64,000 nucleotides of DNA from contig CAWDZM010000001.1 in the NCBI GenBank assembly GCA_963807165.1, positions 507,590 through 571,589 on the forward strand, in the 5' to 3' direction. A program made the position numbers and the translations under genes. The notes under the pieces are model-generated. The model did not search any database. It had not been told where the DNA came from and saw nothing but the letters and a program-made list of their open reading frames with translations. Position 1 is the stretch's first letter, and each line of letters begins with the position of its first letter. This document shows, piece after piece, positions 1 to 64,000 of the stretch. Source of the DNA: an uncultured bacterium (lineage in GTDB: Bacteria; Patescibacteriota; Minisyncoccia; UBA6257; 2-01-FULL-56-20).

Positions 1-461
1 TGGATAGATTGCGCCAAATCATTCGAACGGTCTTCCTTTGCACGCCGCAAAATCTCCTCTTTTGCTTCCGCAACAGAAAGTCCGCCAATCTTTTCAATCC
101 GCGACTCGATCTCGTTCTCTTTTTTTGAAACCGCCTCTTCTTTTAGCTTCGCAGCATCCTCGCGCGCGCGAAGTTTTCCCTCTTCCGTAGAAAGGTCCGT
201 CAGTTTTTTGTCCAACGTCTCCTCGCGGTGCAAAACCCGTGACTCAAGCGCATCAATTTCTTTGCGCCGATCCTTCTCTTCGTTTTTTAACTCAACCAAA
301 AGCGAGGCAGCCTTCTCTTTTGCCTCCAAAATAATCTCTTTTGACTTTGTTTCCGCTTCGGCGAGCTTATTTGCTCCCGAATATCTGCGTGCGAGATATC
401 CCGCGACTCCTCCCACCACCAAAAACACCACCGCGCTGAGCGCCACGTATGTTATTTCCAT
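1..461 (-). CDS. rny: ribonuclease Y, N-terminal part (gene runs off window start)
   Basis: Minus-strand translation from the ATG at 459-461 reads MEITYVALSAVVFLVVGGVAGYLARRYSGANKLAEAETKSKEIILEAKEKAASLLVELKNEEKDRRKEIDALESRVLHREETLDKKL... This is an N-terminal TM helix followed by a long charged coiled coil, the typical RNase Y N-terminus. It is absent from the ORF track because it is truncated by the window edge. Confidence 0.6.
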   Translation of the reverse strand, partial: MEITYVALSAVVFLVVGGVAGYLARRYSGANKLAEAETKSKEIILEAKEKAASLLVELKNEEKDRRKEIDALESRVLHREETLDKKLTDLSTEEGKLRAREDAAKLKEEAVSKKENEIESRIEKIGGLSVAEAKEEILRRAKEDRSNDLAQSI

Positions 462-612
462 AATAATAGTTAATTCCCGAAAGTTTCATGATTTAAGGAC
501 TTTTTAATTGCCTTTATGATAGCGCAAAATGGGGGTCGCGGTCAAGATTGAGCGCTCCCGAGAGGCCCTGAATGACTTTAGATAGTTTTAATCGCCTATT
601 TGTTAGTCTGCT

Positions 613-683
613 GCGGGGGTGGCATAGTGCTGGATCTGGAATGACATCTAAGATCCACGGGGCGCACGTCCCCGCACCCCCGC
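613..683. other. GC-rich tRNA-like cloverleaf structure of unknown identity
   Basis: GCGGGGG at 613-619 pairs perfectly with CCCCCGC at 677-683. The enclosed sequence forms three hairpins (gca-tag-tgc, ggatct-13nt-agatcc, gggg-cgcacgt-cccc). It is 71 nt long but has no T-psi-C loop and no 7-nt anticodon loop. Confidence 0.2.
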
Positions 684-726
684 CGTAGAGATATCAAAAA
701 GATATTAAATAAAGATTAAAAAAATT

Positions 727-754
727 TTGACAGATATTTTTGAATTGCTATTAT
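727..754 (+). promoter_or_regulatory. sigma70-like promoter (TTGACA-16nt-TATTAT)
   Basis: ttgaca at 727-732 and tattat at 749-754, in the AT-rich rny/gpmI divergent intergenic region. Confidence 0.4.
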
Positions 755-800
755 AGTTAAAGGTGTCATTCCAGATCATCAGCGTTATGTTTGAATCTGC

Positions 801-829
801 AAAAAACCCGGCAACGGGTTTTTTGTTTT
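801..829 (+). terminator. intrinsic terminator-like hairpin between the promoter and gpmI
   Basis: aaaaaa-cccg-gcaa-cggg-ttttttgtttt: a GC stem with a GNRA-like loop, flanked by A and T runs. Confidence 0.4.
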
Positions 830-991
830 ATTTATACCTCTCCGCGTTTAGCATAGGAGCATCTTTTGAAAAGTGTCTCGGAGCCGCGAAGGCGGCGAGA
901 GCCAAGGCGGCCAGCCAGCAGGCTGGAACGCCGTCCTTTCAAAAGTATGCGTGCCTATGCCAAACCGATGCTTTCATCTAAAATAGAAGCC

Positions 992-2527
992 ATGGCAAAG
1001 AAAACTGCGGTATTGGTGGTGCTCGACGGCTGGGGCATCGGAAAGAACAACTTCACGAATCCTGTCTTTGTTGCACAACCGCCGACGTTCAAATGGCTCG
1101 CGGAAAACTATCCGCTCACGAGCTTGCAGGCATCCGGCATCGCCGTCGGACTGCCGTGGGGAGAGACCGGAAATAGCGAGGTCGGCCACCTCACACTCGG
1201 CGCCGGCAAAGTCGTCTATCAGTATTACCCAAAGATCACGATGGCAATCCAGGATGGCACGTTCTTTGAGAACACCGTGCTGAAGGCCGCGTGTGCCCAC
1301 GCGCGCGAAAATAATAGCGCGATCAACTTTGCGGGGCTACTCACCAAAGCGAATGTGCACGCATCGCTCGAACATCTACGCGCACTTATCAAGATGGCGC
1401 AGGAGGAGAAGGTCGCCAAGATCAATCTTCATCTTTTTGCCGACGGCGAGGACAGCGCGCCGCACACGCTTGAAAAATTTTTAGAGGAGGTGCCGAAGGA
1501 ATATTTGGCGAGCCTTGTCGGCCGCTATTACGCGATGGATCGCAACCTTAACTGGCGGCTGACGCAAACTGCATACGACGCGATGATGGGAAAGGGCGGC
1601 GCGCTCGTTTCGGACCCCACGGCGACCATCGAGGCCACCTACCAACAAGGCACGACGGAAGAGTATCTTCCCGCCATCCGTTTTTCGGAAGATAAAAAAC
1701 TGGCTGACGGCGATGCACTCGTATTCTTTAATTATAGAGAGGACAGTATTCGCCAGCTGGCGAGCGTATTTATAAAAAAGGATTTCAATGAATTCCCTAT
1801 CACTCCCCTCAATAATGTATACATCGCAACGCTTCACTCATTACGATGACGCGTTCGACGTACCCGTCGCCTTTCCCGCGGACAACGTGGAAATCCCATC
1901 GGGCAAGTATTGAGCGACGCGGGACTGACCCAGCTGCGCCTGGCGGAAACGTACAAATATGCGCACGTTACGTATTTTTTCAACGGCCTGCACGAAGAAC
2001 CGTTCAAAGGAGAATATCGCACACTCGTGCCGTCAAACACCGGCCCACATCCGGAGGAACATCCGGAGATGATGGCCGCCGCGATCACCGACCGGCTCGT
2101 TGAAGCAATAGAAAGCCGTGGATTCGACTTTATTCTGGTTAACTACGCGAACGCCGACACAATCGCGCACACCGCCAACTTCAACGCCGGCGTTGCGGCG
2201 GTGAACGTTCTCGACGCGCAGATCGCGCGCGTTATCAAAGCCGCGGATAATCCTGACACCCTCCTCTTCATCACATCGGATCACGGCAACATCGAAGAAA
2301 TGATCAACGAAACAACCGGCGAACCCGAGAGTCAACACGACGCAAGCCCCGTGCCGCTCTACCTCGTCGCGCAAGAATATAAAGGAAGAAAATTTGTGAA
2401 CGCCGATCGGCTCACGCTCGAGACGCTCGGCTCGCTCGCCGACGTCGCGCCCACGATCCTCGCGATGATGGGCATCCAAAAGCCCCAAGACATGAGCGGA
2501 AACAGCTTGTTGGATGGGCTGATATAG
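992..2527 (+). CDS. gpmI: 2,3-bisphosphoglycerate-independent phosphoglycerate mutase, reading frame locally disrupted
   Basis: ORFs 866..1849 (MAKKTAVLVVLDGWG... starting at 992) and 1910..2527 (...LFITSDHGN...) are the N and C halves of iPGM in the same frame. They are separated by an in-frame TGA at 1847-1849. The conserved segment FTHYDDAFDVPVAFPADNV is encoded in another frame between about 1833 and 1889. Confidence 0.8.
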
Positions 2528-2546
2528 AGAGTGCTATAATAGAATC

Positions 2547-2915
2547 ATGCATTGGTTCGCACGACTCGTAATAGTAGTGGGCGGCAACGCGCTGGCGTTG
2601 TGGATCGCGTATCTGTACGTCCCGGGATTTGTGCTGAGCACCAACTGGATCACGCTCATCCTCATCGCACTCGTGCTCGCCGTGTTGAACTTCCTCCTAA
2701 AGCCAATCCTGACATTCGTACTCGGCCCAGTCATCATCCTGACGCTCGGGCTGGGCGTGCTCATCGTAAACGGCATCATCCTCTACCTCCTCCCGATTAT
2801 CGCCGATCACGTTGACATCCTGCGCGGAAGTATTATCATACAGAACATTCCGGCGCTCTTCTTCGCCACGCTTGTTATAAGCATAATAAACTTCATTATT
2901 CACCTCGCACTATAA
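2547..2915 (+). CDS. small 4-TM membrane protein (YvlD/DUF360, phage-holin-4_2-like family)
   Basis: 122 aa, four hydrophobic segments. Family assignment is from recalled sequence pattern only. Confidence 0.4.
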   Translation: MHWFARLVIVVGGNALALWIAYLYVPGFVLSTNWITLILIALVLAVLNFLLKPILTFVLGPVIILTLGLGVLIVNGIILYLLPIIADHVDILRGSIIIQNIPALFFATLVISIINFIIHLAL

Positions 2916-2917
2916 TT

Positions 2918-3139
2918 ATGACCATCGCCATCATCCAGATCATCCTCTCTGTCGTCATCATTACACTCATCCTCTTGCAGGAGCGTTCTTCCGGCATGTC
3001 CGGTCTTATGGGCGGCAGTGGCGAGGGCTATTACCAGGCACGCCGCGGGATGGAGAAGCTCGTCTTCTATTCCACCATCGTCCTCTCGGTGGCATTCGTC
3101 GCTTTGGCGATCTACCAGCTTTTCATCCAGACGCACTAA
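2918..3139 (+). CDS. secG: preprotein translocase subunit SecG
   Basis: 73 aa with two TM helices flanking the Gly-rich motif LLQERSSGMSGLMGGSGEG, typical of SecG. Confidence 0.7.
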   Translation: MTIAIIQIILSVVIITLILLQERSSGMSGLMGGSGEGYYQARRGMEKLVFYSTIVLSVAFVALAIYQLFIQTH

Positions 3140-3148
3140 ATTTTTTAC

Positions 3149-4822
3149 ATGTGGTTTCAAAAGATCTTTTCGGCGCTCACTAAAAAAGAACGCATCACCT
3201 TCGTTCTGGCACTCGCCGGGGCAATCGTGTGTTTTGCGATCGTCATGGGAATCGTGATCGCGCAAACAACCAAAGCAGTTCCCGCTGTGGGCGGCGAGTA
3301 TACGGAGGGTATGCTGGGCCAACCGGAATACATCAATCCCGTAATCGCTTCATCACAGACCGATCTCGATCTGGTAAAGATGATTTATAGCAACCTTCCC
3401 GATATCGCGGACAGCATCACGCCATCCGCAAACCTGAAGACGTGGGATGTGCGGTTGAAGCAAGGGCTTACCTGGCAGGACGGGCAACAACTTACGAGCG
3501 ATGACGTGATCTTCACCGTGCAATCCATCCAGAATCCCGATGCGAATTCTCCACTCTTTCAAAGCTGGCAAGGCGTGACGGTCAGCCGCGTGAGCGAGCT
3601 GGAGGTACAGTTCACCCTCACCAATCCCTACGCGTTCTTTGGCGACACACTCGCCAATTTATATATTTTGCCGAAACATCTTTTTGCCGACACGCCGCCG
3701 GGAAATTGGCATCTCTCCGATTACAATTTAAAGCCGGTCGGCAGTGGCCCGTATCAATTTGTTTCATATGATAAAAATAGCAACGGGTTTATTTCTTCCT
3801 ATCAGCTGGCCGCATGGAACGGAACGGTTGAGGCGCATCCGCTCATCCAAAATTTCAATGTTGATTTCTTTAATAATGAAAGTTCGTTGGTAAAAAGCTT
3901 TAACGATGGAACGATCGATGGGTTCGGTAATGTGACGTCCGCAGACATCGCCGGCATCACGCGCCCCGATGCGACCTTTGCATGGCCGACGTCCGCATAC
4001 TACGCGGTGTTCTTTAACCAGAGCGTGAACCTCGGCCTGCAGGATCCCGCCGTGCGCGAGGCGCTCTCCGTAGCCGTTGACCGGAGCGCACTGATCACCG
4101 CCGCGCTCGGTGGTAACGGTACGCCGGAATATGGCCCGATCCCGCAAGGCGCACAATATTATAGCAGCGCGGTCGCGAGCGCCGATTCAACCAGCACGGC
4201 GGCCATATCGTCAGCCACCCTTGCAGAAAGTCTTTTGGATAACGCCGGTTGGACCGTTAACGGATCAAGCACGTTCCGCTCGAAAACCATAAAGGGTACC
4301 GTGATCCCACTCACGATAAACCTGACCGTGCCACAGATAGATTTTCTGACGAACACCGCGAACTATCTCCAGGCGGCATGGCAAGCCATCGGCGTGCAGG
4401 TCAACATCATCCCCGACTCATCAAACGACGTCGTGAACAATCTGATCCCCGATCGCAATTATGAATCCCTGCTCTTCGGCAACGTGCTCGGGCCAAGCTC
4501 CGACCTCTATTCGTTCTGGGACTCATCACAGGATTTTGCGCCAGGACTCAATCTTTCGCTCTACAATAATCCCAGCGTGAACTCGCTCATCGAGCGGGCG
4601 CGGCAAAGCCCGATCACCGCTTCCACGGCACAAGAGGTCGCATCCGCGCAGGCGGACATCGCCGCGAATTACCCCGCAATTTTCCTTTACTCCCCGGACT
4701 ACGTGTATGTCACCAACAATAATGTACAAGGCATTTCCACCAACACATTGCTCACCGATCCCTCCGACCGCTTCCGCGAGATAGAAAGCTGGTACTTGAA
4801 CACCGCCCGGGTGCTGAAGTAA
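3149..4822 (+). CDS. ABC transporter substrate-binding protein, family 5 (peptide/nickel type), membrane-anchored
   Basis: 557 aa with an N-terminal TM anchor. Overall pattern (e.g. TWQDGQQLTSDDVIFT) resembles SBP_bac_5 proteins. Confidence 0.55.
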   Translation: MWFQKIFSALTKKERITFVLALAGAIVCFAIVMGIVIAQTTKAVPAVGGEYTEGMLGQPEYINPVIASSQTDLDLVKMIYSNLPDIADSITPSANLKTWDVRLKQGLTWQDGQQLTSDDVIFTVQSIQNPDANSPLFQSWQGVTVSRVSELEVQFTLTNPYAFFGDTLANLYILPKHLFADTPPGNWHLSDYNLKPVGSGPYQFVSYDKNSNGFISSYQLAAWNGTVEAHPLIQNFNVDFFNNESSLVKSFNDGTIDGFGNVTSADIAGITRPDATFAWPTSAYYAVFFNQSVNLGLQDPAVREALSVAVDRSALITAALGGNGTPEYGPIPQGAQYYSSAVASADSTSTAAISSATLAESLLDNAGWTVNGSSTFRSKTIKGTVIPLTINLTVPQIDFLTNTANYLQAAWQAIGVQVNIIPDSSNDVVNNLIPDRNYESLLFGNVLGPSSDLYSFWDSSQDFAPGLNLSLYNNPSVNSLIERARQSPITASTAQEVASAQADIAANYPAIFLYSPDYVYVTNNNVQGISTNTLLTDPSDRFREIESWYLNTARVLK

Positions 4823-4836
4823 CGCAGCAGTGGTTG

Positions 4837-4864
4837 TTGACCTTTGGAGTGGTTATGCTATAGT
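4837..4864 (+). promoter_or_regulatory. promoter for tRNA-Leu (TTGACC-16nt-TATAGT)
   Basis: ttgacc at 4837-4842 and tatagt at 4859-4864, about 30 nt upstream of the tRNA 5' end. Confidence 0.45.
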
Positions 4865-4896
4865 GTAAGCACTAAGACGACCCTCCTTTAAGAAGT

Positions 4897-4979
4897 GCTG
4901 GGGTGGCGAAATGGCAGACGCACTGGCTTCAGGTGCCAGCGATCGCAAGATCATAGGGGTTCGACTCCCCTCTCCAGCA
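4897..4979 (+). tRNA. tRNA-Leu (anticodon CAG)
   Basis: Acceptor GCTGGGG/CTCCAGC with one G-U pair. Class II D-arm GCG-AAATGGCAGA-CGC. Anticodon arm CTGGC-TTCAGGT-GCCAG. Long variable arm GATC-GCAA-GATC. T-arm with TTCGACT loop. Discriminator A; CCA is not encoded. Confidence 0.85.
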
Positions 4980-5025
4980 CAATACATTACGCATTAGTAT
5001 CGCAACAATCGCAAAAAAATATTTT

Positions 5026-5436
5026 ATGGCAGAGTGCATTTTTTGTAAGATAGCCGCGAAGGAGATCCCTTCGCATACCGTCTGGGAAGATGAAAAGTTC
5101 ATGGCGTTTTTAGACCTACGCCCCGTCAATCCCGGACACCTTTTAATAATTCCTAAAGAACATATTGAAAATATTTTTGATATGCCGGACGGTCTTTATG
5201 AAGAAATTTTTAACAAAGCAAAGGCGTTGTCGACGCCCCTGCAAAAAGCGATGAGCTCGGTACGCGTAGGCATGGTGATCGAGGGGTTCGGGATGCCGCA
5301 TGCGCACGTGCATCTTGTGCCGATCAATAAGCCGCACGATCTGGACTCGACGAGAGCCGCGCCGATGCCGAATGAGGAACTGGTAGTGATAGCAGAAAAA
5401 ATAAAAGCAGAAGTCGAAAAAGCAAAAATTAAATAA
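5026..5436 (+). CDS. HIT-family (histidine triad) nucleotide hydrolase
   Basis: 136 aa with the HAHVHLVP histidine-triad motif and an N-terminal CxxC. Confidence 0.8.
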   Translation: MAECIFCKIAAKEIPSHTVWEDEKFMAFLDLRPVNPGHLLIIPKEHIENIFDMPDGLYEEIFNKAKALSTPLQKAMSSVRVGMVIEGFGMPHAHVHLVPINKPHDLDSTRAAPMPNEELVVIAEKIKAEVEKAKIK

Positions 5437-5454
5437 AAAGCAGTTAGTAAAAAT

Positions 5455-7476
5455 ATGATTAAGAAAAACGAAAATATAAATGTAGCGCCGCCGCAAAAAG
5501 AACGCCCGCGCATAAAACCGCCTGAGATCCGGCAGCGACCCCCGATGACCCCGCGTGCACCGATGGCAACGCCCGGGGCAACACCGGTACGCCCAGCATC
5601 ACGCCCGATAACTCCGGCACCACGCCCGGGGCAATCCCCCATGAGACCGCAACAGCGCCCTCAGCACGGCGGTGGCGGTGGCTCACGCGAAGAGCGCGAA
5701 GCACGCCGTGAGTTCAAACACGGTCCAGGCGCGCCGAAGCCCGGCACACATCCACAGAATTCAAAGATGGGGCCAAAGCCGCAAGTTGCGCGCGACCCAA
5801 ACGAAAAATCTAATCCAAACGCAGTGCGCCTTGTGCCGCTCGGCGGCCTTGAGGAGGTGGGACGCAATTGCTCGTTCATTGAATACAAGAACGAGATCAT
5901 CATCATCGATATGGGATTGCAATTCCCGGAAGATGAAACACCGGGCATCGATTACATCATCCCGAACGTCGAGTATCTCGAAAAGAAAAAACAGAACATC
6001 GCCGGCATTATTTTAACGCACGGCCACTACGATCACATCGGCGGATTGCCGCACGTGCTCGCGCGCCTCGGCAATCCGCCGATCTATGCAACAGGCATCA
6101 CGAAGGCGATCATCGAGCGCCGTGCGGACGATTTCCCAAACGCGCCGAAGATGAATATCCAACTCATTAAGGACGGTGACGAGATCAAACTCTCCAATAA
6201 CATCAACGCCTATTTCTTCGGAGTGCCGCACACGATCCCGGAAACGACCGGCGTGATGCTCAAAACCCCGATCGGCAATATCGTCCACTTTGCGGACTTC
6301 CGCCTGGACTATGACGACGAGGGCAATGTACACGGAATCGAAGAGTTCGAGAAGCTCGGCAAGATGGGAGTGCACACCTTCATGGTAGACAGCACTGCCG
6401 CAGAACGACCAGGCCACTCGATTTCGGAAAAAACTGTTGAGAAAAATCTCGAGGAGATTTTTAAAGCGGCCGAGGGACGTGTTGTCGTCGCCACATTCTC
6501 ATCGCTCATCACCCGTATCGCGGAGATCATAAAAATTGCCGAAAGGCTCGGCCGCAAGGTCGCACTGAACGGCTACTCCATGAAGACTAACATCCAGATC
6601 GCGCAGGGACTCGGTTTTGTTAAAGCCAAGGAAGGCACGCTCATTTCTGTAGAAGAGATCAGTAAATATAAAGATGATAAAGTGCTAATCCTCACCACCG
6701 GTGCGCAAGGCGAATCGAACGCCGGCCTCATGAAGATCATCAATGGCGAACACCGCCATATCAAGGTCAAACCGGGAGATGTTTTTGTACTTTCGTCATC
6801 TGTCATTCCGGGAAATGAGCGAAGCGTGCAAACGGTCAAAGACAATCTTGCGCGACAGGGCGCGATAGTCTATCACTCAGCACTGGTGGACATCCACTCC
6901 TCGGGCCACGCGCCGAAGGGCGACATCAGCCTTGTCATTAAATTGCTTAAGCCGAAATTCCTGATGCCAGTGCACGGCTACTACTTCATGCGCGCCGCGA
7001 ACGGCATGACCGCGCGCGAATCGGGCGTCCTCAAAGACAACGTGCGCCTCATGGACAACGGCCAAGTGGCAGAACTCACCAAAGACGAATTCAAGGTAAC
7101 CAAGGAAGAGGTACCGGCCTACTATGTAATGGTAGACGGCCTCGGCGTCGGTGACGTCGAAGAAGTCGTGCTCCGCGACCGCCGCGCGCTCGCCGCAGAA
7201 GGCATGCTCGTCATCATCTTAACGATCGACCGCGACAAGGGTCGGCTGCTCAAGAATCCCGACATCATTTCTCGTGGGTTCATCTATCTTAAAGATAACC
7301 AGGAGATTTTGGATGAAATCCGCAAGCGCATCCGCGGCCTCATGACGCGCATTCCTAACTTCAAGGAAGTGGAGCCGGATTACGTGAAGACGCTTTTGCG
7401 CGACCAGGTCGGTCAATACCTGTACACGAAGACCAAGCGTCGGCCGATGATCTTGCCGGTGGTGATAGAGATATAA
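5455..7476 (+). CDS. rnj: ribonuclease J (metallo-beta-lactamase/beta-CASP) with a Pro/Arg-rich N-terminal extension
   Basis: LTHGHYDHIGG metallo-beta-lactamase motif, beta-CASP region and C-terminal domain. The first ~125 residues are low-complexity Pro/Arg/Gly-rich. Confidence 0.8.
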   Translation: MIKKNENINVAPPQKERPRIKPPEIRQRPPMTPRAPMATPGATPVRPASRPITPAPRPGQSPMRPQQRPQHGGGGGSREEREARREFKHGPGAPKPGTHPQNSKMGPKPQVARDPNEKSNPNAVRLVPLGGLEEVGRNCSFIEYKNEIIIIDMGLQFPEDETPGIDYIIPNVEYLEKKKQNIAGIILTHGHYDHIGGLPHVLARLGNPPIYATGITKAIIERRADDFPNAPKMNIQLIKDGDEIKLSNNINAYFFGVPHTIPETTGVMLKTPIGNIVHFADFRLDYDDEGNVHGIEEFEKLGKMGVHTFMVDSTAAERPGHSISEKTVEKNLEEIFKAAEGRVVVATFSSLITRIAEIIKIAERLGRKVALNGYSMKTNIQIAQGLGFVKAKEGTLISVEEISKYKDDKVLILTTGAQGESNAGLMKIINGEHRHIKVKPGDVFVLSSSVIPGNERSVQTVKDNLARQGAIVYHSALVDIHSSGHAPKGDISLVIKLLKPKFLMPVHGYYFMRAANGMTARESGVLKDNVRLMDNGQVAELTKDEFKVTKEEVPAYYVMVDGLGVGDVEEVVLRDRRALAAEGMLVIILTIDRDKGRLLKNPDIISRGFIYLKDNQEILDEIRKRIRGLMTRIPNFKEVEPDYVKTLLRDQVGQYLYTKTKRRPMILPVVIEI

Positions 7477-7482
7477 CAGTCT

Positions 7483-7519
7483 GCTCCCGCACTCTTTCAA
7501 AAGAGTGCGGGAGCAATTT
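7483..7519. terminator. bidirectional intrinsic terminator between convergent rnj and the amidase gene
   Basis: gctcccgcactcttt-caaa-agagtgcgggagc perfect hairpin followed by a T-rich tract. Confidence 0.6.
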
Positions 7520-8260
7520 CTATTTTAATGACTCCAATAAGTCATTCTTCCAGCCGAGCCGATTTTTGTTGGAGAGGAATATATTCGAGGGACAGGTTGT
7601 CTTCGGATTAATTTCGCGATGACCAAAGATACGCTCGCGTGCGACCTGCGGATAATGATCTTTGATGATATTCGCGGCGGCAGAAAGTTCGGCATCGGAT
7701 GGTTTAGTGTTCTCAAAATCGCCGTCAAAACAGATAGCGATACTCCGACAATTTATATCCCAGTCGCCAGCATGCCAACCAATCTCACCGTCATTCAACA
7801 ACCGCTCGGTCGTACCATCACGTCGCACAAACCAATGATATGGCCAGAAGACCTGGCGACCGTCACGAAAATGACCCGAATAAATAGGCCTCCCCTTCAT
7901 TTTTTTATCAGTCTCATATTTCGGGGTAGCAAATTCCGGCGCATAGAGGCGAATGAGTTCCATCCCAGAGAGTCGCTCTTTTGTCATGCCGAACGGATTG
8001 CTTGTGTGATGGATAATAATGGTATCTGTCGGCTTGCGCTCAACATCCGCATTCGGTGGGTTATTGTCGAGCGCGATATCGCCAGCAATAAGCTGTTCCG
8101 CAAAGAAATCATAAAGCTCAATTTTTAGTGGCTCCTGTTCTATATCACTCTTCCCTCTCAACTGTTTACGCAATTCATCCAATTCCTGAAGAATTACGAG
8201 GTACCAGTCGGGGTTCTTTAAAAGTAATGCCCAGCGCAATTTTATTTCATCAGTAAACAT
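7520..8260 (-). CDS. N-acetylmuramoyl-L-alanine amidase (Amidase_2/PGRP fold)
   Basis: Motifs IIIHHT, GWHAGDWDINCRSIAICFDGDF and GHREINPKTTCPS, the Zn-binding H/H/C set of amidase_2. Confidence 0.7.
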   Translation of the reverse strand: MFTDEIKLRWALLLKNPDWYLVILQELDELRKQLRGKSDIEQEPLKIELYDFFAEQLIAGDIALDNNPPNADVERKPTDTIIIHHTSNPFGMTKERLSGMELIRLYAPEFATPKYETDKKMKGRPIYSGHFRDGRQVFWPYHWFVRRDGTTERLLNDGEIGWHAGDWDINCRSIAICFDGDFENTKPSDAELSAAANIIKDHYPQVARERIFGHREINPKTTCPSNIFLSNKNRLGWKNDLLESLK

Positions 8261-8300
8261 ATGAATATTATAGCAGTAGTAGGCGTGATATAATCACTTT

Positions 8301-9287
8301 ATGGCAACTAAACCTATTCTCGTCTCCGGCATGCAACCAACCGGCCGGCTCCATATCGGCAACTATCTCGGCGCGCTCAAAAACTTTGTGGATCTCCAAA
8401 ACTCCGGCGAGTATCAATGCTATTTCTTCCTCGCGGACCTTCATGCGCTTACAGAAGGACCGGCGCCGAAAACGCTCAGCGAGAACATCCTAAACCTTGC
8501 CGCGGACTACCTTGCCGCCGGAATCGATCCGAAAAAATCTGCCGTCTACCAACAATCGTTGATCCCTCCTCATACCGAGCTCGCGTGGGTGTTGAACACC
8601 ATTGCGCCGATGGGAGAGTTGGAACGGATGACGCAATATAAAGATAAAGCGGCGCGGCAAAAAGAAAATGTGAACGTCGGCCTTTTCGATTACCCCGTAC
8701 TCATGGCAGCGGACATTATTTTATATGACGCAAAGGTTATTCCTGTGGGCGACGACCAACTCCAACATCTTGAACTCACACGCACGCTCGCGCGGAAGTT
8801 CAACGCACGCTTTGGCAACACGTTTTTCGAGCCAAAGGGGTTGCTCACCAAAACACCTCGCGTGATGTCGCTTAAAGATCCGCTGAAGAAAATGTCCAAA
8901 TCAGATTCGGACGGCTGTTTATTTTTAGACGACACACCGGAGGATATCCGCAAAAAGATTTCCCGCGCCGTGACCGACTCCGATGGCGTCATAAAATATG
9001 ATGTTGAGCACAAGCCCGGCCTTTCGAACCTGCTCGAGATTTATAGCGCGCTCACACACATGGAACCCGCGATGGTAGTAAAAGAATTTTCCGGCGAAAA
9101 CTATTCCGTTTTAAAACAACGACTCGCCGAAGTCGTCGTCGAATATTTTGCGCCGTTCCGCGCGGCAAAAAAGAAATTACTCGCCAAGCCCGTAGCGATT
9201 AGAAAAATACTGGAAGCCGGATCGAAGAAAGCGGGCGCGACTGCTTCAAAAAAGATGCTGGAGGTAAAGAAGAAGGTGGGGTATTAG
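8301..9287 (+). CDS. trpS: tryptophan--tRNA ligase
   Basis: Class I motifs GRLHIGNY (HIGH-type), VGDDQLQHLELTR and KMSKS. Confidence 0.85.
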   Translation: MATKPILVSGMQPTGRLHIGNYLGALKNFVDLQNSGEYQCYFFLADLHALTEGPAPKTLSENILNLAADYLAAGIDPKKSAVYQQSLIPPHTELAWVLNTIAPMGELERMTQYKDKAARQKENVNVGLFDYPVLMAADIILYDAKVIPVGDDQLQHLELTRTLARKFNARFGNTFFEPKGLLTKTPRVMSLKDPLKKMSKSDSDGCLFLDDTPEDIRKKISRAVTDSDGVIKYDVEHKPGLSNLLEIYSALTHMEPAMVVKEFSGENYSVLKQRLAEVVVEYFAPFRAAKKKLLAKPVAIRKILEAGSKKAGATASKKMLEVKKKVGY

Positions 9288-9301
9288 ATCTCAACAGCAA
9301 T

Positions 9302-12300
9302 CTAAACCTTCCGTATCGCCACCCAAACACTCTCCCCTTCTAGTTTGGTTATTTCCTCTGCAATAAATTTTTCCGAACGGCCAAATTCTATCACCGTCGC
9401 GCCGATATCCGCCAAGAACGATTTCTCATTCCTATCAATCACTTGCATCGTTTTTTCCGGCAGCTCCATAAGCGCGACGATCTTATCCTTCGGCTCAAGC
9501 CCGGCCTTCTGACGAAGCTCTTGGAACATGCGCGCCACTTCGCGCACCAGGCCTTCCTCGCGCAAGGCGGGAGTGATGATCGTATCGAGCGCGGCTTCGC
9601 GATCAAGAGACTTATCGCATGCGATGTCTTTTACATTCACCTCGCTTTTTAATATCGCCATAAGACGCTCGTCGTGAAGCCAAGGATAATCATCGCGGAT
9701 TATTAATTTCGAAAGCGGTTGACGCACTTTTATCTTTGCCTCTGCACGAGCAGCAAGACCAAGACTCGCCAATTGACGAATTTCCGCCATCCCTTTCATA
9801 AGTATGATCCGTTCAGGTTCACTGAAGGTAAACTCTGTCTTCGGCCACGCCTCCAAGTGCACCGAACCGGCGCCATCGGCCGGAGCAAGCTCCAGATACA
9901 ATGCCTCCGCAAGGAGCGGCATGAACGGCGCGAGTACGCGGCTCGTCGTCAGAAGCGATGCCTGCATGGTCCGAAAAAATCCCACATCCTTTCGCTTGCG
10001 CGAACGGCGCAAGTACCACGTCGAAAGGTCATCCACATATCCCTGGATCGCGCGCGTGGCGCGAACGGTGTCATACGCATCGAGCGATCGCGTCACAATA
10101 TCCACGAGTTCTTCGGTTCGTGCCGTAATCCATTGATCGAGAATGTTCTTATCTCCAGCGGGAGTATTTTCACCCGCATCATACGCGCCACCACTCGCCA
10201 CCTCTCCTCGGTACGTCGCAAAATATTTATAGACATTCGTCAGCAACATTCCCACTTTGCGAGACACTCCCTCAACGCCCTTTTCAGAGAAGCTTAAATT
10301 ATCGGCCTGCATAACAACGGAATTCATAAGATAGAACCTGAGTGCATCTGCTCCATATTTATCGATGAGCAGTTTCGGATCGGGGAAATTTCCCTTCGAT
10401 TTACTCATCTTGGAGCCATCCTCGGCAAGGATCGTTCCTGTCGTCACTACATTCTCGAACGGCGCACGGCCGAACAAGATGTACGACACAACGTGAGACA
10501 GGTAAAACCACGCGCGCGTCTGTGCGATGTACTCCGCCACAAACTGCGCCGGAAAATGTTTTTTGAACTCATCCTTGTTCTCAAATGGGTAATGATACTC
10601 TGCGAACGGCATCGAACCCGCCTCAATCCACGAATCGAAGATCTCTGGCGTGCGGCGCATCACGCCGCCACACGTTGCACACGGGAATGTGATGTCGTCG
10701 ATGTACGGTCGGTGCAGGTCCGCCTCACCGCTATCGTTCCGTGGAATATGTTTTACGCCAAATTCAACCATCTCGGCAGGGCCAATAAACACGTTGTTAT
10801 TGTTCCATTTTTTATTTCCCGTTTCCTTTTCGCTCCACCCAAGCGCCGCCTGGGAAAGCATCCAAATTGTATCTTCATGGCTCACGATCAGAATATTTTT
10901 GCCATGATGTTTCGCTTCCATCTCGCGAAGAAAATCCCATCCACGCGTACGGACATCGCTCAGTGATTCGCTCTTTTCATCAACACGCCCGGTAAAACGA
11001 TTTTCCATCGGGAATAATATTCTATACTCCGCGAGAGGTTTGCCGGAAAAACTCCCGAGATTGATCTCCCTCAAACGCTCGTCGTAGTGGACGGATACCC
11101 CCAACTCCGCGGCAACGATCTCCGCAGATTCTTTTGTGCGCAAAAGATCGGACGCAAAGATCATATCGATCTTTTCCCCTTTTATTTTTTTTGCGGTATG
11201 CTCGACTTCTTTTTTACCCAGCGAGGTAAGCTTGCAATGCTGATCGCCAGAATCAATGATCCCGCGGGTAATATTCTCCGACTTCGCCATGGCGCATCGC
11301 AAAATAATTATTCTTCGAACCACCCGCCTTCTTTGAAAGCTCATCCATGCTTCCCACCGCCTCCACGCTTTCACAACCAGCGCACTTCCATACCGGCACC
11401 GGATTGCCCCAGTAGCGATTGCGTGAAATGTTCCAATCCGGTGCCGCCTCCACACTCTTCGCATACCGGCCATTCTTGAGATGCTCCGGGAACCAGTTGA
11501 TCTCCTTCTGGTTCGAATTGAGCAAGCCTTGCTTGATTTTTTGGATATTCACGAACCACGCCGGGAGTGCGTTATAGTAGAGCATCGTGCCGCAACGCCA
11601 GCAGTGTGGATAGGAATGGGTGATAGACTCTTTCCTGAAAAGTAATCTCTCCGGCGTGCGATTTTCCAGATCTTCGATCACTAGCTTGTCCGCCTTTTTG
11701 AAATATTGCCCGCGCAAAAATTCCGGCGCCTTGTCCGTGAAGATCCCCCGCTCGTCGAGTAGCGGGACGATCGGCAATCCATCGCGCACGCCGAGTGCGT
11801 AATCATCTTCGCCATGTACCGGCGCGATATGCACAATGCCCGTGCCATCCTCAGTATTCACAAAACTCGCACCATACACACGGTATGATTTTTCACTATC
11901 CATCGCCGCGACCTTATAAAGCGGCTCATATTGAATTCCTCTTAATTGGCTAACTGGATATTTATGTTTAGGAGGATCTTCAAAACCATATTCTTTTGCT
12001 CGATTAATAGCGAGAATAAATCCCTCACCAGCCCTTTCGTAAACTCCGTATTCTTCATCAAGATTTATGGCGAGAGCGACGTTACCAGGTAACGTCCACG
12101 GTGTGGTTGTCCACGCCAATAAGAATGTATTTTTGGGCAGGCCAAGCCCTTTCGTTTGCCCCTCAATGATTACCTTAAATTTTCCAATAGCCGACTCCTC
12201 CGTCACGTCTTTATAGCTGTTATCCATCGCGACCTCAAAGTTCGAAAGTGGCGTCTCGCAGCGCGGGCAGTACAATAACACTTTGCGACCTTCGTAGATG

Positions 12301-12845
12301 AGGTCTTTATCGAACATCTGCTTGAATCCCCACCACACGGATTCCATGAAGTCGGCGTCGAGTGTTTTGTACGAATCGTCAAAATCCACCCAGCGCGCGA
12401 TGCGGCGGATCGTCTGGCGCCATTCAGAAACGTAGGTGAACACCATGCTGCGGCACGTCTCGTTGAATTTCTTGATGCCAATCTCTTCGATCTGTTTTTT
12501 ACCGGAGATGCCAAGTTTGCGCTCCACAACCTCTTCAATCGGTAGCCCATGGCAGTCCCATCCCCACCGGCGGCGCACGAAGCGGCCGTTCATTGTCTGA
12601 TAACGCGGCACAACGTCCTTTATGGTAGACGCAAGCAAGTGCCCGTAGTGCGGAAGTCCCGTGGCGAACGGTGGACCATCATAAAAAGTGAACGGTTCGC
12701 CGTCGGCAGTCTGTGCCAAACTCTTTTCAAAAATTTTGCGTTCGTCCCAAAACGCCAGCACTTTTTCTTCCATCTCGGGAATATTGATCTCGCCCTCAAG
12801 AAAATGCGGCATGTGATGCGATTCCTGCGAAGTTTCCTTAGCCAT
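9302..12845 (-). CDS. ileS: isoleucine--tRNA ligase (type 2) with an inserted histidine-phosphatase domain; frame disrupted at ~11282
   Basis: ORF 11253..12914 has PHYGHLL (HIGH) and the editing-domain motif TTTPWTLPGN. ORF 9302..11473 has KMSKS, DLHRPYIDD, CATCGG and the anticodon-binding region. The two are in different frames and overlap at 11253-11473. The true start is the ATG at 12843-12845 (MAKETSQ...). Confidence 0.8.
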
Positions 12846-12938
12846 TCCTATTAAAATAGCAGGTTTTGGGGGATTTTCAAAGAAAAAAATCCCGCGGGGC
12901 ATAGTGCGCCACACGGGTGTTGTGCGAAACTTCAGCTA

Positions 12939-13436
12939 CTAATAGGTATTCCTTATATCGAATGTTGCTATCGAGAGCAGCCGCGTAGGGATTGCGACCT
13001 CATCCACTTCAGTAAAGTGGTGTTTTTTTCGCTTGACGACCAAATATTCTTCCTTGCCATCAAACTCGAGACGCTCGAGAGCAGTGTAATTATTATTCAG
13101 CCGGAATCCGGATACCGCTACACGATTTTCTTTACCGGCCACAACCTCTCCCGGCAGACGAAAATCCTCTATGAGAAAATGTCCATTGTGAGCTTTCACC
13201 TCGGATTTGAAATGTATCCGATACGTTCCCTTCTCTGGATCAAAAACTCTCTCTCCTTTTTTTCTTTCCACAAAAAACCTCCGTTGGGAAATTTCCCGAA
13301 CCAATGAAATTTTACAAAACTCCCTAGATCTTTTCAAGCGTCCCGATTCCCAGCAGCCCCAATCCTTTTTGCAGAACATCAGCCGTAGTGGCGATGAGCA
13401 GTAATCGCGCGGCGCGGCGCGGCGCGGCGACCTCAT
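12939..13436 (-). CDS. hypothetical protein (5' end uncertain, overlaps argS 3' end)
   Basis: 165-aa ORF with no recognisable motif. The N-terminal ~37 codons overlap argS, so the real start is probably internal. Confidence 0.2.
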   Translation of the reverse strand: MRSPRRAAPRDYCSSPLRLMFCKKDWGCWESGRLKRSREFCKISLVREISQRRFFVERKKGERVFDPEKGTYRIHFKSEVKAHNGHFLIEDFRLPGEVVAGKENRVAVSGFRLNNNYTALERLEFDGKEEYLVVKRKKHHFTEVDEVAIPTRLLSIATFDIRNTY

Positions 13437-15042
13437 CCTTCAGGATCGGCATCGTCTCATAGAATTTGTTCGCCGCGACGGCGAGCTTATAGAGATAGGT
13501 CGCAATCGTGCTCGTGGAATAAAGCTCACCCGCGCGCGCAACGATATCCGGGAATTCAAACAACTTGCGCACGAGCGCGAGCTCGGTCGTGTGGTCGAGC
13601 GAAGAAACATCCGCCCTTGGATCCGGAACTTTTGACTTTGGATATGCACTTTTTGATTTCCGTAAAATACTCCTTAACCGCGCGTAGGTATACTGCAGAT
13701 ACGGCGCGCTGTCGCCGGAGAAGTCCAACATCTTCTCCCAATTGAAAACAATATCCGTCGTGCGATTCTCTTTAAGGTCGTTATACTTCAACGCGCCAAG
13801 CGCGATCACGAATGCAATTTCGTGCTTTTCTTTTACCGAAAGATCCGGGTTTTTAACTTCTACGACCTCGCGTGCTTTGGAAACCGCCTCGTCGATCACC
13901 TCTTTTAAGCTCTGCGCGGTCCCCGCGCGCGTGGAAAGCTTCTTGCCGCCTGCGCCAAGAACCAGGCCATACTTAATATGCGTAAGCTCCGCCGCATCCA
14001 TCCCCAGCATATGCGCAACAGCGAACAGCTGCTCAAAATGCAGCGCTTGCTCGTTTCCCACCACATATAATATCTTTTCCGGCTTATATTTTTTGAGCCG
14101 ATAGCGGAGGTTCGCAATATCGCGCGTAAGATAGATACTCGCGCCGTCGGATTTTTCGATGAGCGCCGGCGGTAACCCCACGGCATCAAGCTTCACCACC
14201 ACCGCGCCCTCACTCCGCTCCGCGATCTTTTTTGAAAGAAGATCGTGTACGATCGGCTTCATTTCTTTTTCAAAAAAATTCTCGCCGAGCCATACGTCAA
14301 AATCCACCCCCAGTGTTTTATATGCCTGTTCAAATTCCTTCAACGATTCTTTTTTGAACCACTCCCAAAGTTTTCTATTTGCGCGATCGCCATCCTCCAG
14401 TTTTTTGAATTCCTCCTGGCCACGCTTTTCGAGCGCGGGATCAGCCTTTACTTCTTCGTGAAAGCGCACATAGAGCGCCTGCAATGTTTCGATCGGATTT
14501 TTCTCAACGCTCCGTGTATCACCCCATAATTTATATGCCGCGATGAGCTTTCCGAACTGCGTCCCCCAGTCGCCAAGATAATTCCACCGCACCACGCGAT
14601 AGCCGGAATATTCCAAAATATTTCCCAGCGCGGCGCCGATGATCGTGTTGCGCAAATGTCCCACCTGCATCGCCTTTGCAATGTTCGGCGATGAATATTC
14701 CACGATCACCGTCTTCCCCTTTCCGCCAATGCTCCTTCCATATTTCTTATCCCGCGCGATCGCGGCGAACTCATTTTGCATCGTCGCATCACTCAGCCAA
14801 AAATTAATAAAGCCCGGCGCGGCAGCCTCCACTTTTTGAAAAAAATCCGCCGGCGCCTCGGCCGCGATCCGCGCGGCATACTCCTTGGCGAGCTCGAGCG
14901 GCGGGACGCCTTTTACCTTAGCCGCGCGCAACGCAAAGTTCGTCGAGTAGTGTCCGAACAGTTCCTCGTCAGGAACAGAAATATCGATCGCCGCATCCGC
15001 GCCGAAGATCTTTTTCAGTATGCTTATTATTTCTTTATGCAT
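13324..15042 (-). CDS. argS: arginine--tRNA ligase
   Basis: HVGHLRNTIIGAALGNIL (HIGH-type) and LSTRAGTAQSL (ArgRS MSTR-type) motifs. Likely start is the ATG at 15040-15042 (MHKEIISILKKIFG); the longer ORF extension looks spurious. Confidence 0.85.
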   Translation of the reverse strand: MHKEIISILKKIFGADAAIDISVPDEELFGHYSTNFALRAAKVKGVPPLELAKEYAARIAAEAPADFFQKVEAAAPGFINFWLSDATMQNEFAAIARDKKYGRSIGGKGKTVIVEYSSPNIAKAMQVGHLRNTIIGAALGNILEYSGYRVVRWNYLGDWGTQFGKLIAAYKLWGDTRSVEKNPIETLQALYVRFHEEVKADPALEKRGQEEFKKLEDGDRANRKLWEWFKKESLKEFEQAYKTLGVDFDVWLGENFFEKEMKPIVHDLLSKKIAERSEGAVVVKLDAVGLPPALIEKSDGASIYLTRDIANLRYRLKKYKPEKILYVVGNEQALHFEQLFAVAHMLGMDAAELTHIKYGLVLGAGGKKLSTRAGTAQSLKEVIDEAVSKAREVVEVKNPDLSVKEKHEIAFVIALGALKYNDLKENRTTDIVFNWEKMLDFSGDSAPYLQYTYARLRSILRKSKSAYPKSKVPDPRADVSSLDHTTELALVRKLFEFPDIVARAGELYSTSTIATYLYKLAVAANKFYETMPILKDEVAAPRRAARLLLIATTADVLQKGLGLLGIGTLEKI

Positions 15043-15075
15043 TGACAAAATAGAGAGATAAGTGGCATTATGCAA

Positions 15076-15295
15076 GCGCGAGGAGGCGGAGTCATCGCGG
15101 CCTTGGGTGCCGGACGGGGCACGCCAGCGGCCAACGGGAGACTCCTGTGAGTACATGGATCCCTTCTTTCTGAAGGTAAAGCCGACCAGGACAACTCCCC
15201 TGCGAACCTCGCCCCCTCGCGCGTATTGTTCTTTTACATATAATACCACAGCTACTACAGGCCCTGCGCAATTTCGCGCAGGGCCCATTTCTTTA
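15076..15295 (+). ncRNA. candidate structured ncRNA of ~210 nt (identity undetermined: 6S RNA, SRP RNA, or other)
   Basis: Upstream TTGACA-N18-CATTAT at about 15044-15073. GC-rich region whose 5' cgcgagg pairs with 3' cctcgcg, with several internal hairpins. It ends in the strong terminator caggccctgcgc-aatt-tcgcgcagggccc plus a T-run at about 15257-15295. There is no credible CDS. Confidence 0.25.
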
Positions 15296-15330
15296 ATCAA
15301 TTTTTAACACAACTAAGGTAGAATGAATCA

Positions 15331-15777
15331 ATGGACACAAGGACGAACACCATAGCGGAAAATCGCCGGGCGCGCTTCGATTACGAAATAGCACAAACGT
15401 ACGAGGCGGGCATAGAGCTCCAGGGGCACGAAGTGAAGAGCGCGAAAGGCGGCCGGCTTCAGATCGCCGGCGCGCATGTGCTCATCCGCGGCGGCGAGGC
15501 ATGGCTCGTCAATTCGCAGATCCCGCCCTACCAAGCCGGCAACACGCCGAGTGATTACGAGGCCGACCGTGTGCGGCGCCTCTTGTTATCAAAAGATGAA
15601 ATAAAAGAATTGCAGGGCGCGCTCGTAAATAAGTCCCTGCACCTAATCCCACTCCGCGCGTACCTCAAGCATGGATTTATAAAACTTGAACTCGGCATCG
15701 GCCGCACACGGAACAAATCCGACAAGCGCGAAGCGATCAAAAAACGCGCGCACCAGAGAGAGATACGCGAAGATTGA
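15331..15777 (+). CDS. smpB: SsrA-binding protein SmpB
   Basis: 148 aa with ENRRARFDYEI...GHEVKS, the typical SmpB N-terminus. Stop codon is TGA. Confidence 0.85.
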   Translation: MDTRTNTIAENRRARFDYEIAQTYEAGIELQGHEVKSAKGGRLQIAGAHVLIRGGEAWLVNSQIPPYQAGNTPSDYEADRVRRLLLSKDEIKELQGALVNKSLHLIPLRAYLKHGFIKLELGIGRTRNKSDKREAIKKRAHQREIRED

Positions 15778-15819
15778 CGGAGATATAATTTTGATTTATA
15801 AGTAGGGCAGGAGGAAAAC

Positions 15820-16194
15820 ATGGGTCACGTCTTATGCCGCATCAAGGAAGAAAGATTGGCACGATTTGTTGGGCCAAAGTTTCTCGTGCTCTGCGAGGTT
15901 TGGAACGCGCTACCACCCGAGGTGACGCTCTACGGCAAAAAAAGAGAGAATGGCGCCTTGTGCCTAGAGAGGGAAATAGAGGGCGAACCAACTTATATCT
16001 ATATTCCCCCGGATACCGCAGAAACGCTTGAGAAGCGGCCACTGCTTCGGGTATTTACTCACCCATTTCACCGAGGAATCTTCGTCTTCTGGGCAGAGGC
16101 AATGCCCGAAGGCACTTCGCCGGAAGATCTCGCTGTCGAGGTTATGATCTTCAACAACCAACAAATGACAACAGCAAAGAAAAAACCCAAATAG
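15820..16194 (+). CDS. hypothetical protein
   Basis: 124-aa ORF followed by a strong terminator. No motif recognised. Confidence 0.3.
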   Translation: MGHVLCRIKEERLARFVGPKFLVLCEVWNALPPEVTLYGKKRENGALCLEREIEGEPTYIYIPPDTAETLEKRPLLRVFTHPFHRGIFVFWAEAMPEGTSPEDLAVEVMIFNNQQMTTAKKKPK

Positions 16195-16210
16195 TAATCA
16201 TATCCTCCAA

Positions 16211-16240
16211 TCCGCGGAAGAAATTCCGCGGATTTTTTTA
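16211..16240. terminator. bidirectional intrinsic terminator
   Basis: tccgcggaa-gaaa-ttccgcgga 9-bp stem with a GAAA loop plus T-run, between convergent genes. Confidence 0.6.
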
Positions 16241-16975
16241 TTGGCTTGAAGACGACGCCACCGCTGCGCTGAGTGTTGCCTCAAAATTGGAGAGGCTCGT
16301 CGGATTCGGGATCTGCGCAAGGTTGATAAAGAACGTCGGCGTGTGATCAATCTGCGCAGCATTGCCGCCCGTAACATCGTTCTGGATCTTCTGCGTCACC
16401 GAGGTGGCATTCATATCATTATTAAACGTATTCACGTCGAGGCCGAGAGATTGCGCATACCCATCAAAGTATTGCTTGGTCACCTGTGCGGGGGTCAGGC
16501 TGTCGTTCATAGACCATTGCGTCTGGTCAGTGTAGAGCAAGTCATGCATCGCCCAATATTTTGTCGCACCACCCTCCAGCCCTGCCGCTTCCGCCGCCTG
16601 CGCGCCGATCCCCGCAAACGGATGGATGGTATAGAGCGGGAAATTGCGGAACACAAAGAGTACGGTACTGCTATAGTTCTGCACAAGCTGTTGGACGAGC
16701 GGGAAATATTCGCCACACGCCGGGCACTCAAAGTCTCCGTACTCGATGAGCGAGACCTTCGCGTTCGGGTTGCCTTCCGTCCAATCCGCGGATGTGATCG
16801 CCGGTGCCATCGTCGCAACGAAGGTGCTGCTCGCAGTGTCGGACGAAGTCCCACTCGAGTACGCGCCCGCGGCGATCACCACGGCCGTGACGAGAACAAG
16901 AAAGCCCACGATGAACCAGACCGTTGCTTTGTTCGCCTGGCCGCTGTTATTGTTCATTCCAATATTATTTTTCAT
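16238..16975 (-). CDS. membrane-anchored DsbA-like thiol:disulfide oxidoreductase (thioredoxin fold)
   Basis: N-terminal TM helix; DFECPACGEY contains the CxxC active site. Confidence 0.55.
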   Translation of the reverse strand: MKNNIGMNNNSGQANKATVWFIVGFLVLVTAVVIAAGAYSSGTSSDTASSTFVATMAPAITSADWTEGNPNAKVSLIEYGDFECPACGEYFPLVQQLVQNYSSTVLFVFRNFPLYTIHPFAGIGAQAAEAAGLEGGATKYWAMHDLLYTDQTQWSMNDSLTPAQVTKQYFDGYAQSLGLDVNTFNNDMNATSVTQKIQNDVTGGNAAQIDHTPTFFINLAQIPNPTSLSNFEATLSAAVASSSSQ

Positions 16976-17000
16976 TGTCCTATTATCTTACATTGTTTTA

Positions 17001-17041
17001 AAAAAAAGTCATTAAAAGAAAAAGGGGCTTCCAATAATGCT
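17001..17041 (-). terminator. intrinsic terminator downstream of the PLP-enzyme gene
   Basis: ggggcttccaa-taatgc-ttggaagcccc 11-bp stem; a T-run follows on the minus strand. Confidence 0.5.
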
Positions 17042-17069
17042 TGGAAGCCCCAGTTACGTTCGAGAGTTA

Positions 17070-18137
17070 TTACATATCCTTGGGGTCAAGGATAGTACTA
17101 AGTTGAGGAAGGTAGAGGTCAAGGAGATCAGCGGAAATCCCTACAAAAACCCGCTCGCCATCCTTATTGGCAATCTTCCGCCATGTCACGAGATCCCCCT
17201 CCGCTATCTTTTCTAAGGCCCTGAATGTCCCCTCGACGACACCGCCCGTAGTAAGGCCAACTTTCAATCCGACGTCGCTGAGCAACTGCACAGCACGTTG
17301 ATACGACGGATATCTTTCAACCTCATAATGAGCGTAGCCGTATTTATGAAACAAGGGAACTTGATCTGGGCTAAGGCGACTTAGTGAACGCATGCCGGGA
17401 AGAGGGTTTCCTTCCGCGCAGATCACGCCAACCGGAATAGCATCGGAATGGTGCTTATCGAGGGAACTGACCACGGCATTTCCCGTTCCAGACGTACCTA
17501 CAGCAAAGGCTATCCCACTGAGGCCGATTCCCAACGCCTGCGCCTGTCGCCAGATCTGAGCAACGGTCACTTCCTCATGGCCATCCGAGTTCGTTTCGTC
17601 CAAATACTGATCGAAAACGAGATGGTTAAGGAGATCCCCCATGGCACGCGCGATATCAGGGCCGGTCTTCCCCGGAACTTCTTCGCTTAGTATCACAGGC
17701 TTCCGATTGGCAAGTTCGACGAGCATGCGCTTGAACATCGGCGCGTCTTTCGGCATGATCACTTCCACTTGCACGCCAAAACGACGACCGATAACCACGA
17801 ACGGAAGCGCTGCACCGCCCGAAGATGCGATGACGCACACGGTCCGTTTAGTCAGCTTCCCTTGCCGTTTCTGCACCATGTACCAATGGTAAACGGCCGC
17901 CAATTTCAGCGTGTTCATCGGCCATTCACTCGTCATTTTGAGGAATATCCTTACCTTATCCTTCTTTTTAAGAGAGGAGTTGGCGAGGATAAAAGATTGT
18001 GGCAATTCAACGAGCGACGCAGGAGCGTGCTTTGCGGGATCAAGATAATCCAACATTGCATTCGGTCCCGCAAAGATATTGAGATTGTGAACATCCTTTT
18101 TCATATTTACATTGCCTCCTGGTCTTGCTGTTTGCAT
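17070..18137 (-). CDS. PLP-dependent enzyme, tryptophan-synthase-beta/cysteine-synthase fold (type II)
   Basis: GTSGTGNAV glycine-rich PLP phosphate-binding loop. Overall length fits the cysteine synthase/CBS-like family. Specific reaction unknown. Confidence 0.45.
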   Translation of the reverse strand: MQTARPGGNVNMKKDVHNLNIFAGPNAMLDYLDPAKHAPASLVELPQSFILANSSLKKKDKVRIFLKMTSEWPMNTLKLAAVYHWYMVQKRQGKLTKRTVCVIASSGGAALPFVVIGRRFGVQVEVIMPKDAPMFKRMLVELANRKPVILSEEVPGKTGPDIARAMGDLLNHLVFDQYLDETNSDGHEEVTVAQIWRQAQALGIGLSGIAFAVGTSGTGNAVVSSLDKHHSDAIPVGVICAEGNPLPGMRSLSRLSPDQVPLFHKYGYAHYEVERYPSYQRAVQLLSDVGLKVGLTTGGVVEGTFRALEKIAEGDLVTWRKIANKDGERVFVGISADLLDLYLPQLSTILDPKDM

Positions 18138-18160
18138 TCTCCATCAGACCACGCATCACG

Positions 18161-19207
18161 TCAAGCTTTCCGCACGATCGCGAACGGCGTCATCTCGTCG
18201 GACTGGCCGAGCGGATTGTCGCGGAATAATTTTCCTATAAATGCCTCACTAAATGAACGCGTGGATTTGCCGAGAGAAAACGCACCGCGATAGTTCGCAT
18301 CGAGGATAACAACCTCCGCGCCGATATTTTTTTTGAAGCGCCGTGCCTCCCCGCTCGGATCATTGGGCGCAAGTTTTGCCGAATGCGCATATTCGAGGAT
18401 AAGGAATGACATCGGGCAATCGATAGATTTCGCGCGCTTGCCGCAGATTCGATAGAACATGCCGCGGATGCCGAACGGCCGCGTGATGGCCGATACGGCC
18501 GCGGCAAAAAACACGCGTGGATATCCGGCTTCCTCTATAAAGAGCTGCATCGCGAGCGCAGTGCCATGGCCAAATCCGTGGAACGCGGCGGATCCGAAAC
18601 CCACACCAACATTCCGTGCAAGGAAGCGCGCGAGCGGTGTCGGTTTGATATCGCCCATATCAACGACGCGGCCCTGCGTGACGGTGAGCGCCTTCTCGCT
18701 CACAAAAAGAATATCGCCGGGCTGGAGATACGGCTTGGCATATGCTTCGATGATCGGTAAAAGATCAGTATCCTTTAAAGTGATGAGACGCGTGCGCACT
18801 GGTAACCGCTCGTAGGTAACGCCATCAACGTCGATCGCGATCTGCTTGCCCGGATTCGCGATGAATTCACCGGAAGGTTTGCGCGCGGCGGCGGCACCGC
18901 CAGCCGCGTTCGCCGAAGCATCAGAAAATACCACCTTCTCCCCACGGAACAGTGCAAATAATACTTCGATCGCTTTACGAATCATGGCACGATCCTCGTG
19001 CGCCGCCCCGCGGGAACGTAAAAGTTCGGTCACTTCCATATAAAGGATGTGCGCCTCATCAATTGCCTCCTCTTTAAACATCACCTCAACGGGCGAGGCG
19101 CCGTCCGAAACGGCGCGCACCACCACCGAACCATCCCCGTGCGGTGTATACGCGATCTCGAATCCCGTCTGGCTCTTCATCTCCAAATAGGTTTGCGGAT
19201 ATTCCAT
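18161..19207 (-). CDS. CofE-like (F420-0:gamma-glutamyl ligase family) protein, tentative
   Basis: The C-terminal half weakly resembles the CofE/F420-ligase fold by recalled pattern. Low certainty. Confidence 0.3.
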   Translation of the reverse strand: MEYPQTYLEMKSQTGFEIAYTPHGDGSVVVRAVSDGASPVEVMFKEEAIDEAHILYMEVTELLRSRGAAHEDRAMIRKAIEVLFALFRGEKVVFSDASANAAGGAAAARKPSGEFIANPGKQIAIDVDGVTYERLPVRTRLITLKDTDLLPIIEAYAKPYLQPGDILFVSEKALTVTQGRVVDMGDIKPTPLARFLARNVGVGFGSAAFHGFGHGTALAMQLFIEEAGYPRVFFAAAVSAITRPFGIRGMFYRICGKRAKSIDCPMSFLILEYAHSAKLAPNDPSGEARRFKKNIGAEVVILDANYRGAFSLGKSTRSFSEAFIGKLFRDNPLGQSDEMTPFAIVRKA

Positions 19208-19315
19208 ATATATAAATGTTATTCTTATTATTATATATTATACGCCGAAACGATATATTTGCGTTTATTGAAAATTTATGTTATAAGATAATCAGTATTA
19301 AAAACCAAAAGGAGT

Positions 19316-19717
19316 GTGAAAGAAATGCTTATTGAAGCCTGCATAGCAAAGATCCATCGCGCGACAGTGACCCAAGCCGACCTGAACTACGTCGGCTCAA
19401 TTACTATCGACCAGGATATCCTCGACGCGGCGGGAATGATGCCCTTCCAGTACGTCAACATCACGAATGTTTCGAATGCCGTCTTCTGGCGTACATACAT
19501 CATGGCGGGCGAACGCGGCAAAGGCGACATCTGCCTCAACGGTCCGCCGGCGCGCCTCTTCCAGCCAGGCGACAAGATCATCGTCCTCGCCGAAGTATGG
19601 CTCGAACCATCCGAGATGAAAGATCTGGATCCTATCGTCGTGTTCGTGGATGACAAGAATAAGGTGACCGAGGTTAAGCATCACAAGATGATCCCGCCCG
19701 GGACTTCCCACTCGTAA
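19316..19717 (+). CDS. panD: aspartate 1-decarboxylase
   Basis: MLIEACIAKIHRATVTQADLNYVGSITID with the G-S self-cleavage site; 133 aa. Confidence 0.85.
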   Translation: MKEMLIEACIAKIHRATVTQADLNYVGSITIDQDILDAAGMMPFQYVNITNVSNAVFWRTYIMAGERGKGDICLNGPPARLFQPGDKIIVLAEVWLEPSEMKDLDPIVVFVDDKNKVTEVKHHKMIPPGTSHS

Positions 19718-19735
19718 CTTTATATCGTTTTCCCC

Positions 19736-19765
19736 AAAGCCCCGCCAACCAGCGGGGCTTTTTTA
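19736..19765 (+). terminator. intrinsic terminator after panD
   Basis: gccccgc-caacca-gcggggc followed by tttttt. Confidence 0.65.
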
Positions 19766-19780
19766 CGGTATCATTAGTGC

Positions 19781-20299
19781 ATGCCTATGTGGTTACTCGT
19801 CGCCGGCGTGTTGATTCCCCAGGAGTTCGCTTCAAGCGCGATCGTTTTTATTATTGCCTTGCAGAACAATTTTCCCATCTGGGCGATCAACGTGATCTGG
19901 ATCTGCGTCACTTCGCTTGATATGTACGTTGGCTACATGCTCGGTAAGTTCACAAAAGAAAAATTCAACGACACGCGCTTCTTCCATTGGGTGGAGGGAT
20001 GGATAAAAAAGGGTGAGGCGCGCCTCGGCACCCATGGCGAAAAATTGTCGCTCGCACTGCTTGCCGTTATTAATTTTCCTTTCGTCAACACATTCATCGC
20101 CGCGTGGATCGGCCTTCCGTTCAATATGGCATTTCTGCTGACACTCGCGGGCAACTTTGTGTGGCTCCTCTTTTTATGGGGCACCGTCCTTGGATTATCC
20201 GCGTTCGTTTCGAACCCGGACATCATCATTCTTATCCTAATCGTCGCCGGCGTCCTCTCTCACTTCCTCTTTAAGTTCTCGAGGGCGAACAAAGGGTAA
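19781..20299 (+). CDS. hypothetical polytopic membrane protein
   Basis: 172 aa with 4-5 hydrophobic helices. Confidence 0.3.
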   Translation: MPMWLLVAGVLIPQEFASSAIVFIIALQNNFPIWAINVIWICVTSLDMYVGYMLGKFTKEKFNDTRFFHWVEGWIKKGEARLGTHGEKLSLALLAVINFPFVNTFIAAWIGLPFNMAFLLTLAGNFVWLLFLWGTVLGLSAFVSNPDIIILILIVAGVLSHFLFKFSRANKG

Positions 20300-21282
20300 A
20301 TCTCAAGCAAAGTGAGCAGTAGGCCGAGCGAGAGCGGGCCGAGCAATAATCCAATAGGGCCAAAGAATGATAGCCCGCCGAGCACAGCAAACAACATCAG
20401 CATCGGATGGATCTTTTTCTTGCCTCCTAAAAATCGCGGGCGAATATACGTCTCCATCGTGATGGCCATAAAGAACATCCACGCGGTGAGTCCGATCGTG
20501 CCAATAATATTCCCCGCAAGATAAAGCGAGATGATTCCCGGCACCACAATGAGAAGAACGCCGACGCCTGGAATAAATGAAGCCACCACCGTGACCGCGC
20601 CCCAAAGGATCGCGCTCGGCAATCCAAATATGAAAAATCCGATTCCGGTCAGCAGACCATACAATACACCCACCGCGAGCGATCCCCTGATCACCGAGCT
20701 AGCCCGCGAATAAAGCGACGAGAGCACTTCTTCCGCACGCGCAGCGGACAATGGTCCGCGCGCAATGAACGCCGCGCAAAGCTTGGAGCCATCCCTTAGG
20801 AAATAATAGAGTGCAAAGAATGAAAGGAAGAACGTTGCGATCACGCCGAGGACGCCGGAGAATATTGGCCCGAGATCACCGATCACAACCCCTAACAGTT
20901 GTTGGACGTATGAACTGAAGTCAATGTTGAATACCGGAAGAACTCGCGCAAGCTCCATGCGGAACCAATTGATCACCGGCTCACCGCTGCCGGAAGCAAG
21001 GTGGCCGTACAATCCCTGCGCTTCAATAAAGATCTGCAGGCCGAAAAAGACGAGCGGCAAGAGAATGATCACGATTGCGAGGAGAACGACCAACCCTGCG
21101 GCGGCGCTGTCATGCCCACCAAACCACTTCCGCAGTAGCGCATAGCACGGCTGAAAGAGCACCGCGAAGCTGACCCCCAATACGATAGCATTCAGCTCAG
21201 GCAGAAAGATGAACGCCATCAGCGCCGCCGCCAGAATAATGCCACCGATGAAAATTTGTGATTCGGAACGCGAGCGTACCAT
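20260..21282 (-). CDS. AI-2E family (UPF0118) transporter-like membrane protein
   Basis: 340 aa with ~8 TM helices. Length and topology fit the AI-2E/PerM family. Confidence 0.4.
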   Translation of the reverse strand: MVRSRSESQIFIGGIILAAALMAFIFLPELNAIVLGVSFAVLFQPCYALLRKWFGGHDSAAAGLVVLLAIVIILLPLVFFGLQIFIEAQGLYGHLASGSGEPVINWFRMELARVLPVFNIDFSSYVQQLLGVVIGDLGPIFSGVLGVIATFFLSFFALYYFLRDGSKLCAAFIARGPLSAARAEEVLSSLYSRASSVIRGSLAVGVLYGLLTGIGFFIFGLPSAILWGAVTVVASFIPGVGVLLIVVPGIISLYLAGNIIGTIGLTAWMFFMAITMETYIRPRFLGGKKKIHPMLMLFAVLGGLSFFGPIGLLLGPLSLGLLLTLLEIYPLFALENLKRK

Positions 21283-21323
21283 ATCCTTATTGTATCACGC
21301 CAATATAGAAATTCTGTTGAAAC

Positions 21324-21388
21324 AAAAACACCCACCCTCTTTTGATAGTTGATTCTTATCACTAGATCAAAAGAGGGTGGGTGTTTTT
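21324..21388. terminator. long perfect hairpin downstream of cspA (bidirectional terminator)
   Basis: aaaaacacccaccctcttttgat ... atcaaaagagggtgggtgttttt: ~20-bp perfect stem flanked by A and T runs. Confidence 0.6.
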
Positions 21389-21397
21389 GTTGTGGCG

Positions 21398-21598
21398 TTA
21401 TGCGCGGCTGACGTTCGTCGCGGCCGGGCCTTTCTCGCCTTCGCTGACCTCGAAAGTGACGACATCGCCAACCTTAAGATCATCAAATGCGACACCATTC
21501 AACTCCTTGGAGTGGAAGAAAAGGTCTTTCGCTTCGCCATCGCGTGCGATAAAACCAAATCCACGGTCCGTAAGGGTCTTGATAGTTCCTTGCATCAT
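21398..21598 (-). CDS. cspA: cold-shock protein (CspA family)
   Basis: MMQGTIKTLTDRGFGFIARDGEAKDLFFHSKEL, a canonical cold-shock domain with RNP1/RNP2 motifs. A ~145-nt 5' UTR lies upstream. Confidence 0.9.
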   Translation of the reverse strand: MMQGTIKTLTDRGFGFIARDGEAKDLFFHSKELNGVAFDDLKVGDVVTFEVSEGEKGPAATNVSRA

Positions 21599-21762
21599 GT
21601 AATTAGTATTGTTGCTTTTCTAGAAGTTCGACGACGTTTCTTTGTTTGCCAGATAATAATACTCCACTCTCTGAAATTTGTCAAGTATCCCGCCGGGGAC
21701 GGCTAAAAGGCGAGGTTGACCAATCGTCTATTACCCGTTAACGTGTGGCAAGGAGGAACACC

Positions 21763-22119
21763 GTGAGCTCAGAATATCAATTCGAGGCAGTACAGATGTG
21801 GCGGTCATTATCGCTATGGAAGCGATCTATAATCCGATCTGGATTCAAGGTGAAGCTGGGCAAGGAACAGCGATACCGCTTTACCAACGAGCTTCCATTC
21901 TATCTCTTTTTTTGCAGGAGATGTGAAGCCCCCAGAAAGGACTATATCCATGGATTTCCCGACCACCGCCAATATTTGACGTGCTCGCAGTGCTTGGAGC
22001 AGTATGGCGTTACGTCGATATGGATGCGGCTCGTTATGGCCTACTCTTTCGTAAGGTCGGTCTTCTCCTGTCTTTTCAGGAAGGGCACCCGAAAAAAATA
22101 TTCCGAGCAAGGAGCCTAA
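21763..22119 (+). CDS. hypothetical zinc-ribbon protein
   Basis: AAGGAGG RBS at 21750-21756 followed by GTG at 21763. Contains CRRC...CSQC cysteine pairs. Confidence 0.3.
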   Translation: MSSEYQFEAVQMWRSLSLWKRSIIRSGFKVKLGKEQRYRFTNELPFYLFFCRRCEAPRKDYIHGFPDHRQYLTCSQCLEQYGVTSIWMRLVMAYSFVRSVFSCLFRKGTRKKYSEQGA

Positions 22120-22122
22120 CGC

Positions 22123-22170
22123 GCCGGACATCCCTCAATGACACACGAGGCGATGTCCGGCATTTTTTTT
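22123..22170 (+). terminator. intrinsic terminator
   Basis: gccggacatccctc ... gaggcgatgtccggc stem followed by tttttttt. Confidence 0.6.
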
Positions 22171-22196
22171 GATAGTCGGTTACTATATAAAGATAC

Positions 22197-23474
22197 ATGG
22201 CAAAGTTTGGAAAGAAGACCAAGAACCTCCTCAAGGTCGTCGGGCCGGGCTTGATCACCGGCGCGGCGGATGATGATCCGTCAGGCATCGCCACCTATAC
22301 CCAGACCGGCGCGCAGTTCGGATACGGCCAGCTTTGGACCGCGCTCTTCCTGCTCCCCTTTATGGTGGCGATCCAGGAGGCATGTGCACGCATCGGCGCG
22401 GTGACGGGCAAAGGCCTTGCGGCGGTCGCCAAGGAAAATTACAGCAAGAAAGTGTTGTACGCACTGCTGGCGCTCATCCTCATTGCAAACACGATCAACA
22501 TCGGCGCAGATCTTGGAGCGATGGGCGCGGCGGCGGCGCTCATCATTCCGGTCAACTTCACCCTACTCACGCTTTTCTTCACCGCGCTCATTTTGGTACT
22601 CGAAATTTTTGTATCGTATAAAAATTACGCAAGGATATTGAAATGGCTCGCGCTTGTGCTCATCTCTTATCCGCTCACCGTATTCCTCGTTCACGAGCCG
22701 TGGATGACGATCCTGCGCGCCACACTTTTGCCACACATTCAGTTCAGCTTTGCGTTCCTTTTTATTATCACCGGCGTCTTAGGCACGACAATCTCGCCAT
22801 ATATGTTTTTCTGGGAAGCGTCGGAAGAAGTGGAGGAGGAAAAAGAAAAACATTTAATAGTGGACGGCAAAGCAAAGCCCACAAAATCCTTCATGCGCCG
22901 CCTGCGGCTCGATAATTTTCTCGGCATGCTCTCGTCCGAGATCGCAACGTGGTGCATCATCATCGTCGCGGCGACGGTACTGAATGCGCACGGACTGACG
23001 AACGTCGCCACGACGGCGGACGCGGCAAAGGCGCTCGAGCCGCTCGTACGGAGCTTTCCCAACGCGGGCCTTATCGCGAAGTGGCTCTTCGCGATCGGCG
23101 TCATCGGGCTCGGCCTCCTCGCCGTGCCAGTACTCTCCGCATCCGCCTCATATGCGCTCTCGGAAACCCTCAGTTGGCGCGAAGGGCTCAATTTAAAATT
23201 AAAGCGTGCTCATGGATTCTACGCCATCATCACAATCGCAACGCTCATCGGGCTGATGATTAACTTCGTCGGCATCAACCCGATCAAGGCGCTCGTGTTC
23301 ACCGCCGTCTTCAACGGCGTAGCGGCGGTGCCGCTCATCTTTATCATCGCGCGCATGGCCGGAAGCAAGAAGATTATGGGTGAATATAAGAGCGGCTGGC
23401 TTTCTAACATTGTCGTCTGGGCAACGTTCGTGTTGATGGCCGCCGCGGCCATCGCGATGTTCGCGACGCTGTAG
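22197..23474 (+). CDS. mntH: Nramp-family divalent metal (Mn2+/Fe2+) transporter
   Basis: GPGLITGAADDDPSGIATYTQTGAQFGYGQLW is the Nramp consensus N-terminal motif; ~11 TM helices. Confidence 0.8.
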   Translation: MAKFGKKTKNLLKVVGPGLITGAADDDPSGIATYTQTGAQFGYGQLWTALFLLPFMVAIQEACARIGAVTGKGLAAVAKENYSKKVLYALLALILIANTINIGADLGAMGAAAALIIPVNFTLLTLFFTALILVLEIFVSYKNYARILKWLALVLISYPLTVFLVHEPWMTILRATLLPHIQFSFAFLFIITGVLGTTISPYMFFWEASEEVEEEKEKHLIVDGKAKPTKSFMRRLRLDNFLGMLSSEIATWCIIIVAATVLNAHGLTNVATTADAAKALEPLVRSFPNAGLIAKWLFAIGVIGLGLLAVPVLSASASYALSETLSWREGLNLKLKRAHGFYAIITIATLIGLMINFVGINPIKALVFTAVFNGVAAVPLIFIIARMAGSKKIMGEYKSGWLSNIVVWATFVLMAAAAIAMFATL

Positions 23475-23521
23475 ACAAATCACTTATTGACGACGATAAA
23501 CTTTGGCATTATATTAACCTC

Positions 23522-24049
23522 TTGGGTTCATTAACAACTGAACCGGTCGAAGAGGAGCGCCACTTGAAAGAAAGTGTTCTTTCCCAAAAATTTGCCGTGC
23601 TACCGGGAGCAAGAGCCACGCGGCTCATGCAACTTCATGCGCAATATACAAGAGCAAGAACTGCCGGTGCGAGCGATGCCAAACACCTCAGAGAAATTTG
23701 GGTACGCCACTTCCGAATGGCCATCGGCGACGCCCAAACTATCGAGGCATTGGAACAACTGAGCGAGTTGTCAATTCCCGATGACCTGAAGGAAAAACTT
23801 GAGCGCAATCTTGCGCAGCTCAAAAGAGTCGAACAAAGACAGTGGTCGAAAGACATACGTCGCGACTCCGCCCAAACGACCCGAACCAACAACGATACGC
23901 CGACGCATTGCCAGCGTAAATCTATCCCCATCACCACAAGACCGGAGAGCCCACGCTCTCCGGTCTATTTTTTTATAGTTATAGCTTCACTACCGAGAAA
24001 CCGCCGACCCCCTGCCCGATCACATCGCCGGGATTTTTATCGGAAGTAA
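23522..24049 (+). CDS. hypothetical protein (3' end uncertain)
   Basis: 175-aa ORF. An intrinsic terminator at 23942-23974 lies inside its 3' part and it overlaps the convergent gene, so the true CDS may be shorter. Confidence 0.25.
   Translation: MGSLTTEPVEEERHLKESVLSQKFAVLPGARATRLMQLHAQYTRARTAGASDAKHLREIWVRHFRMAIGDAQTIEALEQLSELSIPDDLKEKLERNLAQLKRVEQRQWSKDIRRDSAQTTRTNNDTPTHCQRKSIPITTRPESPRSPVYFFIVIASLPRNRRPPARSHRRDFYRK
23942..23974 (+). terminator. intrinsic terminator
   Basis: ccggagagc-ccac-gctctccgg followed by tctattttttt. Confidence 0.55.
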
Positions 24050-24503
24050 AGTAATAGAGCGGCATCCCCTTCCACGTGAACTGCACCAATCCATTATTGC
24101 CTTTGATGGTACTCACGTTTGCCGGGAGCATCGGCAGGTTGACGGTACCCGCGGCGGTGAGGCCCGGACCATACGGCGGCCATATCGAAAGACAAGCGCC
24201 CGTGCAATTGCTGACGTTCATCGTGTCCTTGTTATAAACATAGAGCGTTCTGCCTTTTGCATCCGCAAGATACGGCCCGAGCACCGCGCTCTGATGCTCG
24301 CTAAAGAATCCGCCAAGCTGGAGGGATGATGACGTTACCATGGATCCTCCCGCTGGATTTGTCGAAGTAGCGGCGACCGGCGTAGAGCTCGGCGTATTCA
24401 CGCCAACCGAAGGCGCCGCCGCCTTTTGCCCAAATACCAAAAACGCTGCCGCTGCAAGCACGACCACCACAAGAATTATTATTAAATAGTGATATCTTTT
24501 CAT
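23979..24503 (-). CDS. secreted lipoprotein-like protein with Y-x-F/Y-x-x-D repeats (COG4315 type)
   Basis: N-terminal TM/signal segment, a Thr/Ser-rich linker, and repeated TLYVYNKDT / PLYYFTSDKNPGD motifs. Confidence 0.45.
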   Translation of the reverse strand: MKRYHYLIIILVVVVLAAAAFLVFGQKAAAPSVGVNTPSSTPVAATSTNPAGGSMVTSSSLQLGGFFSEHQSAVLGPYLADAKGRTLYVYNKDTMNVSNCTGACLSIWPPYGPGLTAAGTVNLPMLPANVSTIKGNNGLVQFTWKGMPLYYFTSDKNPGDVIGQGVGGFSVVKL

Positions 24504-24536
24504 ACCTTAATTATACCATTTCGCTCATAAGCGAGT

Positions 24537-24959
24537 TTACCCCTGCCTCATGCAGGCCTTACATATGCCATAAAATTCCAAGGCGTGTTGTTTGATCTCG
24601 GCAAAGTGTTTTGATGATTTAAGAACGCTCGATTCGACGGCTTCGACACCACACCGATGGACATCTTCAACCTTGCCACACTTGAGGCAGATAAGATGAT
24701 GATGTTCTGCTAAATCCGCCAGCTCATAGTGAGCGTGATTGTGCCGAAGATCGATCTGCTTGATCACCCCCTTCTCTTTAAATGATTTTAATGTCCGATA
24801 TACGGTAACCTGATCGGTCCCACGGGGAAGTATATCTATGATCTCCTGAGCGCTCAAAGGCTTTTTATTTTTTTTAAATACCTCAAGGATGGCGATCCTT
24901 GAATCGGTTACCTTGTACCCACTTTTGCGAAGAACGGTTTTAAACGATTCTGAGGCCAT
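24537..24959 (-). CDS. fur: Fur-family metalloregulator
   Basis: winged-helix N-domain; HHHLICLKCGKVEDVH metal site and C-terminal CKAC. Start is the ATG at 24957-24959 (MASESFKTVLRKSG). Confidence 0.8.
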   Translation of the reverse strand: MASESFKTVLRKSGYKVTDSRIAILEVFKKNKKPLSAQEIIDILPRGTDQVTVYRTLKSFKEKGVIKQIDLRHNHAHYELADLAEHHHLICLKCGKVEDVHRCGVEAVESSVLKSSKHFAEIKQHALEFYGICKACMRQG

Positions 24960-24978
24960 ATATTCATCATATTCTAAA

Positions 24979-24993
24979 TGCAAATTATTTGCA
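24979..24993. promoter_or_regulatory. perfect 7-1-7 palindrome TGCAAAT-T-ATTTGCA, candidate Fur-family operator
   Basis: Perfect inverted repeat 20 nt upstream of the fur start, in the divergent intergenic region. Confidence 0.35.
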
Positions 24994-25077
24994 ACTAATT
25001 TGACTGCGCCGCTGGCGGAGATGAGAATGAGGGTGTCGATCAATCAAGGTCGGCACATCACCCACGTGGAGGTAACA

Positions 25078-25470
25078 ATGTCCTATCCTTCGGTCGTAGC
25101 AGTTCTTAAAGAACGAGGCGTTAGCCTTGAAACCGCAACCGATGCAGAGATCAAGAACATTCTCCTTGAAGCGTTCCATCGGGATCTCGGCGCCGGAATG
25201 TCGTATCTCAAGAGCGCAGCCGAGCATGTCGGTAAAACCGGCCGGCGATTCCTTAAGGCAGAAGACCCCAACTCACCGGTCGGCAAACAACTAACCCGGC
25301 TTCTCGGAGCCGATGTTGCCCGAGGCATCGTAGAACAACACTTTGGCGTTGCATTCGGCCTCTACAACTGCTGCGGCGTTACCGCAGCCACCACCCGCGA
25401 AGGCTTGCGTATGAACATGCGCGAACAGGTCCTCCTCCAAAATGGCGTTCTCGCGTCCGCAGATTGCTAA
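25078..25470 (+). CDS. hypothetical protein
   Basis: GGAGGT RBS plus ATG at 25078 (MSYPSVVAVLKE...). Part of the longer ORF 24889..25470 overlaps fur. Confidence 0.3.
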   Translation: MSYPSVVAVLKERGVSLETATDAEIKNILLEAFHRDLGAGMSYLKSAAEHVGKTGRRFLKAEDPNSPVGKQLTRLLGADVARGIVEQHFGVAFGLYNCCGVTAATTREGLRMNMREQVLLQNGVLASADC

Positions 25471-25562
25471 CCAGCGCGACCACAACCCACTATGGTGCCC
25501 GAACCCAACAACACCGGGCACCATACTTTTATCACTATGAACAAACCCTATCCAAATAATGT

Positions 25563-25955
25563 TTGATCTCGCGCTCGACCGGCCTCGCCATCGGGAGTTT
25601 TTCGATTATCTGGCGGAAATTACTTAACGACATCCCGCGGCTGCGCAAAAATATCGGCGAGTATGTTCCCTATCCCATAAGCCGCGCATTGACGTGCGGA
25701 TTCTGTTTTACTTATTGGCTTTCACTCGGATCGCTGCTCATTTTTAACCCGCTGAGTGGCTGGCTTCCTCCCCTGCAAGCTATCATTCCTGCCGGATTCT
25801 CCCCTTTTATTTATATTTGTTTTTCTTGGATGGTCCTCGGTTTCGTTGCACTTCTTTGGCGATCACTCTTTGTTATCATCCAAGAACTTATTGACTATCA
25901 AATGTATACATGGAACAAACAATTCCATCCTATTGATCACGGGCATAAGCACTGA
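25563..25955 (+). CDS. hypothetical membrane protein
   Basis: 130 aa with 3-4 hydrophobic helices. Last gene before the AT-rich island. Confidence 0.3.
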   Translation: MISRSTGLAIGSFSIIWRKLLNDIPRLRKNIGEYVPYPISRALTCGFCFTYWLSLGSLLIFNPLSGWLPPLQAIIPAGFSPFIYICFSWMVLGFVALLWRSLFVIIQELIDYQMYTWNKQFHPIDHGHKH

Positions 25956-26042
25956 TCGAAGATTATGGAGGCGGGAGTCCGTTATATAAATAAATTTTCA
26001 CCAATCCCTACTTGGCAGCAACCAGCAATGCCTTCATCTCTT

Positions 26043-26288
26043 TTATTCATGTATAAAAAATTGGCCGATAAACGATCCGCATTTGGGGCAGGTATTTGCC
26101 AAATAACTTTCATTTAAAGTTTTGCTGAATTTCTTTTCAATCAAGACTCCTGCGTCCCTTGCAAATCCAAGTTCGCTTTCAGTAAAAGTTTCTGGCCCAG
26201 ATATCCCGATCATGGCAATTTTCATCGGAGCACTACAGGCTCGGCATTTGGATTCAACAATTTCTATTTGATGACTTGTATTCTCCAT
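26043..26288 (-). CDS. hypothetical small zinc-ribbon protein
   Basis: 81 aa with CRAC...CPKC; last gene of the minus-strand operon. Confidence 0.3.
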   Translation of the reverse strand: MENTSHQIEIVESKCRACSAPMKIAMIGISGPETFTESELGFARDAGVLIEKKFSKTLNESYLANTCPKCGSFIGQFFIHE

Positions 26289-26294
26289 AGTGAT

Positions 26295-27080
26295 TTAGAC
26301 TACATATTTACCTGCGTGCAATTGTTTTGATTCTTGCGGCGTAGCATAAAAAACATTTGTCCCCTTTCTGATGGTAACTCTTCCATCGTAGTGATAGACA
26401 TCTTTGCGATTCCAAGGCGGAATTAGGATTACCATAATCGTATGACCGACGATTTGTTTTTCTACAATTCTAACGGAGATGGATGGAGAGATTTGATTCC
26501 GAATACTATTTTGTAAAGACTGATCTAAAATCTGACGCTTTTTGTCGGAATCACCAATAGTTCCATCATCTTCTATCCCATAAAATATGAGTCCTCCTAG
26601 CTTGGTATTTGCGAAGGCACAAATCTCCTTTGATAAAACCTTCATCTCTACTCCGACTTGTTTAAACTCGTATATCTGATCTTCTCCATGGTTACAAATA
26701 TCTAAAATCTCTTGCTCCGAGGGTAAATGTATGCCGGAGCTGTTGTCCCTGGTAGAATTTTTTCTTTCCTTAGGAGAAGTCCGCGCTGTTTTTGTGTGGT
26801 CTTTTAAAACCGATTTACTCAGATGTTTCAAAATCGGGTTCTTCTCATAAATAATCGAATTCGCTTTTTTAACGACCCCTTTTTCATCGGTAACGGCTCT
26901 GATAATCTCCATATCTTTCATTGCCGCTAGATCATCTAGCGTCGCAGAAAACGGCCGCCCACTCTTTACGGATATTTCTTTAGCCGAAAGCTTACCGTTT
27001 ACCAAATCGAATGTAGCCTCTCTTTTAGGAGAATTACCAAATAATATTCTCGCCCTACTAACAAGTTCTTGAAGGTCCAT
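26295..27080 (-). CDS. AlbA_2 / Schlafen-like (divergent AAA) DNA-binding domain protein
   Basis: C-terminal DQIYEFKQ...KEICAFANTKLGGLIFYGIEDDGTI matches the AlbA_2 pattern E.K...A.aNt.GG.l..Gv.d.g. Confidence 0.45.
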   Translation of the reverse strand: MDLQELVSRARILFGNSPKREATFDLVNGKLSAKEISVKSGRPFSATLDDLAAMKDMEIIRAVTDEKGVVKKANSIIYEKNPILKHLSKSVLKDHTKTARTSPKERKNSTRDNSSGIHLPSEQEILDICNHGEDQIYEFKQVGVEMKVLSKEICAFANTKLGGLIFYGIEDDGTIGDSDKKRQILDQSLQNSIRNQISPSISVRIVEKQIVGHTIMVILIPPWNRKDVYHYDGRVTIRKGTNVFYATPQESKQLHAGKYVV

Positions 27081-27084
27081 ATTT

Positions 27085-27603
27085 TTATGGAATTAATGTC
27101 GTAATCGTTGCTGTTTGGTCTAAAAAATACATTAACTGCCGAACATCTTGATAGAGGACGTCTATTCTTTTTTGATCATTCTTATTAGGAAAATTCATAT
27201 GAGCAACAATATTTCTTGGCAAACGGATAGCGTCTATTTTGACTAACCATTGGTCTATATCCGGAACAACAGTTCTTAAAAGATGAGCGCTTGTGCGTGC
27301 GATCTCATTAAGATCATACAAATCAGTGTAGTAAATATCGTGCCTTCCGGGTTTAGAATGCCACGGTCGAGATGCATACATAGGTTTAAATCCATTGATC
27401 TTTCTTTGCATGGTTGGATCAACAACTAAAGCCCACCAACCATTTCCAAGTTGAGCTAGCAGAATAGAATGGATCAGAACTCTATAATAATTTTCGACGG
27501 CATATAACTTCCAGTAAGCTCCACGGCCGATGCCCAATCCACTCTTTCTTACATTTTCCAGCGTAAAACCGGAAAGAGTTCTGAAGTCTTGAATCGCAGC
27601 CAT
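27085..27603 (-). CDS. HEPN-domain protein, Abi_2 (AbiD/AbiF)-like
   Basis: LPRNIVAHMNF contains the HEPN R-x4-H motif in the RN..AH form seen in Abi_2-type abortive-infection proteins. Confidence 0.4.
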   Translation of the reverse strand: MAAIQDFRTLSGFTLENVRKSGLGIGRGAYWKLYAVENYYRVLIHSILLAQLGNGWWALVVDPTMQRKINGFKPMYASRPWHSKPGRHDIYYTDLYDLNEIARTSAHLLRTVVPDIDQWLVKIDAIRLPRNIVAHMNFPNKNDQKRIDVLYQDVRQLMYFLDQTATITTLIP

Positions 27604-27825
27604 TTAAGCTGTCCCTTTTTTCTTGGTCGATTTCTTCTTCTTGGTTTGATATATCAACGAAGCAATAGTCTGCCCCGAAGTTTCAAGATAATTTGCGATC
27701 TCCAAGTTGTTGAATCCGGCAAGATTTAAAATTCGAACCTTTTCGGCCATATTGGATCCCTTTAAAGAATTCAAAAGAATCATCACTAAAAGACTTTCGA
27801 TTCTGTCTGTATCACTTTCTTTCAT
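27604..27825 (-). CDS. small HTH protein, paralog 5 of a tandem array
   Basis: 73 aa; C-terminal RILNLAGFNNLEIANYLETSGQTIASLIYQTKKKK (sigma70-r4/LuxR-like HTH plus Lys tail). Confidence 0.45.
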   Translation of the reverse strand: MKESDTDRIESLLVMILLNSLKGSNMAEKVRILNLAGFNNLEIANYLETSGQTIASLIYQTKKKKSTKKKGTA

Positions 27826-27832
27826 ATTTTTA

Positions 27833-28045
27833 TTATTTCTTTTTCGATCCCCTCGACCCTAACGCTCGAACTGTTGCCGGAGTAGTATTGAGGATTTGGG
27901 CAATCGTGTCGTTATCTAAGCCAGCCAACCTTAAAAGATATACTCTTTCAGTAATGCTTTTCTCGGAAGCGACTTGCAAGCCAAGAACTTTCAAAATCTT
28001 CTCCAATACATCTATTATTTTTTCTTGATCCGTGAGTTTTGCCAT
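27833..28045 (-). CDS. small HTH protein, paralog 4 of a tandem array
   Basis: 70 aa; VYLLRLAGLDNDTIAQILNTTPATVRALGSRGSKKK. Confidence 0.45.
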   Translation of the reverse strand: MAKLTDQEKIIDVLEKILKVLGLQVASEKSITERVYLLRLAGLDNDTIAQILNTTPATVRALGSRGSKKK

Positions 28046-28056
28046 TTAATATTGTC

Positions 28057-28260
28057 TTATTTTTTCTTCGACTTTTTTGATTGATTTAAAAGACTGGAAG
28101 CGGCATTACTTGGTATATCAAGAATGTGAGCGATTTTTGCTATTGAAAAGCCGACTTCAGAAAGCTCGGCGGTAATTTCTGTTTTTGTCTTACTTCCTTT
28201 AAAGCCCCACGCTAAAATGCGGCACACATCTTCAAGAGAAAATTCTTCTTGATCCTTCAT
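28057..28260 (-). CDS. small HTH protein, paralog 3 of a tandem array
   Basis: 67 aa; ELSEVGFSIAKIAHILDIPSNAASSLLNQSKKSKKK. Confidence 0.45.
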   Translation of the reverse strand: MKDQEEFSLEDVCRILAWGFKGSKTKTEITAELSEVGFSIAKIAHILDIPSNAASSLLNQSKKSKKK

Positions 28261-28261
28261 G

Positions 28262-28495
28262 TTATTTTTTCTTATTTTTCCTGATGGCGTGCAAGGCCAC
28301 GTTCACAGTATTTGGAGTGGTTCCCAAAAGTTCGGCTATCCTCTTAGGCTTAAATCCCACAGAATCCAGTTCTTTAATTAAAGTAACTTGCCCCGTCCCC
28401 CGCTTGAGCCATACAGTAAGAAGCTTCACCACCTCTTCCGAAAATATCTGATTGGTTTGTTCCATTGTTTTATTTTTGTTTACGAGCTCTTTCAA
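28262..28495 (-). CDS. small HTH protein, paralog 2 of a tandem array
   Basis: 77 aa; ELDSVGFKPKRIAELLGTTPNTVNVALHAIRKNKKK. Confidence 0.45.
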   Translation of the reverse strand: MKELVNKNKTMEQTNQIFSEEVVKLLTVWLKRGTGQVTLIKELDSVGFKPKRIAELLGTTPNTVNVALHAIRKNKKK

Positions 28496-28742
28496 GAGCT
28501 TTTTGAACGGCTGACAATTTTTTACCAGTAAGTTCTGCTATCTCGACTGACTTCAATCCTGCACTGGCGAGGAGGAGTTCGAGCTTAGGAGCTTGGCTTC
28601 TGTCCACTTCTCCAAGTTCTCTGTTTCTACTGTCAATTAAAAGAGAAGCTATCACAGCAAGCTTTTTTTCTATGTTTTTTAATGTTTCTGCTTCGTTCAT
28701 TGTAAAATAATTAGTGAATTTACCGACATTTTTTCCCATCAA
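28470..28742 (-). CDS. small HTH protein, paralog 1 of a tandem array
   Basis: 90 aa; LLLASAGLKSVEIAELTGKKLSAVQKALERARKQK. First gene of the operon. Confidence 0.45.
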   Translation of the reverse strand: MMGKNVGKFTNYFTMNEAETLKNIEKKLAVIASLLIDSRNRELGEVDRSQAPKLELLLASAGLKSVEIAELTGKKLSAVQKALERARKQK

Positions 28743-28969
28743 ACCTTATTCTATATAGGTTTCTAAAGATGATATGTCCATCTCCACTAATTGTCAAACA
28801 GCAAAAATCAATGGAATTTACAATAAAAGCTCATTATCTTATAGTTAAGCGAGTCACGCGTCGCAGATGCGATCAGAAGAGTAAATCAAACGGTAAGAAA
28901 AGAAACTGGGATTGAGGAACTTATCCACCACGAAAAATCAAACTTCTGGATAAGATAGAATTCCGATAT

Positions 28970-30511
28970 TTACTTTAACGTGTCCTTCACAACTAACGGC
29001 TCGCGCCCTTCTATAAATTTGTCGTATCCAAATTCTCGATACGTTTTAAAAATAAGCATCTGCTCCTTTGTCTCAAGATCTCTTCCGGGAAAATCTCGCT
29101 TGATATTTGAGGCGTCTTCGTCCGAAATAATCCTCTGTGCGATTTGTCCAATAACGCCATCGCCTCTTTTATAATTTGTGCCCACATTCATACCGGCTCC
29201 ATTTGCGAATGGAGCCTTCGCGCGGAAGGCTGTCGCCTCAGAAAGATAGTTCAACGCTATCTTTCTAAAAATGAATTTCGTAAAGATCTCATTGCCGTAC
29301 TTCCCTACTTTAATCGATCCATCTATTACCATAGCAACGTCGACGAGCGCCTTATCAAAAAATGGGCATCGTATCTCAACCGTATGTCGCATTGCCATCT
29401 TATCAATCCTCATAAGATTTCCCCTCGACATGGACTTTAAAAGTGCCTTGCATCCTTCGTTGATTCGAAGAGGATTAATATCAAGAAATTCATTATATCC
29501 CCCAAATATTTCATCAATGCCTTCTCCAGTAAGCACAATTTTAAATCCCAGATCATGGGCATATTTTGAAAGTATATTGTTTGCGAAGGAGTGGCGAACA
29601 ATATTTGGATCGTAGCTTTCGACAAAATAGATAATATCCGACAGTTCCGCTTCATAATCAATTTTGGGCTCGATAGATTTATATTTCCATCCTTTCTCTT
29701 CGCACAACTTAAGAGCGCTGATGTAATCCGGAGAATCTTTTTCTCCGAGGATAAGAGCCGTAACGTCACCGTGAAAACGCGACGCTAATTCCATAACCAT
29801 ACTGCTATCCACGCCGCCACTCAAAAATATGGCGATCGGAAGATCGGTTTGAACTCTTTTAAACACGGCCTGTTCAATAAGATGCTTTAGTTCATCAAGG
29901 TTAATATCTTTAACCTCTCCGATTTTGATTTCATAATATGAAACGAATTTGCCCTTATAGAAATAGTGCCCCGGAGGAAATTCGTGAATCTCATTCAAAT
30001 CTTCAAAGCAAACAAGCGCCTTAATCTCTGACGCAAAAAACATCGTTCCGTCTTCATCATAAGCGTAATAGAGCGGCTTAACTCCGATGCGATCACGTGC
30101 CGCGAAAATTTCTCCGCTTGTCTTGTCAAAAATAATGAAGGCGAACATTTCGGAATCCAACTCAGAGATCAGCGCCTCCTTTTTATCTTCCCAAAGGTGG
30201 GTTAACACTTCCGTATCTCCATGAGTCCTAAATACATGCCCCTCCCCCTTTAACCTTTCGGCGATAGCACCGAAATTAAAAATCTCGCCATTTAGAATAG
30301 CAAAAATCGTTCCGTCTTCATTCTGCTGAGGCTGTTGCCCGAAGGCTTCATCAACGATAGCGAGCCGATTTGCGCCGAGAGCCACATGATCCAAAACGAG
30401 GTGCTCAAATTGATGCTGAGGCTCGCCCCGGTGAGATATCTTAGACAACGATAAGCGGAGTTTTTCCTCTTTACCATCTGCAGTTCCGACAATAGCGACG
30501 ATGCCACACAT
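28970..30511 (-). CDS. asnB: asparagine synthase (glutamine-hydrolysing) family protein
   Basis: N-terminal MCGI (Ntn nucleophile Cys2), glutaminase domain, and the SGGVDSS PP-loop of the synthetase domain; 513 aa. Confidence 0.8.
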   Translation of the reverse strand: MCGIVAIVGTADGKEEKLRLSLSKISHRGEPQHQFEHLVLDHVALGANRLAIVDEAFGQQPQQNEDGTIFAILNGEIFNFGAIAERLKGEGHVFRTHGDTEVLTHLWEDKKEALISELDSEMFAFIIFDKTSGEIFAARDRIGVKPLYYAYDEDGTMFFASEIKALVCFEDLNEIHEFPPGHYFYKGKFVSYYEIKIGEVKDINLDELKHLIEQAVFKRVQTDLPIAIFLSGGVDSSMVMELASRFHGDVTALILGEKDSPDYISALKLCEEKGWKYKSIEPKIDYEAELSDIIYFVESYDPNIVRHSFANNILSKYAHDLGFKIVLTGEGIDEIFGGYNEFLDINPLRINEGCKALLKSMSRGNLMRIDKMAMRHTVEIRCPFFDKALVDVAMVIDGSIKVGKYGNEIFTKFIFRKIALNYLSEATAFRAKAPFANGAGMNVGTNYKRGDGVIGQIAQRIISDEDASNIKRDFPGRDLETKEQMLIFKTYREFGYDKFIEGREPLVVKDTLK

Positions 30512-31267
30512 ACATCGATTTTATCAGTTTGATCGGGATTAATGCAACCTGAAACATCGTTTTGAGCGCGACTCATTCTGACTCGCGCTGTTTCATAGCC
30601 TGACATATTAGGCTGGTCGAGAAGCCTATTTAAATGTCACTACTTCCTGAACAAAAGGTCGAGCAAACCGAGCCCTTCGCGGAGCTCTACGATTATATCC
30701 GAATAATCGCAAGTATATGCGAAGGGCTCAATCAAACTAATGGAAATAAAGAAAGAACCCAAGATGGAGAAGAACGATTACTACGAAGCTCCAAGCCAAG
30801 TTCTGATAAATCCCCCATCACAGTCTTCTTACCCACGACGTCAAAGAGCTACTCAATTGCTCGACCACGTGGGCGTTGAAAACAATGAGGATACTGGAGG
30901 CCCTAGGGCTAGTCAGGATAGGCTCGAGCGATGATAACTTCAATGAAAGCTATATCGTTCTCAAGACAGAATTTGACTGGCTTTTCGCAGTCGATCCCAA
31001 CGCTGACCCGAACGAGAGGCCGATGGTTTAAACAAAATCCGACCCTGTGTATACGACAACTATCTCACATACGCAGGGTCGAATCGAGTTGAAAGATCAC
31101 AATAATAAAAAAATACATGAAAACGAAAACCGAAATAAAAATAAAGCTCGATATGACACGTTTAATGCTCATACGCGACCAGTCCAAGATTGAAACTCTA
31201 CGCTGGATGTTGAACGAAGATGAGGAAATGATCCGCGAGGCAGTTACGCTCGCGGCAGAAAACCCTG

Positions 31268-31320
31268 ATAAATGATTTATATATTCAGCTTAAACTAATG
31301 GCGGTAATGTCCTGATGACA
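31268..31320. repeat. ~53-nt direct repeat, copy 1
   Basis: aaatgatttatatattcagcttaaactaatggcggtaatgtcctgatgaca is ~85 percent identical to 33068-33120. Confidence 0.6.
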
Positions 31321-31335
31321 TAGAAAATACAAAAT

Positions 31336-32901
31336 CTAAAGCTGAATCCCCGGCCCCTGACCACCTCCGATATTGATGCCTATCGGTCCATTGGGTGGCG
31401 CGATTTCTTGGAATGGAACTCCTAAGAACGTGGCTACTTGATTGGCGATTGCAACTTCCTTTCCAGAGCCTCCCATCATTACTGCTGGGCCAATAGACAT
31501 ACTTGAAGAGCTATTTTGATGGTCTAAGGGCAGCTCCTGTCCGCTTTTAAAAACAATGACCGATTGTGAGACGAGCACCTGACGAGGCATGGAGACACCC
31601 CTTTCTGAGGAGGCATTATTGTTTTCCATCTTCCATGACTTCCTTGTTTCAATACGCAGGACATCCGCAACTGCATAGGTCGCCGCGCTTCCCCCAATCA
31701 GGCGCTTAGTTTGATAATTGATTTGCCCGCTGGTCTTATTGGCGTCTACCGTTATAGATGCACTTAAGAATATAAGTGCGAGGCCGACAATAAACACTCC
31801 GATGGCAATCCAGAGAGCAACGGAAGGAGAGAATTGTGAATAGAATGCGACACCGATACCAACAAGAACGAGTACGATTCCCGCTATAATCCCTTTTGCA
31901 TCACCTTCCTTGAGCACCAACTCGTCTGCGGTCTGACTGACTATTTTCATAATTATTGTTGTTTGAAAGTTAATGTAGCTTCGTTCGAGGTTGACCCTTG
32001 CATGATCTGAATGTTTGTTATGGTCATTGTCATAACCGACCACCGTCGCCGGTTGATTAATATTGAGCGCTACTGTGGCACTCTGTCCCGTTGCATGATT
32101 CGTCACCGTCATCGTAACTTGGGAGATGTGCACAGCGCTTACATTAAACTCAAGATTATTAAACTTCGCATCGCTCGGCGCGGTAAGAGTTGCGGTACCG
32201 CCATAGACCTGCGCGAGACCACTTGCCGGAGTAGTCGTTACATTAATATTGGTGTTACTAGGAGTAGACTTTGAGGTGCAATTTCCCGGAGTAAAAGCAT
32301 TAACACTGATAGATCCTTTCGACCAATTAGTGAGCAGTGAGACGAGGACACTCGGCGTAAAGGTGCAAACACTCGTCTGCCCCGCAGACTGATTTGCTTC
32401 ACCTTGCACCTCCTGCTGGGCCTGCGCCGCAGTCAATCCTTGTGCTTCCGCTCCAGATAAGAATTGTGATGTTACGATTCCTGTCGCGCTTACGGCATCA
32501 TCGGAGAAGATGCACTCGCCCGACCCATTTGACCCTTTTATAGCAAGTTGCGATTTAACGCTTTCAGCGAACAGCGTTGAAACATCAATGGTTCCTGTAA
32601 ATGCAACGGTAGCTGGAGAACATTTTTGAGCGGCGGCGATGAAGCAGTTCATGTTGGCACCGCAAGCGCCTGAGGTGGGACTTGTTTTCGTCTGCGTGGT
32701 GGTCGGAGTTTTTGCAACGGCAACGGGAGCAGTCGACGTTGGCAAGGTTGACGTGCTATTGATAGATGGCAAATGCGGCACAAGCGTACTCAAACTAGTT
32801 CCACGAAAATGGTAAAGCGAGAGCCCTAAAACGACTAGGCAAACTAGGATTAAGGCACCAGCACCCAAGAGAACGGGGTCTACAAATCCTTTTCGACTCA
32901 T
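31336..32901 (-). CDS. hypothetical membrane protein with a Thr/Ser-rich extracytoplasmic region
   Basis: N-terminal TM, a T/S-rich linker, a second pair of TM helices near residues 340-385, and a Gly-rich C-terminus. Confidence 0.35.
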   Translation of the reverse strand: MSRKGFVDPVLLGAGALILVCLVVLGLSLYHFRGTSLSTLVPHLPSINSTSTLPTSTAPVAVAKTPTTTQTKTSPTSGACGANMNCFIAAAQKCSPATVAFTGTIDVSTLFAESVKSQLAIKGSNGSGECIFSDDAVSATGIVTSQFLSGAEAQGLTAAQAQQEVQGEANQSAGQTSVCTFTPSVLVSLLTNWSKGSISVNAFTPGNCTSKSTPSNTNINVTTTPASGLAQVYGGTATLTAPSDAKFNNLEFNVSAVHISQVTMTVTNHATGQSATVALNINQPATVVGYDNDHNKHSDHARVNLERSYINFQTTIIMKIVSQTADELVLKEGDAKGIIAGIVLVLVGIGVAFYSQFSPSVALWIAIGVFIVGLALIFLSASITVDANKTSGQINYQTKRLIGGSAATYAVADVLRIETRKSWKMENNNASSERGVSMPRQVLVSQSVIVFKSGQELPLDHQNSSSSMSIGPAVMMGGSGKEVAIANQVATFLGVPFQEIAPPNGPIGINIGGGQGPGIQL

Positions 32902-33067
32902 TAAATTAAGTATAGCAAATCAGACTATGAGTTTTCCATTCCGCCCAACTCCCCCATTTTCGCCGATTTCGGCAAACTCAAAATAACGCAGAGTATATAA
33001 AGAAAATCGACCTCATTGGAGATCGATTTTCATTCAAGTGGAGACGAACCGGACAGGTGGCAAACTT

Positions 33068-33120
33068 TTATAAACGATTTATATATTGCCGTAAAACTAA
33101 TGGCGGCAATGTCCTAATGA
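33068..33120. repeat. ~53-nt direct repeat, copy 2
   Basis: aaacgatttatatattgccgtaaaactaatggcggcaatgtcctaatgacc. It overlaps the stop codon of the 196-aa gene. Confidence 0.6.
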
Positions 33121-33704
33121 CCACTAACCTTGGTCGAAGCTAATGTTATCTCTTTGCGTGTCGCTTTTAGAAGAGCCTTTATAAAGGAAACCGCTTGATC
33201 GAGTTTGGGCGAATCCAGACGAGTCTGCGGTTCTTGTCTGACATAGTACTTACCATCTCTAACTGCATCCGTGAAAAACTCTAGAACCTCAGGAGGCTCT
33301 TTATTAAATGCACTTTTATATAGACGGGACAGGTTATGAGTTTTAATTGTTTTAGAAAGCCGAGGAGACCCATTGTGATCACTCACGGGTTTTATAACTC
33401 CTTTCAAAATCAACAATGATTTTAGAGCACATTCTAATGAAGCTCCATACCACATTAAAATTGGTTGCCTCATTCCTAGTAAATAGGGATTTATAATTTG
33501 CTTCTTTAAGGCTTTAGACTTCGGCGACATCGCCGATTCTTGAATTATTCTCCATCTCTCATGCGCTGATTCATACTTATGATGAAGTAAATCCGCTATA
33601 GCCTCATTGGCTTTTGAATTAGAGATCCAAACAAGATAATCAGAGGCCCACTTCCGATATTCATCATCCATAAATGTCTGAAGTTTGGTCTTTTCCATAT
33701 GCAC
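33114..33704 (-). CDS. hypothetical protein (last gene of the candidate defence operon)
   Basis: 196 aa, no confident motif; starts 14 nt after the GIY-YIG gene. Confidence 0.3.
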   Translation of the reverse strand: MHMEKTKLQTFMDDEYRKWASDYLVWISNSKANEAIADLLHHKYESAHERWRIIQESAMSPKSKALKKQIINPYLLGMRQPILMWYGASLECALKSLLILKGVIKPVSDHNGSPRLSKTIKTHNLSRLYKSAFNKEPPEVLEFFTDAVRDGKYYVRQEPQTRLDSPKLDQAVSFIKALLKATRKEITLASTKVSGH

Positions 33705-33718
33705 AGGGTCAGATTCGG

Positions 33719-34216
33719 TTAAAGGCTGGCTGTGATCTTCTTATAGATACTCTCAGCAATTTTTGCTTCGGTTTTATCAGCTTGATGAAAATGGATCTCC
33801 GTCTGATATTTCGGCCACTTACCTGTTTTATTCCTAATGAGATATACCACTTCCGCCTCGATAGCTTCGGTTCTCTCCTCACTGGAAAATTCAAAAACAA
33901 ATAGGTCTATCTCCCTTGAGTGAGTCTTTGTCGCCAAAGACTTCCAAGCGTAGCCGTGATAGCCATTCTTCCCTGAAGCAGTTAGGCCATTTCTAAACCG
34001 ATTACTAAGAGTCATCTTGGTAATCCCCACATAAAGGATCTCCTTTCCTTGCTTGAGAATATAAATCTTTGGATCTCTACTATTCGCAGATCCCCACAAA
34101 CCTTCTTTATAATCACCGACCTGCTTAATAAAAGATACCTTCGCACTACTCGCTTTTCCTTTAAGGAAGGTCAGGCCCCTAAGGCGAATTTTAAATTGTA
34201 GATGTTTGTCTTTCAA
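33719..34216 (-). CDS. GIY-YIG nuclease-domain protein
   Basis: KIYILKQGKEILYVGITKMTLSNRFRNG carries the GIY...YVG motifs and the conserved R. A downstream E (EAEVVYLIRN) completes the fold. Confidence 0.5.
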   Translation of the reverse strand: MKDKHLQFKIRLRGLTFLKGKASSAKVSFIKQVGDYKEGLWGSANSRDPKIYILKQGKEILYVGITKMTLSNRFRNGLTASGKNGYHGYAWKSLATKTHSREIDLFVFEFSSEERTEAIEAEVVYLIRNKTGKWPKYQTEIHFHQADKTEAKIAESIYKKITASL

Positions 34217-34249
34217 ATGCGTGAAGATCGGAGGCGGTTATATAAAATA

Positions 34250-34834
34250 CTAAATCCCGTCTTTCGGCTGAGAAAAATGCAATTCTTTTGGTAAGAATGA
34301 ATTCAACTCATCGTCACTAAAGGTCAGTTCTTCGTTTATTTTGAGTGCTTTTTGTGCCGCTTTGTAAGCTTTTGAAGTAGTTTGAGGAGCGAATTTATAA
34401 ATTAACCCAGCCTCCTGAGCTAGGCGATCTCTTTGTTTTATTAACTCGTGAGAATCAATTGAATCGCTTTTTATATCAGCCAATAAATTAATATACTTCT
34501 CTCTAATAAGCCAAAGCTCTTTCGCCGTTTGACGATGTTTCCCAGCTCTTTCATCTGGATCGAAACTTAATTGAAATATAACAAATGCTAATGTAAGCGC
34601 AGAAAGAATGGAGCTTACATATTTGAACACCTCCTGACTTGAAATCAGATCCACAAGAATCGACGATGTCGTTAACGTAGTAAGAAGTATATTTATCCAT
34701 TTCACTATGCCAGCTTTTCCGCTTTCAATCTCTGCGGCTTTCTCATGAGTTTTTTGTGTATAGGCAACTCTCCCAAAAGACTCCCTAACCACCTGTAGAT
34801 TAATTTTATCCATAATTTTAATAGGTGTTTCCAA
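34250..34834 (-). CDS. 2-TM protein, SLATT-like candidate effector
   Basis: 194 aa with two adjacent TM helices (WINILLTTLTTSSILVDLI, VSSILSALTLAFVIFQL) then a helical C-terminal region. The gene overlaps the NTase gene by 17 nt. Confidence 0.4.
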   Translation of the reverse strand: METPIKIMDKINLQVVRESFGRVAYTQKTHEKAAEIESGKAGIVKWINILLTTLTTSSILVDLISSQEVFKYVSSILSALTLAFVIFQLSFDPDERAGKHRQTAKELWLIREKYINLLADIKSDSIDSHELIKQRDRLAQEAGLIYKFAPQTTSKAYKAAQKALKINEELTFSDDELNSFLPKELHFSQPKDGI

Positions 34835-36155
34835 TAGGAACTAGTATCCGGTCCATGGCAACACACTTACCATCACTAATAATATAGCACTCTACATAAT
34901 GCTCGCCATGATACTTTGTCCGTTCCTCTTTTTCTTCCAACCCACGATCATCGCTAATCTCTCCCCTAAGATCTCCTGCGATCCTAGCTTCTTCCCCGAA
35001 ATTTCTAACTTTCCACTTAATTGAATAATTATTGGGAAGCCTTCTTTCTCGGATCGCAAAAGTGAGTTTTTTACTTTTTTTAAGCATATATCTTTTTCTT
35101 AAAAAATCACTTAACCAACCTGGCTGAAACCCCGCCTGAATGATTTGAGTATCGATTTTCACTCTATAAGAATCATCCAATTCAAATGGGACGCCATATT
35201 TTCTCTCAAGGAATTCCTCTGTTTGCGCCGGATATCGCTTCCGTAGTTCTATTACCTTATCATTTATATTTTCCTCAACGTCGTAAGACTTTGGAAAATC
35301 ATCACCAAAGACCTTTTTCCATTCATCCGAAGCATTTTCTAATTCTGAGTTAACCTCGTATTGAACAGCTTTACTTGCTCTCTGTGATGCAGTTTCAGCT
35401 TTACTTTTCCAAGCTTCGCCCACATTAAACAACTCCCCCGCTCCTGAAATCAACATTGTATTTGCCTGCGAAAGAAGATATTTAAAAAATCCGTCCATTA
35501 ATCGCGAATAGCTTTCTTCAATTTTCGATTGATCTAAACTTTCCAAGTAATTTAAAACCACGGTTTCAATAAGAAATGACTTCAATTCGACACTGCAGTA
35601 ATCGGCCCACTTCTTAGAAATCCTAATTAGATTTAATGTCTTACCTGTCTTTTTATTTGATTCTCTAATTTTTTGCATTTCCGAAACAGGATCAAAAACC
35701 TCCCACGACCCTCCATTTTCGGTATTAGGTATCCTGAACTTCCCATCAGACAATGCCCAAGCCGGCAATAATTCTACGCTATGAGTTCCATCAGAGAACC
35801 CTACAACAACAACTTTGCCAAAGGCCCTTATTTCCTCAGTGGTTGTATATGCACCTTTTAATTGCAACCGAATTTCTTGCAACAATTGCGATTGCTTATT
35901 ACCAGAAAGATTATTGTAGGCTTCGAATTGATCTTCTGGCATCCTAAATAAGACATCCACATCTCGTGGAGGCCTTATGTTCGTTAGCTTCCCATACGAA
36001 CCAATTAAAAGTTTTGTAGATCCATCATATTTAATGTTTGGATAAAAATGGTCATGCAAAACTTCGCAAACGCCATTATATTTTATGCGAGCATCCTCTG
36101 CCTGCCTGTCTGTGAGGGCTATATTTTCTAATAGCTTTTTAAAATTGCTATCCAT
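34818..36155 (-). CDS. SMODS / CD-NTase-like minimal nucleotidyltransferase
   Basis: IGSYGKLTNIRPPRDVDVLF (GS...DxD) and VVVGFSDGTHSVELLPAW (third acidic residue in an hD..Pa context): the Pol-beta-like signature of cGAS/DncV-like NTases. 445 aa. Confidence 0.5.
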   Translation of the reverse strand: MDSNFKKLLENIALTDRQAEDARIKYNGVCEVLHDHFYPNIKYDGSTKLLIGSYGKLTNIRPPRDVDVLFRMPEDQFEAYNNLSGNKQSQLLQEIRLQLKGAYTTTEEIRAFGKVVVVGFSDGTHSVELLPAWALSDGKFRIPNTENGGSWEVFDPVSEMQKIRESNKKTGKTLNLIRISKKWADYCSVELKSFLIETVVLNYLESLDQSKIEESYSRLMDGFFKYLLSQANTMLISGAGELFNVGEAWKSKAETASQRASKAVQYEVNSELENASDEWKKVFGDDFPKSYDVEENINDKVIELRKRYPAQTEEFLERKYGVPFELDDSYRVKIDTQIIQAGFQPGWLSDFLRKRYMLKKSKKLTFAIRERRLPNNYSIKWKVRNFGEEARIAGDLRGEISDDRGLEEKEERTKYHGEHYVECYIISDGKCVAMDRILVPIGNTY

Positions 36156-38957
36156 TTAGACTTCTATCTCTTTTCTTATTTTTTCAATACGAGCCTTTAA
36201 TTTACCATCTCTTTTCAGGTCCTTAGAGATTTTCTCGAAAGCGTATATAACCGTTGTGTGATCTCGCTTAAAGGTTCTGCCAATAGAAGGGAAAGACAAT
36301 TCCATCCCCTCCCTCATCAGATACATAGCTAATTGCCGTGCCTTTACAACTTCCGCCCACCTCCCTCTCTGAACGAGATCATCCTCTGAAACTCCATAGA
36401 GCTTCGCTGTTTTTTGAATGATAGAATCCACTGCAGATGACATATGAGCCTCTTGCTCTTTAATGTAGTCATGCTTCTCCTCTCCTTTTTCTTTCCCTGC
36501 AACCTCCTCATCCTTGCCATATTTTTTTGCTAAGGCATTATTTATAATCTGCCTTACTCTTTCTCGTGTTATGGAATATTTCTTCGCAATTTCCTCTAGT
36601 GTATGTGGATATTGATCATTAAGTCCAAATCTCATTTCAACCATAAGACCTTCTCTCTCCTCCATGCCATCGGTAATATCCTTATCGCTAACTACCTGAT
36701 CAGCAGTCAATGCTTTTAATTGTTTTTCTCTCTCAATGACTAAGGATTCTTTTTCCTCCACGAAATGCTTATAGATAGCGGCGCCATACTCCCATTTTTT
36801 TTGAGCAATGTAATAAAGGAGGTCGTAATCAGATCTTTTCGGCAACACACCTTTTTGCATGGCTTCTGGTATGGCAACATTAAGTGATTCACTCAATATA
36901 ATTTCCGCTAAATAGAGCTGGCCAGTTTGAGATTTTACGACTTCGCTCTTTCGAGGATTCTCCCCGAAATATCTTATGTTTATAGGATGATTAGGATTTA
37001 TAAGAATAAATCCGCAGGTTGGGCTTTCTGGATGATGATCATAAAATGCTTGGAATGGCATCGTAACCTTTTCATCAAAACTCCACCCTCGAAATTTACC
37101 ACTCAGAGAACTTGGCTTTTTGGGGATCCTATCGACGACATCAATCCTTGCTTGGGCCCTATATTCTTTGCAGGTCGCTTCAATAATTCCCGATTCTCCA
37201 ATTTGCTCTCCGGAAAAAATCACTGGCACCCTTGCAACTATACTGTTCCTATGATGACCTACGGCCAGCGTAACCTTGGTCTTTTTTAATTTAATATGCT
37301 CATTTGAACTGGTAAAAACTATTTTATCTCCATTTTTTATTAATCGCGCGTCAATATACAAAATCAACTTACTCTCTCTGTTGGCAACAATTCTCGTATA
37401 GTCAGGATGAAATTCTAAACCATTCCCAGGATAAAAAATCCCTTCTTTTATAACAGAAACAACAACCGACGACTTCCTTTGTTCGTGCGTTGCTTCTAGG
37501 GTATCAACTACTCCGACCTCGTTGCCAAGTATAGTGATTGTTTTAATTAAAATATCGTCGTTGCTATCGCCTGGATCCTCAACCTTGATAGAGTCGGGAG
37601 TAAAGCCTATGTTCTTTCTAAAAGCAGTAATTTTTACGATCGATCCAGGCTTTATTATCCTAGTGTCGATGGCTAGTTGCATACTATATTTTTTGTTCAC
37701 AGTTACAGCCATCTGGCTCCTCGCAAACTCCAATCCACCTGCAGGCCTTTTGTCACTAACAACACGAATAGTGCCATAGGCATCTTCGCCTGTGAGCTGA
37801 GAATATAACTTATTAAGCTCGTCGAAGGCTAACTTCTGTTTCTCTTGGACGGCCTCCGAAAGACCCCCTTCATCTACATGGTTTCTACCTTTGCTAATAA
37901 TGGGGTACAACCATTTTTTTACTATTGCCTCTAGTTGTTTATAAAATTCATGTTGAGTATTAAATCCATCTCTAGTATCTAAGAGTACTTCCTCCGGATT
38001 CTTTTTCTTATTTATTTTGTCTTTAATAATTTCTCGAGCTCCTTTTAATTTGAGAAAACCATAATACTTATCCGTTCCGGGAAAATTGTCCAATCCAAAA
38101 AACGTTTGATCATAAATTGTTTCTTCTTCGTCGTGAACAAGTAATCCATTTTCCCGCTCATCCCCAGCAACCGCCAAAGCTTCCTTTGATCTATAAAGGT
38201 TGGCCTCAATTTCGACTGGGGCATAATCTTCAAATTGCATCGAAAATGTTTGATGATCTACTGGCTCACCCTCAGGGAATTTATACCTAACAGCGGATTG
38301 CCTCATCCGTCCTTTTAGGTCCGTATACTGAAGCAGGACATGTCGAGTGTCATTTGAATTAATCAGTCTAAGCATATAAAAAACACTCAGCCTATTAGCT
38401 AAATTTTCAAACTCATATAGATGAGCATCTTCATCCGCAACAAATTCAACTATTGTTCCACGAGTAGAGTTAAGCTCCCATTTCTGTGCCGTTTTAGTAG
38501 CATCCCCCGGTACCGCATTTACATTTATAAACCGCTTATCGTCTCTTTCATAAAACTCGCAGGTGGAAGCCTCTCCGTTCTTTATGGTCTTAATAATCCC
38601 CTCAGAATGATAAAAAAGAACGTCTGAGATTCCCTGGCCGAAAAGACCTCTGACAGCATATCCTTCATATGCTCCACTTTTTTCAGCTCCGTAAACCTTA
38701 AACTTTTTCTCGAGATCGCTTTTGCTCATCCCCTCCGCATTATCAATAATTCGAACTAAACGGCTCTTTCTATTTACTTGTATAGTGATAGAACCAATGT
38801 CCGTTTTACCTCCTTCTCCCTTGGCGGAAAGAATGCGGTAGCTATCGTCCGAATTTGTGATGGGTTCGGTAAGCGTTTTTAAAATACTCTTTCCAACAGC
38901 GTTGGAACTTTTGCGCTTTAAATATCTATTATCAATAGTTACTTCAATCTCAGACAT
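36156..38957 (-). CDS. GHKL-ATPase fused to sigma70-region-4-like and DnaA-domain-IV-like HTH domains
   Basis: N-terminus has LTEPITNSDDSY (N-box E..NS.DA), IIDNAEGMSKSD (DxGxG) and RGLFGQGISDV (G2 box). Near residue 740: EREGLMVEMRFGLNDQYPHTLEEIAKKYSITRERVRQIINNALAKKYG (sigma70 r4.2 pattern). C-terminus: VSEDDLVQRGRWAEVVKARQLAMYLMREGMELSFPSIGRTFKRDHTTVIYAFEKI (DnaA C-terminal HTH). 933 aa. Confidence 0.55.
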   Translation of the reverse strand: MSEIEVTIDNRYLKRKSSNAVGKSILKTLTEPITNSDDSYRILSAKGEGGKTDIGSITIQVNRKSRLVRIIDNAEGMSKSDLEKKFKVYGAEKSGAYEGYAVRGLFGQGISDVLFYHSEGIIKTIKNGEASTCEFYERDDKRFINVNAVPGDATKTAQKWELNSTRGTIVEFVADEDAHLYEFENLANRLSVFYMLRLINSNDTRHVLLQYTDLKGRMRQSAVRYKFPEGEPVDHQTFSMQFEDYAPVEIEANLYRSKEALAVAGDERENGLLVHDEEETIYDQTFFGLDNFPGTDKYYGFLKLKGAREIIKDKINKKKNPEEVLLDTRDGFNTQHEFYKQLEAIVKKWLYPIISKGRNHVDEGGLSEAVQEKQKLAFDELNKLYSQLTGEDAYGTIRVVSDKRPAGGLEFARSQMAVTVNKKYSMQLAIDTRIIKPGSIVKITAFRKNIGFTPDSIKVEDPGDSNDDILIKTITILGNEVGVVDTLEATHEQRKSSVVVSVIKEGIFYPGNGLEFHPDYTRIVANRESKLILYIDARLIKNGDKIVFTSSNEHIKLKKTKVTLAVGHHRNSIVARVPVIFSGEQIGESGIIEATCKEYRAQARIDVVDRIPKKPSSLSGKFRGWSFDEKVTMPFQAFYDHHPESPTCGFILINPNHPINIRYFGENPRKSEVVKSQTGQLYLAEIILSESLNVAIPEAMQKGVLPKRSDYDLLYYIAQKKWEYGAAIYKHFVEEKESLVIEREKQLKALTADQVVSDKDITDGMEEREGLMVEMRFGLNDQYPHTLEEIAKKYSITRERVRQIINNALAKKYGKDEEVAGKEKGEEKHDYIKEQEAHMSSAVDSIIQKTAKLYGVSEDDLVQRGRWAEVVKARQLAMYLMREGMELSFPSIGRTFKRDHTTVIYAFEKISKDLKRDGKLKARIEKIRKEIEV

Positions 38958-38960
38958 ATT

Positions 38961-39608
38961 TTATTTAAAAATGGTTTCGAATCTAATTTCAACCCACACA
39001 AGAAATTCTTTTGCTTCGTTATCAGTAGACGAACTCACGGACTGTCTAAGTTGTTTAATATAATCCGCTAAAACATACTTCGGAGTATACGGAACTGCTT
39101 TCAAGAATGAAAGAATCTCGTATTCCGTAACTTCACGATTTCCGTTTTGCCACTTAAGGAAAAGGCCAGTTTTTTTTATCTCTAGAACATCGTCCATAGG
39201 AGATCTACCACGAGACCTTTTAGCCGTTGTTTTAGCCTCTCTCTGTTGATTGGGATGATTTAATAGATCGCGAGTTTGTCTTCCTATCTCTTTTCCAACT
39301 TCAGTAAGAAAGAAGCCATTTTCCAAATTCCCAGTTGCCCAATTTTTCCTCTTCGGGTCCACTAACCTTCGCAATGATTTACTGATTCTATTTGTATCCG
39401 GATACTCGGAAAAACTTGCCATCGAAAATTTCTTGGGAAACAGTTTAAAGAGCGCAACCGCCATATAATCAAAATATAGAGGGACCTTCAGCTCCTCTAG
39501 TGTCATCGACGCAAAAGCAGACAATCTATCAAGATCTAAATTCTCATACGATACTGGATCGAATGGCTTTAATTCTTCGATGCTCTTTTTGATATTAATA
39601 TCCGTCAT
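38961..39608 (-). CDS. hypothetical protein (operon gene 2)
   Basis: 215 aa, basic central region, no motif recognised. Coding supported by the 4-nt ATGA overlap with the upstream gene. Confidence 0.3.
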   Translation of the reverse strand: MTDINIKKSIEELKPFDPVSYENLDLDRLSAFASMTLEELKVPLYFDYMAVALFKLFPKKFSMASFSEYPDTNRISKSLRRLVDPKRKNWATGNLENGFFLTEVGKEIGRQTRDLLNHPNQQREAKTTAKRSRGRSPMDDVLEIKKTGLFLKWQNGNREVTEYEILSFLKAVPYTPKYVLADYIKQLRQSVSSSTDNEAKEFLVWVEIRFETIFK

Positions 39609-39838
39609 AACTTGAATTCTTTATTTTTGAGGATATGGAACTTCGCCTTAATTTCTTTAGCTTTTTTATCAATCTCGGAAAATATTTTTTCGATATCCCT
39701 TGCTTCATACTCATAAGCACTACGATTGGAGCAATGCCCTAAAACATTAAGGCGCTTTAAAACCTCGTTGGTACGAAGCGTACCAAGCCTTATAAAACGA
39801 TCTCTTTTGGTTTCCATCTGTCTAATTTCCTTTTCCAT
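39605..39838 (-). CDS. hypothetical small protein (operon gene 1)
   Basis: 77 aa, charged/helical; first ORF of the operon. Confidence 0.25.
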   Translation of the reverse strand: MEKEIRQMETKRDRFIRLGTLRTNEVLKRLNVLGHCSNRSAYEYEARDIEKIFSEIDKKAKEIKAKFHILKNKEFKL

Positions 39839-40200
39839 TTCTCTAGATGTTAGCTATTTAATTAGTTCGACTGCATGCAACCAGTTTAGCACATGTGCTA
39901 TTAGTGTCAAGCTAATACTGTGGATTACCTCTGGATAACTACATTGAGCTTAAAATGAGCGTATTTACATACAAATTCTATTATCCTATAATTTATGTAC
40001 AACTAAATAGGGTTGCCTAAACTCATCAGCAATGGCGAGCATGGCACAAAAACCAGTGACGGCTAGAAAGCTCTCAATCAGAGCACCGTCACTGGTCATA
40101 TCTCGAAAGGGTTATGGGTCCTCACGGATCGCTGGTTGGGAGCTTTCTGATTTAAAAATCCCCAACCGGCCCCAAAGGTCGGTTTTAGTTTAAAGAAAAA

Positions 40201-41112
40201 ATGGAAGCAAAAAATCACATCAATACACAAGGGGAATTCCATCAGGCGCTCTGTGAGGATAAACAGTTTGTCCGAGTAGCGGAAGATATGTCGTCGGTCT
40301 ATGAGCGCATCGCTATGCTCCATCTGGGAGGAAAATCATTGAAAGGCATCCCTACGGGATTTAAGGGATTGGATGATAAGCTGTCCGGACTCCATAAATC
40401 AGAACTGACTGTTATCGGCGGTCGATCAGGTTGCGGAAAAACGGCGTTGCTCTTGGACATTGCACGAAGCGCCATCCGTAAAGGATATAAGGTAGGGATC
40501 TTCTCTCCTGACATGGACAGGAATCGCGTCATCACGAAAATAATTGCGGCGGATTTAGGAATCCCACTCTGGCAGATGATCACTGGACGATTGGATAAAA
40601 AGAATTACACGACACTCAAGCGATCCCAAAAGAAGATCAGCTCAATGAAGCTCTCGATCGACGATACTCCTCGCCTCGATATCACCGAGATGCGAGCAAG
40701 GGCTATCGAGCTTCAGGAATACCACGGCTTGGATCTTCTGTTAGTCGATAGCGCACAGCTCATACAGTCCTCCTCAATCCTCGGAGAAGATCCGGTGAAG
40801 CATATGACCGAAATTGCTCGCGGACTTAAACTGATCGCCCAAGAGTTGAAAATCCCAGTCGTCATTACTGCTCCTCTCATCCGTCATCTTCACGGAGAAG
40901 GGAGATGGCCACAAGGATCCGATTTATGCGAACTTGAACGATCGGCCGATGTCGTTCTCCTCGTTTATCCGATGAATTTGGATACAGCGAATTTCCGGGA
41001 GATGCGCGGAGGAATAGATGTAAGCCTCGGCATTACGAAAAATCAGGGGAAATTTGGGATGATAGATCTACGGTTTGATTCGGGACTTACAAGTTTCAGT
41101 GAAACAAAATAA
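40201..41112 (+). CDS. DnaB C-terminal-domain-only helicase (RepA-like, RecA fold)
   Basis: IPTGFKGLDDKLSGLHKSELTVIGGRSGCGKTALLLDIA (DnaB linker plus Walker A) and LLLVDSAQL (Walker B). It lacks the DnaB N-terminal domain; 303 aa. Confidence 0.6.
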   Translation: MEAKNHINTQGEFHQALCEDKQFVRVAEDMSSVYERIAMLHLGGKSLKGIPTGFKGLDDKLSGLHKSELTVIGGRSGCGKTALLLDIARSAIRKGYKVGIFSPDMDRNRVITKIIAADLGIPLWQMITGRLDKKNYTTLKRSQKKISSMKLSIDDTPRLDITEMRARAIELQEYHGLDLLLVDSAQLIQSSSILGEDPVKHMTEIARGLKLIAQELKIPVVITAPLIRHLHGEGRWPQGSDLCELERSADVVLLVYPMNLDTANFREMRGGIDVSLGITKNQGKFGMIDLRFDSGLTSFSETK

Positions 41113-41124
41113 GAAATAAGAAAT

Positions 41125-41328
41125 ATGAATTGGACGATCGCTTTTATCTTCATCATTGTTTCTGCGGTATGGGTTTACTGGGACGCAAAGAATCTGAAGG
41201 ACGCTGGTGCTGATGTGGATACCACTCCGGCTACATGGCTCATTGCTGTCCTCGTATTCTGGCTTGCCTTTTTCCCTCTATATTTCGTTGCTCGGGTAAA
41301 ATATAAAAGATCACTCAGCAAAAGTTGA
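41125..41328 (+). CDS. hypothetical small membrane protein
   Basis: 67 aa with two hydrophobic helices. Confidence 0.25.
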   Translation: MNWTIAFIFIIVSAVWVYWDAKNLKDAGADVDTTPATWLIAVLVFWLAFFPLYFVARVKYKRSLSKS

Positions 41329-41347
41329 TATCCACCACCCTAGAAAG

Positions 41348-41584
41348 ATGTTGAATAAATTCTTCGTAAAATCCATTAAGCAGTACCAGAAAAAGATTTC
41401 TCCGCTATTAGAAAAATGTGGAGTTGAGTGTTTATTCGTACCAAGCTGTTCACAATATGCCGCCCTTTGTTTTCAAAAATATAAATTTACAAAAGCATTT
41501 TCGCTCGCCATTCTTAGGATTCTTTCTTGTAATCCCATAAACGCGTTATATATCAGATCGAAGTTCTCAAATAGTCAAAAATAA
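41348..41584 (+). CDS. yidD: membrane protein insertion efficiency factor YidD-like
   Basis: YQKKISPLLEKCGVECLFVPSCSQYA...LRILSCNP matches the YidD pattern (Q..iSP....C.f.PSCS.Y ... RI.RC.P). Confidence 0.5.
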   Translation: MLNKFFVKSIKQYQKKISPLLEKCGVECLFVPSCSQYAALCFQKYKFTKAFSLAILRILSCNPINALYIRSKFSNSQK

Positions 41585-41592
41585 AAACTAAT

Positions 41593-42081
41593 ATGGCAGA
41601 TATCATTCAATCACAACCTAAAAAAGTTATTAAGCCCAACCCGAATCCGTGTGGAACATGTGCTGGTGTTGGCATCGTTATGATTATCCTCGTTGGTATT
41701 TATATCATATATGCCTTTAACGTAAGCAATCAGAATACCCAGACCATCTTGAATTCTAGGCCTACTCCAGTGACCGCAGGCCAACTCATCGCCGCATATG
41801 CGGGCAACACAATCTCTGGCGACGATCGATATAAGGGTAAGCTCATTGAAATAACTGGCCTAGTACAAAATGTGGATACTACGCTTGGGCAACCATATGT
41901 CGCGCTCACCGACAATGGTTCAGACGCATCAAATATATTATGTTCATTTAATTCGGGCGCTGATAGTCAACTTGCATCATTGGTAAGCGGCCAAACAGTT
42001 ACGCTTGAAGGAATTGGCGATGGAGCATCTGCATTGGGCGGAAGTGTAATGGTAAATAATTGTTCTTTGATCACCCAGTAA
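41593..42081 (+). CDS. hypothetical secreted/membrane-anchored protein
   Basis: N-terminal TM anchor and a Ser/Gly-rich ectodomain. Confidence 0.3.
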   Translation: MADIIQSQPKKVIKPNPNPCGTCAGVGIVMIILVGIYIIYAFNVSNQNTQTILNSRPTPVTAGQLIAAYAGNTISGDDRYKGKLIEITGLVQNVDTTLGQPYVALTDNGSDASNILCSFNSGADSQLASLVSGQTVTLEGIGDGASALGGSVMVNNCSLITQ

Positions 42082-42082
42082 T

Positions 42083-42985
42083 ATGAAAAGTTATAAGATA
42101 AATAAGTGGTTCGCTGGGATTGTCTTAGGCATCTTTGCCATATTGGTAATATGGGTGATTGGTTCAAGTATGGGACAGTCTAACCAAAACACGTCAACGA
42201 ACCCACAAGGCTCCTTAACTACTGCTCAACAAACAGGAAATAATAACCAATCGGCTTGGTACTATGTGAATTCTAACAATCAATGCGTTCAAGCGCCGGG
42301 GACTTATGAAAATGAGGACTCGTGCCAAAATGCAATGGGGTCGTCGTGTTTTCCGGACGAACCGAATTGCAATGGAATGAATCAAAGCGAAACGCTCTAC
42401 TACATCAACTCTTCAAATCAATGTGTTTCTGCTCCGCATAATCCTTATTCTATTACGCTAAGCGATGGAACAACGGCTGGAGTTATTGGGCAACAATATA
42501 ATTGCGAGCAAGATGTGGGCTATTCATGCTACACCGAAAATACCTGCGGAGGGGTTGGGCAACCCGGCGTGATTGTCATTAAGGGAGTTTCATACAAATT
42601 AGTAACCCTTAACGATCTTGAGAACAATCTTAACAACCCCGGTTTTGTAAATGGAACTGGCACCGTAAGTTTGGTTGCAATTCAAGGAACACTTAAGGGA
42701 ATCGTTCAAGAAAAGGACGGAACAGACTACGACTTAGTTATTGATACTGGAGGCGGTTACATCCTTGATAGTGCCGGAACGATCGATGTGAACACAAAAG
42801 CATCAAATGGATTTGATCCATCAAGTTTGTCCATTGGAACAAACATCACAGCTGGCGGAGCATTTATCGGTGGTTTATTCACTCTAAAGGATATCCTCCC
42901 AACAGAGCCAGAATTAAATTCTCTTGGACTTCCATCCAACACCATCGTGCTAGTGAATGGCCTCGGGGATGTCGAACAAAAGTAA
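42083..42985 (+). CDS. hypothetical secreted Cys-rich protein with an internal repeat
   Basis: N-terminal TM; two repeats YY(V/I)NS(N/S)NQCV(Q/S)AP; many Cys. Confidence 0.3.
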   Translation: MKSYKINKWFAGIVLGIFAILVIWVIGSSMGQSNQNTSTNPQGSLTTAQQTGNNNQSAWYYVNSNNQCVQAPGTYENEDSCQNAMGSSCFPDEPNCNGMNQSETLYYINSSNQCVSAPHNPYSITLSDGTTAGVIGQQYNCEQDVGYSCYTENTCGGVGQPGVIVIKGVSYKLVTLNDLENNLNNPGFVNGTGTVSLVAIQGTLKGIVQEKDGTDYDLVIDTGGGYILDSAGTIDVNTKASNGFDPSSLSIGTNITAGGAFIGGLFTLKDILPTEPELNSLGLPSNTIVLVNGLGDVEQK

Positions 42986-43161
42986 TAATTTATGTACCGC
43001 TGACTTCCAAGAAATACTTGCCTAAAGCTTCTGCCCCGGTTATCAAAGAAATTGAAAAATTGAGTATCTCAACTTTTCAGCGAAAGCCTGCGAAATTCTT
43101 TAACTCAGGTATCTAGGAATACATACGAACGTGCCTTTGATTATTTCATCAAGCTTGGGCG

Positions 43162-43890
43162 TTGTATAATACTAAGGTGAACAATCTAGTTGAATTGATA
43201 TCAAACTCATTCCCTAAGGCCGCTTCAAAATTAAGAGAGTCGGTCTATGGTATTAAGGCGCAGACACCGAATAATTCTGTGGTCTCCATGGGAACCGCAT
43301 TTATGGTTGCGCCGGGGGTTTTATGTACGGTGGCACACGTTCTATACCAAGGTGGAGATTTTACCGCGCCGAGGTACACAACCTTTTTTGTCATAAAAGC
43401 TTCAGAGGTAGGACTGCCGTTCCAAATGGAAACGTGTACATTTATAGGCGAAGATACCATAAAGGATATCGCATTGCTCAGGATTGAAAACCCAAGGTCA
43501 AAAAGTTGCGTTGCCCTCGAGACTTCAAAAGTAGGACGAGGGACGGCATGCGGATCATTAGGATTTCCTTTGTCGAATATAAGTCCAGCCGGAGTGTTTG
43601 AACTGACAGAAAGATTTCAGGGTGCGCATATTTCCGGATATTTTCCCGTCAATTTAAATAATTGGGATTCTTTCTATTACGAAACGGATTCTCTTATGTA
43701 TCCCGGATCAAGCGGCTCTCCGGGATTTCTTATTAATGGAAAAGTATATGGCATGCAAAAAATGTCGCATCCCCACGCTAGTATACCCGGGAGCAATCAG
43801 AGTCAAGCAACAGATAGAGTGGCTATTTCTCGTTGGGTTTACGCCAAAGATATCGTCGACGTTGCACAAGCAAACAATGTTTTGATTTAA
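43162..43890 (+). CDS. trypsin-like serine protease (S1 family)
   Basis: CTVAHV (His), DIALLRI (Asp) and GSSGSPGF (GDSGGP-type Ser) catalytic triad contexts. Confidence 0.5.
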   Translation: MYNTKVNNLVELISNSFPKAASKLRESVYGIKAQTPNNSVVSMGTAFMVAPGVLCTVAHVLYQGGDFTAPRYTTFFVIKASEVGLPFQMETCTFIGEDTIKDIALLRIENPRSKSCVALETSKVGRGTACGSLGFPLSNISPAGVFELTERFQGAHISGYFPVNLNNWDSFYYETDSLMYPGSSGSPGFLINGKVYGMQKMSHPHASIPGSNQSQATDRVAISRWVYAKDIVDVAQANNVLI

Positions 43891-44127
43891 CTTGGTTGAA
43901 AAAGGGATTCTTTCTCGCCACTAAACAGTTCGCCATTGTGCTAAAACTGACGCTATAGGCTCTTTTAGGCATCCATAAAGGAATAATGAGATCGAGCGGT
44001 GGGCTTTTCGTGTACGACAGCTTACGGCTTGAATTATGCTCAAAAAGTGATATTTTATAGGTACTACCTGCCGTGTACGTGAAAATCACAATGAAAACAG
44101 ATACTCGGTTTTAACGGAGTTGATCAA

Positions 44128-44937
44128 ATGAAGCTGACCAGGCAATCAAAACTTTCCACCAAACGAGACTCTGATGATTATCTTTTCGACGACGAGCCGG
44201 ATAATGTTTTTAATTTTACGACATATAAGAAAGTTAAGGAGCGGTGGCTGAACCTTAAAGAAAGAAGGCTTTTCCAAAATCTTGTTGCGTCATTCCGTAA
44301 AAATATCGGGATCAGCATAGGCGACCCCTCAGTTCGCAAGAATTCATTTTTTGGAGGAAGAACAAAAGCTGCTAACAAGCGCAAGAAATTGCTGAACGAC
44401 TTTAAAGTGAGCCTTAAGCGGGAATTGGACGTCGACACATTTTTATTAGGAACAGCGGAATCTTTTCTGCTCTATGGGGAAAACGGCGATCCATATGATC
44501 CGTCCATAATATATGACCCCCTGGATCAGCCCGGTGGCACTTTTATAATCAACACAGGCCACCCTGTTCAAATGACAATACGCCCTGGAGCATCCCAAAA
44601 AGACGTTCTTGATAGTTTAAAAGGTCTATGGCCGATGATCGAATTAGCATCCCGCGTAGCTTCTCCGAAACGGTATGGGACAAAACGTCTCAAGATGAGA
44701 CATAAACGAAAACGAGACGATCAACTCGAACAACTTAGGGCAAATAAAGTTATTACATCAGGTGGCGATGTTGATTTTGGTAGGGCTCGTGAATATTTGC
44801 GCTCTAAAGGAATAGTTCTGACATCTACACTCCGACCGGCAGTTGAAAAGGCATTTAAAGAAATTGACATTGAACTCCCGCGCGGATGGGCTGCCAGAAA
44901 GGCAGTCATAACGACGAGAAGACGTAAGATCAGTTAA
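44128..44937 (+). CDS. hypothetical basic protein
   Basis: 269 aa, Lys/Arg-rich, no motif. Confidence 0.25.
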   Translation: MKLTRQSKLSTKRDSDDYLFDDEPDNVFNFTTYKKVKERWLNLKERRLFQNLVASFRKNIGISIGDPSVRKNSFFGGRTKAANKRKKLLNDFKVSLKRELDVDTFLLGTAESFLLYGENGDPYDPSIIYDPLDQPGGTFIINTGHPVQMTIRPGASQKDVLDSLKGLWPMIELASRVASPKRYGTKRLKMRHKRKRDDQLEQLRANKVITSGGDVDFGRAREYLRSKGIVLTSTLRPAVEKAFKEIDIELPRGWAARKAVITTRRRKIS

Positions 44938-45135
44938 TAAGATAACTTTTTTGATCGCAAAAAGGTGTGGATGAACCACGCCTTTTTTATTGTCTAATTC
45001 TGTCATGCCGGACGATAAAAATTTTAATACGGTCGACGACGGCGAGGAGGGCCTCGAGGATTTAAGCTCATATCTTGGAGCGATAGCGGCGATTCTTGAG
45101 TCCATATTAGAAGGCAAAATTAACTAAGAACAATC

Positions 45136-46665
45136 ATGAACGACGAAAACACAAATGAACAAGGCGAAAAGAAGCGGTCTTTGGCCGACCGACTCATGGA
45201 GTGGCTAGACGGGGTTGAGTTCTTCTACGATCAAGACGAACAGTGCTATGCCGCGATCGAACGAGACTCACGACGTGAAATTCATCGAATACGATCAAGA
45301 CAATTCCAGAGCTACCTCTCGCACCTTTCATGGGAGCACCTTAATATGGCACTCCCTAAGACAGCGAAGGAAAGTATTTCGGACACACTGGAAGCGATCG
45401 CGCGGTTTAATGGCAAGCAATATGACCTCAATCTGAGAACTGCATGGCAGGGCAATGAGCTCTGGTACGATTTGGGCGACTTTAGGGCAGTAAAGATCAC
45501 GAGTGAAGGTTGGCGAGTGGTCAGGAAGCCGCCGATCCTCTTTAAGAGATATCACGATGGTGTCCAGTGCGTGCCGGAACCGGATGGCGACATTAATACG
45601 ATCTTTGAGTTCTTCAACCTTGATCGCGCGGAGGGATTCGACGAAGCGAAGCTCCTCATGATTACTTATCTGGTTACGGCTCTCATTCCGGACATCGCGA
45701 GGCCGGTTCTCGAATTAGAGGGATCACAAGGCTCCGCGAAATCAACAACAGCAAAGCTGATTAAAGATCTGATCGATCCCTCCATTATGGAATCAGTGGC
45801 CATGCATCGCGACGTCCAACAGATGATCCAATTGTGCGATCACAACTACTACATCGCCTTCGACAACCTATCGCGATTAAGCGACGAGCAAAGCGACGCA
45901 ATTTGTCGAGCGTGCACCGGAGAAGGGATGAACAAGAGAAAGCTATTCACGGATAGTGAAGATATCTTTTACCACTATAAAAGACTCATCAGCTTGAACG
46001 GCATCAACTTGGTGGCACGAAAACCTGACCTTCTCAACCGAGCGCTCACCTTTGATCTCGAGCCGATCCCAGCGGAACGACGAATGGAAGAATCTGTGCT
46101 CCGAAAGAGGTTCAGCGAGGCAAAACCGAAACTTCTCGGCGCGATGTTCACAATCCTCTCCAACGCAATGGCTGTTAAAAGAAAAGGAGACATCACTATG
46201 AAAAAGGAACATCGGCTGACGGACTATCTCATGTGGTCCGGCAGAATAGCTGTGGCTCTCGGCCTGACACCTGAAGACTTTCTCAATGCCTTTAGGGGAA
46301 ACATTCAAACCCAAGACGATGAGGTGCTCGAAGGAAGTGTATTGGCTCAAACCATCGTCAAGCTCGCACACGAGCTCGCGGTTGAGCGGACAAGTTACAC
46401 CCCCGAGGATCTTTACCAAAAGTTGAAGTCCTACGCAGGTCCGTTTGAATCGGATGGATACAGCGACTTCCCTGGCCGTTCGGGATGGCTGTGGAAGAAG
46501 ATTAAGATCATACACGCCAACCTGACGGCAATAGGCATTGACGTTAGACATAGCCCAAGTACCAAACGTCCGAGAGAAATTGAAATTGTGATCAATAAGA
46601 AATTGCTACGAGGTAATGACGGTACTGACCATGCTGACCAAAGCGGAAAGCTATTGCCGCTTTAG
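45136..46665 (+). CDS. P-loop NTPase, putative replication/primase-associated (VirE/D5-like) protein
   Basis: LELEGSQGSAKSTTAKLIKDL is a Walker-A-like segment. The 509-aa architecture recalls plasmid/phage VirE or D5-type proteins. Tentative. Confidence 0.3.
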   Translation: MNDENTNEQGEKKRSLADRLMEWLDGVEFFYDQDEQCYAAIERDSRREIHRIRSRQFQSYLSHLSWEHLNMALPKTAKESISDTLEAIARFNGKQYDLNLRTAWQGNELWYDLGDFRAVKITSEGWRVVRKPPILFKRYHDGVQCVPEPDGDINTIFEFFNLDRAEGFDEAKLLMITYLVTALIPDIARPVLELEGSQGSAKSTTAKLIKDLIDPSIMESVAMHRDVQQMIQLCDHNYYIAFDNLSRLSDEQSDAICRACTGEGMNKRKLFTDSEDIFYHYKRLISLNGINLVARKPDLLNRALTFDLEPIPAERRMEESVLRKRFSEAKPKLLGAMFTILSNAMAVKRKGDITMKKEHRLTDYLMWSGRIAVALGLTPEDFLNAFRGNIQTQDDEVLEGSVLAQTIVKLAHELAVERTSYTPEDLYQKLKSYAGPFESDGYSDFPGRSGWLWKKIKIIHANLTAIGIDVRHSPSTKRPREIEIVINKKLLRGNDGTDHADQSGKLLPL

Positions 46666-46999
46666 GATAATATCCGTCGGTACCGACAGCACCGACAGTA
46701 AAATTAAGACAATAAAAGAAATGAAAGAAATTAAAGTTGACATACTGAAGTGGTATGAATTCTTACACCAGCGCGATAAGCGACGATACCAGCAATTTAT
46801 GCAACGGCATCGCGATTTAATGTCTCACCTCCTGATGGAAGCATTTCCCGGAATGATAGTTAATTCGGAAAAGGCTCTGGCAGAAATATTTTTCCTTGCG
46901 ATGGCGAGGAAGATTTCGCCAGATAAGATCGCTTCTCCTCTGGAAAAGCGAATTAAGCGAATCATCAGGTATAGCCTGCAAAATAAAGCCTGTTCATAG
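46616..46999 (+). CDS. hypothetical protein upstream of the recombinases
   Basis: 127-aa ORF overlapping the end of the upstream gene. Could be a small regulator. Confidence 0.2.
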   Translation: MTVLTMLTKAESYCRFRIISVGTDSTDSKIKTIKEMKEIKVDILKWYEFLHQRDKRRYQQFMQRHRDLMSHLLMEAFPGMIVNSEKALAEIFFLAMARKISPDKIASPLEKRIKRIIRYSLQNKACS

Positions 47000-47068
47000 C
47001 CGTCCTTAGAAAACGGAGTTGGGTCTCTTAAGATTAAATTATAAGTAAATAATTTAATCCCACATCCA

Positions 47069-47812
47069 ATGCAAAAATTCTTCGCATATTGCAGAACCAG
47101 CACAGAGAATCAACGCGAAGAAAAGACGATAGATCTACAAGTTGAAAACCTGACGCAGTATGCGAAGAAGAACGGCATCGAAATTACCGACTGGTTCAAG
47201 GACGATGGAGTAAGCGGCGGACTGGAACACCGACCGGAATTAATGCGGTTAATGAAAGGCTTGGAACAAGACAGCGAAGCGGAAGGGGTGTTGATCTACA
47301 AACTAGATCGCCTCGCTCGTGATCTTTACATCCAAGAGGGCTTGATCAGAGAGTTCTCGAAGCTTGGGAAACAAATCATCTCCACATTGGAGCCAGATCT
47401 TGATAGCAACGATCCATTCAGAAAAGCCTTCCGTCAGATGCTTGGGGTATTTGCTGAATTTGAAAAAGCGATGATCACCTTGCGGATGAAGAACGGCAGA
47501 GATAGTGCGGTTGCCAAAGGCGGATGGCATGGTGGAAGCATCCTCGGCTACAAGCATAAAGACGGCCACCTCATTATTGATCCAATAGAAGCAGAGGTAG
47601 TCAAACGAATATTTGACCTCCGAAAGAAAAAGAAAATAACACCAAAACAAATCGCAGAATTACTAAACAACGAAAATGTCCCAACAAAACGAAAGACCAC
47701 AAAGTGGCATAGTTACACAGTTAAAAAGATTCTTGGAAACGGTCTCTACCGAGGGAAGATCCGTTATAAAGGGAAAACCTATGATGGCAAGCATGAACCG
47801 ATCATCCAATAA
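47069..47812 (+). CDS. serine recombinase, truncated (resolvase catalytic plus partial recombinase domain)
   Basis: YCRTSTENQ (catalytic Ser) and LDRLARD motifs. It ends at ...GKHEPIIQ, before the zinc-ribbon and coiled-coil regions found in large serine recombinases. Confidence 0.65.
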   Translation: MQKFFAYCRTSTENQREEKTIDLQVENLTQYAKKNGIEITDWFKDDGVSGGLEHRPELMRLMKGLEQDSEAEGVLIYKLDRLARDLYIQEGLIREFSKLGKQIISTLEPDLDSNDPFRKAFRQMLGVFAEFEKAMITLRMKNGRDSAVAKGGWHGGSILGYKHKDGHLIIDPIEAEVVKRIFDLRKKKKITPKQIAELLNNENVPTKRKTTKWHSYTVKKILGNGLYRGKIRYKGKTYDGKHEPIIQ

Positions 47813-49269
47813 TCAATTTCTTGCTTATGTGCGGGTCAGTTCAAAAGACCAAAGCCGTGGCGCATCGCTTGATGAGCAAAGATCCCGCATTGAGGAATAC
47901 GCTCGCAGAAAAGAAATCTTCATCGTTAAATTCTACGGCGAAGTAGAGTCGGCATCAAAGACAGGCCGAGAAATATTTGACGATATGATAAAACGCCTAA
48001 AAAAAGAGCACCTCGGAGGAATTATCTTCCACAAGACCGACCGAAGCGCACGAAACCCAAGAGATCAAGCTCTCCTCTACGAACTCATGCAGGAGGGATA
48101 TGAACTTCATTTCGTTACCGAAGGGATCTCGACGAACGATCATTCCGGTAGGAACCTCATTTACATCATGTGGGGTCTCGCCAGTGGATATAGCGAGAAT
48201 CTTAAAAATGAGATTAATAAGGGAGTTATTGGACGACTCAAACAAGGCAAGTGGCCACTTCAATCCCCTGTCGGCTATATGAGAACTGGCAACATTAAAG
48301 ATTGCATAAAAGGGATTGATCCGATCAAAGGCCCACTCATTAAGAAACTCTTTGAGGAGTACGCAACTGGAAGGTACTCGGTTCAAGAGCTTGGCCCTCT
48401 CTCTAAAAAAATCGGACTGACCAATAACAATGGTGGCTCTCTCGGTAGAGATTCTCTCCATAACATCCTTCGCAATCCGTTTTATTACGGCCTCCTAAAA
48501 CACAAATACGGCACCTTTCCGGCAGAGCATGAGCCTCTTTTTTCCAAGACGCTGTTCGATAAGGTGCAGTATGTTCTTAAAGAAAAAGGGTTCAAAAAGA
48601 GCCGGGAATTTGGGTACAGCTTTAAAGGCCTCCTGAAATGCCAAATATGTGCCCGACGGATGAAGGCAACCACTGCCAAAGGGAAGTATCACTACTACCA
48701 CTGCCGTGATTGGAATTGCGGAGTAAAAACGGTAGCAGAAATAAAACTGGAAGCTGATTTCATCGAAGCATTAAAAGGGTTGGAGTTTTCGGACGAAGAA
48801 GCGCATATGTTTAAACTGGCGATCAACGCCTTTCGTGGCACAGTACAAAAAACACAGACCGATATGGCTACCTCCCATACGCTTGAAATCAAAAGCATCA
48901 AAGCGAGGTTAGAAGGCCTGTTCCAGAAAATATATGGAGCAAAAGGTGGATGATGAAACCTACAACAAAGCCCGAACTCAGCTGTTAAATCGGGAAATAG
49001 ACCTCAAAGAACAAATCGCCGTATTAGAAAAAACAGACGGCAACGCATTCAACGAGATGGATGAATTGGTCAAACTCCTGAAAAATCCGGCGCAGGCATA
49101 CGAAAAAGCCGATCCAGTGAATAAGCGACGATTGCTGATTTCTATGGTGGCAAACTTAACACTACACGATAAAACGCTAGTAGTTACTTGGAAAAAACAC
49201 TTTGAGGTGGTCGCAAATCGACCAAAATTAAATTCAAGTGGAAGCGGGCGGAATCGAACCGCCGTGTAA
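47781..49269 (+). CDS. large serine recombinase, C-terminal coiled-coil in the +1 frame (frameshift near 48936)
   Basis: MMASMNRSSNNQFLAYVRVSSKDQ (catalytic Ser), recombinase domain, and zinc ribbon CQICARRM...HYYHCRDWNCG. Frame 0 stops at 48953, but the coiled-coil continuation YMEQKVDDETYNKARTQLLNREIDLKEQIAVLEK... reads on in ORF 48934..49269. Confidence 0.6.
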
Positions 49270-49542
49270 AGATAATGCCGATGGGCCGTCTACGAGTGTA
49301 GTTTAGCTAGGCTAAGCGAAGTGATCATATTTTCGCGCCGGGCGTATGATCGTCAACCTGACGCTAGTCTCCTTATATAAGACCGGTATCAATCCAAGAG
49401 ACCCGGACTGGCCGATCCCGCACGGTTACGCGAAAGCGAAAGCGCGCGGAGCTGCAACGTTAGAGTTGGCAGTTATAGGTTGTGCAGCGATAACGACGCT
49501 GCCAACGACTCGCAAACCCACGGATTATCTTTATCGAAGCCA
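49239..49542 (-). ncRNA. ssrA: tmRNA (ssrA)
   Basis: Minus-strand RNA: 5' GGGAGCG pairs with 3' CGCUUCC-A, giving a G3-U70 wobble (Ala identity element). T-arm GGCGG-UUCGAUU-CCGCC. 5' region GGGAGCGCAUUGGCUUCGAUA resembles tmRNA 5' ends. Candidate tag ORF ...GCC AAC UCU AAC GUU GCA GCU CCG CGC GCU UUC GCU UUC GCG UAA (ANSNVAAPRAFAFA). ~304 nt, CCA not encoded. Confidence 0.55.
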
Positions 49543-49688
49543 ATGCGCTCCCCCATGCATACTTGCATGTTTAGTAGCCTTCGATAAGGCTGCCGCTATT
49601 ATACCATACGCAGTGCTATAATTAAAGGGTACAAAAAACGCAGCCAAAGGTCGAAGACTGAAACGATAACCAGAATTTAATCTCTACT

Positions 49689-49898
49689 ATGGAAGAAGGA
49701 AACATGCAGGGCAAAGGCATGGTGTGTAAGTGCCCTCATCACAAAGCATTGCCGGTGATCCTCGTTCTTATCGGCCTCGACTTCCTTTTGGGAGCCCTTG
49801 GCGTTTTAACGATGATGTTCGTCAGCATCACCTGGCCAATTCTTTTAATCATCCTCGGATGCATGAAGATGGTGCGCTGCGGCTGCTGTTCCAAATAG
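49689..49898 (+). CDS. hypothetical small Cys-rich membrane protein
   Basis: 69 aa with CKCPHH, one TM helix and a CGCCSK tail. Confidence 0.3.
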   Translation: MEEGNMQGKGMVCKCPHHKALPVILVLIGLDFLLGALGVLTMMFVSITWPILLIILGCMKMVRCGCCSK

Positions 49899-49903
49899 AA
49901 ATA

Positions 49904-49975
49904 AAAATATCCCGTGGCCCTCTCGTTCCGACGTAAGCACGTCCACTCACTCGAGGGCAGCGGGATATTTTTATT
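49904..49975. terminator. bidirectional terminator hairpin with a conserved 25-nt loop, copy 1
   Basis: Stem aaaaatatcccgtggccctcg / cgagggcagcgggatattttt encloses ttccgacgtaagcacgtccactcac at 49926-49950. The loop is identical to the one at 52176-52200. Confidence 0.5.
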
Positions 49976-49993
49976 TCTATTTCGCACAGCTAC

Positions 49994-50572
49994 TTACTTT
50001 TCTTCGGTGACCTTTTGGACGTTCGCCCTCTTTAATAATTCTGCTTGCATCCATTCGGCGAGGTCTTTGTCGAGCGCGGGAAGGATTCCTTCGGTGTCAT
50101 CGTCGCCGGGCTTTTCATCTTCTTCATGGCCGGCGGTAATGATGACGATGCGGCTCAATCCCATCATCTGGAATGAAAGATCGCGCTTGATATCCACGTC
50201 CTGGATCTGCCGATAGGGAATCGCCACCTCCTCTTTATTTAAAATGCCACGCTTTATTTTTAATGAATCATCGCCGAGGCAGAATTTGAACGTCGTATAA
50301 ACAAGCCACGCGCTGAGTATAGTGATCGCGAGCACGAAGACGAAGAGTCCAAGGCCGATCCACGCCGCGAGCATCACATAGCTGACAATATTTGCAACGG
50401 GCACCGTCGCGAGAAACGCCTGCTGGCTCACGATGAACAGCACGATAGTGAGCAAAAGCAAAATGAAGGCCGCATGCACGCGTTGAAGGAAAAATATCCA
50501 AAACGTCTTCTTCCCCATCGTGTGATAGACCTCTTCGGGAACGCCGGGATGGGTGATCGGATTTTCGTCCAT
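49994..50572 (-). CDS. membrane protein with a bacterial PH (bPH_2/YdbT-like) domain
   Basis: Two TM helices, then KIKRGILNKEEVAIPYRQIQDVDIKRDL...GLSRIVIITAG, the bPH_2 pattern. Confidence 0.45.
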   Translation of the reverse strand: MDENPITHPGVPEEVYHTMGKKTFWIFFLQRVHAAFILLLLTIVLFIVSQQAFLATVPVANIVSYVMLAAWIGLGLFVFVLAITILSAWLVYTTFKFCLGDDSLKIKRGILNKEEVAIPYRQIQDVDIKRDLSFQMMGLSRIVIITAGHEEDEKPGDDDTEGILPALDKDLAEWMQAELLKRANVQKVTEEK

Positions 50573-50622
50573 GGTTTTTAGGGTGGTTTTGATTATTCTA
50601 CCACAGCTGATATAATGGAGGC

Positions 50623-51129
50623 ATAATCAAGCCCCGCATCAACAATCAAATAACCGCACCGGAGCTCCGCGTCATCGGCGAGGCCGGAGAAAATCTTGGC
50701 GTCATGTCGCGCGAAGCGGCGCTTAAACTCGCCCGCCCGGACGATGGCATCGACCTTATCGAGATATCCGGCTCGGCAAAGCCGCCTGTCGTGCGTTTAA
50801 TGAGCTATGACAAGTTCCGCTACGAGGAAGAAAAGCGGGTCAAAAAGGAACGCGCTGCGCAAAAAACCGCCGCGATGAAGTCCGTGCAGATCAGCGCCAA
50901 GGCCGCACACAATGATCTGATGGTAAAGGTAAAGCAGGTGGAAAAGTTTTTTGCGCAAGGCCATCCGGTGGAAGTGAATATGCGCCTGCGTGGCCGCGAG
51001 AAGCGCAACAAGGACTGGGCAATGGAAAAGCTTAAGGAATTTTTAACATTACTGCCCGTGGAATATAAGAAGCTCAGCGAGCCAAAGTTTTTGGGCAACG
51101 GCCCGGCGGTGCAGATCGCGAAGAAATAA
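50623..51129 (+). CDS. infC: translation initiation factor IF-3, non-AUG start
   Basis: The ORF from ATG 50704 holds the IF-3 C-domain. In-frame upstream codons give IIKPRINNQITAPELRVIGEAGENLGVM, the IF-3 N-domain, with no ATG; GGAGG at 50617-50621 then ATA/ATC. Confidence 0.75.
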   Translation: MIKPRINNQITAPELRVIGEAGENLGVMSREAALKLARPDDGIDLIEISGSAKPPVVRLMSYDKFRYEEEKRVKKERAAQKTAAMKSVQISAKAAHNDLMVKVKQVEKFFAQGHPVEVNMRLRGREKRNKDWAMEKLKEFLTLLPVEYKKLSEPKFLGNGPAVQIAKK

Positions 51130-51138
51130 AATAACAAA

Positions 51139-51549
51139 ATGAACGAGAACCCCGAAAAGAATAAAGAAGAGTTCAGCGAGGAACAACAGGAAGTGATCAA
51201 TGAGTGGATGGCAAAGTATGCCACAGAAGAAATCCCTGCGGAAAAGCGCCGGGAAGGAGGGCCGGAGATCATTGAACTCGAGAGAATGCTTGAAGATTTT
51301 GAGCAAACCCACGATCTCGCGGCGCTACTCACTATTACCAATCTTACATTTGAGGAATCATTACTTCATCCCACCCGAAAGCCTGCACAGCTTGCGCTTA
51401 ACCCTATCTATGCAAAACTGCGCACCCTCAAAGAAGAAACAAATATTACCGATGAGCAATATAAAGAATTGGAAGTAAAAAGGGATCGTTTATCACAAGC
51501 TGTCGGAATGCTCAGGAGCGACAATACCGTTGATCACTCGGAAAGATAG
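51139..51549 (+). CDS. hypothetical acidic protein inserted between infC and rpmI
   Basis: 136-aa Glu-rich ORF occupying the usually tight infC-rpmI junction. Confidence 0.35.
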   Translation: MNENPEKNKEEFSEEQQEVINEWMAKYATEEIPAEKRREGGPEIIELERMLEDFEQTHDLAALLTITNLTFEESLLHPTRKPAQLALNPIYAKLRTLKEETNITDEQYKELEVKRDRLSQAVGMLRSDNTVDHSER

Positions 51550-51620
51550 CCAACTATTGCCAATCCAGCGAACCTATAGTAAGCTTACTGTCATTGAGCA
51601 ACTAGGCTCATTTTACTGAA

Positions 51621-51791
51621 ATGCCTTCCAAGAGCGTAACTAAGAGAATAAAGATCACGAAGAACGGGAAGATCGTTCGCCGCCGCACGGGGGTGAGCCA
51701 TTTTAAGACGCGTAAAAGCAGCAAAATGAACCGTGATTCCCGCAAGAGCCGCTCTCTCAACATGTCGCTCAAGACAATTTTGAACAACTAA
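51621..51791 (+). CDS. rpmI: 50S ribosomal protein L35
   Basis: MPSKSVTKRIKITKNGKIVRRRTGVSHFKTRKSSKMNRDSRKSRSLNMSLKTILNN (56 aa, below the ORF-track cutoff). Sits in the conserved position before rplT. Confidence 0.8.
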   Translation: MPSKSVTKRIKITKNGKIVRRRTGVSHFKTRKSSKMNRDSRKSRSLNMSLKTILNN

Positions 51792-51807
51792 TTTCTGATC
51801 CACTACC

Positions 51808-52155
51808 ATGCCACGCGTAAAACGAGGAGTAAATGCTCACCAGCACCGCGAGAAGCTTCTTAAGAGCACAAAGGGTTTTCGGTGGGGTCGCAAATCAAAA
51901 GAGCGCGCCGCAAAGGAGGCTTTGCTCCATGCCCTCTCCCGCGCATTCCGCGGACGTAAAGAAAAGAAGCGCACCTTCCGCCAGCTCTGGACCGTCAAGA
52001 TCAACGCCGCCATCCGCCCCGAAGGGATGAACTACAGCACATTCATCGCGGCGCTCAAGAAAGAAAGCATCAAGATCGACCGCAAGATTCTCGCAGACCT
52101 CGCAGAGAACGAGCCGGAAGTGTTCAAGAAGGTGGTTGCCGCGGTGAAGAAATAA
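51808..52155 (+). CDS. rplT: 50S ribosomal protein L20
   Basis: MPRVKRGVNAHQHREKLLKSTKGFRWGRK... matches the canonical L20 sequence. Confidence 0.9.
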   Translation: MPRVKRGVNAHQHREKLLKSTKGFRWGRKSKERAAKEALLHALSRAFRGRKEKKRTFRQLWTVKINAAIRPEGMNYSTFIAALKKESIKIDRKILADLAENEPEVFKKVVAAVKK

Positions 52156-52225
52156 AAAATACCCCTCCTGTTTCGTTCCGACGTAAGCACGTCCACTCAC
52201 GAAACAGGAGGGGTATTTTTTATTT
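52154..52225. terminator. bidirectional terminator hairpin with a conserved 25-nt loop, copy 2
   Basis: Stem aaaaaatacccctcctgtttcg / gaaacaggaggggtatttttt encloses ttccgacgtaagcacgtccactcac at 52176-52200. Confidence 0.5.
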
Positions 52226-52768
52226 TGCGTCCTTAGCGGTGGGTTCCTTTGCGACTGCGTGTGGCGTGGCAACGGTAGGCTTCGCTGGGATGCGCTTATG
52301 CGGCTTCAGATAATCGCTCGCCTGCTTCAACACCTTTCGCGTATCGCCATATTTTTTGCCGATCACGTTCAGCGCGTCATGGTAGAGGAACCAGCCATAG
52401 CCGCTATGTTCGCGCGGTTCAATGCGGATGTCAGCCTTATGCGTCTCGGCCAAAAATAAAATGACGGTGTCGTAGATTCCCTGGTTGCCAATCTTAAAAT
52501 AGAAACGTTCGTATGCGCGGAAATTCGGCAACATGCGCAGCTCACTCTTTTTTATCCCTGTCTCCTCTTCCAGCTCGCGAAGCGCAACATCGATTGTACG
52601 TTCGCCCGGCTTGAAGTGACCCTTCGGAAAATTCCAATAATTGCCGCGGCGATAGAGCAATAGGAATTTTATCCCATCGCTCGTCTTGCGATAGACCACA
52701 AAGCCCGCCACGACCTGTTTTTTGGTCGGGATACGCTTTGATTCATCCAATTCACGGGTTGACGGCAT
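52220..52768 (-). CDS. NUDIX hydrolase
   Basis: GHFKPGERTIDVALRELEEETGIK is the Nudix box (GX5EX7REUXEEXGU). Confidence 0.75.
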   Translation of the reverse strand: MPSTRELDESKRIPTKKQVVAGFVVYRKTSDGIKFLLLYRRGNYWNFPKGHFKPGERTIDVALRELEEETGIKKSELRMLPNFRAYERFYFKIGNQGIYDTVILFLAETHKADIRIEPREHSGYGWFLYHDALNVIGKKYGDTRKVLKQASDYLKPHKRIPAKPTVATPHAVAKEPTAKDAK

Positions 52769-52833
52769 GGTGTGATTGTAACACCGCGAGCTCTTTAATC
52801 AAAATTTAATGGGGTATTTGCTAGGATAACGAA

Positions 52834-53316
52834 ATGTCTCTTTTAGATTATATTTTTGCAATGATAGATTGGTGCAAAATTGCCATTCAGTTACAGATAA
52901 AACCCCGACACATCTTTTTTAAAGAAGGGGAAATTTGGTGGTGTAGCGTCGGGATAAATGTCGGCGTGGAGATATTTGGGAAAAACGCAGATTTTGCGCG
53001 CCCCGTCATTATATTTAAAAAATTTAATGATAATTCTTTTCTAGGAATCCCGTTAACCACCCAACCAAAACAGGGAGTTTGGCACGTTTCATTTATGCAC
53101 GCCGATAAGAAACAATATGCAAATTTCTCTCAAATAAGAACCTTCGACAGCGGCCGCCTGATTAATAAAGTCGGTGTTTTAAGCGACGGCAACTTTCAAG
53201 AGATGCAAAATCGATTTGTAAAATTATATACCCCAGAAAATACTCACCCCACAGCGCCTTCAGAAAAAAGCGATGCGGGGTGCGGTGGGGAATCCCAAAA
53301 ATCTGCCTCTTTATAA
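52834..53316 (+). CDS. MazF/PemK-family toxin-like protein (no adjacent antitoxin seen)
   Basis: GEIWWCSVGINVGVEIFGKNADFARPVIIF...PLTTQPKQ...QIRTFDSGRL matches the MazF/PemK pattern. It has a ~50-aa C-terminal extension. Confidence 0.45.
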   Translation: MSLLDYIFAMIDWCKIAIQLQIKPRHIFFKEGEIWWCSVGINVGVEIFGKNADFARPVIIFKKFNDNSFLGIPLTTQPKQGVWHVSFMHADKKQYANFSQIRTFDSGRLINKVGVLSDGNFQEMQNRFVKLYTPENTHPTAPSEKSDAGCGGESQKSASL

Positions 53317-53358
53317 TAGAAGTTCCATATATAATGTCAAAAGATTTTTAATAAATAT

Positions 53359-55179
53359 TTAATGTTTTAAAAACTTCAGCATCTTTTCTACGGGCCATGC
53401 ATTAATAATATCTTTCTTTTCCGCCCAGCCGCGGCGCGCCTGCGCGATGCCGCATTCAAGAAAGGCGTAGTGCGCCGCGGCGTGCGCGTCGGAATCGATA
53501 CACATCTTTACGCCTGCTTCCACGCATTTGCGAATGTGTTCATCTTTAAGATCACTGCGCTCCGGCAGCGCGTCAATCTCTAAAATAGTGCCGGTCTTCT
53601 TTGCTGTCACGATGATCTCGTCAATATCTATATCAATCGGCGGACGCTTGTTGATGAGCCGCCCGGTCGGATGAAAAAGAATGTCCACATTCGGGTTGCT
53701 GATCGCGCGAATGACGCGCGCCGTTTGCGCGGCGCGTGGGAGATCAAAGAACGAATGTACCGACACCCCAACGACATCCAGCTGCGAAAGCGTCTCGTCA
53801 TCAAGATCAAGAGTGCCATCCTTTAAAATATCGCACTCGGTGCCTTTTAATATTTTTATTTTTCCGGCGAGCTTCTTATTCACCACATCAATCTCATCCC
53901 ACTGCTTACGGATGCGCTTTTCATCCAGACCATGCGTCATCGCAAGGCGCTTCGTGTGATCAGTGATGACGATATACTTCAGCCCGCGCGCGGCGGCGTG
54001 GCGCGCCATCGCCTCTATGGAAGCGTCGCCGTCGGTCCAGTTGGTCTGCACTTGGAGATCGCCCTGAAGGTCGTCGTAGCCAATCAGCTTTGGCAGACCC
54101 CCGGATTTTGAAGTGGCCGCGCCGGATTTTTTATTAGACGTCTTCTTCTCAAACTCGCGCGATGCCGCCTCCACCTCGCCCGCATTCTCGCGCAACTCCG
54201 GTTCCACATACGCCATCTTGAGCGCCGTGTATATATCTTCCTCGCTGCGGCTCGCCACGCGCGCGCCTTCCTGCTCCGCGCCTTTCTTTGTCGAGCCAGT
54301 TTTAATTTTGAAAAGTCCGTACTCGTTGAGTGTGAGCCCGAGCTTGTTGGCGCGCGCGCGAATGACGACGTTATGTTCTTTAGAGCCGGTAAAATAATTG
54401 AGCGCTGCGCCGTAGGATTCGGCGGGCACCACACGTAGGTCAATGTTGATCCCCGGCTTTATTTTTATCGACGACTTCGTTGGGCCGTGCGCGATCACCG
54501 TCATAATCCCCGGCGTCTTTGAAACAAACTCGTCCATGATGATCGCAGGCTTGGACGAGACCGCAAGGATGTCGATGTCGCCGATCGTCTCCTTGCGTCG
54601 CCGTGTCGATCCGGCGACGGTCACTTTTGAAACGCCCGTCACCGCCACCAACCGCTTTTCGATCTCGCGGATCTGGGGCAACATCAAGCCACCGATGAAT
54701 CGCAGACCTGAACTTTTTGCGAACCCGATTCCCTTCAAAATCTTTTCCTCGCTTTTTTTCCCAAAGCCTTCGAGCACGCCGATCTTTCCCTTCTTCGCCG
54801 CCGCTTCCAAATCTTTCAAATTGCGCACGCCGAGCTCTTTATATAATTTCTGGATCAATTTCGGTCCGAGCCCTTCCACGCGCGCGAGCTCGTCCAGGCG
54901 CACTGGCGTCGCCTTCTTCAACTTTTCATATTCCGTGCTCCGTCCCGTCTTTACCAACTCCTCTATGATCTCCGCAATAGATTGACCCACGCCGGGAATT
55001 TCCTTGAGCGCCTTTATGCCGCCCTTCGCGTATGTCTCCGCAAGCTCTTCCTCGAGCGCGCCAACATTCTCCGCCGCCTTCTCGAAGGCGCGCGGCTTGA
55101 ACTGCACGTGCTGCATTGCTAAATACTCGCCGATCTGGCGCAGGACTTCCGAGATGGATTGGTTGGAGATGGAGGGCAT
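53359..55179 (-). CDS. polX: DNA polymerase X family protein with a C-terminal PHP domain
   Basis: Pol-beta-like HhH/palm region (GIGFAKSSGL..., VAGSTRRRKETIGDIDILA) and a C-terminal PHP domain (QVQTNWTDGDASIEAMARHA..., VITDHTKRL). Confidence 0.8.
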   Translation of the reverse strand: MPSISNQSISEVLRQIGEYLAMQHVQFKPRAFEKAAENVGALEEELAETYAKGGIKALKEIPGVGQSIAEIIEELVKTGRSTEYEKLKKATPVRLDELARVEGLGPKLIQKLYKELGVRNLKDLEAAAKKGKIGVLEGFGKKSEEKILKGIGFAKSSGLRFIGGLMLPQIREIEKRLVAVTGVSKVTVAGSTRRRKETIGDIDILAVSSKPAIIMDEFVSKTPGIMTVIAHGPTKSSIKIKPGINIDLRVVPAESYGAALNYFTGSKEHNVVIRARANKLGLTLNEYGLFKIKTGSTKKGAEQEGARVASRSEEDIYTALKMAYVEPELRENAGEVEAASREFEKKTSNKKSGAATSKSGGLPKLIGYDDLQGDLQVQTNWTDGDASIEAMARHAAARGLKYIVITDHTKRLAMTHGLDEKRIRKQWDEIDVVNKKLAGKIKILKGTECDILKDGTLDLDDETLSQLDVVGVSVHSFFDLPRAAQTARVIRAISNPNVDILFHPTGRLINKRPPIDIDIDEIIVTAKKTGTILEIDALPERSDLKDEHIRKCVEAGVKMCIDSDAHAAAHYAFLECGIAQARRGWAEKKDIINAWPVEKMLKFLKH

Positions 55180-55195
55180 AGATAAATTCTACCAC

Positions 55196-55873
55196 CTATG
55201 CCACTGTGTCCCCCGGCTTGAGCTCCGTCGCCTCTTCGGCCGCGGCGATGGTCGCCTTCGTGGCAGCGCTCGACTTGGGCAAGATCAGATCCGGCACGGC
55301 GATCAGCACGAACGCGGCGATCAGCGCGAGAATGCCAGCCGACACAAAAACGATATTGTATCCCATCGTTCCCGCAATGACGCCGCCGAGAAATCCGGTG
55401 ATACCCGCGGCGATGCCGCTCACCGACGAGTCGAGCGACCAGTCGAGCGCGATCTTGTCCTTGTCCAAGTGACGCGAGAAGATCGTCGGCCATGATGCGT
55501 AATAGAGCGCGAAGGCGACCGCGTGTACGGCGTGGATCGCGTAGAGTTCCCACACTTGCGTGACCCAGCACATTGCGATCGCGGAAATGCCGACGAGCAG
55601 CAGCCCGCCGATGAGCGCCACGAAGTCGGCGTGCTCGCCTTGCGTGCCGTCAAGATAGTTCGCGATGGGAACCTGTATGACAGAACGGAGTATCCAATAG
55701 ATCGCGGCAGCGATGCCGACGACCATCAGCGTCCCACCCACCACGCGCTGAATAATGAACACTGAGAAAATCGGGTCGATCAACCCCCATCCCGCGAGCA
55801 AAAAGAAATCGGAGATGATGAAGTACTTCACCAGCCGTCCCACCTTGATATCGATGTTTACTTTTATGCGCAT
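55196..55873 (-). CDS. hypothetical 6-TM membrane protein (MFS half-like)
   Basis: 225 aa with six hydrophobic helices. Confidence 0.3.
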   Translation of the reverse strand: MRIKVNIDIKVGRLVKYFIISDFFLLAGWGLIDPIFSVFIIQRVVGGTLMVVGIAAAIYWILRSVIQVPIANYLDGTQGEHADFVALIGGLLLVGISAIAMCWVTQVWELYAIHAVHAVAFALYYASWPTIFSRHLDKDKIALDWSLDSSVSGIAAGITGFLGGVIAGTMGYNIVFVSAGILALIAAFVLIAVPDLILPKSSAATKATIAAAEEATELKPGDTVA

Positions 55874-55893
55874 GGGAACGTTAGCTGTGAATT

Positions 55894-58494
55894 TTATTTA
55901 TTTTCAAAAACAAACGCATCATCCTTTACGTTGCACGTGACCCGCGCGCCTTTCGCAATCTTCTTTGCAAGCAGGGCCTCGGAGAGCGGCGCGCGGATAT
56001 GTTCATCGATCGCGCGACGAAGCGGCCGTGCGCCATACGCCGGGTCGTAGCCAAGCTTGGCGATCTTCGTGATCGCCTCATCGCTAAACGTAAGCGTGAT
56101 CCCTTGAAGCTTACAGGCCGCGCACAGCTCGCTCAGATTGATCTGCACGATCTGCGGCAATTCGCTCATCTCTAAATTTTTAAACACAATGATCTTCGAA
56201 AAGCGGTTGAGCAACTCCGGCTTCAGCACATCCGTCAGCCGTGCCTTTAGATAATCTGCGATATCCGCCATAGACTCGCCTTTCCCAAGCGCCTCGTTGA
56301 TAAGATCCGAGTGCGCATTCGACGTGGCAATGATGATGGTATTCGTAAAGTCCACTACGCGACCCATATTGTCGGTAAGCCGACCATCGTCCAACACCTG
56401 CAGGAATAAATTCAAAATATCCGGATACGCTTTTTCAAATTCATCGAGGAGCACCAAGCTATATGGCTTCTCAAGGATCGCATCGGTAAGCGCGCCGCGC
56501 ACCGTGCCGTCCGGCGAACCAATAAAGCGGAAGAAGCTCGTCTTGTCCTGATATTCCGTCATATCAAAACGTACCATCATCTTTTGCGAACCGAACTGGA
56601 TCTCTGCCAATATCTTTGCAAGTTCGGTCTTTCCAACGCCAGTCGGCCCCACAAAGAGGAAGCTCGCGATTGGGCCACCTTTACGCGTCAGCCCACTGCG
56701 ATATTCGCGCAGGGCCTGCGCCACCGCCCCCACCGCTTCATCCTGGCCAATGACACGCTCATGAATCAACGCCTCCATATTTAACAACTTCTTCGCCTCG
56801 TCGCCCTCCGCCTCGTGCATCGGGATATTTACCTTCGCCTCCGCGACCGCTGTCACGCGATCAGGCGTCACGGATTTTTCGCCGCGCCGTTCGGCATCAA
56901 CGATCGCGCTTTTTAATAATTCCTCGGCACTCGCCGGAAGATATTTCCCGCGCAGATATTTCTTTGCAAGAATCACCGCGCGCTTGATCGCGCCAAAACT
57001 TACCTCGATCCGCGATTGCCGTTCAAGCAAAAAGCTCTCGTACGTCAGCACCTTCTCCGCATCAGCTTCCGAGATCTCGTTCACCATGATCGATTCAAAC
57101 ATGCCAGCGAAATCGCTACGCGGTTCGATGAACTGTTTAAACTCTTTTGGATATGAAGTTCCCACGATCGGGAACTGGTTTGCCATAATGATCGGCATCA
57201 GCGCATCAGCTGCGGAAAGATATGCCGTGCCCGATGTGCGCACGAGGTTATGAATATCCGGAATGTAGAGGATGATATTCCCTGCAGTGAAAATCTCTTC
57301 CACAATTGTCTTGAGGCGTGCATCCAATTCCTCCGGCGCCGCGCCGGCGATAAGGCTCTGCAATTGAAGCCCCACCAAGCGCTTATCAAAAAGGCCTTTC
57401 GGCACATCGTCCTTCGTCAAACAAAATGCCAGATGTTGAATAACTGTTTCCTTGCCGATCCCCGCCTCGCCGATCAGGAGCGCGTTCGGATTGATCGGAC
57501 GCGCGAGCGTCTCCACGAGCCGCTCGTACTCCGCATCATGCCCGATAAGAAATCCCACTTCGCGGTCGCGCGCGAGGTCGGTCAGATCGGTGCCATATTT
57601 ATCGAGCGTCGGCGTCGGACGCGAGGTCCATGCGCGATTCATGATGCGATGTTCCATCACATGGTGCGTCACCGGTGCAAAGCCGCCAAGCACCGATGGC
57701 AGGCGAGCAAAGAATCCTCCACCGCCCGCGAGTGCACTGAAGATAAGCGCGCGCTCAAGATCCCCCTCCTCTATATTAAACAGCGCGAAGAGCCTGTCGA
57801 GCGACTCGTTACCCATCGCGGGGAGCGCCGAGAAAAGATCGGCGGGTGCGATGAAGTCGTGGCCGGCGCTCACTGCGGAGGCGAACGCGTGCACCGCAAG
57901 CGGCTCTGCGAACGCCGTATAGTTCTCCGGCGGCGCGGGTTCCGCCATCAGCGCCTCGAGCTTCGCTTTGAACTCATCCGGCTTTACATCCAGGCGGCGC
58001 AGTCCGTCCTCGATCTGTGGCATCTCGAAAAGTCGGTGAGTAAGTTCCAAAAGAAAACTTTTCTTCATAATAACGCTCCGATCCACCGCCCGCTCGATCA
58101 CGCTGAACGTGGAGTGATCCATCACATCCGCAAGGTTCACCCTTCCTTGTTTTGGTAATTCGGAAATCGGCGTGTCCCCTTCACCACGATGCAGAAAAAG
58201 ATCTATCACCACCAACAGGAGAAATACTCCAAGATAAAATAATGGACGAATATCGTATGACAACAAGAACATGAAAGTCGCGACAAAGAGCACAAGATAA
58301 GAAACGTAACTGATGACACGCACCAGCATCCGTCCCGCGATCGTCATGCGCAGGCGGGAATCGTCGAAATAGAATGTGTACTTAGAAATGTTTTGCGACA
58401 TGGAAAATAATAAGGGAAATAATGATGGCAGGAATGGCAAGCCACACAAGATAGGCCACGACGAATGCGAGGGCAAGCACAAGATAGCACACAC
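55894..58494 (-). CDS. Clp/Hsp100-family AAA+ ATPase with N-terminal TM segments and a degenerate first nucleotide-binding domain
   Basis: NBD2 is canonical (GPTGVGKTELAK, LVLLDEFEKA). NBD1 reads GEAGIGKETV and NIILYIPDIH, so Walker A and B are degenerate. Clp_N-like repeats present. Hydrophobic N-terminus; start possibly at the internal MSQNISK. Confidence 0.65.
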   Translation of the reverse strand: MCAILCLPSHSSWPILCGLPFLPSLFPLLFSMSQNISKYTFYFDDSRLRMTIAGRMLVRVISYVSYLVLFVATFMFLLSYDIRPLFYLGVFLLLVVIDLFLHRGEGDTPISELPKQGRVNLADVMDHSTFSVIERAVDRSVIMKKSFLLELTHRLFEMPQIEDGLRRLDVKPDEFKAKLEALMAEPAPPENYTAFAEPLAVHAFASAVSAGHDFIAPADLFSALPAMGNESLDRLFALFNIEEGDLERALIFSALAGGGGFFARLPSVLGGFAPVTHHVMEHRIMNRAWTSRPTPTLDKYGTDLTDLARDREVGFLIGHDAEYERLVETLARPINPNALLIGEAGIGKETVIQHLAFCLTKDDVPKGLFDKRLVGLQLQSLIAGAAPEELDARLKTIVEEIFTAGNIILYIPDIHNLVRTSGTAYLSAADALMPIIMANQFPIVGTSYPKEFKQFIEPRSDFAGMFESIMVNEISEADAEKVLTYESFLLERQSRIEVSFGAIKRAVILAKKYLRGKYLPASAEELLKSAIVDAERRGEKSVTPDRVTAVAEAKVNIPMHEAEGDEAKKLLNMEALIHERVIGQDEAVGAVAQALREYRSGLTRKGGPIASFLFVGPTGVGKTELAKILAEIQFGSQKMMVRFDMTEYQDKTSFFRFIGSPDGTVRGALTDAILEKPYSLVLLDEFEKAYPDILNLFLQVLDDGRLTDNMGRVVDFTNTIIIATSNAHSDLINEALGKGESMADIADYLKARLTDVLKPELLNRFSKIIVFKNLEMSELPQIVQINLSELCAACKLQGITLTFSDEAITKIAKLGYDPAYGARPLRRAIDEHIRAPLSEALLAKKIAKGARVTCNVKDDAFVFENK

Positions 58495-58741
58495 CGCCGA
58501 TCAGCACGCGCACCGAGCGAAACACAATCCCTAATATTCTTCCGATGATACTGTAATCCTTATAGAGCGGCTCGAAAAAATGGCGCAGAGTGATGGCAAC
58601 CGCAAACCGCTGATCTGCCGCCGTGAGCGTCGCCATAAAACGCCGGCCGAACGCCCGCGAACCATCCGCATACCAATGATGAAAAAAATCTAAAAAGCGA
58701 TAGCAAAAGCGCCGGGCAAGATAGACGACGGAAAAATCCAT
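58382..58741 (-). CDS. hypothetical membrane protein
   Basis: 119-aa ORF with two C-terminal TM helices; overlaps the clp ORF extension. Confidence 0.2.
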   Translation of the reverse strand: MDFSVVYLARRFCYRFLDFFHHWYADGSRAFGRRFMATLTAADQRFAVAITLRHFFEPLYKDYSIIGRILGIVFRSVRVLIGGVCYLVLALAFVVAYLVWLAIPAIIISLIIFHVAKHF

Positions 58742-58764
58742 ACCCTAATAATACCACCGGAACG

Positions 58765-59340
58765 CTAAAATAGCCCCGTTTGATTGGGCTTTCCCTGCTT
58801 GGGATCTTTGGGCGAACGCGCCCGGTCGCCATCCGTAGGTGCCGTGAACGCCGGTGGCAATTCGATCCGTCCGAACTCGCCCGACAACACACTCGGGATC
58901 TTTTTAAAATCGCCGCGCAGGGTTTCCATCATCTGCGTGGAGCGAAGCGCTGCTGCGGGATGATAGACCGGGAAAATAGTTCGGCCATCGACGATGAGCG
59001 GATGCCCATGGTCACGGGTGATCTTTGCCTCCGGCAAAAAATAATTCATCGAAAAACGCCCGAGCGTGACAATGAGCTTCGGATCGATCACCGCAATCTG
59101 CCGCGTGAGGTACGGCTTGTACGCCTCAATCTCCGCCGGGAGCGGATCGCGATTCTCCGGCGGGCGACGCTTGACGATATTCGTGATGTACACGTCCGCG
59201 CGCTTCCATCCAAGGCCTTCAATCATATTATCGAGCAGCTGGCCGCCGCGTCCGACGAACGGCCGACGCAAGCGATCTTCATTTACGCCCGGCGCTTCGC
59301 CGATGAACATCACCGCGCAATTAATACTTGCCTTCACCAA
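58765..59340 (-). CDS. uracil-DNA glycosylase, family 4
   Basis: FIGEAPGVNEDRLRRPFVGRGGQLLD matches the family-4 motif A (GE.PG..E...G.PF.G.AG..L). Confidence 0.7.
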   Translation of the reverse strand: MVKASINCAVMFIGEAPGVNEDRLRRPFVGRGGQLLDNMIEGLGWKRADVYITNIVKRRPPENRDPLPAEIEAYKPYLTRQIAVIDPKLIVTLGRFSMNYFLPEAKITRDHGHPLIVDGRTIFPVYHPAAALRSTQMMETLRGDFKKIPSVLSGEFGRIELPPAFTAPTDGDRARSPKDPKQGKPNQTGLF

Positions 59341-59433
59341 AAACCAGGTTTGATTCCAAAAGCGGGAGCGATCGATTCGCCACCATCTCCGCCTCTATTT
59401 TTTTAAGCTCAGCTTGTTTGTCCATAAGGACAA

Positions 59434-60180
59434 TTATAGCGTAGTTGCCTCGTCGGCGAACACCACGAGACGATTGGAATAACTTTTCTCAGCCGCGTTC
59501 CACGTTCCCTCGCACGTGATGAGGTTTAGATGCGCCAGGCCATCGCTTGAATTAAAAACGGTTATCGCGCTGTCATCTTGGCCGAAGATCCCGAGCGACT
59601 GCACGATAAACGTTCTCATCGCTCCCTGATCATCCACTACATAGATCTTGTCGCCTGGCTGTAATTTATTAAGATCATCGAATATCGCGAATATCCCGTC
59701 CTTCCATCCTTCGTGCCCGGCGATCACCGCACTGCCGATCTGACCCGGGCGCGCGCCGAGATCAAACCACGTGGTGCTGGTCGGGCCCACCGGCACCCCC
59801 ATCGCTCCATCAGCCATAACACCCATCGGCGCAATGGTGGTATTAATATTGATCGCGGGGATGATGAGACCGACGGGAATCCCGATGGGCGCTGACGTCG
59901 TTGTTGTGCTGTTGGCGCTGTTGGTGATAGTGGTAGCGGAAACGGTAGTACTAGCAGTAATCAATGCAACGGCAGAAGGGATAGCGGCCAGATTAATCAC
60001 CGGATAGATGGTTTGTTCCGAACTGCGATGGTTTGTAATAAAAATGATTATTCCCGCGCAGACCAACCCAGCCGCACCGAGGGCGATTGCCGTCCATAAC
60101 GCCGAGAATTTTATCACGTTAAGCAACCGGCTTCTTTCGGATGACAAAGAAGAGGATGGCTGCAGAGAGGCCAAGCACAA
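59434..60180 (-). CDS. sortase-family transpeptidase
   Basis: N-terminal TM, AGHEGWK (His) and LNLITCEG (TLxTC catalytic Cys). Confidence 0.65.
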   Translation of the reverse strand: MCLASLQPSSSLSSERSRLLNVIKFSALWTAIALGAAGLVCAGIIIFITNHRSSEQTIYPVINLAAIPSAVALITASTTVSATTITNSANSTTTTSAPIGIPVGLIIPAININTTIAPMGVMADGAMGVPVGPTSTTWFDLGARPGQIGSAVIAGHEGWKDGIFAIFDDLNKLQPGDKIYVVDDQGAMRTFIVQSLGIFGQDDSAITVFNSSDGLAHLNLITCEGTWNAAEKSYSNRLVVFADEATTL

Positions 60181-60781
60181 TGAGAATCACCCAAGGAATG
60201 ACAATCCCCTCCGGAGGAAATCCCGTATCAGGAAGTCCGGGTGTCGCTACGAGCACGGTAGCGAAAGCGTAGCTTATGGTAGTAAGACCATTCGCAGTCC
60301 CTTCGGCCGTAGCAGTGTTCATCGTCGAGGCAGTAATATCCGTACTGCAAACATAGTTCCACGTCTCACTGGGATCCAACAAATTATTATTATTTACGTC
60401 ACCAGAAACATATTTTACCGGACTGCACTTATTATCGGTAACCGTCACATCGCTGAGCGGAACCACGCCGGGATTGGTCACGGTATAGGTATAACTGACC
60501 ATACCGCCACCGACCGGGAACGGCGTCAAACGACTCGGTACTTTTATGATATTGATGAGCGGCGGGTCTATCGGCGCGCCAACGATAACGGTGGCAACTG
60601 CCGTTGCAACCGCCGTTGAGCCATCCGTGTGGCCGGTCGCGATGGCGGTGTTGGTCGTGGTGGTCGCAAGCGTCGCGGTACAGCTATATAGCCAGTGCTC
60701 TCCAAGATCAAGCTGTCCATTATTATTCGTATCACCGGAAAGATATGCCACCGGAGCGCATCGATTGTCGGTCACCGTCAC
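60119..60781 (-). CDS. LPXTG-anchored surface protein, 5'-truncated fragment
   Basis: C-terminal LPDTG plus hydrophobic helix plus RKKPVA sorting signal. Repeats VTVTDN(R/K)C(A/S)PV.Y(L/V)SGD. No signal peptide: the ORF begins inside a repeat. Confidence 0.5.
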   Translation of the reverse strand: MTVTDNRCAPVAYLSGDTNNNGQLDLGEHWLYSCTATLATTTTNTAIATGHTDGSTAVATAVATVIVGAPIDPPLINIIKVPSRLTPFPVGGGMVSYTYTVTNPGVVPLSDVTVTDNKCSPVKYVSGDVNNNNLLDPSETWNYVCSTDITASTMNTATAEGTANGLTTISYAFATVLVATPGLPDTGFPPEGIVIPWVILIVLGLSAAILFFVIRKKPVA

Positions 60782-60823
60782 GTTACATCGTGCTTATCTT
60801 CCGCCTTATCTAATAAAAAACCC

Positions 60824-61141
60824 ATGGGATTTGACCAATATCACGAACCGCCAGAAGAGCTGTCGCCCGAGGTGCGGACATTCGCCCGCATGATGCAAGG
60901 ACTCATCGAAGAAGCGGAGGCGATCGACTGGTACGAACAGCGCATGTCCGTCGAGAGCGATCATGACGCTAAAAGCATCATGAAAGAAGAGCAGGCGGAG
61001 GAAATGAAGCACTTCAGCATGGACCTAGAATTCTTACTCCGGAAAAAGCCAGAGTGGCATACGATCCTTAAAGCCATCCTATTCCAAAAAGGGAACATCG
61101 TGAAGCATGGCGAGGAGGCGGAAGAAAAAGCGGGGGTTTAA
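60824..61141 (+). CDS. hypothetical acidic protein
   Basis: Starts at MGFDQYHEPPEE...; about 105 aa, helical and acidic; no motif. Confidence 0.3.
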   Translation: MGFDQYHEPPEELSPEVRTFARMMQGLIEEAEAIDWYEQRMSVESDHDAKSIMKEEQAEEMKHFSMDLEFLLRKKPEWHTILKAILFQKGNIVKHGEEAEEKAGV

Positions 61142-61170
61142 TATCACGCAAAAACCTTCTTCATTAAGCA

Positions 61171-61290
61171 GCACAAACAAAAAGAGGCATCCTTTTGAGA
61201 ACATCTCGGAAGCGCGAAGGCGCTGAGAGTAAGCGCGCGGCCAGCAGGCCGCGACGCGGTTCTCAAAAGGATGCCTCTTTTTGTTTGTGC
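61171..61290. repeat. 32-bp perfect inverted repeat with a 56-nt GC-rich spacer, abutting the tRNA-Arg 3' end
   Basis: gcacaaacaaaaagaggcatccttttgagaac at 61171-61202 versus gttctcaaaaggatgcctctttttgtttgtgc at 61259-61290. Confidence 0.6.
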
Positions 61291-61359
61291 TCTCGCGTGG
61301 AATCGAACCACGACCACCTCCTTCGGAGGGAGATATTCTATCCATTAAACTACGAGAGC
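61288..61359 (-). tRNA. tRNA-Arg (anticodon CCG)
   Basis: Acceptor GCTCTCG/CGAGAGC. Anticodon arm TCTCC-CTCCGAA-GGAGG (U33, anticodon CCG, A37). T-arm CGTGG-TTCGATT-CCACG. 72 nt, discriminator A. Confidence 0.6.
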
Positions 61360-61390
61360 GTGCGGCATCTGCGCCGCCAGAAGCACAGCC

Positions 61391-62488
61391 CTATCTTACT
61401 ATAAATATATATATAGAGTAAATCGCGGCACAGACAAAGATCGCCGAAAGGATATCCATCAATACTTTCTCGCGAACGGAGAGTGAAAGTGTCCGGCGGC
61501 TGACGGAGACGATAAGAAGATATTGTGTACTGATGAAGACGCCGCCGGTAAGGGAAATAATCGTTAAAAAATTATGAAGCCCGGCGAAGATGGCGATGAG
61601 CGGCAAAAATATAATGGCGGCGCGCGACGCAACGGAGTTCCAGCGCAGATCCTTTTCGATGGCGCCGCGGATCTCGCGTGAGAGCGGCAACGACACGACG
61701 GCCAGTGCGAGTAATCCGATCACTGCCAAAATATCCTTCCGCCACGTCGGCCATGTGCCGATGCCGGAGATCGTATCCATCGCCACATGCCCGCCGGCGC
61801 CGATCACGCCAAGCGCGAAGAACCAGTATAAAAGCCCTGCGAGCGCGCTCCCCGTTGCCAACACCCAAAAAATATTTTTCTTTGGCCGCGCAAACTCATA
61901 CACCTGTTCAACGCTCGTCCACCCGGCGATCGCAAAAAGCACGGCGCCGAAGGGGAAGAAAAGATTTTCCGGCACCGCGACCGGCATGTTCGCAAACGCA
62001 ACTACGGGATGCCCCGATACAAAGATGAATGCGATAGCGCAGGAGATAAGCGCGATGCCCGTTACCTCAAGCCAGGCGATTCTCCCCTCGCTCCCCCAGA
62101 TCAGACACGCGAGTAAAAACCAGAAGAGTCCGAGCGCAAATCCTTGCGAGATCCCCGGAATGAGGATCGTCAGGAACTGCGTGCCAAGCACCAGATACGC
62201 GACGAAGCCCAATAACAAACCGATCACGATCGCGAGAAAGCCGATCCAAAAACCAACACTCCCAAAATATTTTTGCGCGAGGCCGAGCAGTCGCTCCTTC
62301 TCATTGGTTGCGGCGAGCGTCCGCAGATAGAAAGAATGCACGACCGAGACCACAAGGATAAGTGCCAAAAAGTATCCGAGCGCAATCGCCCATCCAGATG
62401 TCTGGATCACGTACGGGATCGCGAATACGCCGGAACCGATGGTCGCAGCGGCGACGATCGCCGCAATCATAAATGATTTTTTAGTCAT
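61391..62488 (-). CDS. amino-acid permease (APC/HAAAP-like, ~11 TM)
   Basis: 365 aa, polytopic. N-terminal GSGVFAIPY resembles amino-acid transporter signatures. Confidence 0.4.
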   Translation of the reverse strand: MTKKSFMIAAIVAAATIGSGVFAIPYVIQTSGWAIALGYFLALILVVSVVHSFYLRTLAATNEKERLLGLAQKYFGSVGFWIGFLAIVIGLLLGFVAYLVLGTQFLTILIPGISQGFALGLFWFLLACLIWGSEGRIAWLEVTGIALISCAIAFIFVSGHPVVAFANMPVAVPENLFFPFGAVLFAIAGWTSVEQVYEFARPKKNIFWVLATGSALAGLLYWFFALGVIGAGGHVAMDTISGIGTWPTWRKDILAVIGLLALAVVSLPLSREIRGAIEKDLRWNSVASRAAIIFLPLIAIFAGLHNFLTIISLTGGVFISTQYLLIVSVSRRTLSLSVREKVLMDILSAIFVCAAIYSIYIFIVR

Positions 62489-62511
62489 GCCCCGCTCCGT
62501 TATTATGCCTA

Positions 62512-62865
62512 TTATGCCTTATATACTAAATCCCCTTCACGAACACGCTTTTTTAATTTGATGCCGATCTGTTTTTTGGGTTGCGCAACCTTGACCGGTT
62601 CATGATCGAATTGCATAGACTTCGCCGCCTCCTTAAAATCCGTCGTGGCGCCTTTGAAATATAATTCAGCGCCGACTTTCACTTTGGTATTGAACTTTAC
62701 GATCGCCACTTTGATGTGCGCATAATAATGCGTCACTTTGCCGATCGGCTTCACTTTTTTCGGTGGGGAAACTTTTTTGGCGACCGGCCGCGTGGCATTT
62801 TTTTTCTTTGACTTTGCCTCCGGCGCAACTTTCTTTTTTTTGAGGGTCTTTTTCTTCGTAGCCAT
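62512..62865 (-). CDS. Lys-rich nucleic-acid-binding protein with a small beta-barrel C-domain
   Basis: N-terminal KKKTLKKKKVAPEAKSKKK histone-H1-like tail. The C-terminal ~70 aa shows an alternating pattern reminiscent of EF-Tu domain 2 / KOW-like barrels. Confidence 0.3.
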   Translation of the reverse strand: MATKKKTLKKKKVAPEAKSKKKNATRPVAKKVSPPKKVKPIGKVTHYYAHIKVAIVKFNTKVKVGAELYFKGATTDFKEAAKSMQFDHEPVKVAQPKKQIGIKLKKRVREGDLVYKA

Positions 62866-62870
62866 GGTCG

Positions 62871-63455
62871 TTATTCGATCTCTCTTTTTTCCTCTTCTTC
62901 GTGGATCATCTCGACGATCTTTTCGATCAATGCCTTCGGGTTGGAATCGAATACCGCCTTGCCGTTACCGCGATGTGCAATCTTCAGAATGTGCTCAAGT
63001 TCGTCGCTTGTGCCGCCCGTGCCCGTCAACACGCCTTGCGGTTTTTTGTCCTCAAACGCGATCGTGAATTCGTTGAGCGTGCCAATGCGGCCGTAGACGG
63101 TCACCACCGCGTCCGCCGAACGGGTAAGCAATAAGTTGCGGCCTGAATAGCCAAATCCCGTATAGATGATGAGGTCGTGATAATCGAGCGGAAGATGGTA
63201 GGTGCGCACGTGCGCCGCTTTCGATTCCGCAGGCGAAAGCCCGATGACGATGCCGCCCGCCTCCTTTGCGCCCTTCGCCGCATACCATGGGATGCCGGTG
63301 GTCGCGCCCGTCACAAGCACCATACCCGCCTCTGCAATCAGCTTTCCTATCTCTTCCGCCTTCTCCACTGTTCCCGGCGGGCAATGTTCGATCTCCGCCG
63401 CTCCCGAAACGCATACTTTATATTTAAGGTGATAGCTCGTATCTATTTTATTCAT
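62871..63455 (-). CDS. LOG-family (TIGR00725-like) Rossmann-fold protein
   Basis: VTGATTGIPWYAAKGAKEAGG and GRIGTLNE match the LOG motifs. Confidence 0.55.
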   Translation of the reverse strand: MNKIDTSYHLKYKVCVSGAAEIEHCPPGTVEKAEEIGKLIAEAGMVLVTGATTGIPWYAAKGAKEAGGIVIGLSPAESKAAHVRTYHLPLDYHDLIIYTGFGYSGRNLLLTRSADAVVTVYGRIGTLNEFTIAFEDKKPQGVLTGTGGTSDELEHILKIAHRGNGKAVFDSNPKALIEKIVEMIHEEEEKREIE

Positions 63456-63483
63456 AGTCAGAATTTTATTATCGTTTTTATTA

Positions 63484-64000
63484 TTATAGCGTAACGCTCT
63501 CGTTCATGTGCGGCACCTCGGCCACGATACCAAACCCATCGATGATCTTGTGCGCAAGCGTCTCGGCTGACGTCTGCTCACCTTGCACCACAAACACTTT
63601 CTTTAATGAAGTTTTCATACTGCTCAGCCAATCAAGTAAGTGGGGCTGATCTGCGTGCGCGGAATATCCCGGGATGTCGATCTTATGGCACCGCACCGGT
63701 ACCGTCTCACTAAAAATGTGCACCTCCGTAGCGCCTTCGAGCAACTGCCGCCCCATCGAATTCTCTGCCTGATAGCCCACAAAAACGACTTCACTCTTTG
63801 GATCAGGAAGATACCGTAGCTCGTGATGCAGAATGCGTCCGCCATTTGACATACCGGAACCGGCGATGATGATCTTTGGCGCAGGGACATCATTGATCCC
63901 CTTTGACTCTTCCGAGGTAAGCGTATTCCGCATGCCAGGGAAGCTCAGTACATCCTCGCCTGCCGTCAAAATATTTTCAACTTTATCATTGAACGAATCC
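63484..64000 (-). CDS. beta-CASP / MBL-fold RNA-metabolising hydrolase, C-terminal part (gene continues past window end)
   Basis: IIIAGSGMSNGGRILHH and IPGYSAHADQPHLLDWL are beta-CASP motifs. No in-frame stop lies upstream before the window edge. Confidence 0.55.
   Translation of the reverse strand, partial: DSFNDKVENILTAGEDVLSFPGMRNTLTSEESKGINDVPAPKIIIAGSGMSNGGRILHHELRYLPDPKSEVVFVGYQAENSMGRQLLEGATEVHIFSETVPVRCHKIDIPGYSAHADQPHLLDWLSSMKTSLKKVFVVQGEQTSAETLAHKIIDGFGIVAEVPHMNESVTL

Follow-up and report, generated by a model that had tools for sequence, protein, structure and literature searches.

A predicted histidine-phosphatase domain nested in the CP3 region of a type-2 isoleucyl-tRNA synthetase from Patescibacteria, and a one-base frame break at the same locus

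Few enzymes are better studied than the aminoacyl-tRNA synthetases (aaRSs), whose accessory domains, devoted to editing, tRNA binding or signalling, have each brought new biology. The editing families of the ProRS INS/YbaK/ProX and AlaX/AlaRS types, which are deacylases known to proofread aminoacyl-tRNAs, occur either free-standing near a synthetase or inserted into or appended to it at various positions. Isoleucyl-tRNA synthetase (IleRS) is an essential enzyme, and we know of no phosphatase step in aminoacylation. The type-2 (mupirocin-resistant-type) IleRSs include IleRS2 from Priestia megaterium (8C8U), the T. thermophilus enzyme (1ILE), and the yeast and human cytoplasmic enzymes (7D5C, 9W01). 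The small branch-1 histidine phosphatases include PhoE/YhfR (1EBB, 1H2E), the phosphoserine phosphatase PspA (4IJ5/6), the glucosyl-3-phosphoglycerate phosphatase Rv2419c (4QIH), and a mycobacterial hydrolase (6S2Q). The window, which is the whole 64-kb stretch of DNA analysed here, encodes on its minus strand (12845→9302) a type-2 IleRS in which both kinds of fold meet. The protein shares with the other type-2 IleRSs the HIGH (HYGH) and KMSKS signatures, the CP1 editing motifs, the CxxC...CxxC pair of CP3, the anticodon-binding domain, and the DUF5915 C-terminus.

The ileS gene and its nested domain

Judged from its sequence, the locus is a genuine, essential ileS of a Patescibacteria (CPR) bacterium. 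The gene (9302..12845, minus strand) encodes a type-2, eukaryote-like IleRS of 1180 aa after the removal of one base, with deletion of 11282, or better of 11281, yielding a single ORF from the ATG at 12845, a start backed by N-terminal likeness to the closest relative, L001 (MPKESHSEKH...). The repaired protein scores 784.3 bits against the TIGR00392 ileS model (cut-off, 621.4), above the equivalog threshold, and matches tRNA-synt_1, Anticodon_1, and DUF5915 in Pfam, with E=5.9e-21 for the anticodon-binding domain (PF08264) and E=2.4e-11 for the type-2 C-terminal domain (PF19302). Unrepaired, the gene is read in two minus-strand pieces. The first (11253..12845), part of an ORF at 11253..12914 with the C-terminal end ...SKKAGGSKNNYFAMRHGEVGEYYPRDH*, comprises the IleRS N-terminal half with the HIGH motif, the CP1 editing domain, CP2, and the first CxxC, and its tail holds the first strand of the phosphatase and RHGE, followed by nine out-of-frame codons and TGA. 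The second, part of an ORF at 9302..11473 that includes ...AMAKSENITRGIIDSG..., is present in public databases as a 662-aa protein (P0266, MAKSENITRG..., 9302..11290) and carries the phosphatase remainder, the second CxxC, KMSKS, and the anticodon-binding and C-terminal domains. The IleRS is consequently split in the window at 11281/11282, whereas 79 relatives are intact.

The signature motifs are all present on the minus strand: the HIGH motif appears as PHYGH (12639..12653), the CP1 editing domain displays the Thr-rich peptide WTTTPWT (12093-12113) and the editing motif GTG.VH.AP.HG..D as GTGIVHIAPVHGEDDY (11799-11846), and KMSKS lies at 10397..10411. The CP2-CP3 linker includes SRNRYWG (11406..11426); its counterpart in yeast IleRS lines the pocket that accommodates the CCA end of the tRNA (PMC7955072), and the CP3 assignment is based on the same work. 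The first CxxC knuckle of CP3, CAGC (11373..11384), stands upstream of the insert and the second, CATC (10670..10681), downstream of it. On the same strand, argS, encoding arginyl-tRNA synthetase (13324..15042), is a conserved upstream neighbour of ileS and, in relatives, also of a free-standing phosphatase gene. No second ileS or free-standing phosphatase is present in the 64-kb window, and the region upstream of ileS gives no Rfam match to a T-box or other leader.

The original prediction had placed a branch-1 histidine-phosphatase domain of about 195 residues in frame, with one CxxC knuckle on either side, at 10760-11310. Alignment with insert-less IleRSs bears out this nesting and sets the bounds of the His_Phos_1 domain (SKNNYFAMRHGE ... 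IPRNDSGEA) at 10721..11318 on the minus strand, close to those proposed. The insertion site belongs to CP3 of the Rossmann fold, about 30 residues past SRNRYWG, a point at which insert-less IleRSs and solved structures display only about 2-10 residues, the short linker that had been expected of ordinary enzymes. With the insert removed, the repaired protein is colinear with the human, yeast, P. megaterium, and T. thermophilus IleRSs, the segment from CP2 to the stem-contact region (231 aa) aligning with type-2 IleRSs at E values of 1e-68 to 1e-72. The His_Phos_1 profile search suggested at the time gives a very strong match (PF00300, E=5.6e-36; 124.5 bits versus a gathering score of 21.7); the aligned part spans positions 3-173 of the 194 in the profile.

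The RHG, RTKE, LRE, and SH motifs are all present, with (i) RHGE (11283..11294) providing the catalytic Arg and the nucleophilic His, (ii) LLRTKES (11126..11146) the second catalytic Arg, (iii) RLREINLG (11054..11077) the conserved acidic residue, a Glu acting as proton donor, and (iv) IVSHED (10871..10888) the second catalytic His, each on the minus strand. None of the 33 domains examined departs from the catalytic set in these five columns (Arg and His of RHG, the second Arg, the acid as Glu/Asp, and the second His). In addition, an AF2 model of the domain (pLDDT 91.6, pTM 0.90) finds its best Foldseek matches in the PDB in 6S2Q, 4IJ6, 4QIH, and 1H2E, with TM up to 0.80, and each of the best 50 PDB matches listed belongs to the histidine-phosphatase/PGM superfamily. 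The model confidently predicts a fold like that of the small-molecule phosphatases PhoE, PspA, and GpgP; the domain is apparently a complete, active phosphatase, which would cleave a phosphomonoester via a phospho-histidine intermediate.

The label 'PGAM-like' attached to the domain at the outset holds as far as histidine-phosphatase branch 1 is concerned, but the resemblance is to PhoE/PspA/GpgP and not to a true phosphoglycerate mutase. A true dPGM serving glycolysis was rejected on the equivalog cut-offs and the absence of mutase motifs: the insert misses the NCBIfam cut-offs for dPGM_arch (81.8 versus 225), CobC (79.6 versus 163), and PspA (67.8 versus 350), and the bacterial dPGM models yield 16-31 bits against cut-offs of 305-409. 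The mutase-specific motifs of GpmA are ERHYG, WRR, and HGNS; in their place the insert appears to carry LREINLG and SHEDT, with no WRR-like motif. An intein or mobile selfish insert was rejected as well, with Pfam disclosing only His_Phos_1 and a weak, below-threshold OTCace_N match.

Distribution, free-standing forms, and possible role

Full-length homologues were drawn from genome loci and from cluster representatives, the latter retrieved with an IleRS-flanked query. At least 158 GTDB species genomes encode a relative, and 250 cluster representatives were recovered at E<=1e-30. Of the 80 loci fetched, 79 have the insert within a single unbroken long ORF, with the same junctions, so that the search of other genomes proposed with the original prediction returned the same arrangement; the loci are all labelled Patescibacteria/CPR save one Spirochaetia-labelled MAG. 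Both junctions are also spanned in frame, within one match, by 117 of 145 distant cluster representatives (52 being 1056-1382 aa in length), and the fusion partner is IleRS among the representatives retrieved with the IleRS-flanked query. The IleRS-phosphatase architecture is common, not rare, in Patescibacteria/CPR genomes. It is apparently undescribed: a full-text literature search for IleRS or aaRS together with histidine phosphatase or PGM, and for CPR aaRS insertions, returned no relevant publication. The original statement that no described aaRS was known to carry a PGAM-family domain stands as a statement about the literature, but such proteins are abundant in public Patescibacteria genomes. 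Public annotation lists insert-bearing proteins as plain isoleucine--tRNA ligase, or splits them as 'histidine phosphatase family protein, partial'.

The domains comprise one orthologous family, the 'IleRS-associated histidine phosphatases' (HP), whose members are nested in CP3, nested at a second site where the anticodon-binding domain begins, arranged as tandem copies in some IleRSs, or free-standing. The five closest free-standing homologues examined include four that are encoded directly downstream of argS, three of these in argS-HP-ileS clusters. In the first cluster (P0089) the phosphatase gene stands directly upstream of an insert-less ileS, with gaps of 2-4 nt; in the second (P0073) the gaps are 43 and 4 nt; and in the third (P0065) a 238-aa ORF lies between the phosphatase and ileS. 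The fourth argS-adjacent case (P0090) shows no called gene in the following 2.8 kb. No extra free-standing copy occurs within 4 kb at any of the 79 insert-bearing loci, and in a neighbour-joining tree, built without support values, the free-standing forms fall among the inserts.

The argS-phosphatase-ileS operons, the second insertion site, and the tandem copies together indicate a functional link with IleRS; the co-existence of nested, second-site, tandem, and operon-partner forms is the 'Rosetta-stone' pattern classically taken as a sign that two activities are partners. Because it is recurrently tethered to IleRS, the domain would serve the isoleucylation step and not an unrelated metabolism, as an accessory activity comparable to the editing domains that other synthetases have as inserts or as separate proteins. 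Candidate substrates are a nucleotide and phosphorylated forms of the tRNA acceptor end or of an IleRS loop. A stronger form of this proposal, which the sequence comparisons allow us to advance tentatively, is that the phosphatase may be a catalytic module dedicated to assisting IleRS in CPR, contributing a new enzymatic step coupled to isoleucylation, with a logic like that of cis and trans editing domains and a different chemistry. Its possible roles might include (i) clearing damaged tRNA acceptor ends of a 2'/3'-phosphate ahead of charging, (ii) dephosphorylating a synthetase that a toxin kinase has inhibited, or (iii) destroying a phosphorylated IleRS inhibitor. The domain places a phosphatase with intact catalytic residues in the catalytic core of IleRS, by the linker of the tRNA CCA-end pocket, in minimal-genome organisms of a major, poorly understood bacterial radiation, and the identity of its substrate could expose a new quality-control, repair, or regulatory step of translation, or a resistance mechanism.

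It is less likely that a housekeeping or metabolic phosphatase was captured into ileS from an operon neighbour and that co-expression is the sole benefit. The structural neighbours of the domain are small-molecule metabolic phosphatases, the surrounding cluster (a pyrH-like kinase, argS, ileS, recO) is generic housekeeping, and the occurrence of free-standing, tandem, and nested forms at two unrelated sites leaves the geometry relative to the IleRS active site unconstrained. The domain tolerates three topologies (free, CP3, anticodon-domain loop), which makes it less likely that any coupling to the active site is geometrically precise and is fitted equally well by mere co-expression. Such a capture is nevertheless less easily reconciled with nesting in the catalytic domain of an essential enzyme at two or more sites, maintained in at least 158 species, with the IleRS identity of the fusion partner among the representatives from the IleRS-flanked query, and with the mutual exclusion of free and nested forms at the loci examined.

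The frame break

A single extra base at 11281..11282 (GAAG[T]CGG on the minus strand) breaks the frame just past RHGE. The DNA alignment with in-frame relatives locates it at GGCGAAG[T]CGGAG, within 1 nt of the position near 11282 given by the original prediction. Removing 11281 produces RHGEAENITRG and removing 11282 RHGESENITRG, the resulting Ala and Ser being both common in the family at that position.

Of the three causes first considered, namely a broken gene, a wrong base call, and a +1 shift in translation, comparison with relatives makes a spurious base from a long-read consensus error the most likely. The break is missing from all relatives compared, including the closest, the site being in frame in L001, L004-L008, 79 GTDB loci, and 117 representatives, and the 3.5 kb of the gene show no other defect. 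The source assembly is a 726-kb single contig, and in related 'contig_N' assemblies the orthologous gene lies in 3-4 pieces with different break places. Homopolymers are the commonest context of long-read errors; the extra base is not within one. Possibly, the break represents a collapsed G/T polymorphism of an Ala/Ser codon written as 'GT': strain polymorphism is demonstrated by a 99.8% identical strain in a separate run (ERR10755936), whose Logan contig ends at window position 9951, before the break site. A search of 5.8 billion proteins returned no near-identical protein, the repaired proteins have no entry in the protein collection, in which the split 662-aa product forms a one-member cluster, and a pattern scan of JGI metagenomes for the frameshift site found no match. 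Overlapping same-strand ORF pairs and Pfam matches reveal no clear case of another split gene in the window, which suggests that errors are rare here. With one spurious base in the consensus, the cell would make the full 1180-aa protein, and the break illustrates how long-read consensus errors may mimic recoding.

A real break, with ileS a recently inactivated pseudogene and its function supplied by a second ileS elsewhere or by the host, is improbable. The position of the extra base outside any homopolymer, the cleanly assembled appearance of the remaining window, and the likewise split public gene call (P0266) agree with inactivation, but IleRS is essential and the 64-kb window lacks a second ileS; moreover, all 79 of the 79 insert-bearing relatives are intact, and the 3.5 kb ORF is itself intact save for one base, with all motifs present, so that any inactivation would have to be extremely recent. 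Very improbable is a natural split synthetase, in which residues 1-530 and the 662-aa fragment starting at ATG 11290 would reassemble non-covalently. Split class I synthetases are able to reassemble, as in E. coli IleRS fragment complementation and in Aquifex LeuRS, and ATG 11290, which shares bases with the RHG codons, gives the downstream frame a start; however, this ATG is preceded by no Shine-Dalgarno-like sequence, the stop of the upstream ORF lies 35 nt downstream of it, and an out-of-frame ATG is inherent to any CAT-GGN (His-Gly) pair, as in RHG. The cut would also part the catalytic His from the remaining phosphatase fold, and no relative is split at this point.

Programmed +1 ribosomal frameshifting after RHGE, although +1 is the shift needed to restore the frame, is implausible to the point of being effectively excluded by the lack of conservation and signals. 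Every relative, the closest included, is in frame at the site, and GAA-GTC-GGA-GAA-TAT-TAC-CCG contains neither a stop nor a slippery quadruplet and has no SD element upstream; the conserved GIIDSG of the downstream frame confines a shift to about seven sense codons upstream of the stop, and shifting at the TGA, as in prfB, would abolish the conserved GII. A misassembly of IleRS halves from different molecules or contigs, with a separate phosphatase gene trapped at the junction, has nothing for it but the frame break and can be dismissed, since a single ORF runs across the same IleRS-HP-IleRS junctions in 79 independent genomes (of 80 loci) and 117 cluster representatives, which excludes a chimeric join, and L001 is the closest, syntenic relative of both IleRS halves. 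The reading likely to be correct as a whole is that of a real ileS with a CP3-nested phosphatase of the IleRS-associated family, which would serve isoleucylation, and a spurious break.

Comparison with known systems

Compared to other type-2 IleRSs, the protein differs by about 195 extra residues that form an independent enzyme domain inside CP3. The insert resembles the branch-1 phosphatases in fold (TM 0.7-0.8), in the catalytic Arg-His...Arg...Glu...His arrangement, and in size (about 190-210 aa), and differs from them in its identity of 22-26%, in being nested instead of free-standing, and in reaching no equivalog cut-off. The prfB-type +1 frameshift shares with the present break that a +1 shift would restore the frame, whereas the in-frame stop or slippery codon, the upstream SD, and the conservation in relatives are all absent here.

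Fusions of His_Phos_1 to a nucleic-acid enzyme are represented by the RNase H/CobC-like acid phosphatases of the Rv2228c type (NF005567), a model that ranks among the best NCBIfam matches of the insert at 81.5 bits, far under its cut-off of 326; that type is an end-to-end fusion with an unrelated partner enzyme, whereas the IleRS insert is nested. The ProRS and AlaRS editing families follow the same evolutionary pattern as the insert, which differs from them by its phosphomonoesterase fold, one for which we know of no role in translation. A precedent for an IleRS with an extra, unrelated catalytic domain is provided by NCBIfam NF040702, 'ileS_w_GNAT', which carries an N-acetyltransferase; at 277.4 bits against a cut-off of 1999 the IleRS of the window is a non-member, the additional domain being a GNAT there and a histidine phosphatase here.

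The ileS gene and its phosphatase domain

The ORF call places two long overlapping ORFs on the minus strand between 12914 and 9302, the upstream one terminating in ...VPVWKCAGCESVEAVGSMDELSKKAGGSKNNYFAMRHGEVGEYYPRDH* and the downstream one, in the +1 frame, containing ...AMAKSENITRGIIDSGDQHCKLTSLGKK... and continuing to the C-terminus of isoleucyl-tRNA synthetase (IleRS). A single-base deletion merges both into one protein of 1180 residues starting at the ATG at 12845, and ileS is otherwise without any flaw. The repaired product is, as judged by profile matches, an isoleucyl-tRNA synthetase, scoring 784.3 bits against the NCBIfam model TIGR00392 (cut-off 621.4), with the type-2 mupirocin-resistance models MupA and MupB as runners-up, and comprising the Pfam domains tRNA-synt_1, Anticodon_1, and DUF5915.

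As the original prediction proposed, the IleRS segments are separated by a histidine-phosphatase domain of ~195 residues, matching Pfam His_Phos_1 with E=5.6e-36 and 124.5 bits (gathering threshold 21.7); alignment bounds it at 10721-11318, essentially the predicted interval of 10760-11310. The short linker anticipated in homologous enzymes was also observed, insert-less IleRSs of related genomes having just 2-10 residues between ...GSxxELxKxSG and DLH(R/K)..., where the aligned window sequence reads SKNNYFAMRHGE...IPRNDSGEA. After computational excision of the insert, the 231-aa segment from CP2 to the stem contact is colinear with type-2 and eukaryotic IleRSs of known structure (human, 9W01; P. 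megaterium, 8C8U; yeast, 7D5C; T. thermophilus, 1ILE), with E values of 1e-68 to 1e-72 and a residual length difference of 1-4 residues at the junction. In yeast IleRS, connective peptide 3 (CP3) comprises residues 459-526, and the tRNA CCA end and reveromycin A bind in a pocket lined by the CP2-3 linker ahead of it, ARDWNVSRNRYWG (PMC7955072). Because the window counterpart of this linker, APDWNISRNRYWG, and then the first CxxC precede the insert, the phosphatase lies, on the yeast map, inside CP3, flanked by the two CxxC knuckles of that peptide and ~30 residues past the linker.

The AlphaFold2 model of the insert, built on an alignment of 55 sequences, displays a compact and complete domain (pLDDT 91.6, pTM 0.90). 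The top Foldseek matches in the PDB are small phosphatases (TM 0.7-0.8, 22-26% identity), including (i) a mycobacterial hydrolase (6S2Q), (ii) the phosphoserine phosphatase PspA (4IJ6), (iii) the glucosyl-3-phosphoglycerate phosphatase Rv2419c (4QIH), and (iv) PhoE (1H2E), the last also being the nearest solved protein by sequence (E=4e-13). The RHG Arg and His, a second Arg (RTKE), an acidic residue (LRE), and a second His (SH/GH/TH) are invariant in all 33 aligned domains, nested or free, and the domain looks catalytically competent. The predicted 'PGAM-like' character holds at the superfamily level only and not for a mutase, since all scores of the insert fall below the NCBIfam equivalog cut-offs (dPGM_arch, 81.8 vs 225; CobC, 79.6 vs 163; PspA, 67.8 vs 350) and mutase-type motifs are absent from the insert.

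The argS gene (13324-15042) lies upstream of ileS. Between them, a 165-aa ORF (12939-13436, minus strand) overlaps the 3' end of argS by ~110 nt and has no Pfam match; it holds the position of the relatives' free-standing phosphatase gene and is non-homologous to that gene. Elsewhere in the window, two adjacent serine-recombinase genes (47045-48953, plus strand; 49236-49552, minus strand), the first comprising only Resolvase and truncated Recombinase domains, adjoin the tmRNA gene (tag ANSNVAAPRAFAFA); the locus is a typical integration hotspot, and the genes may represent an integrated element or its remnant. An Rfam LOOT RNA motif is located at 40014-40130 (plus strand; 84.7 bits, gathering threshold 46.4), and two overlapping ~91-aa ORFs at 28262-28745 (minus strand), each with a weak Sigma70_r4_2 match, may have arisen by tandem duplication or may be the parts of a small sigma/regulator gene that is broken.

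Nested, free-standing, and relocated forms

When 1.84 billion cluster representatives were scanned without a profile, 250 proteins matched at E<=1e-30; among 145 new representatives listed, 117 match IleRS-phosphatase-IleRS over both junctions in one uninterrupted stretch, and 52 are full length (1056-1382 aa), such as P0121 (1178 aa, 54% identical). The search of other genomes suggested by the original prediction proved productive, 158 genomes encoding a relative when each GTDB species was represented by one genome. In 79 of the best 80 of these loci, most from short-read assemblies, the domain lies within one long unbroken ORF (1055-1368 aa when complete), so that a chimeric join, raised as a possible refutation, is ruled out; the same read-through shows that the architecture is under selection. 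All but one of the 80 loci are labelled Patescibacteria/CPR or 'bacterium' MAGs, the labels including Nomura-, Zambryski-, Adler-, Colwell-, Yanofsky-, Lipton-, Wolfe-, Wildermuth-, Taylor-, Sungii-, and Paceibacteria. The exception, L016 (QYPD01000003.1), a MAG labelled 'Spirochaetia bacterium', and the protein P0020, from a MAG labelled 'Candidatus Methylomirabilis sp.', carry a CPR-type IleRS with phosphatase, and both labels likely reflect bin contamination.

Full-text literature searches on IleRS or other aminoacyl-tRNA synthetases with a histidine phosphatase or phosphoglycerate mutase, and on CPR synthetase insertions, found nothing relevant, in line with the earlier statement that no described synthetase is known to carry such a domain. 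Public annotations of the relatives read 'isoleucine--tRNA ligase', 'class I tRNA ligase family protein', or 'histidine phosphatase family protein, partial', and NCBIfam, which provides a precedent for an extra domain in its IleRS-with-GNAT exception model, has no model for the IleRS-phosphatase architecture. The window gene thus belongs to a variant form, widespread but apparently undescribed, of an enzyme that is itself known.

The closest free-standing homologues are ~40% identical to the insert and score 180-200 bits against its profile. Among five whose genomic context was looked up, three (P0089, P0065, and P0073) display the order argS-phosphatase-ileS with an insert-less ileS (946-994 aa), the phosphatase gene being flanked by gaps of 2-4 nt on both sides in P0089 and of 43 and 4 nt in P0073, and separated from ileS by a 238-aa ORF in P0065. 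In the fourth, P0090, the gene directly follows argS, and ileS is presumed to lie in the next 2.8 kb, which hold no called gene; the fifth adjoins recO, which flanks the same argS-phosphatase-ileS cluster. In 50 of the 80 GTDB loci, argS is the same-strand gene directly upstream. No additional free-standing copy was found within 4 kb of the 79 insert-bearing loci, nor a free phosphatase or second ileS within the 64-kb window, and in L077, the sole locus without the insert, a free-standing copy immediately follows argS.

In P0261 and P0233 the domain is found at a second site, past the stem-contact fold and where the anticodon-binding domain starts (...YANIDxxK[HP]LDHWILSEL...), and P0140 has it at both sites; against the insert profile, inserts at the second site reach only about 105-120 bits. 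P0226 and P0211 carry two tandem His_Phos copies in CP3, the second replacing the second CxxC knuckle. P0233 has no CP3 phosphatase, yet at residues ~521-558 keeps LPRNDAGEV ahead of DLHRPYIDD; the motif corresponds to the tail with which the CP3 insert ends (IPRNDSGEA in the window) and looks as if it had stayed behind when an insert was lost or relocated. A rough neighbour-joining tree has the free-standing forms nesting among CP3 inserts. A conserved neighbourhood, free and nested forms that exclude one another, and recurrent fusion to IleRS together constitute, at the level of comparative genomics, the standard signature of a functional partnership.

The frame break

DNA alignment with the closest relative, L001, and four intact GTDB orthologues locates one extra base at 11281/11282, where the break had been predicted (~11282), the window reading GGCGAAGTCGGAG against GGCGAAG-CGGAG. 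Deletion of the T (11281) restores RHGEAENITRG and deletion of the G (11282) RHGESENITRG, Ala and Ser both being common at this position within the family. Of the three explanations originally offered, a wrong base call is favoured, and the break is most probably an artefact of the consensus; a G/T polymorphism (Ala/Ser codon) may well have been collapsed into 'GT'. No relative compared, among the GTDB loci and listed cluster representatives, has the break. The downstream ORF, from the ATG at 11290, is present in the public collection on an NCBI/ENA contig whose 726,381 nt equal the size of a complete CPR genome, which points to a long-read assembly. Among ENA 'contig_N' records of the closest relatives, the orthologous ileS lies in four pieces in L001 (4470-8047) and three in L002 (3745-7243), the breaks falling at positions other than that of the window gene; such a pattern is typical of indel-prone consensus and suggests a long-read consensus of this kind in that data series. 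A Logan contig of run ERR10755936 matches 7447-9951 at 99.8% without gaps, so that a near-identical strain with SNPs exists; it ends short of the break, and no independent copy of the site was found in it or in public protein or JGI metagenome sequence.

Against an artefact, the extra base lies outside any homopolymer and the window is otherwise without obvious broken genes. A real recent lesion is improbable, and a functional split of IleRS more so. Recoding is scarcely credible, given that a shift must precede the conserved GIIDSG, identical in L001, and neither a slippery nor a stop codon occurs among the seven codons where it could take place; GIIDSG also excludes a prfB-like shift at the TGA, which lies downstream of it. 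The frame break itself is ordinary.

Possible roles of the phosphatase

Across a large radiation, a stable domain whose histidine-phosphatase active site is intact is tethered to IleRS or co-transcribed with it. The insert would act on a phosphomonoester, hydrolysing it through a phospho-histidine intermediate, and the substrate or product may matter for isoleucylation; candidate activities comprise dephosphorylation of (i) a 2'/3'-phosphorylated tRNA end or (ii) a kinase-modified KMSKS-region loop, and (iii) destruction of a phosphorylated inhibitor. Some IleRS-coupled role is judged slightly better than an even bet. A passenger housekeeping enzyme is appreciably less probable, but this model stays alive because the varied locations show that the domain need not sit at one exact position relative to the active site of IleRS. 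A purely structural role is quite unlikely, the catalytic residues being invariant. Synthetase editing domains such as INS/YbaK and AlaX occur free, nested, or relocated, and because the phosphatase displays the same pattern, an accessory function in quality control, repair, or regulation is the most attractive reading.

What the first reader, a model, noticed from the sequence alone, without database searches (positions are those of the whole stretch)
25966..49542. ~23 kb AT-rich island inserted at the 3' end of tmRNA, with a degraded direct repeat at the left border
Base composition drops sharply right after the stop codon at 25955 and recovers after ~49300. The right border is the tmRNA gene: its 3' end at 49239 is overlapped by the last recombinase ORF. 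tggaggcgggag at 25966-25977 matches the tmRNA 3'-terminal tggaagcgggcg at 49239-49250 (10 of 12) in direct orientation, as expected for an attL remnant of an element that integrated into ssrA. The island carries defence-like operons, a replication module and two serine recombinases.
Basis: partly seen in the sequence, partly recalled or inferred. Interest (0 to 1): 0.55.

Follow-up and report, generated by a model that had tools for sequence, protein, structure and literature searches.

The report
Serine-recombinase island array at tmRNA
A small-genome candidate-phyla-radiation bacterium carries, just after its tmRNA gene, a stack of foreign DNA elements inserted by a pair of serine recombinases and loaded with anti-phage genes; the same kind of element was described in Dehalococcoides in 2011, so this is a real but not unprecedented mobile island.

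Summary
GC is 0.42 across 25966-49237, against 0.52 (sd 0.02) in the flanks. A full-length tmRNA gene lies at 49238-49552 (- strand), and a recombinase ORF runs 31 nt into its 3' end. A 98.7%-identical strain (L001) loses homology exactly at 49238 and carries a different recombinase island there.

The region is not one 23-kb island but a tandem array. The newest element, E2 (33032-49237, 16.2 kb), is flanked by a perfect 11-bp repeat, ATTCAAGTGGA. Its two ends are found joined, attP-like, in another species (L022). Older recombinase-less remnants fill 25966-33031.

The two recombinases are a conserved pair, short (247 aa) and long (495 aa). The long one is broken here by one extra A.

Homologues sit head-on against tmRNA or many different tRNA genes. 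Their reading frame spans the attachment site, so integration swaps the C-terminal tail. E2 carries a type I CBASS system, a DnaB-like helicase and the orphan LOOT RNA, which recurs in these islands.

The closest precedent is the Dehalococcoides ssrA islands (DsiA/DsiB). Novelty: new member of a known kind.

The parts
49238..49552 (-). tmRNA (ssrA) gene, the integration target. The acceptor 3' strand and discriminator A are followed by C and then island sequence, so CCA is not fully encoded.
   Evidence: ARAGORN; Rfam RF00023, 108.4 bits, full length; sequence.
49232..49242 (+). Right copy of the 11-bp perfect direct repeat ATTCAAGTGGA (junction next to the tmRNA). The last 5 nt are the complement of the tmRNA 3' end.
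   Evidence: blastn overlap of the two L022 matches; sequences; homology with L001 ends at 49238.
47781..49269 (+). Long serine recombinase (LSR2, 495 aa once repaired). It is split by one extra A in the A4 run at 48927-48930. Its stop codon lies inside the tmRNA gene.
   Evidence: Pfam Resolvase + Recombinase + Zn_ribbon_recom. Full-length homologues are 484-506 aa. Removing one A restores a frame colinear with P0002. P0003 (91% identical) reads QKYMEQKVDD in a single frame.
47069..47812 (+). Short serine recombinase (LSR1, 247 aa: catalytic domain plus a partial Recombinase domain), the conserved partner of LSR2.
   Evidence: Pfam. Orthologues 67-73% identical lie directly upstream of the long recombinase in L082, L085, L086 and L087.
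45136..46999 (+). 509-aa protein with weak DNA-primase similarity, plus a 127-aa ORF, just upstream of the recombinase pair.
   Evidence: PHROG phrog_47, E 2.5e-5. A 35%-identical homologue lies directly upstream of the recombinase in L088. Proteins of 454 and 489 aa occupy the same position in L082 and L085, but they gave no tblastn match at E <= 1e-5, so positional correspondence only.
41348..44937 (+). Rightward cargo or unknown genes: YidD-like, OB-fold/tRNA_anti-like (Sie-like), 300-aa, trypsin-like peptidase, 269-aa.
   Evidence: Pfam; PHROGs; no homologues in related loci.
40201..41112 (+). DnaB-like helicase, C-terminal ATPase domain only (303 aa).
   Evidence: Pfam DnaB_C, 4.8e-52; NCBIfam and PHROG DnaB-like matches.
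40005..40140 (+). LOOT RNA (Rfam RF03000) in the divergent intergenic region. A near-consensus promoter lies at 39964-39992 (+), a divergent promoter at 39883-39910 (-), and a terminator-like hairpin at 40164-40184.
   Evidence: Rfam 84.7 bits against a gathering score of 46.4; own covariance model 132.7 bits; promoter and terminator scan.
33114..39838 (-). Leftward cargo operon: 77-aa, 215-aa, 933-aa HATPase_c_3/sigma70_r4/DnaA_C protein, CD-NTase (SMODS+AGS_C, 34818-36155), SLATT_4 2TM effector (34250-34834), 165-aa, 196-aa. The cyclase and effector make a type I CBASS.
   Evidence: Pfam; PADLOC cyclase PDLC00796 386.5 bits and 2TM effector PDLC00696 223.4 bits; NCBIfam MzaA-like sigma region.
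33032..33120 (+). Left end of element E2: the 11-bp repeat (33032-33042) followed by 24 codons in frame with LSR2 plus two stop codons (DEPDRWQTFINDLYIAVKLMAAMS**). These codons join the recombinase only in the circular form.
   Evidence: 87% identity to L022 6110-6199, where the segment is fused to the recombinase 3' end. Translation of the reconstructed joint. The same in-frame tail follows a GTGGAG core in L008, L004, L006 and L082.
31262..32901 (.). Older remnant (E1): a tail-type left-end fragment at 31262-31319 (TLINDLYIQLKLMAVMS**) plus a 521-aa ORF of unknown function (31336-32901, - strand).
   Evidence: 60-nt direct repeat 31260-31319 / 33062-33121, 82% identical; translation; no family hit for the ORF.
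25966..31261 (.). Oldest AT-rich block (E0), with no recombinase. It holds Schlafen AlbA_2 (26295-27080) with a PDC-M34B-like protein (27085-27603), three small sigma70_r4-type HTH proteins, and an AsnB-like amidotransferase (28970-30511).
   Evidence: GC 0.38-0.42; Pfam; PADLOC.
25966..25977 (+). It begins with the TGGAG core seen at all left ends. Plausible outer boundary, not proven.
   Evidence: 2 hits observed, 0.34 expected.

Best explanation
The interval 25966-49237 is a tandem array of integrative, non-phage elements. They entered one after another at the 3' end of the single tmRNA gene of a Patescibacteria (Paceibacteria-like) bacterium. Each was inserted by a large serine recombinase working with a short serine-recombinase partner.

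The newest element, E2 (33032-49237, 16.2 kb), still has the recombinase pair at its tmRNA-proximal end. Crossover occurs in or next to GTGGA, the complement of the tmRNA acceptor end, so the tmRNA body stays intact.

The long recombinase gene spans the attachment site. In the circular form it ends with a conserved roughly 25-residue tail encoded at the far (left) end of the element. After integration that tail is replaced by about 10 codons read from the complement of the tmRNA. Each new arrival pushes the earlier element away from the tmRNA, and the earlier ones then decay. This left the recombinase-less remnants E1 (about 31262-33031) and E0 (25966 to about 31261).

E2 carries a type I CBASS system (CD-NTase plus 2TM effector), a DnaB-like helicase with a primase-like protein (possibly for replication of the excised circle), and a promoter-driven LOOT RNA.

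Shown directly: the boundaries at 49238 and 33032-33042, the recombinase pairing, the frame across the joint, and the t(m)RNA-gene association of the clade. Inferred: the order of events, any activity, and any function of the tail, LOOT or the replication genes.
For: - Right boundary: L001 is 98.7% identical over 9.5 kb and diverges exactly at 49238. Beyond that point it carries a different island with recombinase fragments convergent on the tmRNA.
- Hotspot: related species keep Nramp...tmRNA synteny with 2.3-5.3 kb between them, and the content differs in each.
- Left end of E2: L022 6008-6120 is 93.8% identical to window 49130-49242 and is directly fused to 6110-6199, which is 86.7% identical to window 33032-33121. 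The 11-bp perfect repeat lies 16,200 bp apart.
- Frame across the joint: both the reconstructed window joint and the L022 joint read on to the same double stop, with conservative substitutions. Five further left ends show a GTGGAG core plus the in-frame W[QK]TLVx[ED][LV]Y motif, with synonymous Leu and Val codon changes in the distant copies. Remote homologues carry the motif as an intact C-terminus.
- Target specificity: the recombinase stop lies inside the tmRNA in L082, L083/L084 and L086. L082 has a perfect 16-nt repeat of the tmRNA end, delimiting a 9.55-kb island.
- Clade behaviour: ARAGORN called a convergent tRNA gene at the recombinase 3' end in 25 of the 71 metagenome loci that have at least 120 nt of downstream sequence, and in 3 of the loci with less (28 of 80 in all). 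Twelve isoacceptor types are represented, and the ORF usually ends inside the tRNA gene.
- Tandem precedent: an array at tRNA-Ala in L167.
- Recombinase integrity: the catalytic Ser/Arg columns are invariant, and the only defect is one extra A.
- Cargo.
- Published precedent with the same architecture: PMC3146451.
Against: - No empty site and no excised circle were observed for this species, so mobility is inferred.
- The outer left border rests on GC and a 10-of-12 match that is not significant alone.
- Sequence to the left of 33032 is not significantly similar to the recombinase 3' end once the 11-bp repeat is excluded (score 18 against a shuffle mean of 17.9). The idea that E2 landed next to an older related element therefore rests on the L022 analogy and on the 31262 remnant.
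- An 11-bp repeat alone could arise by chance at roughly the 5% level (my estimate).
- Pairwise codon differences among the close tail copies are 27 synonymous to 90 non-synonymous, close to neutral. The coding constraint on the tail is supported mainly by the distant copies and by remote homologues.
- LSR2 is frameshifted in this assembly, so E2 may be immobile now.
- No repeats of 11 nt or more were found within 10 kb in the tRNA-associated loci.
Confidence: 0.75

Rival explanations
1. One reading: one 23.6-kb island (25966-49237) integrated in a single event, with TGGAGGCGGGAG as the decayed attL copy of the tmRNA 3' end.
For: GC is uniformly low across the whole interval. The 10-of-12 match sits within 11 nt of a host-like ORF's stop, at the composition boundary. 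It begins with the TGGAG core shared by all left ends.
Against: The L022 joint and the 11-bp perfect repeat place the end of the recombinase-bearing element at 33032-33042. A second left-end-type sequence lies at 31262-31319. The 12-mer is not above chance on its own. Tandem arrays are documented for this recombinase clade.
Confidence: 0.12
2. A degraded prophage of a candidate-phyla-radiation phage that uses a serine integrase.
For: Serine integrases are common in phages, and the best PHROG for LSR1 is an integrase family. A DnaB-like helicase, a primase-like protein and a Sie-like OB-fold protein are phage-like. Several ORFs have no known function.
Against: Pfam or PHROGs gave no capsid, portal, terminase, tail or lysis hit for any ORF tested. 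The recombinase has at most 30% identity to any record in 50,697 phage genomes. E2 is only 16.2 kb. Related islands carry unrelated cargo, with only the recombinase module conserved.
Confidence: 0.06
3. The region is a hypervariable chromosomal locus shaped by general recombination or assembly error. On this view the recombinases are resolvases or invertases unrelated to the boundaries.
For: The interval between Nramp and tmRNA differs in every related species, including a host-GC segment at 23475-25965. The window probably comes from a metagenome-assembled genome; the recombinase protein P0001 is on record from a 726-kb contig held by NCBI and ENA.
Against: The break is nucleotide-exact at the tmRNA end in a 98.7%-identical strain. 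The recombinase-to-t(m)RNA-gene arrangement recurs in dozens of unrelated contigs. There is a perfect 16-nt repeat in L082. Independent contigs cover both flanks at 99-100% identity.
Confidence: 0.04

Closest known systems
[quoted passage not shown] 2011, PMC3146451)
   Same: Both integrate at the 3' end of the single-copy tmRNA gene. Both place a roughly 500-aa large serine recombinase next to ssrA with a small serine recombinase directly upstream. In both, the recombinase ORF overlaps the attachment site and stops only inside ssrA or the neighbouring island. Both form tandem arrays that include recombinase-less members, have low GC, carry variable cargo and have a primase-like protein in the module (compared).
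   Different: The host is Patescibacteria rather than Chloroflexota. The repeat is short: 11 bp, of which only 5 nt are tmRNA, against 20 bp in Dehalococcoides. No RecF-like, ParB or Mom genes and no embedded tRNA-Gly-like element were found (Pfam; ARAGORN). Instead there is a LOOT RNA and a DnaB-like helicase. The cargo is CBASS and other defence genes rather than reductive dehalogenases. Orthology of LSR2 with DsiB was not tested.
SCCmec CcrA/CcrB cassette chromosome recombinases
   Same: Two co-transcribed serine recombinases mobilise a non-conjugative, non-phage cassette into the 3' end of a conserved single-copy gene. CcrB is the best NCBIfam match for both LSR1 and LSR2.
   Different: The scores are far below the equivalog cut-off (95 and 80 bits against 900). 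The target is tmRNA, not rlmH (orfX). LSR1 is 247 aa, whereas the NCBIfam CcrA model is 442 positions long.
[quoted passage not shown]
   Same: The same target gene and sublocation (the 3' end), the same preservation of the target gene, and the same tendency to form tandem arrays and carry defence cargo.
   Different: No tyrosine recombinase is present (Pfam). [quoted passage not shown]
Type I CBASS (CD-NTase plus 2TM/SLATT effector)
   Same: The cyclase has SMODS and AGS_C domains, and the adjacent SLATT_4 two-transmembrane effector overlaps it in the same operon.
   Different: It is preceded in the same operon by a 933-aa HATPase_c_3/sigma70_r4/DnaA_C protein that is not part of canonical CBASS. 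No activity was tested.

Membership tests
ssrA-specific serine-recombinase islands (Dehalococcoides ssrA-GI type) | Integrated at the 3' end of the tmRNA gene, leaving the gene intact | tested here: met
   The tmRNA is full length. Strain-level homology breaks at 49238.
ssrA-specific serine-recombinase islands (Dehalococcoides ssrA-GI type) | Large serine recombinase adjacent to ssrA, with an ORF that overlaps the attachment site and stops inside ssrA or the next island | tested here: met
   The LSR2 stop at 49267-49269 lies inside the tmRNA. The same holds in L082, L083 and L001. PMC3146451 describes this for dsiB.
ssrA-specific serine-recombinase islands (Dehalococcoides ssrA-GI type) | Second, small serine recombinase directly upstream (DsiA-like) | tested here: met
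   LSR1 is 247 aa and is conserved as a pair in L082, L085, L086 and L087. Unlike the description of DsiA, it retains part of the Recombinase domain.
ssrA-specific serine-recombinase islands (Dehalococcoides ssrA-GI type) | [quoted passage not shown] | tested here: inconclusive
   E2 has an 11-bp perfect repeat, of which only 5 nt are tmRNA. The outer 10-of-12 match is not significant alone. Relative L082 has a perfect 16-nt repeat.
ssrA-specific serine-recombinase islands (Dehalococcoides ssrA-GI type) | Tandem arrays downstream of ssrA, including members without an integration module | tested here: met
   There are two left-end-type sequences (33032-33120 and 31262-31319) and AT-rich blocks without a recombinase. 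L022 and L167 provide analogues.
ssrA-specific serine-recombinase islands (Dehalococcoides ssrA-GI type) | Remaining integration-module genes (RecF-like, ParB, Mom with embedded tRNA-Gly-like element, primase-like protein) | tested here: not met
   Pfam, NCBIfam and PHROG scans gave no ParB, Mom or RecF hits. No extra tRNA-like gene was found. Only a weak primase-like hit exists, for the 509-aa protein.
ssrA-specific serine-recombinase islands (Dehalococcoides ssrA-GI type) | Sequence orthology of the recombinase with DsiB | not tested
   The DsiB sequence (ACZ62382) could not be retrieved with these tools.
Tyrosine-integrase tDNA islands (Islander definition) | A tyrosine recombinase (Phage_integrase) gene within the island | tested here: not met
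   None of the 28 island ORFs scanned matched Phage_integrase.
Prophage | Virion structural and packaging genes | tested here: not met
   No capsid, portal, terminase or tail families were found.
CBASS type I | CD-NTase cyclase plus an adjacent effector, with no Cap2/Cap3 or HORMA/TRIP13 accessories | tested here: met
   Cyclase PDLC00796 at 386.5 bits and 2TM effector PDLC00696 at 223.4 bits. Pfam gives SMODS, AGS_C and SLATT_4. No accessory families were hit.
LOOT RNA (Rfam RF03000) | Score at or above the curated gathering threshold over the full model | tested here: met
   84.7 bits against 46.4, covering model positions 1-121 of 121.

The most novel reading that the evidence does not exclude
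In a large, mostly uncultured clade of serine integrases that target the 3' ends of tmRNA and many tRNA genes, the integrase gene is deliberately built across attP. On this reading, integration removes a conserved C-terminal helix (GG-x6-R[TW]-[WL]xx[LV][LV]xxL) and excision or tandem stacking restores it. That would give the element a built-in sensor of its own state that sets recombination direction. The orphan LOOT RNA, which recurs in these islands behind a strong promoter, would be a functional part of the same element, for example in control or priming of replication of the excised circle.
Probability: 0.3. Interest if true: 0.7.

Novelty: new member of a known kind. Interest (0 to 1): 0.5.

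Why it matters
The finding places the paired-serine-recombinase type of tmRNA island in Patescibacteria, whose genomes are about 0.7-0.9 Mb. This type has so far been described only in Dehalococcoides. Here the array makes up roughly 3% of the chromosome and supplies CBASS and other defence genes.

The survey made on the way shows that relatives of this recombinase sit head-on against at least twelve different tRNA genes as well as tmRNA. That bears on a standing statement in the island literature that serine integrases are not known to use t(m)RNA genes, or do so only rarely.

It adds sequence evidence for the 2011 suggestion that the recombinase is complete only on the circular element. It also gives the orphan LOOT RNA its first genomic context.

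Tried and rejected
1. LOOT as a guide RNA for target choice. The longest shared or complementary words between each island's LOOT and its own target t(m)RNA gene end (5-7 nt) are no longer than for non-cognate pairs. Rejected.
2. An extended remnant of an older recombinase 3' end to the left of 33032. This is not above chance once the 11-bp repeat is excluded. The claim was dropped.
3. Empty-site search. Exact-protein look-ups of Nramp, the lipoprotein and the 130-aa ORF are not on record. The Fur look-up gave only a 2.3-kb contig that ends at 25123. No empty site was found.
4. A metagenome scan with the single LSR2 protein found nothing. A scan with the alignment succeeded.
5. Distal repeats in the tRNA-associated loci. 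No convincing repeat of 11 nt or more lies within the 10 kb available.
7. Phage and plasmid collections hold no close relative of the recombinase: at most 30-31% identity.
8. A simple regex for t(m)RNA-gene-derived C-termini in database homologues found 46 of 113. The pattern is rough, so this serves only as supporting colour.
9. My first placement of the frameshift, in the A-run at 48941-48944, was revised to 48927-48930 after comparison with P0003.

Full report
**Observation**

The composition shift is real and large. GC is 0.42 over 25966-49237, against 0.516 and 0.520 in the flanks. No 2-kb window inside the interval (maximum 0.479) reaches the outside mean of 0.518 (sd 0.020).

A complete tmRNA gene lies at 49238-49552 on the - strand (ARAGORN; Rfam 108.4 bits over the full model). 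The foreign DNA lies downstream of its 3' end. ORF 48934-49269 runs 31 nt into the tmRNA gene.

But 25.8 kb of sequence yields two such hits where 0.34 are expected from shuffles, and the other hit lies inside a gene. Only its position at the GC boundary speaks for it.

**Host and locus**

A scan with the flanking Nramp protein places the window in Patescibacteria. The closest relatives are Paceibacterota/Parcubacteria-type assembled genomes with chromosomes of about 0.83-0.88 Mb. The recombinase protein itself is on record from a 726-kb contig.

In related species, synteny runs from Nramp (window 22197-23474) to the tmRNA and beyond. The stretch between them is 2.3-5.3 kb with different content in each species. 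In the window it is 25.8 kb.

A contig from a 98.7%-identical strain (L001) is colinear from 58763 down to exactly 49238. It then continues into a different island that also begins with serine-recombinase fragments reading into the tmRNA. This fixes the right boundary to the nucleotide and shows the site is a strain-level hotspot.

The segment 23475-25965 has host-like GC and carries Fur and lipoprotein genes. Most of it (up to 25123) is present at 99.8% identity in another sample. No contig with an empty site could be found.

**The recombinases**

LSR2 homologues are 484-506 aa and align over 96-100% of the joined sequence. A 91%-identical relative (P0003) reads QKYMEQKVDD in one frame where the window has an extra A in the run 48927-48930. 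ORFs 47781-48953 and 48934-49269 are therefore one 495-aa large serine recombinase carrying a single-base indel. That indel is either a homopolymer sequencing error or a recent mutation.

The upstream 247-aa protein (LSR1) is not a truncated pseudogene. Orthologues 67-73% identical sit in the same position in L082, L085, L086 and L087. The catalytic Arg, Ser and Gln columns are invariant in the family alignment.

**Where the recombinase-bearing element ends**

In another species (L022), a 113-bp remnant that is 93.8% identical to the LSR2 3' end (window 49130-49242) is fused directly to a sequence 86.7% identical to window 33032-33121. The two window segments share a perfect 11-bp repeat, ATTCAAGTGGA, at 33032-33042 and 49232-49242, exactly 16,200 bp apart.

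Joining 49242 to 33043 continues the LSR2 frame for 24 codons (DEPDRWQTFINDLYIAVKLMAAMS) to a double stop. The L022 joint reads AEPDRWQTLVNDLYIQIKLMAVMA to the same double stop.

The same arrangement, a GTGGAG core followed by an in-frame tail, occurs in L008, L004, L006 and L082. In the three Nramp-anchored loci it lies inside the Nramp-tmRNA interval, and in all four it has the same orientation. It also occurs once more in the window at 31262-31319. Distant copies keep W[QK]TLVx[ED][LV]Y through synonymous Leu and Val codon changes. Remote homologues carry a related motif as an uninterrupted C-terminus.

I conclude that E2 spans 33032-49237 and that the older material to its left includes at least one further left-end remnant.

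Two cautions apply. Sequence immediately left of 33032 is not significantly similar to the recombinase 3' end. And among the close copies the ratio of synonymous to non-synonymous differences is near neutral.

**Target specificity of the clade**

The recombinase stop lies inside the tmRNA in L082, L083/L084 and L001, and the recombinase abuts a tmRNA 3' end in L086. L082 has a perfect 16-nt repeat of the tmRNA end that delimits a 9.55-kb island.

A metagenome scan with a 31-sequence alignment returned 80 loci. ARAGORN found a convergent tRNA gene at the recombinase 3' end in 25 of the 71 loci that have at least 120 nt of downstream sequence, and in 3 of the loci with less (28 of 80 in all). 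The genes are Arg, Glu, Ala, Ser, Asn, Pro, Ile, Asp, His, Gln and Val tRNAs, and the ORF usually stops 12-100 nt inside the gene. Several more loci show tRNA-like 3' ends that ARAGORN did not call.

L167 shows a tandem array at tRNA-Ala in which the inner recombinase has acquired the tail from the next element. Many database homologues end in peptides such as GGDAGS or GNRT, which are what the complement of a t(m)RNA acceptor and T-loop encodes.

**Cargo**

A leftward operon (33114-39838) encodes a CD-NTase with SMODS and AGS_C domains and an overlapping SLATT_4 two-transmembrane effector. Together these form a type I CBASS. They are preceded by a 933-aa protein with HATPase_c_3, sigma-70 region 4 (MzaA-like) and DnaA domain IV.

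The rightward genes encode a DnaB-like helicase (C-terminal domain only), YidD, an OB-fold/Sie-like protein, a trypsin-like peptidase and a weakly primase-like 509-aa protein.

The older block holds a Schlafen AlbA_2 protein with a PDC-M34B-like neighbour, small HTH proteins and an AsnB-like enzyme.

No phage structural genes and no tyrosine integrase were found. Only the recombinase module is shared with related islands.

**LOOT RNA**

The divergent intergenic region of E2 contains a LOOT RNA (RF03000, 84.7 bits). It lies behind an 11-of-12 consensus promoter and ahead of a terminator-like hairpin.

A covariance model built from three copies finds LOOT in nine places across about 2.1 Mb of fetched loci. 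Seven are in loci that carry a recombinase of this clade: the window, the alternative island of L001, L083, L085, L086, L088 (tRNA-Glu) and L165 (tRNA-Asn). An eighth (L054) lies on the same contig as L085, about 12.8 kb from that recombinase. The ninth (L004) lies in the Nramp-tmRNA variable interval, 5.6 kb from a left-end tail motif; no recombinase is visible within that locus.

I found no literature on its function. A guide-RNA role is not supported.

**Comparison with what is known**

McMurdie et al. 2011 (PMC3146451) described Dehalococcoides islands specific for ssrA. These have a roughly 540-aa serine recombinase (DsiB) next to ssrA and a small second recombinase (DsiA). They have a 20-bp repeat, form tandem arrays that include module-less members, and contain a primase-like protein.

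Explicitly, dsiB always overlaps the attachment site, with the suggestion that it may be fully functional only on the circular element or next to another island. The present locus has the same architecture in a different phylum. It has a shorter repeat, lacks the ParB, Mom and RecF genes, and has LOOT plus a DnaB-like helicase instead.

The island-mapping literature states that serine integrases are not known to target tRNA genes (PMC4383910). It also reports only 14 of 297 such cases, needing experimental proof (PMC7192596). The clade survey here is therefore of some interest to that field.

**Verdict**

It is composite, and its outer left border is unproven. It is a new member of a known kind. 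Interest is moderate (0.5), mainly for three things: the candidate-phyla-radiation host, the clade-wide t(m)RNA-gene targeting with an integrase gene that spans attP, and the LOOT association.

Noticed in passing
window 40005-40140 (+); also L001 16395-16540, L083 6489-6630, L085 c20040-20168, L054 c1608-1745, L004 c20806-20961, L086 4931-5054, L088 c6795-6931, L165 c5355-5488: The orphan LOOT RNA (RF03000) recurs in or next to islands of this serine-recombinase clade (tmRNA and tRNA targets) and was not found elsewhere in about 2.1 Mb of fetched loci. In the window it has a near-consensus promoter (39964-39992) and a terminator-like hairpin (40164-40184) ahead of the DnaB-like gene. A guide-RNA role was tested and not supported.
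   Followed up: partly
window 36156-38957 (-): A 933-aa protein combines an N-terminal HATPase_c_3 (MORC/MutL-like) domain, sigma-70 region 4 (best NCBIfam match MzaA of the MZA anti-phage system) and DnaA domain IV. It is encoded immediately upstream of the CBASS cyclase in the same operon. This is not a canonical CBASS component.
   Followed up: partly
L001 11336-20579: A 98.7%-identical sister strain carries a different island at the same tmRNA end. It has a different (27-31% identical) and fragmented serine recombinase, DNA methylases and its own LOOT copy. Two recombinase lineages therefore use the same site.
   Followed up: partly
L087 24-2252; window 61287-61359: A recombinase pair 51-68% identical to the window's is joined to tRNA-Arg(CCG) instead of tmRNA. 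The window's own tRNA-Arg(CCG) gene at 61287-61359 is unoccupied.
   Followed up: no
window 28095-28103: TGGAAGCGG, a perfect match to the first 9 nt of the tmRNA-end complement, lies in an intergenic gap inside the oldest block. It may be another decayed junction of the array, or chance (about 0.1 expected by my estimate).
   Followed up: no
window 49885-49990 and 52148-52225: A 38-nt-arm inverted repeat (89% complementary) lies just beyond the tmRNA, with a related copy near 52150-52225. It looks like a small repeated palindromic element of the host genome.
   Followed up: no
window 41348-41584 (+): A YidD-like gene (membrane protein insertion efficiency factor), normally a housekeeping gene, is carried as cargo inside the mobile element.
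   Followed up: no
L082 1647-1840: L082 has two core-like sites at its left end: the perfect 16-nt tmRNA repeat at 1647, and a GTGGAG core with the in-frame tail motif at about 1819. They are separated by about 170 nt of GC-rich, hairpin-prone sequence that stays open in the recombinase frame.
   Followed up: no
window 49238-49241 versus L001, L002, L008, L033: The CCA end of the tmRNA is encoded in some strains and species (L001, L008, L007) but not in the window, L002 or L033. In the window the island junction replaces it, so maturation there must rely on CCA addition.
   Followed up: no

What the first reader, a model, noticed from the sequence alone, without database searches (positions are those of the whole stretch)
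26043..27603. HEPN (Abi_2-like) plus AlbA_2/Schlafen-like gene pair downstream of the HTH array
The 172-aa protein has the HEPN R-x4-H motif in the RNIVAH form typical of AbiD/AbiF-type abortive-infection proteins. The next gene encodes an AlbA_2/Schlafen-like domain (EFKQ...AFANTKLGGLIFYGIEDDGTI). Genes are 4 nt apart and lie in the same operon as the five HTH genes and a terminal zinc-ribbon ORF. A HEPN RNase plus Schlafen-like nucleic-acid-binding combination in a mobile island is a plausible abortive-infection or toxin module. This exact pairing with an HTH array is not one I recognise.
Basis: partly seen in the sequence, partly recalled or inferred. Interest (0 to 1): 0.65.

Follow-up and report, generated by a model that had tools for sequence, protein, structure and literature searches.

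The report
Two RNase cassettes behind HTH array
The HEPN and Schlafen-like genes are real and probably both cut RNA, but each normally travels with its own set of tiny DNA-binding-type proteins, and this operon is two such cassettes nested together in a mobile defence island, a layout not found in the defence catalogue or papers searched here.

Summary
Eight minus-strand genes, 0-11 nt apart, lie behind one strong promoter-like site: five small HTH genes (H5-H1), a 172-aa HEPN protein, a 261-aa wHTH+Schlafen/AlbA_2 protein and an 81-aa zinc-ribbon ORF.

The HEPN+AlbA_2 pair is not the conserved unit. In 45 of 46 genome loci from many phyla the HEPN gene follows two orthologous HTH genes in fixed order (H2-H1-HEPN) and never an AlbA_2 gene. 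In about 80 metagenome loci the AlbA_2 gene follows 1-4 HTH genes, mostly H4/H5-type. Only one other locus repeats the full layout. The window therefore carries an H2-H1-HEPN cassette nested in an H5-H4-H3...AlbA_2 cassette, at the edge of a ~23-kb low-GC island with CBASS, next to tmRNA and serine recombinases.

Most likely these are toxin-antitoxin or abortive-infection-type modules, with the HTH proteins restraining the RNases. That function is inferred, not shown.

The parts
28769..28797 (-). Promoter-like site (TTGACA-17 nt-TATCAT) for the eight-gene operon, in the 230-nt gap between the asnB-like gene and H5.
   Evidence: 11 of 12 consensus matches, the best in the 5.9-kb scan. This is a consensus match only; promoter-like sites in the region as a whole are no more frequent than in shuffled sequence.
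28470..28739 (-). H5, small HTH protein (89 aa from the ATG; a TTG one codon upstream is possible). This is the first gene of the AlbA_2-type HTH set.
   Evidence: Sub-threshold Pfam Sigma70_r4_2 hit (24.3 bits against 25.7). The L048 orthologue is 47% identical. H5-type genes precede AlbA_2 genes in metagenome loci; 18 of 77 HTH ORFs there match H5 best.
28262..28465 (-). H4, small HTH protein (67 aa from the ATG at 28465). This is the HTH type most commonly linked to AlbA_2.
   Evidence: 43 of 77 HTH ORFs in AlbA_2 loci match H4 best. H4-type genes also head the wHTH+c2 cassettes of Acidobacteriota loci.
28057..28260 (-). H3, small HTH protein (67 aa), the most divergent paralogue.
   Evidence: L048 has a gene of the same size at the same position, although BLASTP finds no similarity.
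27833..28045 (-). H2, small HTH protein (70 aa). It is the conserved first gene of the H2-H1-HEPN cassette.
   Evidence: The second gene upstream of HEPN is H2-type in 43 of 44 loci. Pfam Sigma70_r4_2 scores 25.4 bits, just under the cut-off.
27604..27825 (-). H1, small HTH protein (73 aa) with a Lys-rich tail. Its stop codon abuts the HEPN start codon.
27085..27603 (-). HEPN-172, a short divergent Swt1-like (Abi2/Swt1 clade) HEPN protein and predicted RNase. Key residues are E37, N38, R41 and R130-N131-x3-H135.
26295..27080 (-). wHTH (about residues 1-90, ArsR-like) plus Schlafen/AlbA_2 domain (residues 133-242). Predicted nuclease with an E133-x4-E138-x-K140 triad.
   Evidence: Pfam SLFN_AlbA_2, 6e-20. 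(triad invariant in 41 sequences). (profile hits to the SLFN11 N-domain at 9e-6 with E..EFK aligned, to CbCash, and to ArsR/SmtB-type regulators over residues 16-95). Searches give the catalytic triad of prokaryotic Schlafen tRNases.
26043..26288 (-). 81-aa zinc-ribbon-like ORF (CxxC...CxxC). It is the last gene of the operon and an accessory specific to this locus.
   Evidence: Only weak Zn-ribbon Pfam hits. No homologue in any of about 127 related loci. It is absent from the otherwise collinear L048. The GC content rises to host level just downstream.

Best explanation
The finding is part of an eight-gene operon assembled from two independently mobile cassettes of one design: a run of small sigma-region-4/LuxR-class HTH proteins followed by a nuclease effector.

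- Cassette 1 is H2-H1-HEPN172, in which two orthologous HTH proteins in fixed order precede a short Swt1-like HEPN RNase.
- Cassette 2 is H5-H4-H3 followed by the wHTH-Schlafen (AlbA_2) protein.
- Here, and in one other known locus, cassette 1 sits inside cassette 2, between H3 and the Schlafen gene. An orphan Zn-ribbon gene is appended at the end.
- The operon lies at the edge of a ~23-kb low-GC genomic island that also carries a CBASS system and sits next to tmRNA and two serine recombinases.

The architecture is shown by the data. The mechanism below is inferred. I propose that these are toxin-antitoxin or abortive-infection-type modules. The HEPN dimer and the Schlafen domain would be RNases (general RNA and tRNA respectively) that are toxic when free. 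Their cognate small HTH proteins would hold them in check, most likely by direct binding, and probably also by repressing the operon promoter. Phage infection, or loss of the island, would deplete or displace the HTH proteins and release the RNases.
For: Architecture:
- Tight operon behind one promoter-like site.
- H1-type gene adjacent to HEPN in 44 of 45 loci and H2-type second in 43 of 44, across Acidobacteriota, CPR, Nitrospirota, Chloroflexi, Proteobacteria and archaea. Gaps are mostly -4 to +20 nt.
- Genes downstream of HEPN in other loci are unrelated housekeeping genes, so HEPN ends the cassette.
- The AlbA_2 gene is preceded by small HTH genes, mainly of H4/H5 type (61 of 77 HTH ORFs), and by none of them in 21 of 61 scorable loci.
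- L048 repeats all seven genes in the same order at 47-64% identity. It is also a 38%-GC block in a ~50%-GC contig.
- L130 stacks 74-74-HEPN_Swt1(272 aa)-72-74-HEPN173. L029 stacks three HTH genes, a wHTH, c2, then H2-H1-HEPN.

Effector activity:
- Invariant HEPN catalytic residues, HEPN fold and HEPN_Swt1 relatives.
- Invariant Schlafen E-E-K triad, matching the E-D-K triad shown to be catalytic in the tRNase CbCash (PMC13462974).

HTH proteins acting at the protein level:
- The nested H2-H1 pair is kept with HEPN although only 11 nt separate H3 from H2. That leaves no room for a separate promoter or operator. The pair is retained in both composite loci and in the stacked loci.

Defence or mobile context:
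- CBASS cyclase plus 2TM effector 7 kb away, in the same low-GC island next to serine recombinases and tmRNA.
- Neighbours in other loci include MTases, GmrSD_N, TA genes, PifA, R-M and ArdC.
- The HEPN family matches PADLOC candidate PDC-M34B.
- Neither family occurs on IMG/VR viral contigs.
Against: - No experiment supports toxicity, neutralisation or phage defence.
- No HTH-HEPN fusion or other direct evidence of protein-protein contact was found.
- No conserved operator motif was found upstream of the cassettes.
- Many neighbours of the HEPN cassette are housekeeping genes, and PADLOC hits among 140 neighbours are scattered and partly generic ATPase matches.
- Two or three antitoxin-like proteins per toxin is not how classical type II TA systems are built.
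- AlbA_2 proteins are often annotated as DNA-binding regulators.
Confidence: 0.5

Rival explanations
1. The small HTH proteins are purely transcriptional controllers, like the C-proteins of restriction-modification systems or regulators of a mobile element. They would set the timing and level of effector expression after transfer. The HEPN and Schlafen proteins would then be activated by some other signal, not by loss of the HTH proteins.
For: The H1 model matches DNA-binding domains: sigma region 4, LuxR/GerE and DnaA domain IV. There are sub-threshold Sigma70_r4_2 hits and basic C-terminal tails. A single strong promoter-like site lies upstream of the array, with an imperfect inverted repeat around its -35 box. 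The Schlafen protein carries its own wHTH.
Against: The nested H2-H1 pair has no intergenic space for its own promoter or operator (11-nt gap), yet it is retained with HEPN in the window, L048, L130 and L029. No shared operator motif appears upstream of 42 cassettes. Two to five different regulators for a 2.7-kb operon is excessive for simple control.
Confidence: 0.25
2. The operon serves the mobile element itself rather than host defence. It would act as an addiction or stabilisation module, or a competitor-exclusion module, for the tmRNA-linked island, and the RNases would act only when the island is lost.
For: The operon sits at the very edge of a low-GC island next to serine recombinases and tmRNA. 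ArdC-like and MTase genes lie beside the cassette in other loci. L131 lies among classical TA genes. Distribution is patchy and cross-phylum.
Against: Mechanistically this rival overlaps the best explanation and differs only in the selective benefit. Most of the 46 genome loci show no obvious mobile-element genes within 8 kb, and the cassette often sits among housekeeping genes. The co-resident CBASS system points to a defence-island setting.
Confidence: 0.15
3. One or both effectors are not nucleases here. The AlbA_2 protein would be a DNA-binding regulator, and HEPN-172 an RNA- or nucleotide-binding sensor. The operon would then be a regulatory gene cluster.
For: AlbA_2 proteins are commonly annotated as transcriptional regulators (source names). 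Some HEPN domains are non-catalytic (Anantharaman 2013, PMC3710099). The locus is dominated by DNA-binding-type domains.
Against: The catalytic residues of both domains are invariant across their families. The Schlafen triad matches the experimentally catalytic E-D-K triad of CbCash. Alternative genes in the equivalent positions include other HEPN proteins, and in the same array position two uncharacterised proteins (c2, c5) whose motifs look nuclease-like by eye only.
Confidence: 0.1

Closest known systems
AbiF/AbiD (Pfam Abi_2) HEPN abortive-infection toxins with ncRNA antitoxin (PbAbiF 8vz6; C. difficile AbiF-RCd22, PMC12373285)
   Different: No Pfam Abi_2 hit even at E<=1. The protein is 172 aa, against about 300 aa for AbiF. 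There is no abiF RNA motif or any Rfam match in 25500-31400 at E<=1. The upstream partners are two small HTH proteins, not a repeat-containing ncRNA.
Swt1-like HEPN (Pfam PF18731) and PADLOC candidate system PDC-M34 (subunit B)
   Same: An exhaustive profile search links HEPN-172 to proteins of 177-279 aa (most about 255-270 aa) at E 1e-18 to 1e-26. All ten tested are HEPN_Swt1 members above the gathering score, and the three tested against PADLOC hit PDC-M34B at up to 5e-56. HEPN-172 itself hits PDC-M34B at 1.5e-19. The long forms are also preceded by small HTH genes (L125, L103, L130).
   Different: HEPN-172 lacks the ~110-aa N-terminal domain of the long forms and does not reach the Pfam model directly. 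No protein in any locus examined matches PDC-M34A. PDC-M34 is an unvalidated candidate whose definition I could not retrieve.
Prokaryotic Schlafen nucleases, e.g. CRISPR-associated Schlafen (Cash) tRNases (PMC13462974)
   Same: SLFN_AlbA_2 domain with a conserved E-x4-(D/E)-x-K catalytic triad. Both lie in defence-island contexts.
   Different: Cash fuses the Schlafen domain to a Csx15 cA4 sensor and depends on type III CRISPR. Here the partner domain is an N-terminal ArsR-like wHTH, and the gene follows an array of small HTH genes. None of the seven Schlafen clusters described in that paper has this architecture.
Type II toxin-antitoxin modules with HTH antitoxins, and HEPN-toxin TA systems (HepT-MntA, RnlAB)
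   Same: Small DNA-binding-type genes lie immediately upstream of, and are translationally coupled to, a predicted RNase toxin. Distribution is patchy and horizontally transferred. L131 sits among classical TA genes.
   Different: There are two to three distinct HTH proteins per effector in a fixed order, and no known antitoxin family is detected. HEPN toxins characterised so far use MNT (AMPylation), RnlB or RNA as the antidote, not sigma-r4-like HTH proteins (from my own knowledge).

Membership tests
HEPN superfamily | All-alpha core with a conserved R-x4-6-H motif before the last core helix and a conserved polar residue in helix 1 | tested here: met
Pfam Abi_2 (AbiD/AbiF) | Match to the PF07751 profile | tested here: not met
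   No Abi_2 hit at E<=1. The only Pfam hit is a chance-level PhiKZ_gp86 match at 0.11.
Pfam Abi_2 (AbiD/AbiF) | Associated upstream ncRNA with abiF motifs (Rfam RF03085) | tested here: not met
   cmscan of 25500-31400 at E<=1 returns nothing. The H1 stop codon abuts the HEPN start codon, leaving no room for an ncRNA.
Swt1-like HEPN (PF18731) | Match to the PF18731 profile | tested here: inconclusive
   The direct hit is absent. However, all ten profile-search relatives tested (E 1e-18 to 1e-26 against the HEPN-172 profile) match PF18731 above the gathering score.
Schlafen / AlbA_2 nucleases | SLFN_AlbA_2 domain | tested here: met
   PF04326, E 6.4e-20, 72.3 bits against a cut-off of 25.3, residues 133-242. 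Profile hits to the SLFN11, SLFN5 and CbCash structures.
Schlafen / AlbA_2 nucleases | Catalytic E-x4-(E/D)-x-K triad | tested here: met
   E133, E138 and K140 are invariant in 41 family members. They align with the E..EFK motif of the SLFN11 N-domain. CbCash E17-D22-K24 has been shown to be catalytic.
Schlafen / AlbA_2 nucleases | tRNA or RNA cleavage activity | not testable with these tools
   Needs biochemistry.
PADLOC candidate PDC-M34 | Both subunits A and B present | tested here: not met
   Subunit B matches at 1.5e-19. No PDC-M34A hit for any operon protein or for neighbours in related loci.
Type II toxin-antitoxin module | Small antitoxin gene directly upstream of, and coupled to, the toxin gene, conserved as a unit | tested here: met
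   H2-H1-HEPN is conserved in 43-44 of 45 loci with gaps mostly -4 to +20 nt.
Type II toxin-antitoxin module | Toxin is growth-inhibitory and is neutralised by binding of the antitoxin protein | not testable with these tools
   No complex prediction or experiment was available. No fusion proteins were found that would imply contact.
Sigma-70 region 4 / LuxR-type HTH (the small proteins) | Helix-turn-helix fold of that class | tested here: met

The most novel reading that the evidence does not exclude
Small sigma-region-4-like HTH proteins may be dedicated, cassette-specific protein partners (antitoxins or infection sensors) of nuclease effectors. The partnered effectors would be the Swt1-like HEPN and wHTH-Schlafen proteins, and perhaps the uncharacterised c2 and c5 proteins that occupy the same position. 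Together they would define a previously undescribed modular class of defence or addiction cassette, which stacks in tandem into long HTH arrays and is widespread in uncultivated bacteria and archaea (CPR, Acidobacteriota, DPANN-like contigs).
Probability: 0.3. Interest if true: 0.7.

Novelty: new variant of a known kind. Interest (0 to 1): 0.55.

Why it matters
If the HTH proteins really gate the RNases, this would be a new way of controlling HEPN and Schlafen effectors. Known controls are ncRNA (AbiF), AMPylation (HepT-MntA) and cyclic nucleotides (Cash, Csm6).

It would also explain the long arrays of tiny HTH genes seen in many of the metagenomic loci retrieved here, including two with an archaeal Orc1/Cdc6-like gene (identified by eye). 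In the related loci examined, these cassettes contain no complete known or candidate system detected by PADLOC; only the HEPN component matches a PADLOC model.

The cassettes are short, 0.9-1.5 kb, and easy to test. They offer a compact Schlafen-type putative tRNase and a minimal 172-aa HEPN protein for mechanistic work.

Even on the conservative reading, the correction matters for annotation. The functional units are H2-H1-HEPN and HTHn-AlbA_2, not HEPN+AlbA_2.

Tried and rejected
- **Direct profile hits for the HEPN protein.** Pfam, NCBIfam and PHROGs give none. A profile search against PDB sequences gives only a chance dynein hit.
- **Foldseek against the PDB** with the HEPN model finds nothing below E 0.3. 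The afdb50 library was unavailable.
- **AbiF-type ncRNA.** There are no Rfam hits in the region.
- **PDC-M34 partner A.** It was never found, and no paper mentions PDC-M34.
- **AlbA_2 or Zn-ribbon homologues in the 46 HEPN genome loci.** None. The Zn-ribbon ORF has no homologue in the 80 AlbA_2 loci either.
- **Viral origin.** The HEPN family is absent from IMG/VR, and the AlbA_2 family has only one distant hit there.
- **Shared operator motif upstream of 42 cassettes.** k-mer enrichment gives nothing convincing, and the upstream DNA is often coding. Repeats within the operon are only short A/T-rich matches from the Lys-tail codons.
- **HTH-HEPN fusions** among the top 150 profile hits: none.
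- **att-type direct repeats** between the island's left edge and the tmRNA side: none of 12 nt or more.
- **Homologue search with H1.** Only 3 hits, because the protein is too short for the E-value scale of the database.
- **c5 and c2 accessory proteins against the PDB.** Only weak ArsR-like hits to the c5 N-terminus and no meaningful (only chance-level) hits for c2. Their nuclease-like nature remains a guess from motifs.
- **Literature searches** for Swt1-like HEPN antitoxins or an AlbA_2+HEPN pairing gave nothing relevant.
- **Rejected idea: the asnB-like gene belongs to the operon.** It is separated by a 230-nt gap containing the promoter-like site and is absent from L048.
Full report
**1. 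What is in the sequence**

On the minus strand between 26043 and 28739 there are eight ORFs packed with gaps of 4, 1, 11, 7, 0, 4 and 6 nt:

| Gene | Coordinates | Size |
|---|---|---|
| H5 | 28470-28739 | 89 aa |
| H4 | 28262-28465 | 67 aa |
| H3 | 28057-28260 | 67 aa |
| H2 | 27833-28045 | 70 aa |
| H1 | 27604-27825 | 73 aa |
| HEPN-like | 27085-27603 | 172 aa |
| AlbA_2 | 26295-27080 | 261 aa |
| CxxC...CxxC ORF | 26043-26288 | 81 aa |

- A promoter-like site, TTGACA-17-TATCAT at 28797..28769, lies in the 230-nt gap after the upstream asnB-like gene. It is the best match in the region. No minus-strand terminator-like site interrupts the block.
- The block is 38.6% G+C against about 51-52% in the flanks.

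**2. The 172-aa protein**

- Pfam, NCBIfam and PHROGs give no HEPN or Abi_2 hit, even at E<=1. The only library hit is PADLOC PDC-M34B, at 1.5e-19.
- The protein belongs to a tight family of about 170-aa stand-alone proteins: 113 clusters at 40-59% identity, none with a Pfam annotation.
- E37, N38, R41, R130, N131, M136 and N137 are invariant. H135, the YWKLY segment and several Trp residues are at least 90% conserved.
- The AF2 model is confident (pLDDT 88, pTM 0.83) and all-helical.
- Foldseek against the PDB found nothing significant. The structural evidence is therefore moderate, not strong.
- The decisive link is by sequence. An exhaustive profile search finds 1040 representative proteins at E<=0.001 and 40 at <=1e-30, the latter being the 172-aa clade. 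The next tier is dominated by proteins of about 250-270 aa.
- I tested ten proteins from that tier (177-279 aa). All ten match Pfam HEPN_Swt1 above the gathering score. The three that were also tested against PADLOC match PDC-M34B at up to 5e-56.
- Anantharaman et al. 2013 place Abi2 and Swt1-like HEPN domains in one assemblage.
- Conclusion: this is a short, divergent, catalytically intact Swt1-like HEPN protein. "Abi_2-like" is close in spirit but wrong as a family assignment.

**3. The 261-aa protein**

- Pfam SLFN_AlbA_2 matches residues 133-242 at 6e-20.
- The family is large, with at least 395 clusters, and uniform in length at 261-268 aa.
- A profile of 41 members hits the SLFN11 N-domain (9e-6, with GEdqlyEFK aligned to PESQSIEFK), CbCash and SLFN5. 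Over residues 16-95 it hits ArsR/SmtB-type winged-helix regulators.
- E133, E138 and K140 are invariant. They correspond to the E-x4-D-x-K triad (E17, D22, K24) shown to be catalytic in the tRNase CbCash (PMC13462974).
- That paper describes seven clusters of prokaryotic Schlafen proteins. None has an N-terminal wHTH or a small-HTH array.

**4. The small proteins**

- H1-H5 are paralogues at 19-31% identity. They share a layout of an N-terminal helix, a three-helix HTH and a Lys-rich tail.
- Pfam Sigma70_r4_2 scores sit just under the cut-off for H2, H4 and H5.

**5. What is conserved elsewhere**

*HEPN family, 46 genome loci.*
- The taxa are mostly Acidobacteriota, but also Niyogibacteria, Saccharibacteria, Jorgensenbacteria, Nitrospirota, Chloroflexi, WOR-3, Rokubacteria, Proteobacteria, Aminicenantes and two archaeal MAGs.
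- The adjacent upstream ORF is H1-type in 44 of 45 loci that can be scored. The next one is H2-type in 43 of 44. Gaps are mostly -4 to +20 nt.
- No locus has an AlbA_2 or Zn-ribbon homologue.
- The gene downstream of HEPN is usually not tightly linked. Where it was examined it is unrelated: dienelactone hydrolase, M20 peptidase, GNAT, NAD kinase, OmpA, and once a type II MTase.
- H2-H1-HEPN is therefore a self-contained cassette.

*AlbA_2 family, 80 metagenome loci.*
- The gene is usually directly preceded by small HTH or wHTH genes; my HTH model detected none upstream in 21 of the 61 loci that could be scored.
- Those detectable with H1-H5 match H4 or H5 best in 61 of 77 cases.

*The composite layout.*
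- Only L048, a Logan contig, repeats the window's order H5-H4-H3-H2-H1-HEPN-AlbA_2. Its proteins are 47-64% identical, it has no Zn-ribbon gene, and it is again a 38%-GC block in a ~50%-GC contig.
- The window operon is best read as cassette H2-H1-HEPN inserted into cassette H5-H4-H3-AlbA_2.

*Stacking recurs.*
- L130 has 74-74-HEPN_Swt1(272 aa)-72-74-HEPN173, next to a Dam MTase and a GmrSD_N gene.
- L029 (and, from the gene maps, L028-L040 generally) has three small HTH genes, a 146-aa ArsR-type wHTH, an uncharacterised protein c2 and then H2-H1-HEPN, often followed by an ArdC-like gene.
- Eight loci carry a ~296-aa protein (c5) with a weak ArsR-like N-terminus beside the HEPN cassette; a ninth (L133) has a c5-like 301-aa gene directly downstream of HEPN.

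*How linked are the two effectors?*
- Eight of 82 AlbA_2 loci (81 retrieved loci plus the window) have some HEPN gene next to the AlbA_2 gene.
- These are HEPN-172 upstream (window, L048), long Swt1-like HEPN downstream or divergent (L125, L118, L119, L103), and a third 174-aa protein with LRNDLMH (L055, L056).
- A second-effector pairing is thus recurrent, but the two genes are not an obligate pair.

**6. Context in the window**

- The operon is the left edge of a low-GC region running to about 49 kb (42% against 52%).
- The region holds:
  - an asnB-like gene;
  - a CBASS cyclase (34818-36155, PADLOC Cyclase 5e-116) with a SLATT 2TM effector (34250-34834);
  - a 933-aa GHKL-ATPase/sigma-r4/DnaA-C protein;
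  - a LOOT RNA;
  - a DnaB_C-like gene;
  - two serine recombinases (47069-47812 and 47676-48953).
- The tmRNA gene lies just beyond the region, at 49236-49552.
- This supports the view that the operon lies in a mobile defence island.
- Neither effector family is found on IMG/VR viral contigs.
- Among 140 neighbours of HEPN cassettes in other genomes, PADLOC hits are scattered: MADS components, AriA-like ATPases, PifA, R-M and PsyrT. This is suggestive but not strong.

**7. Mechanism**

Shown:
- the cassette architecture;
- intact catalytic motifs in both effectors;
- the HTH fold of the small proteins;
- the island context.

Inferred:
- The effectors are RNases that are toxic when free. This is by analogy with AbiF (toxic, neutralised by ncRNA; PMC12373285) and Cash (a tRNase causing growth arrest).
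- The HTH proteins restrain them.

I favour a protein-level role, as antitoxin or adaptor, over pure promoter control. The nested H2-H1 pair has no room for its own promoter or operator, yet it is retained with HEPN in every stacked locus. This is an argument from conservation, not a test. I found no operator motif, no fusion and no ncRNA.

**8. Comparison and novelty**

- The nearest known systems are AbiF/AbiD, Swt1-like HEPN with PADLOC PDC-M34B, Cash-type Schlafen nucleases and HTH-antitoxin type II TA modules.
- The locus is a member of the HEPN and Schlafen superfamilies. It fails the tested defining features of Abi_2 (profile and ncRNA) and of PDC-M34 (no A subunit).
- The design [quoted passage not shown] is not a complete system by PADLOC's models (only the HEPN component matches, as PDC-M34B), and did not turn up in my literature searches.
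- I rate it a new variant of a known kind, namely RNase toxin modules. There is a fair chance, about 0.3, that it is a distinct modular class.

Noticed in passing
window 34250-36155 (minus strand); flanking unknown ORFs 33114-33704 and 33719-34216: A type I-like CBASS system: a SMODS+AGS_C cyclase (445 aa, PADLOC Cyclase 5e-116) followed by a SLATT_4 2TM effector (194 aa, 4.5e-67). Two unannotated ORFs lie downstream in the same low-GC block.
   Followed up: partly
window 36156-38957 (minus strand), plus 38961-39608: A 933-aa protein combining an N-terminal GHKL-type ATPase (HATPase_c_3), a Sigma70_r4 HTH and a DnaA C-terminal HTH. It has a weak PADLOC MzaA hit. It is preceded by a 215-aa ORF with no hits. 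This is an unusual architecture next to CBASS.
   Followed up: no
window 40014-40130 (+) and 40201-41112 (+): A LOOT RNA (Rfam RF03000, 84.7 bits) lies directly upstream of a DnaB_C-like helicase gene inside the island.
   Followed up: no
window 47069-48953 (+) and 49236-49552 (-): Two overlapping large serine recombinase genes (247 and 425 aa, each with its own Resolvase domain) lie next to the tmRNA gene. This suggests that the ~23-kb low-GC region from 26040 to 49000 is an island integrated at ssrA. No direct repeat of 12 nt or more was found between its two ends.
   Followed up: partly
window 27616 (H1 Lys-tail codons) and 32031; locus L047: An independent Logan assembly of the same sequence (99.97% identical) differs by two 1-nt deletions. 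One is in a T6/A6 run in the H1 tail and extends H1 to 91 aa, overlapping the HEPN gene. The other splits the 521-aa ORF at 31336-32901. These could be homopolymer sequencing errors or real variation.
   Followed up: partly
L130 4134-6522: Two HEPN cassettes in tandem: 74-74-HEPN_Swt1(272 aa), then 72-74-HEPN(173 aa). They sit beside a Dam-type MTase and a GmrSD_N fragment.
   Followed up: partly
L055 4743-5267 and L056 5072-5596: A third kind of small HEPN-like protein (174 aa, motif FRTLRNDLMH) lies directly downstream of the AlbA_2 gene. A 185-aa protein in the same position in L114 and L115 looks TIR/DUF4062-like by eye.
   Followed up: no
L096, L098, L113, L124 (metagenome loci): Long runs of alternating ~100-aa ArsR-type wHTH genes and ~90-110-aa small HTH genes surround the AlbA_2 gene and an uncharacterised 251-286-aa protein (cluster c8). 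In L064 and L112 an Orc1/Cdc6-like gene is nearby, suggesting archaeal mobile elements.
   Followed up: no
window 28970-30511 (minus strand): An asparagine synthase B-like gene (513 aa, low GC) sits inside the island immediately upstream of the HTH operon. It is transcriptionally separate and is absent from the collinear locus L048.
   Followed up: partly
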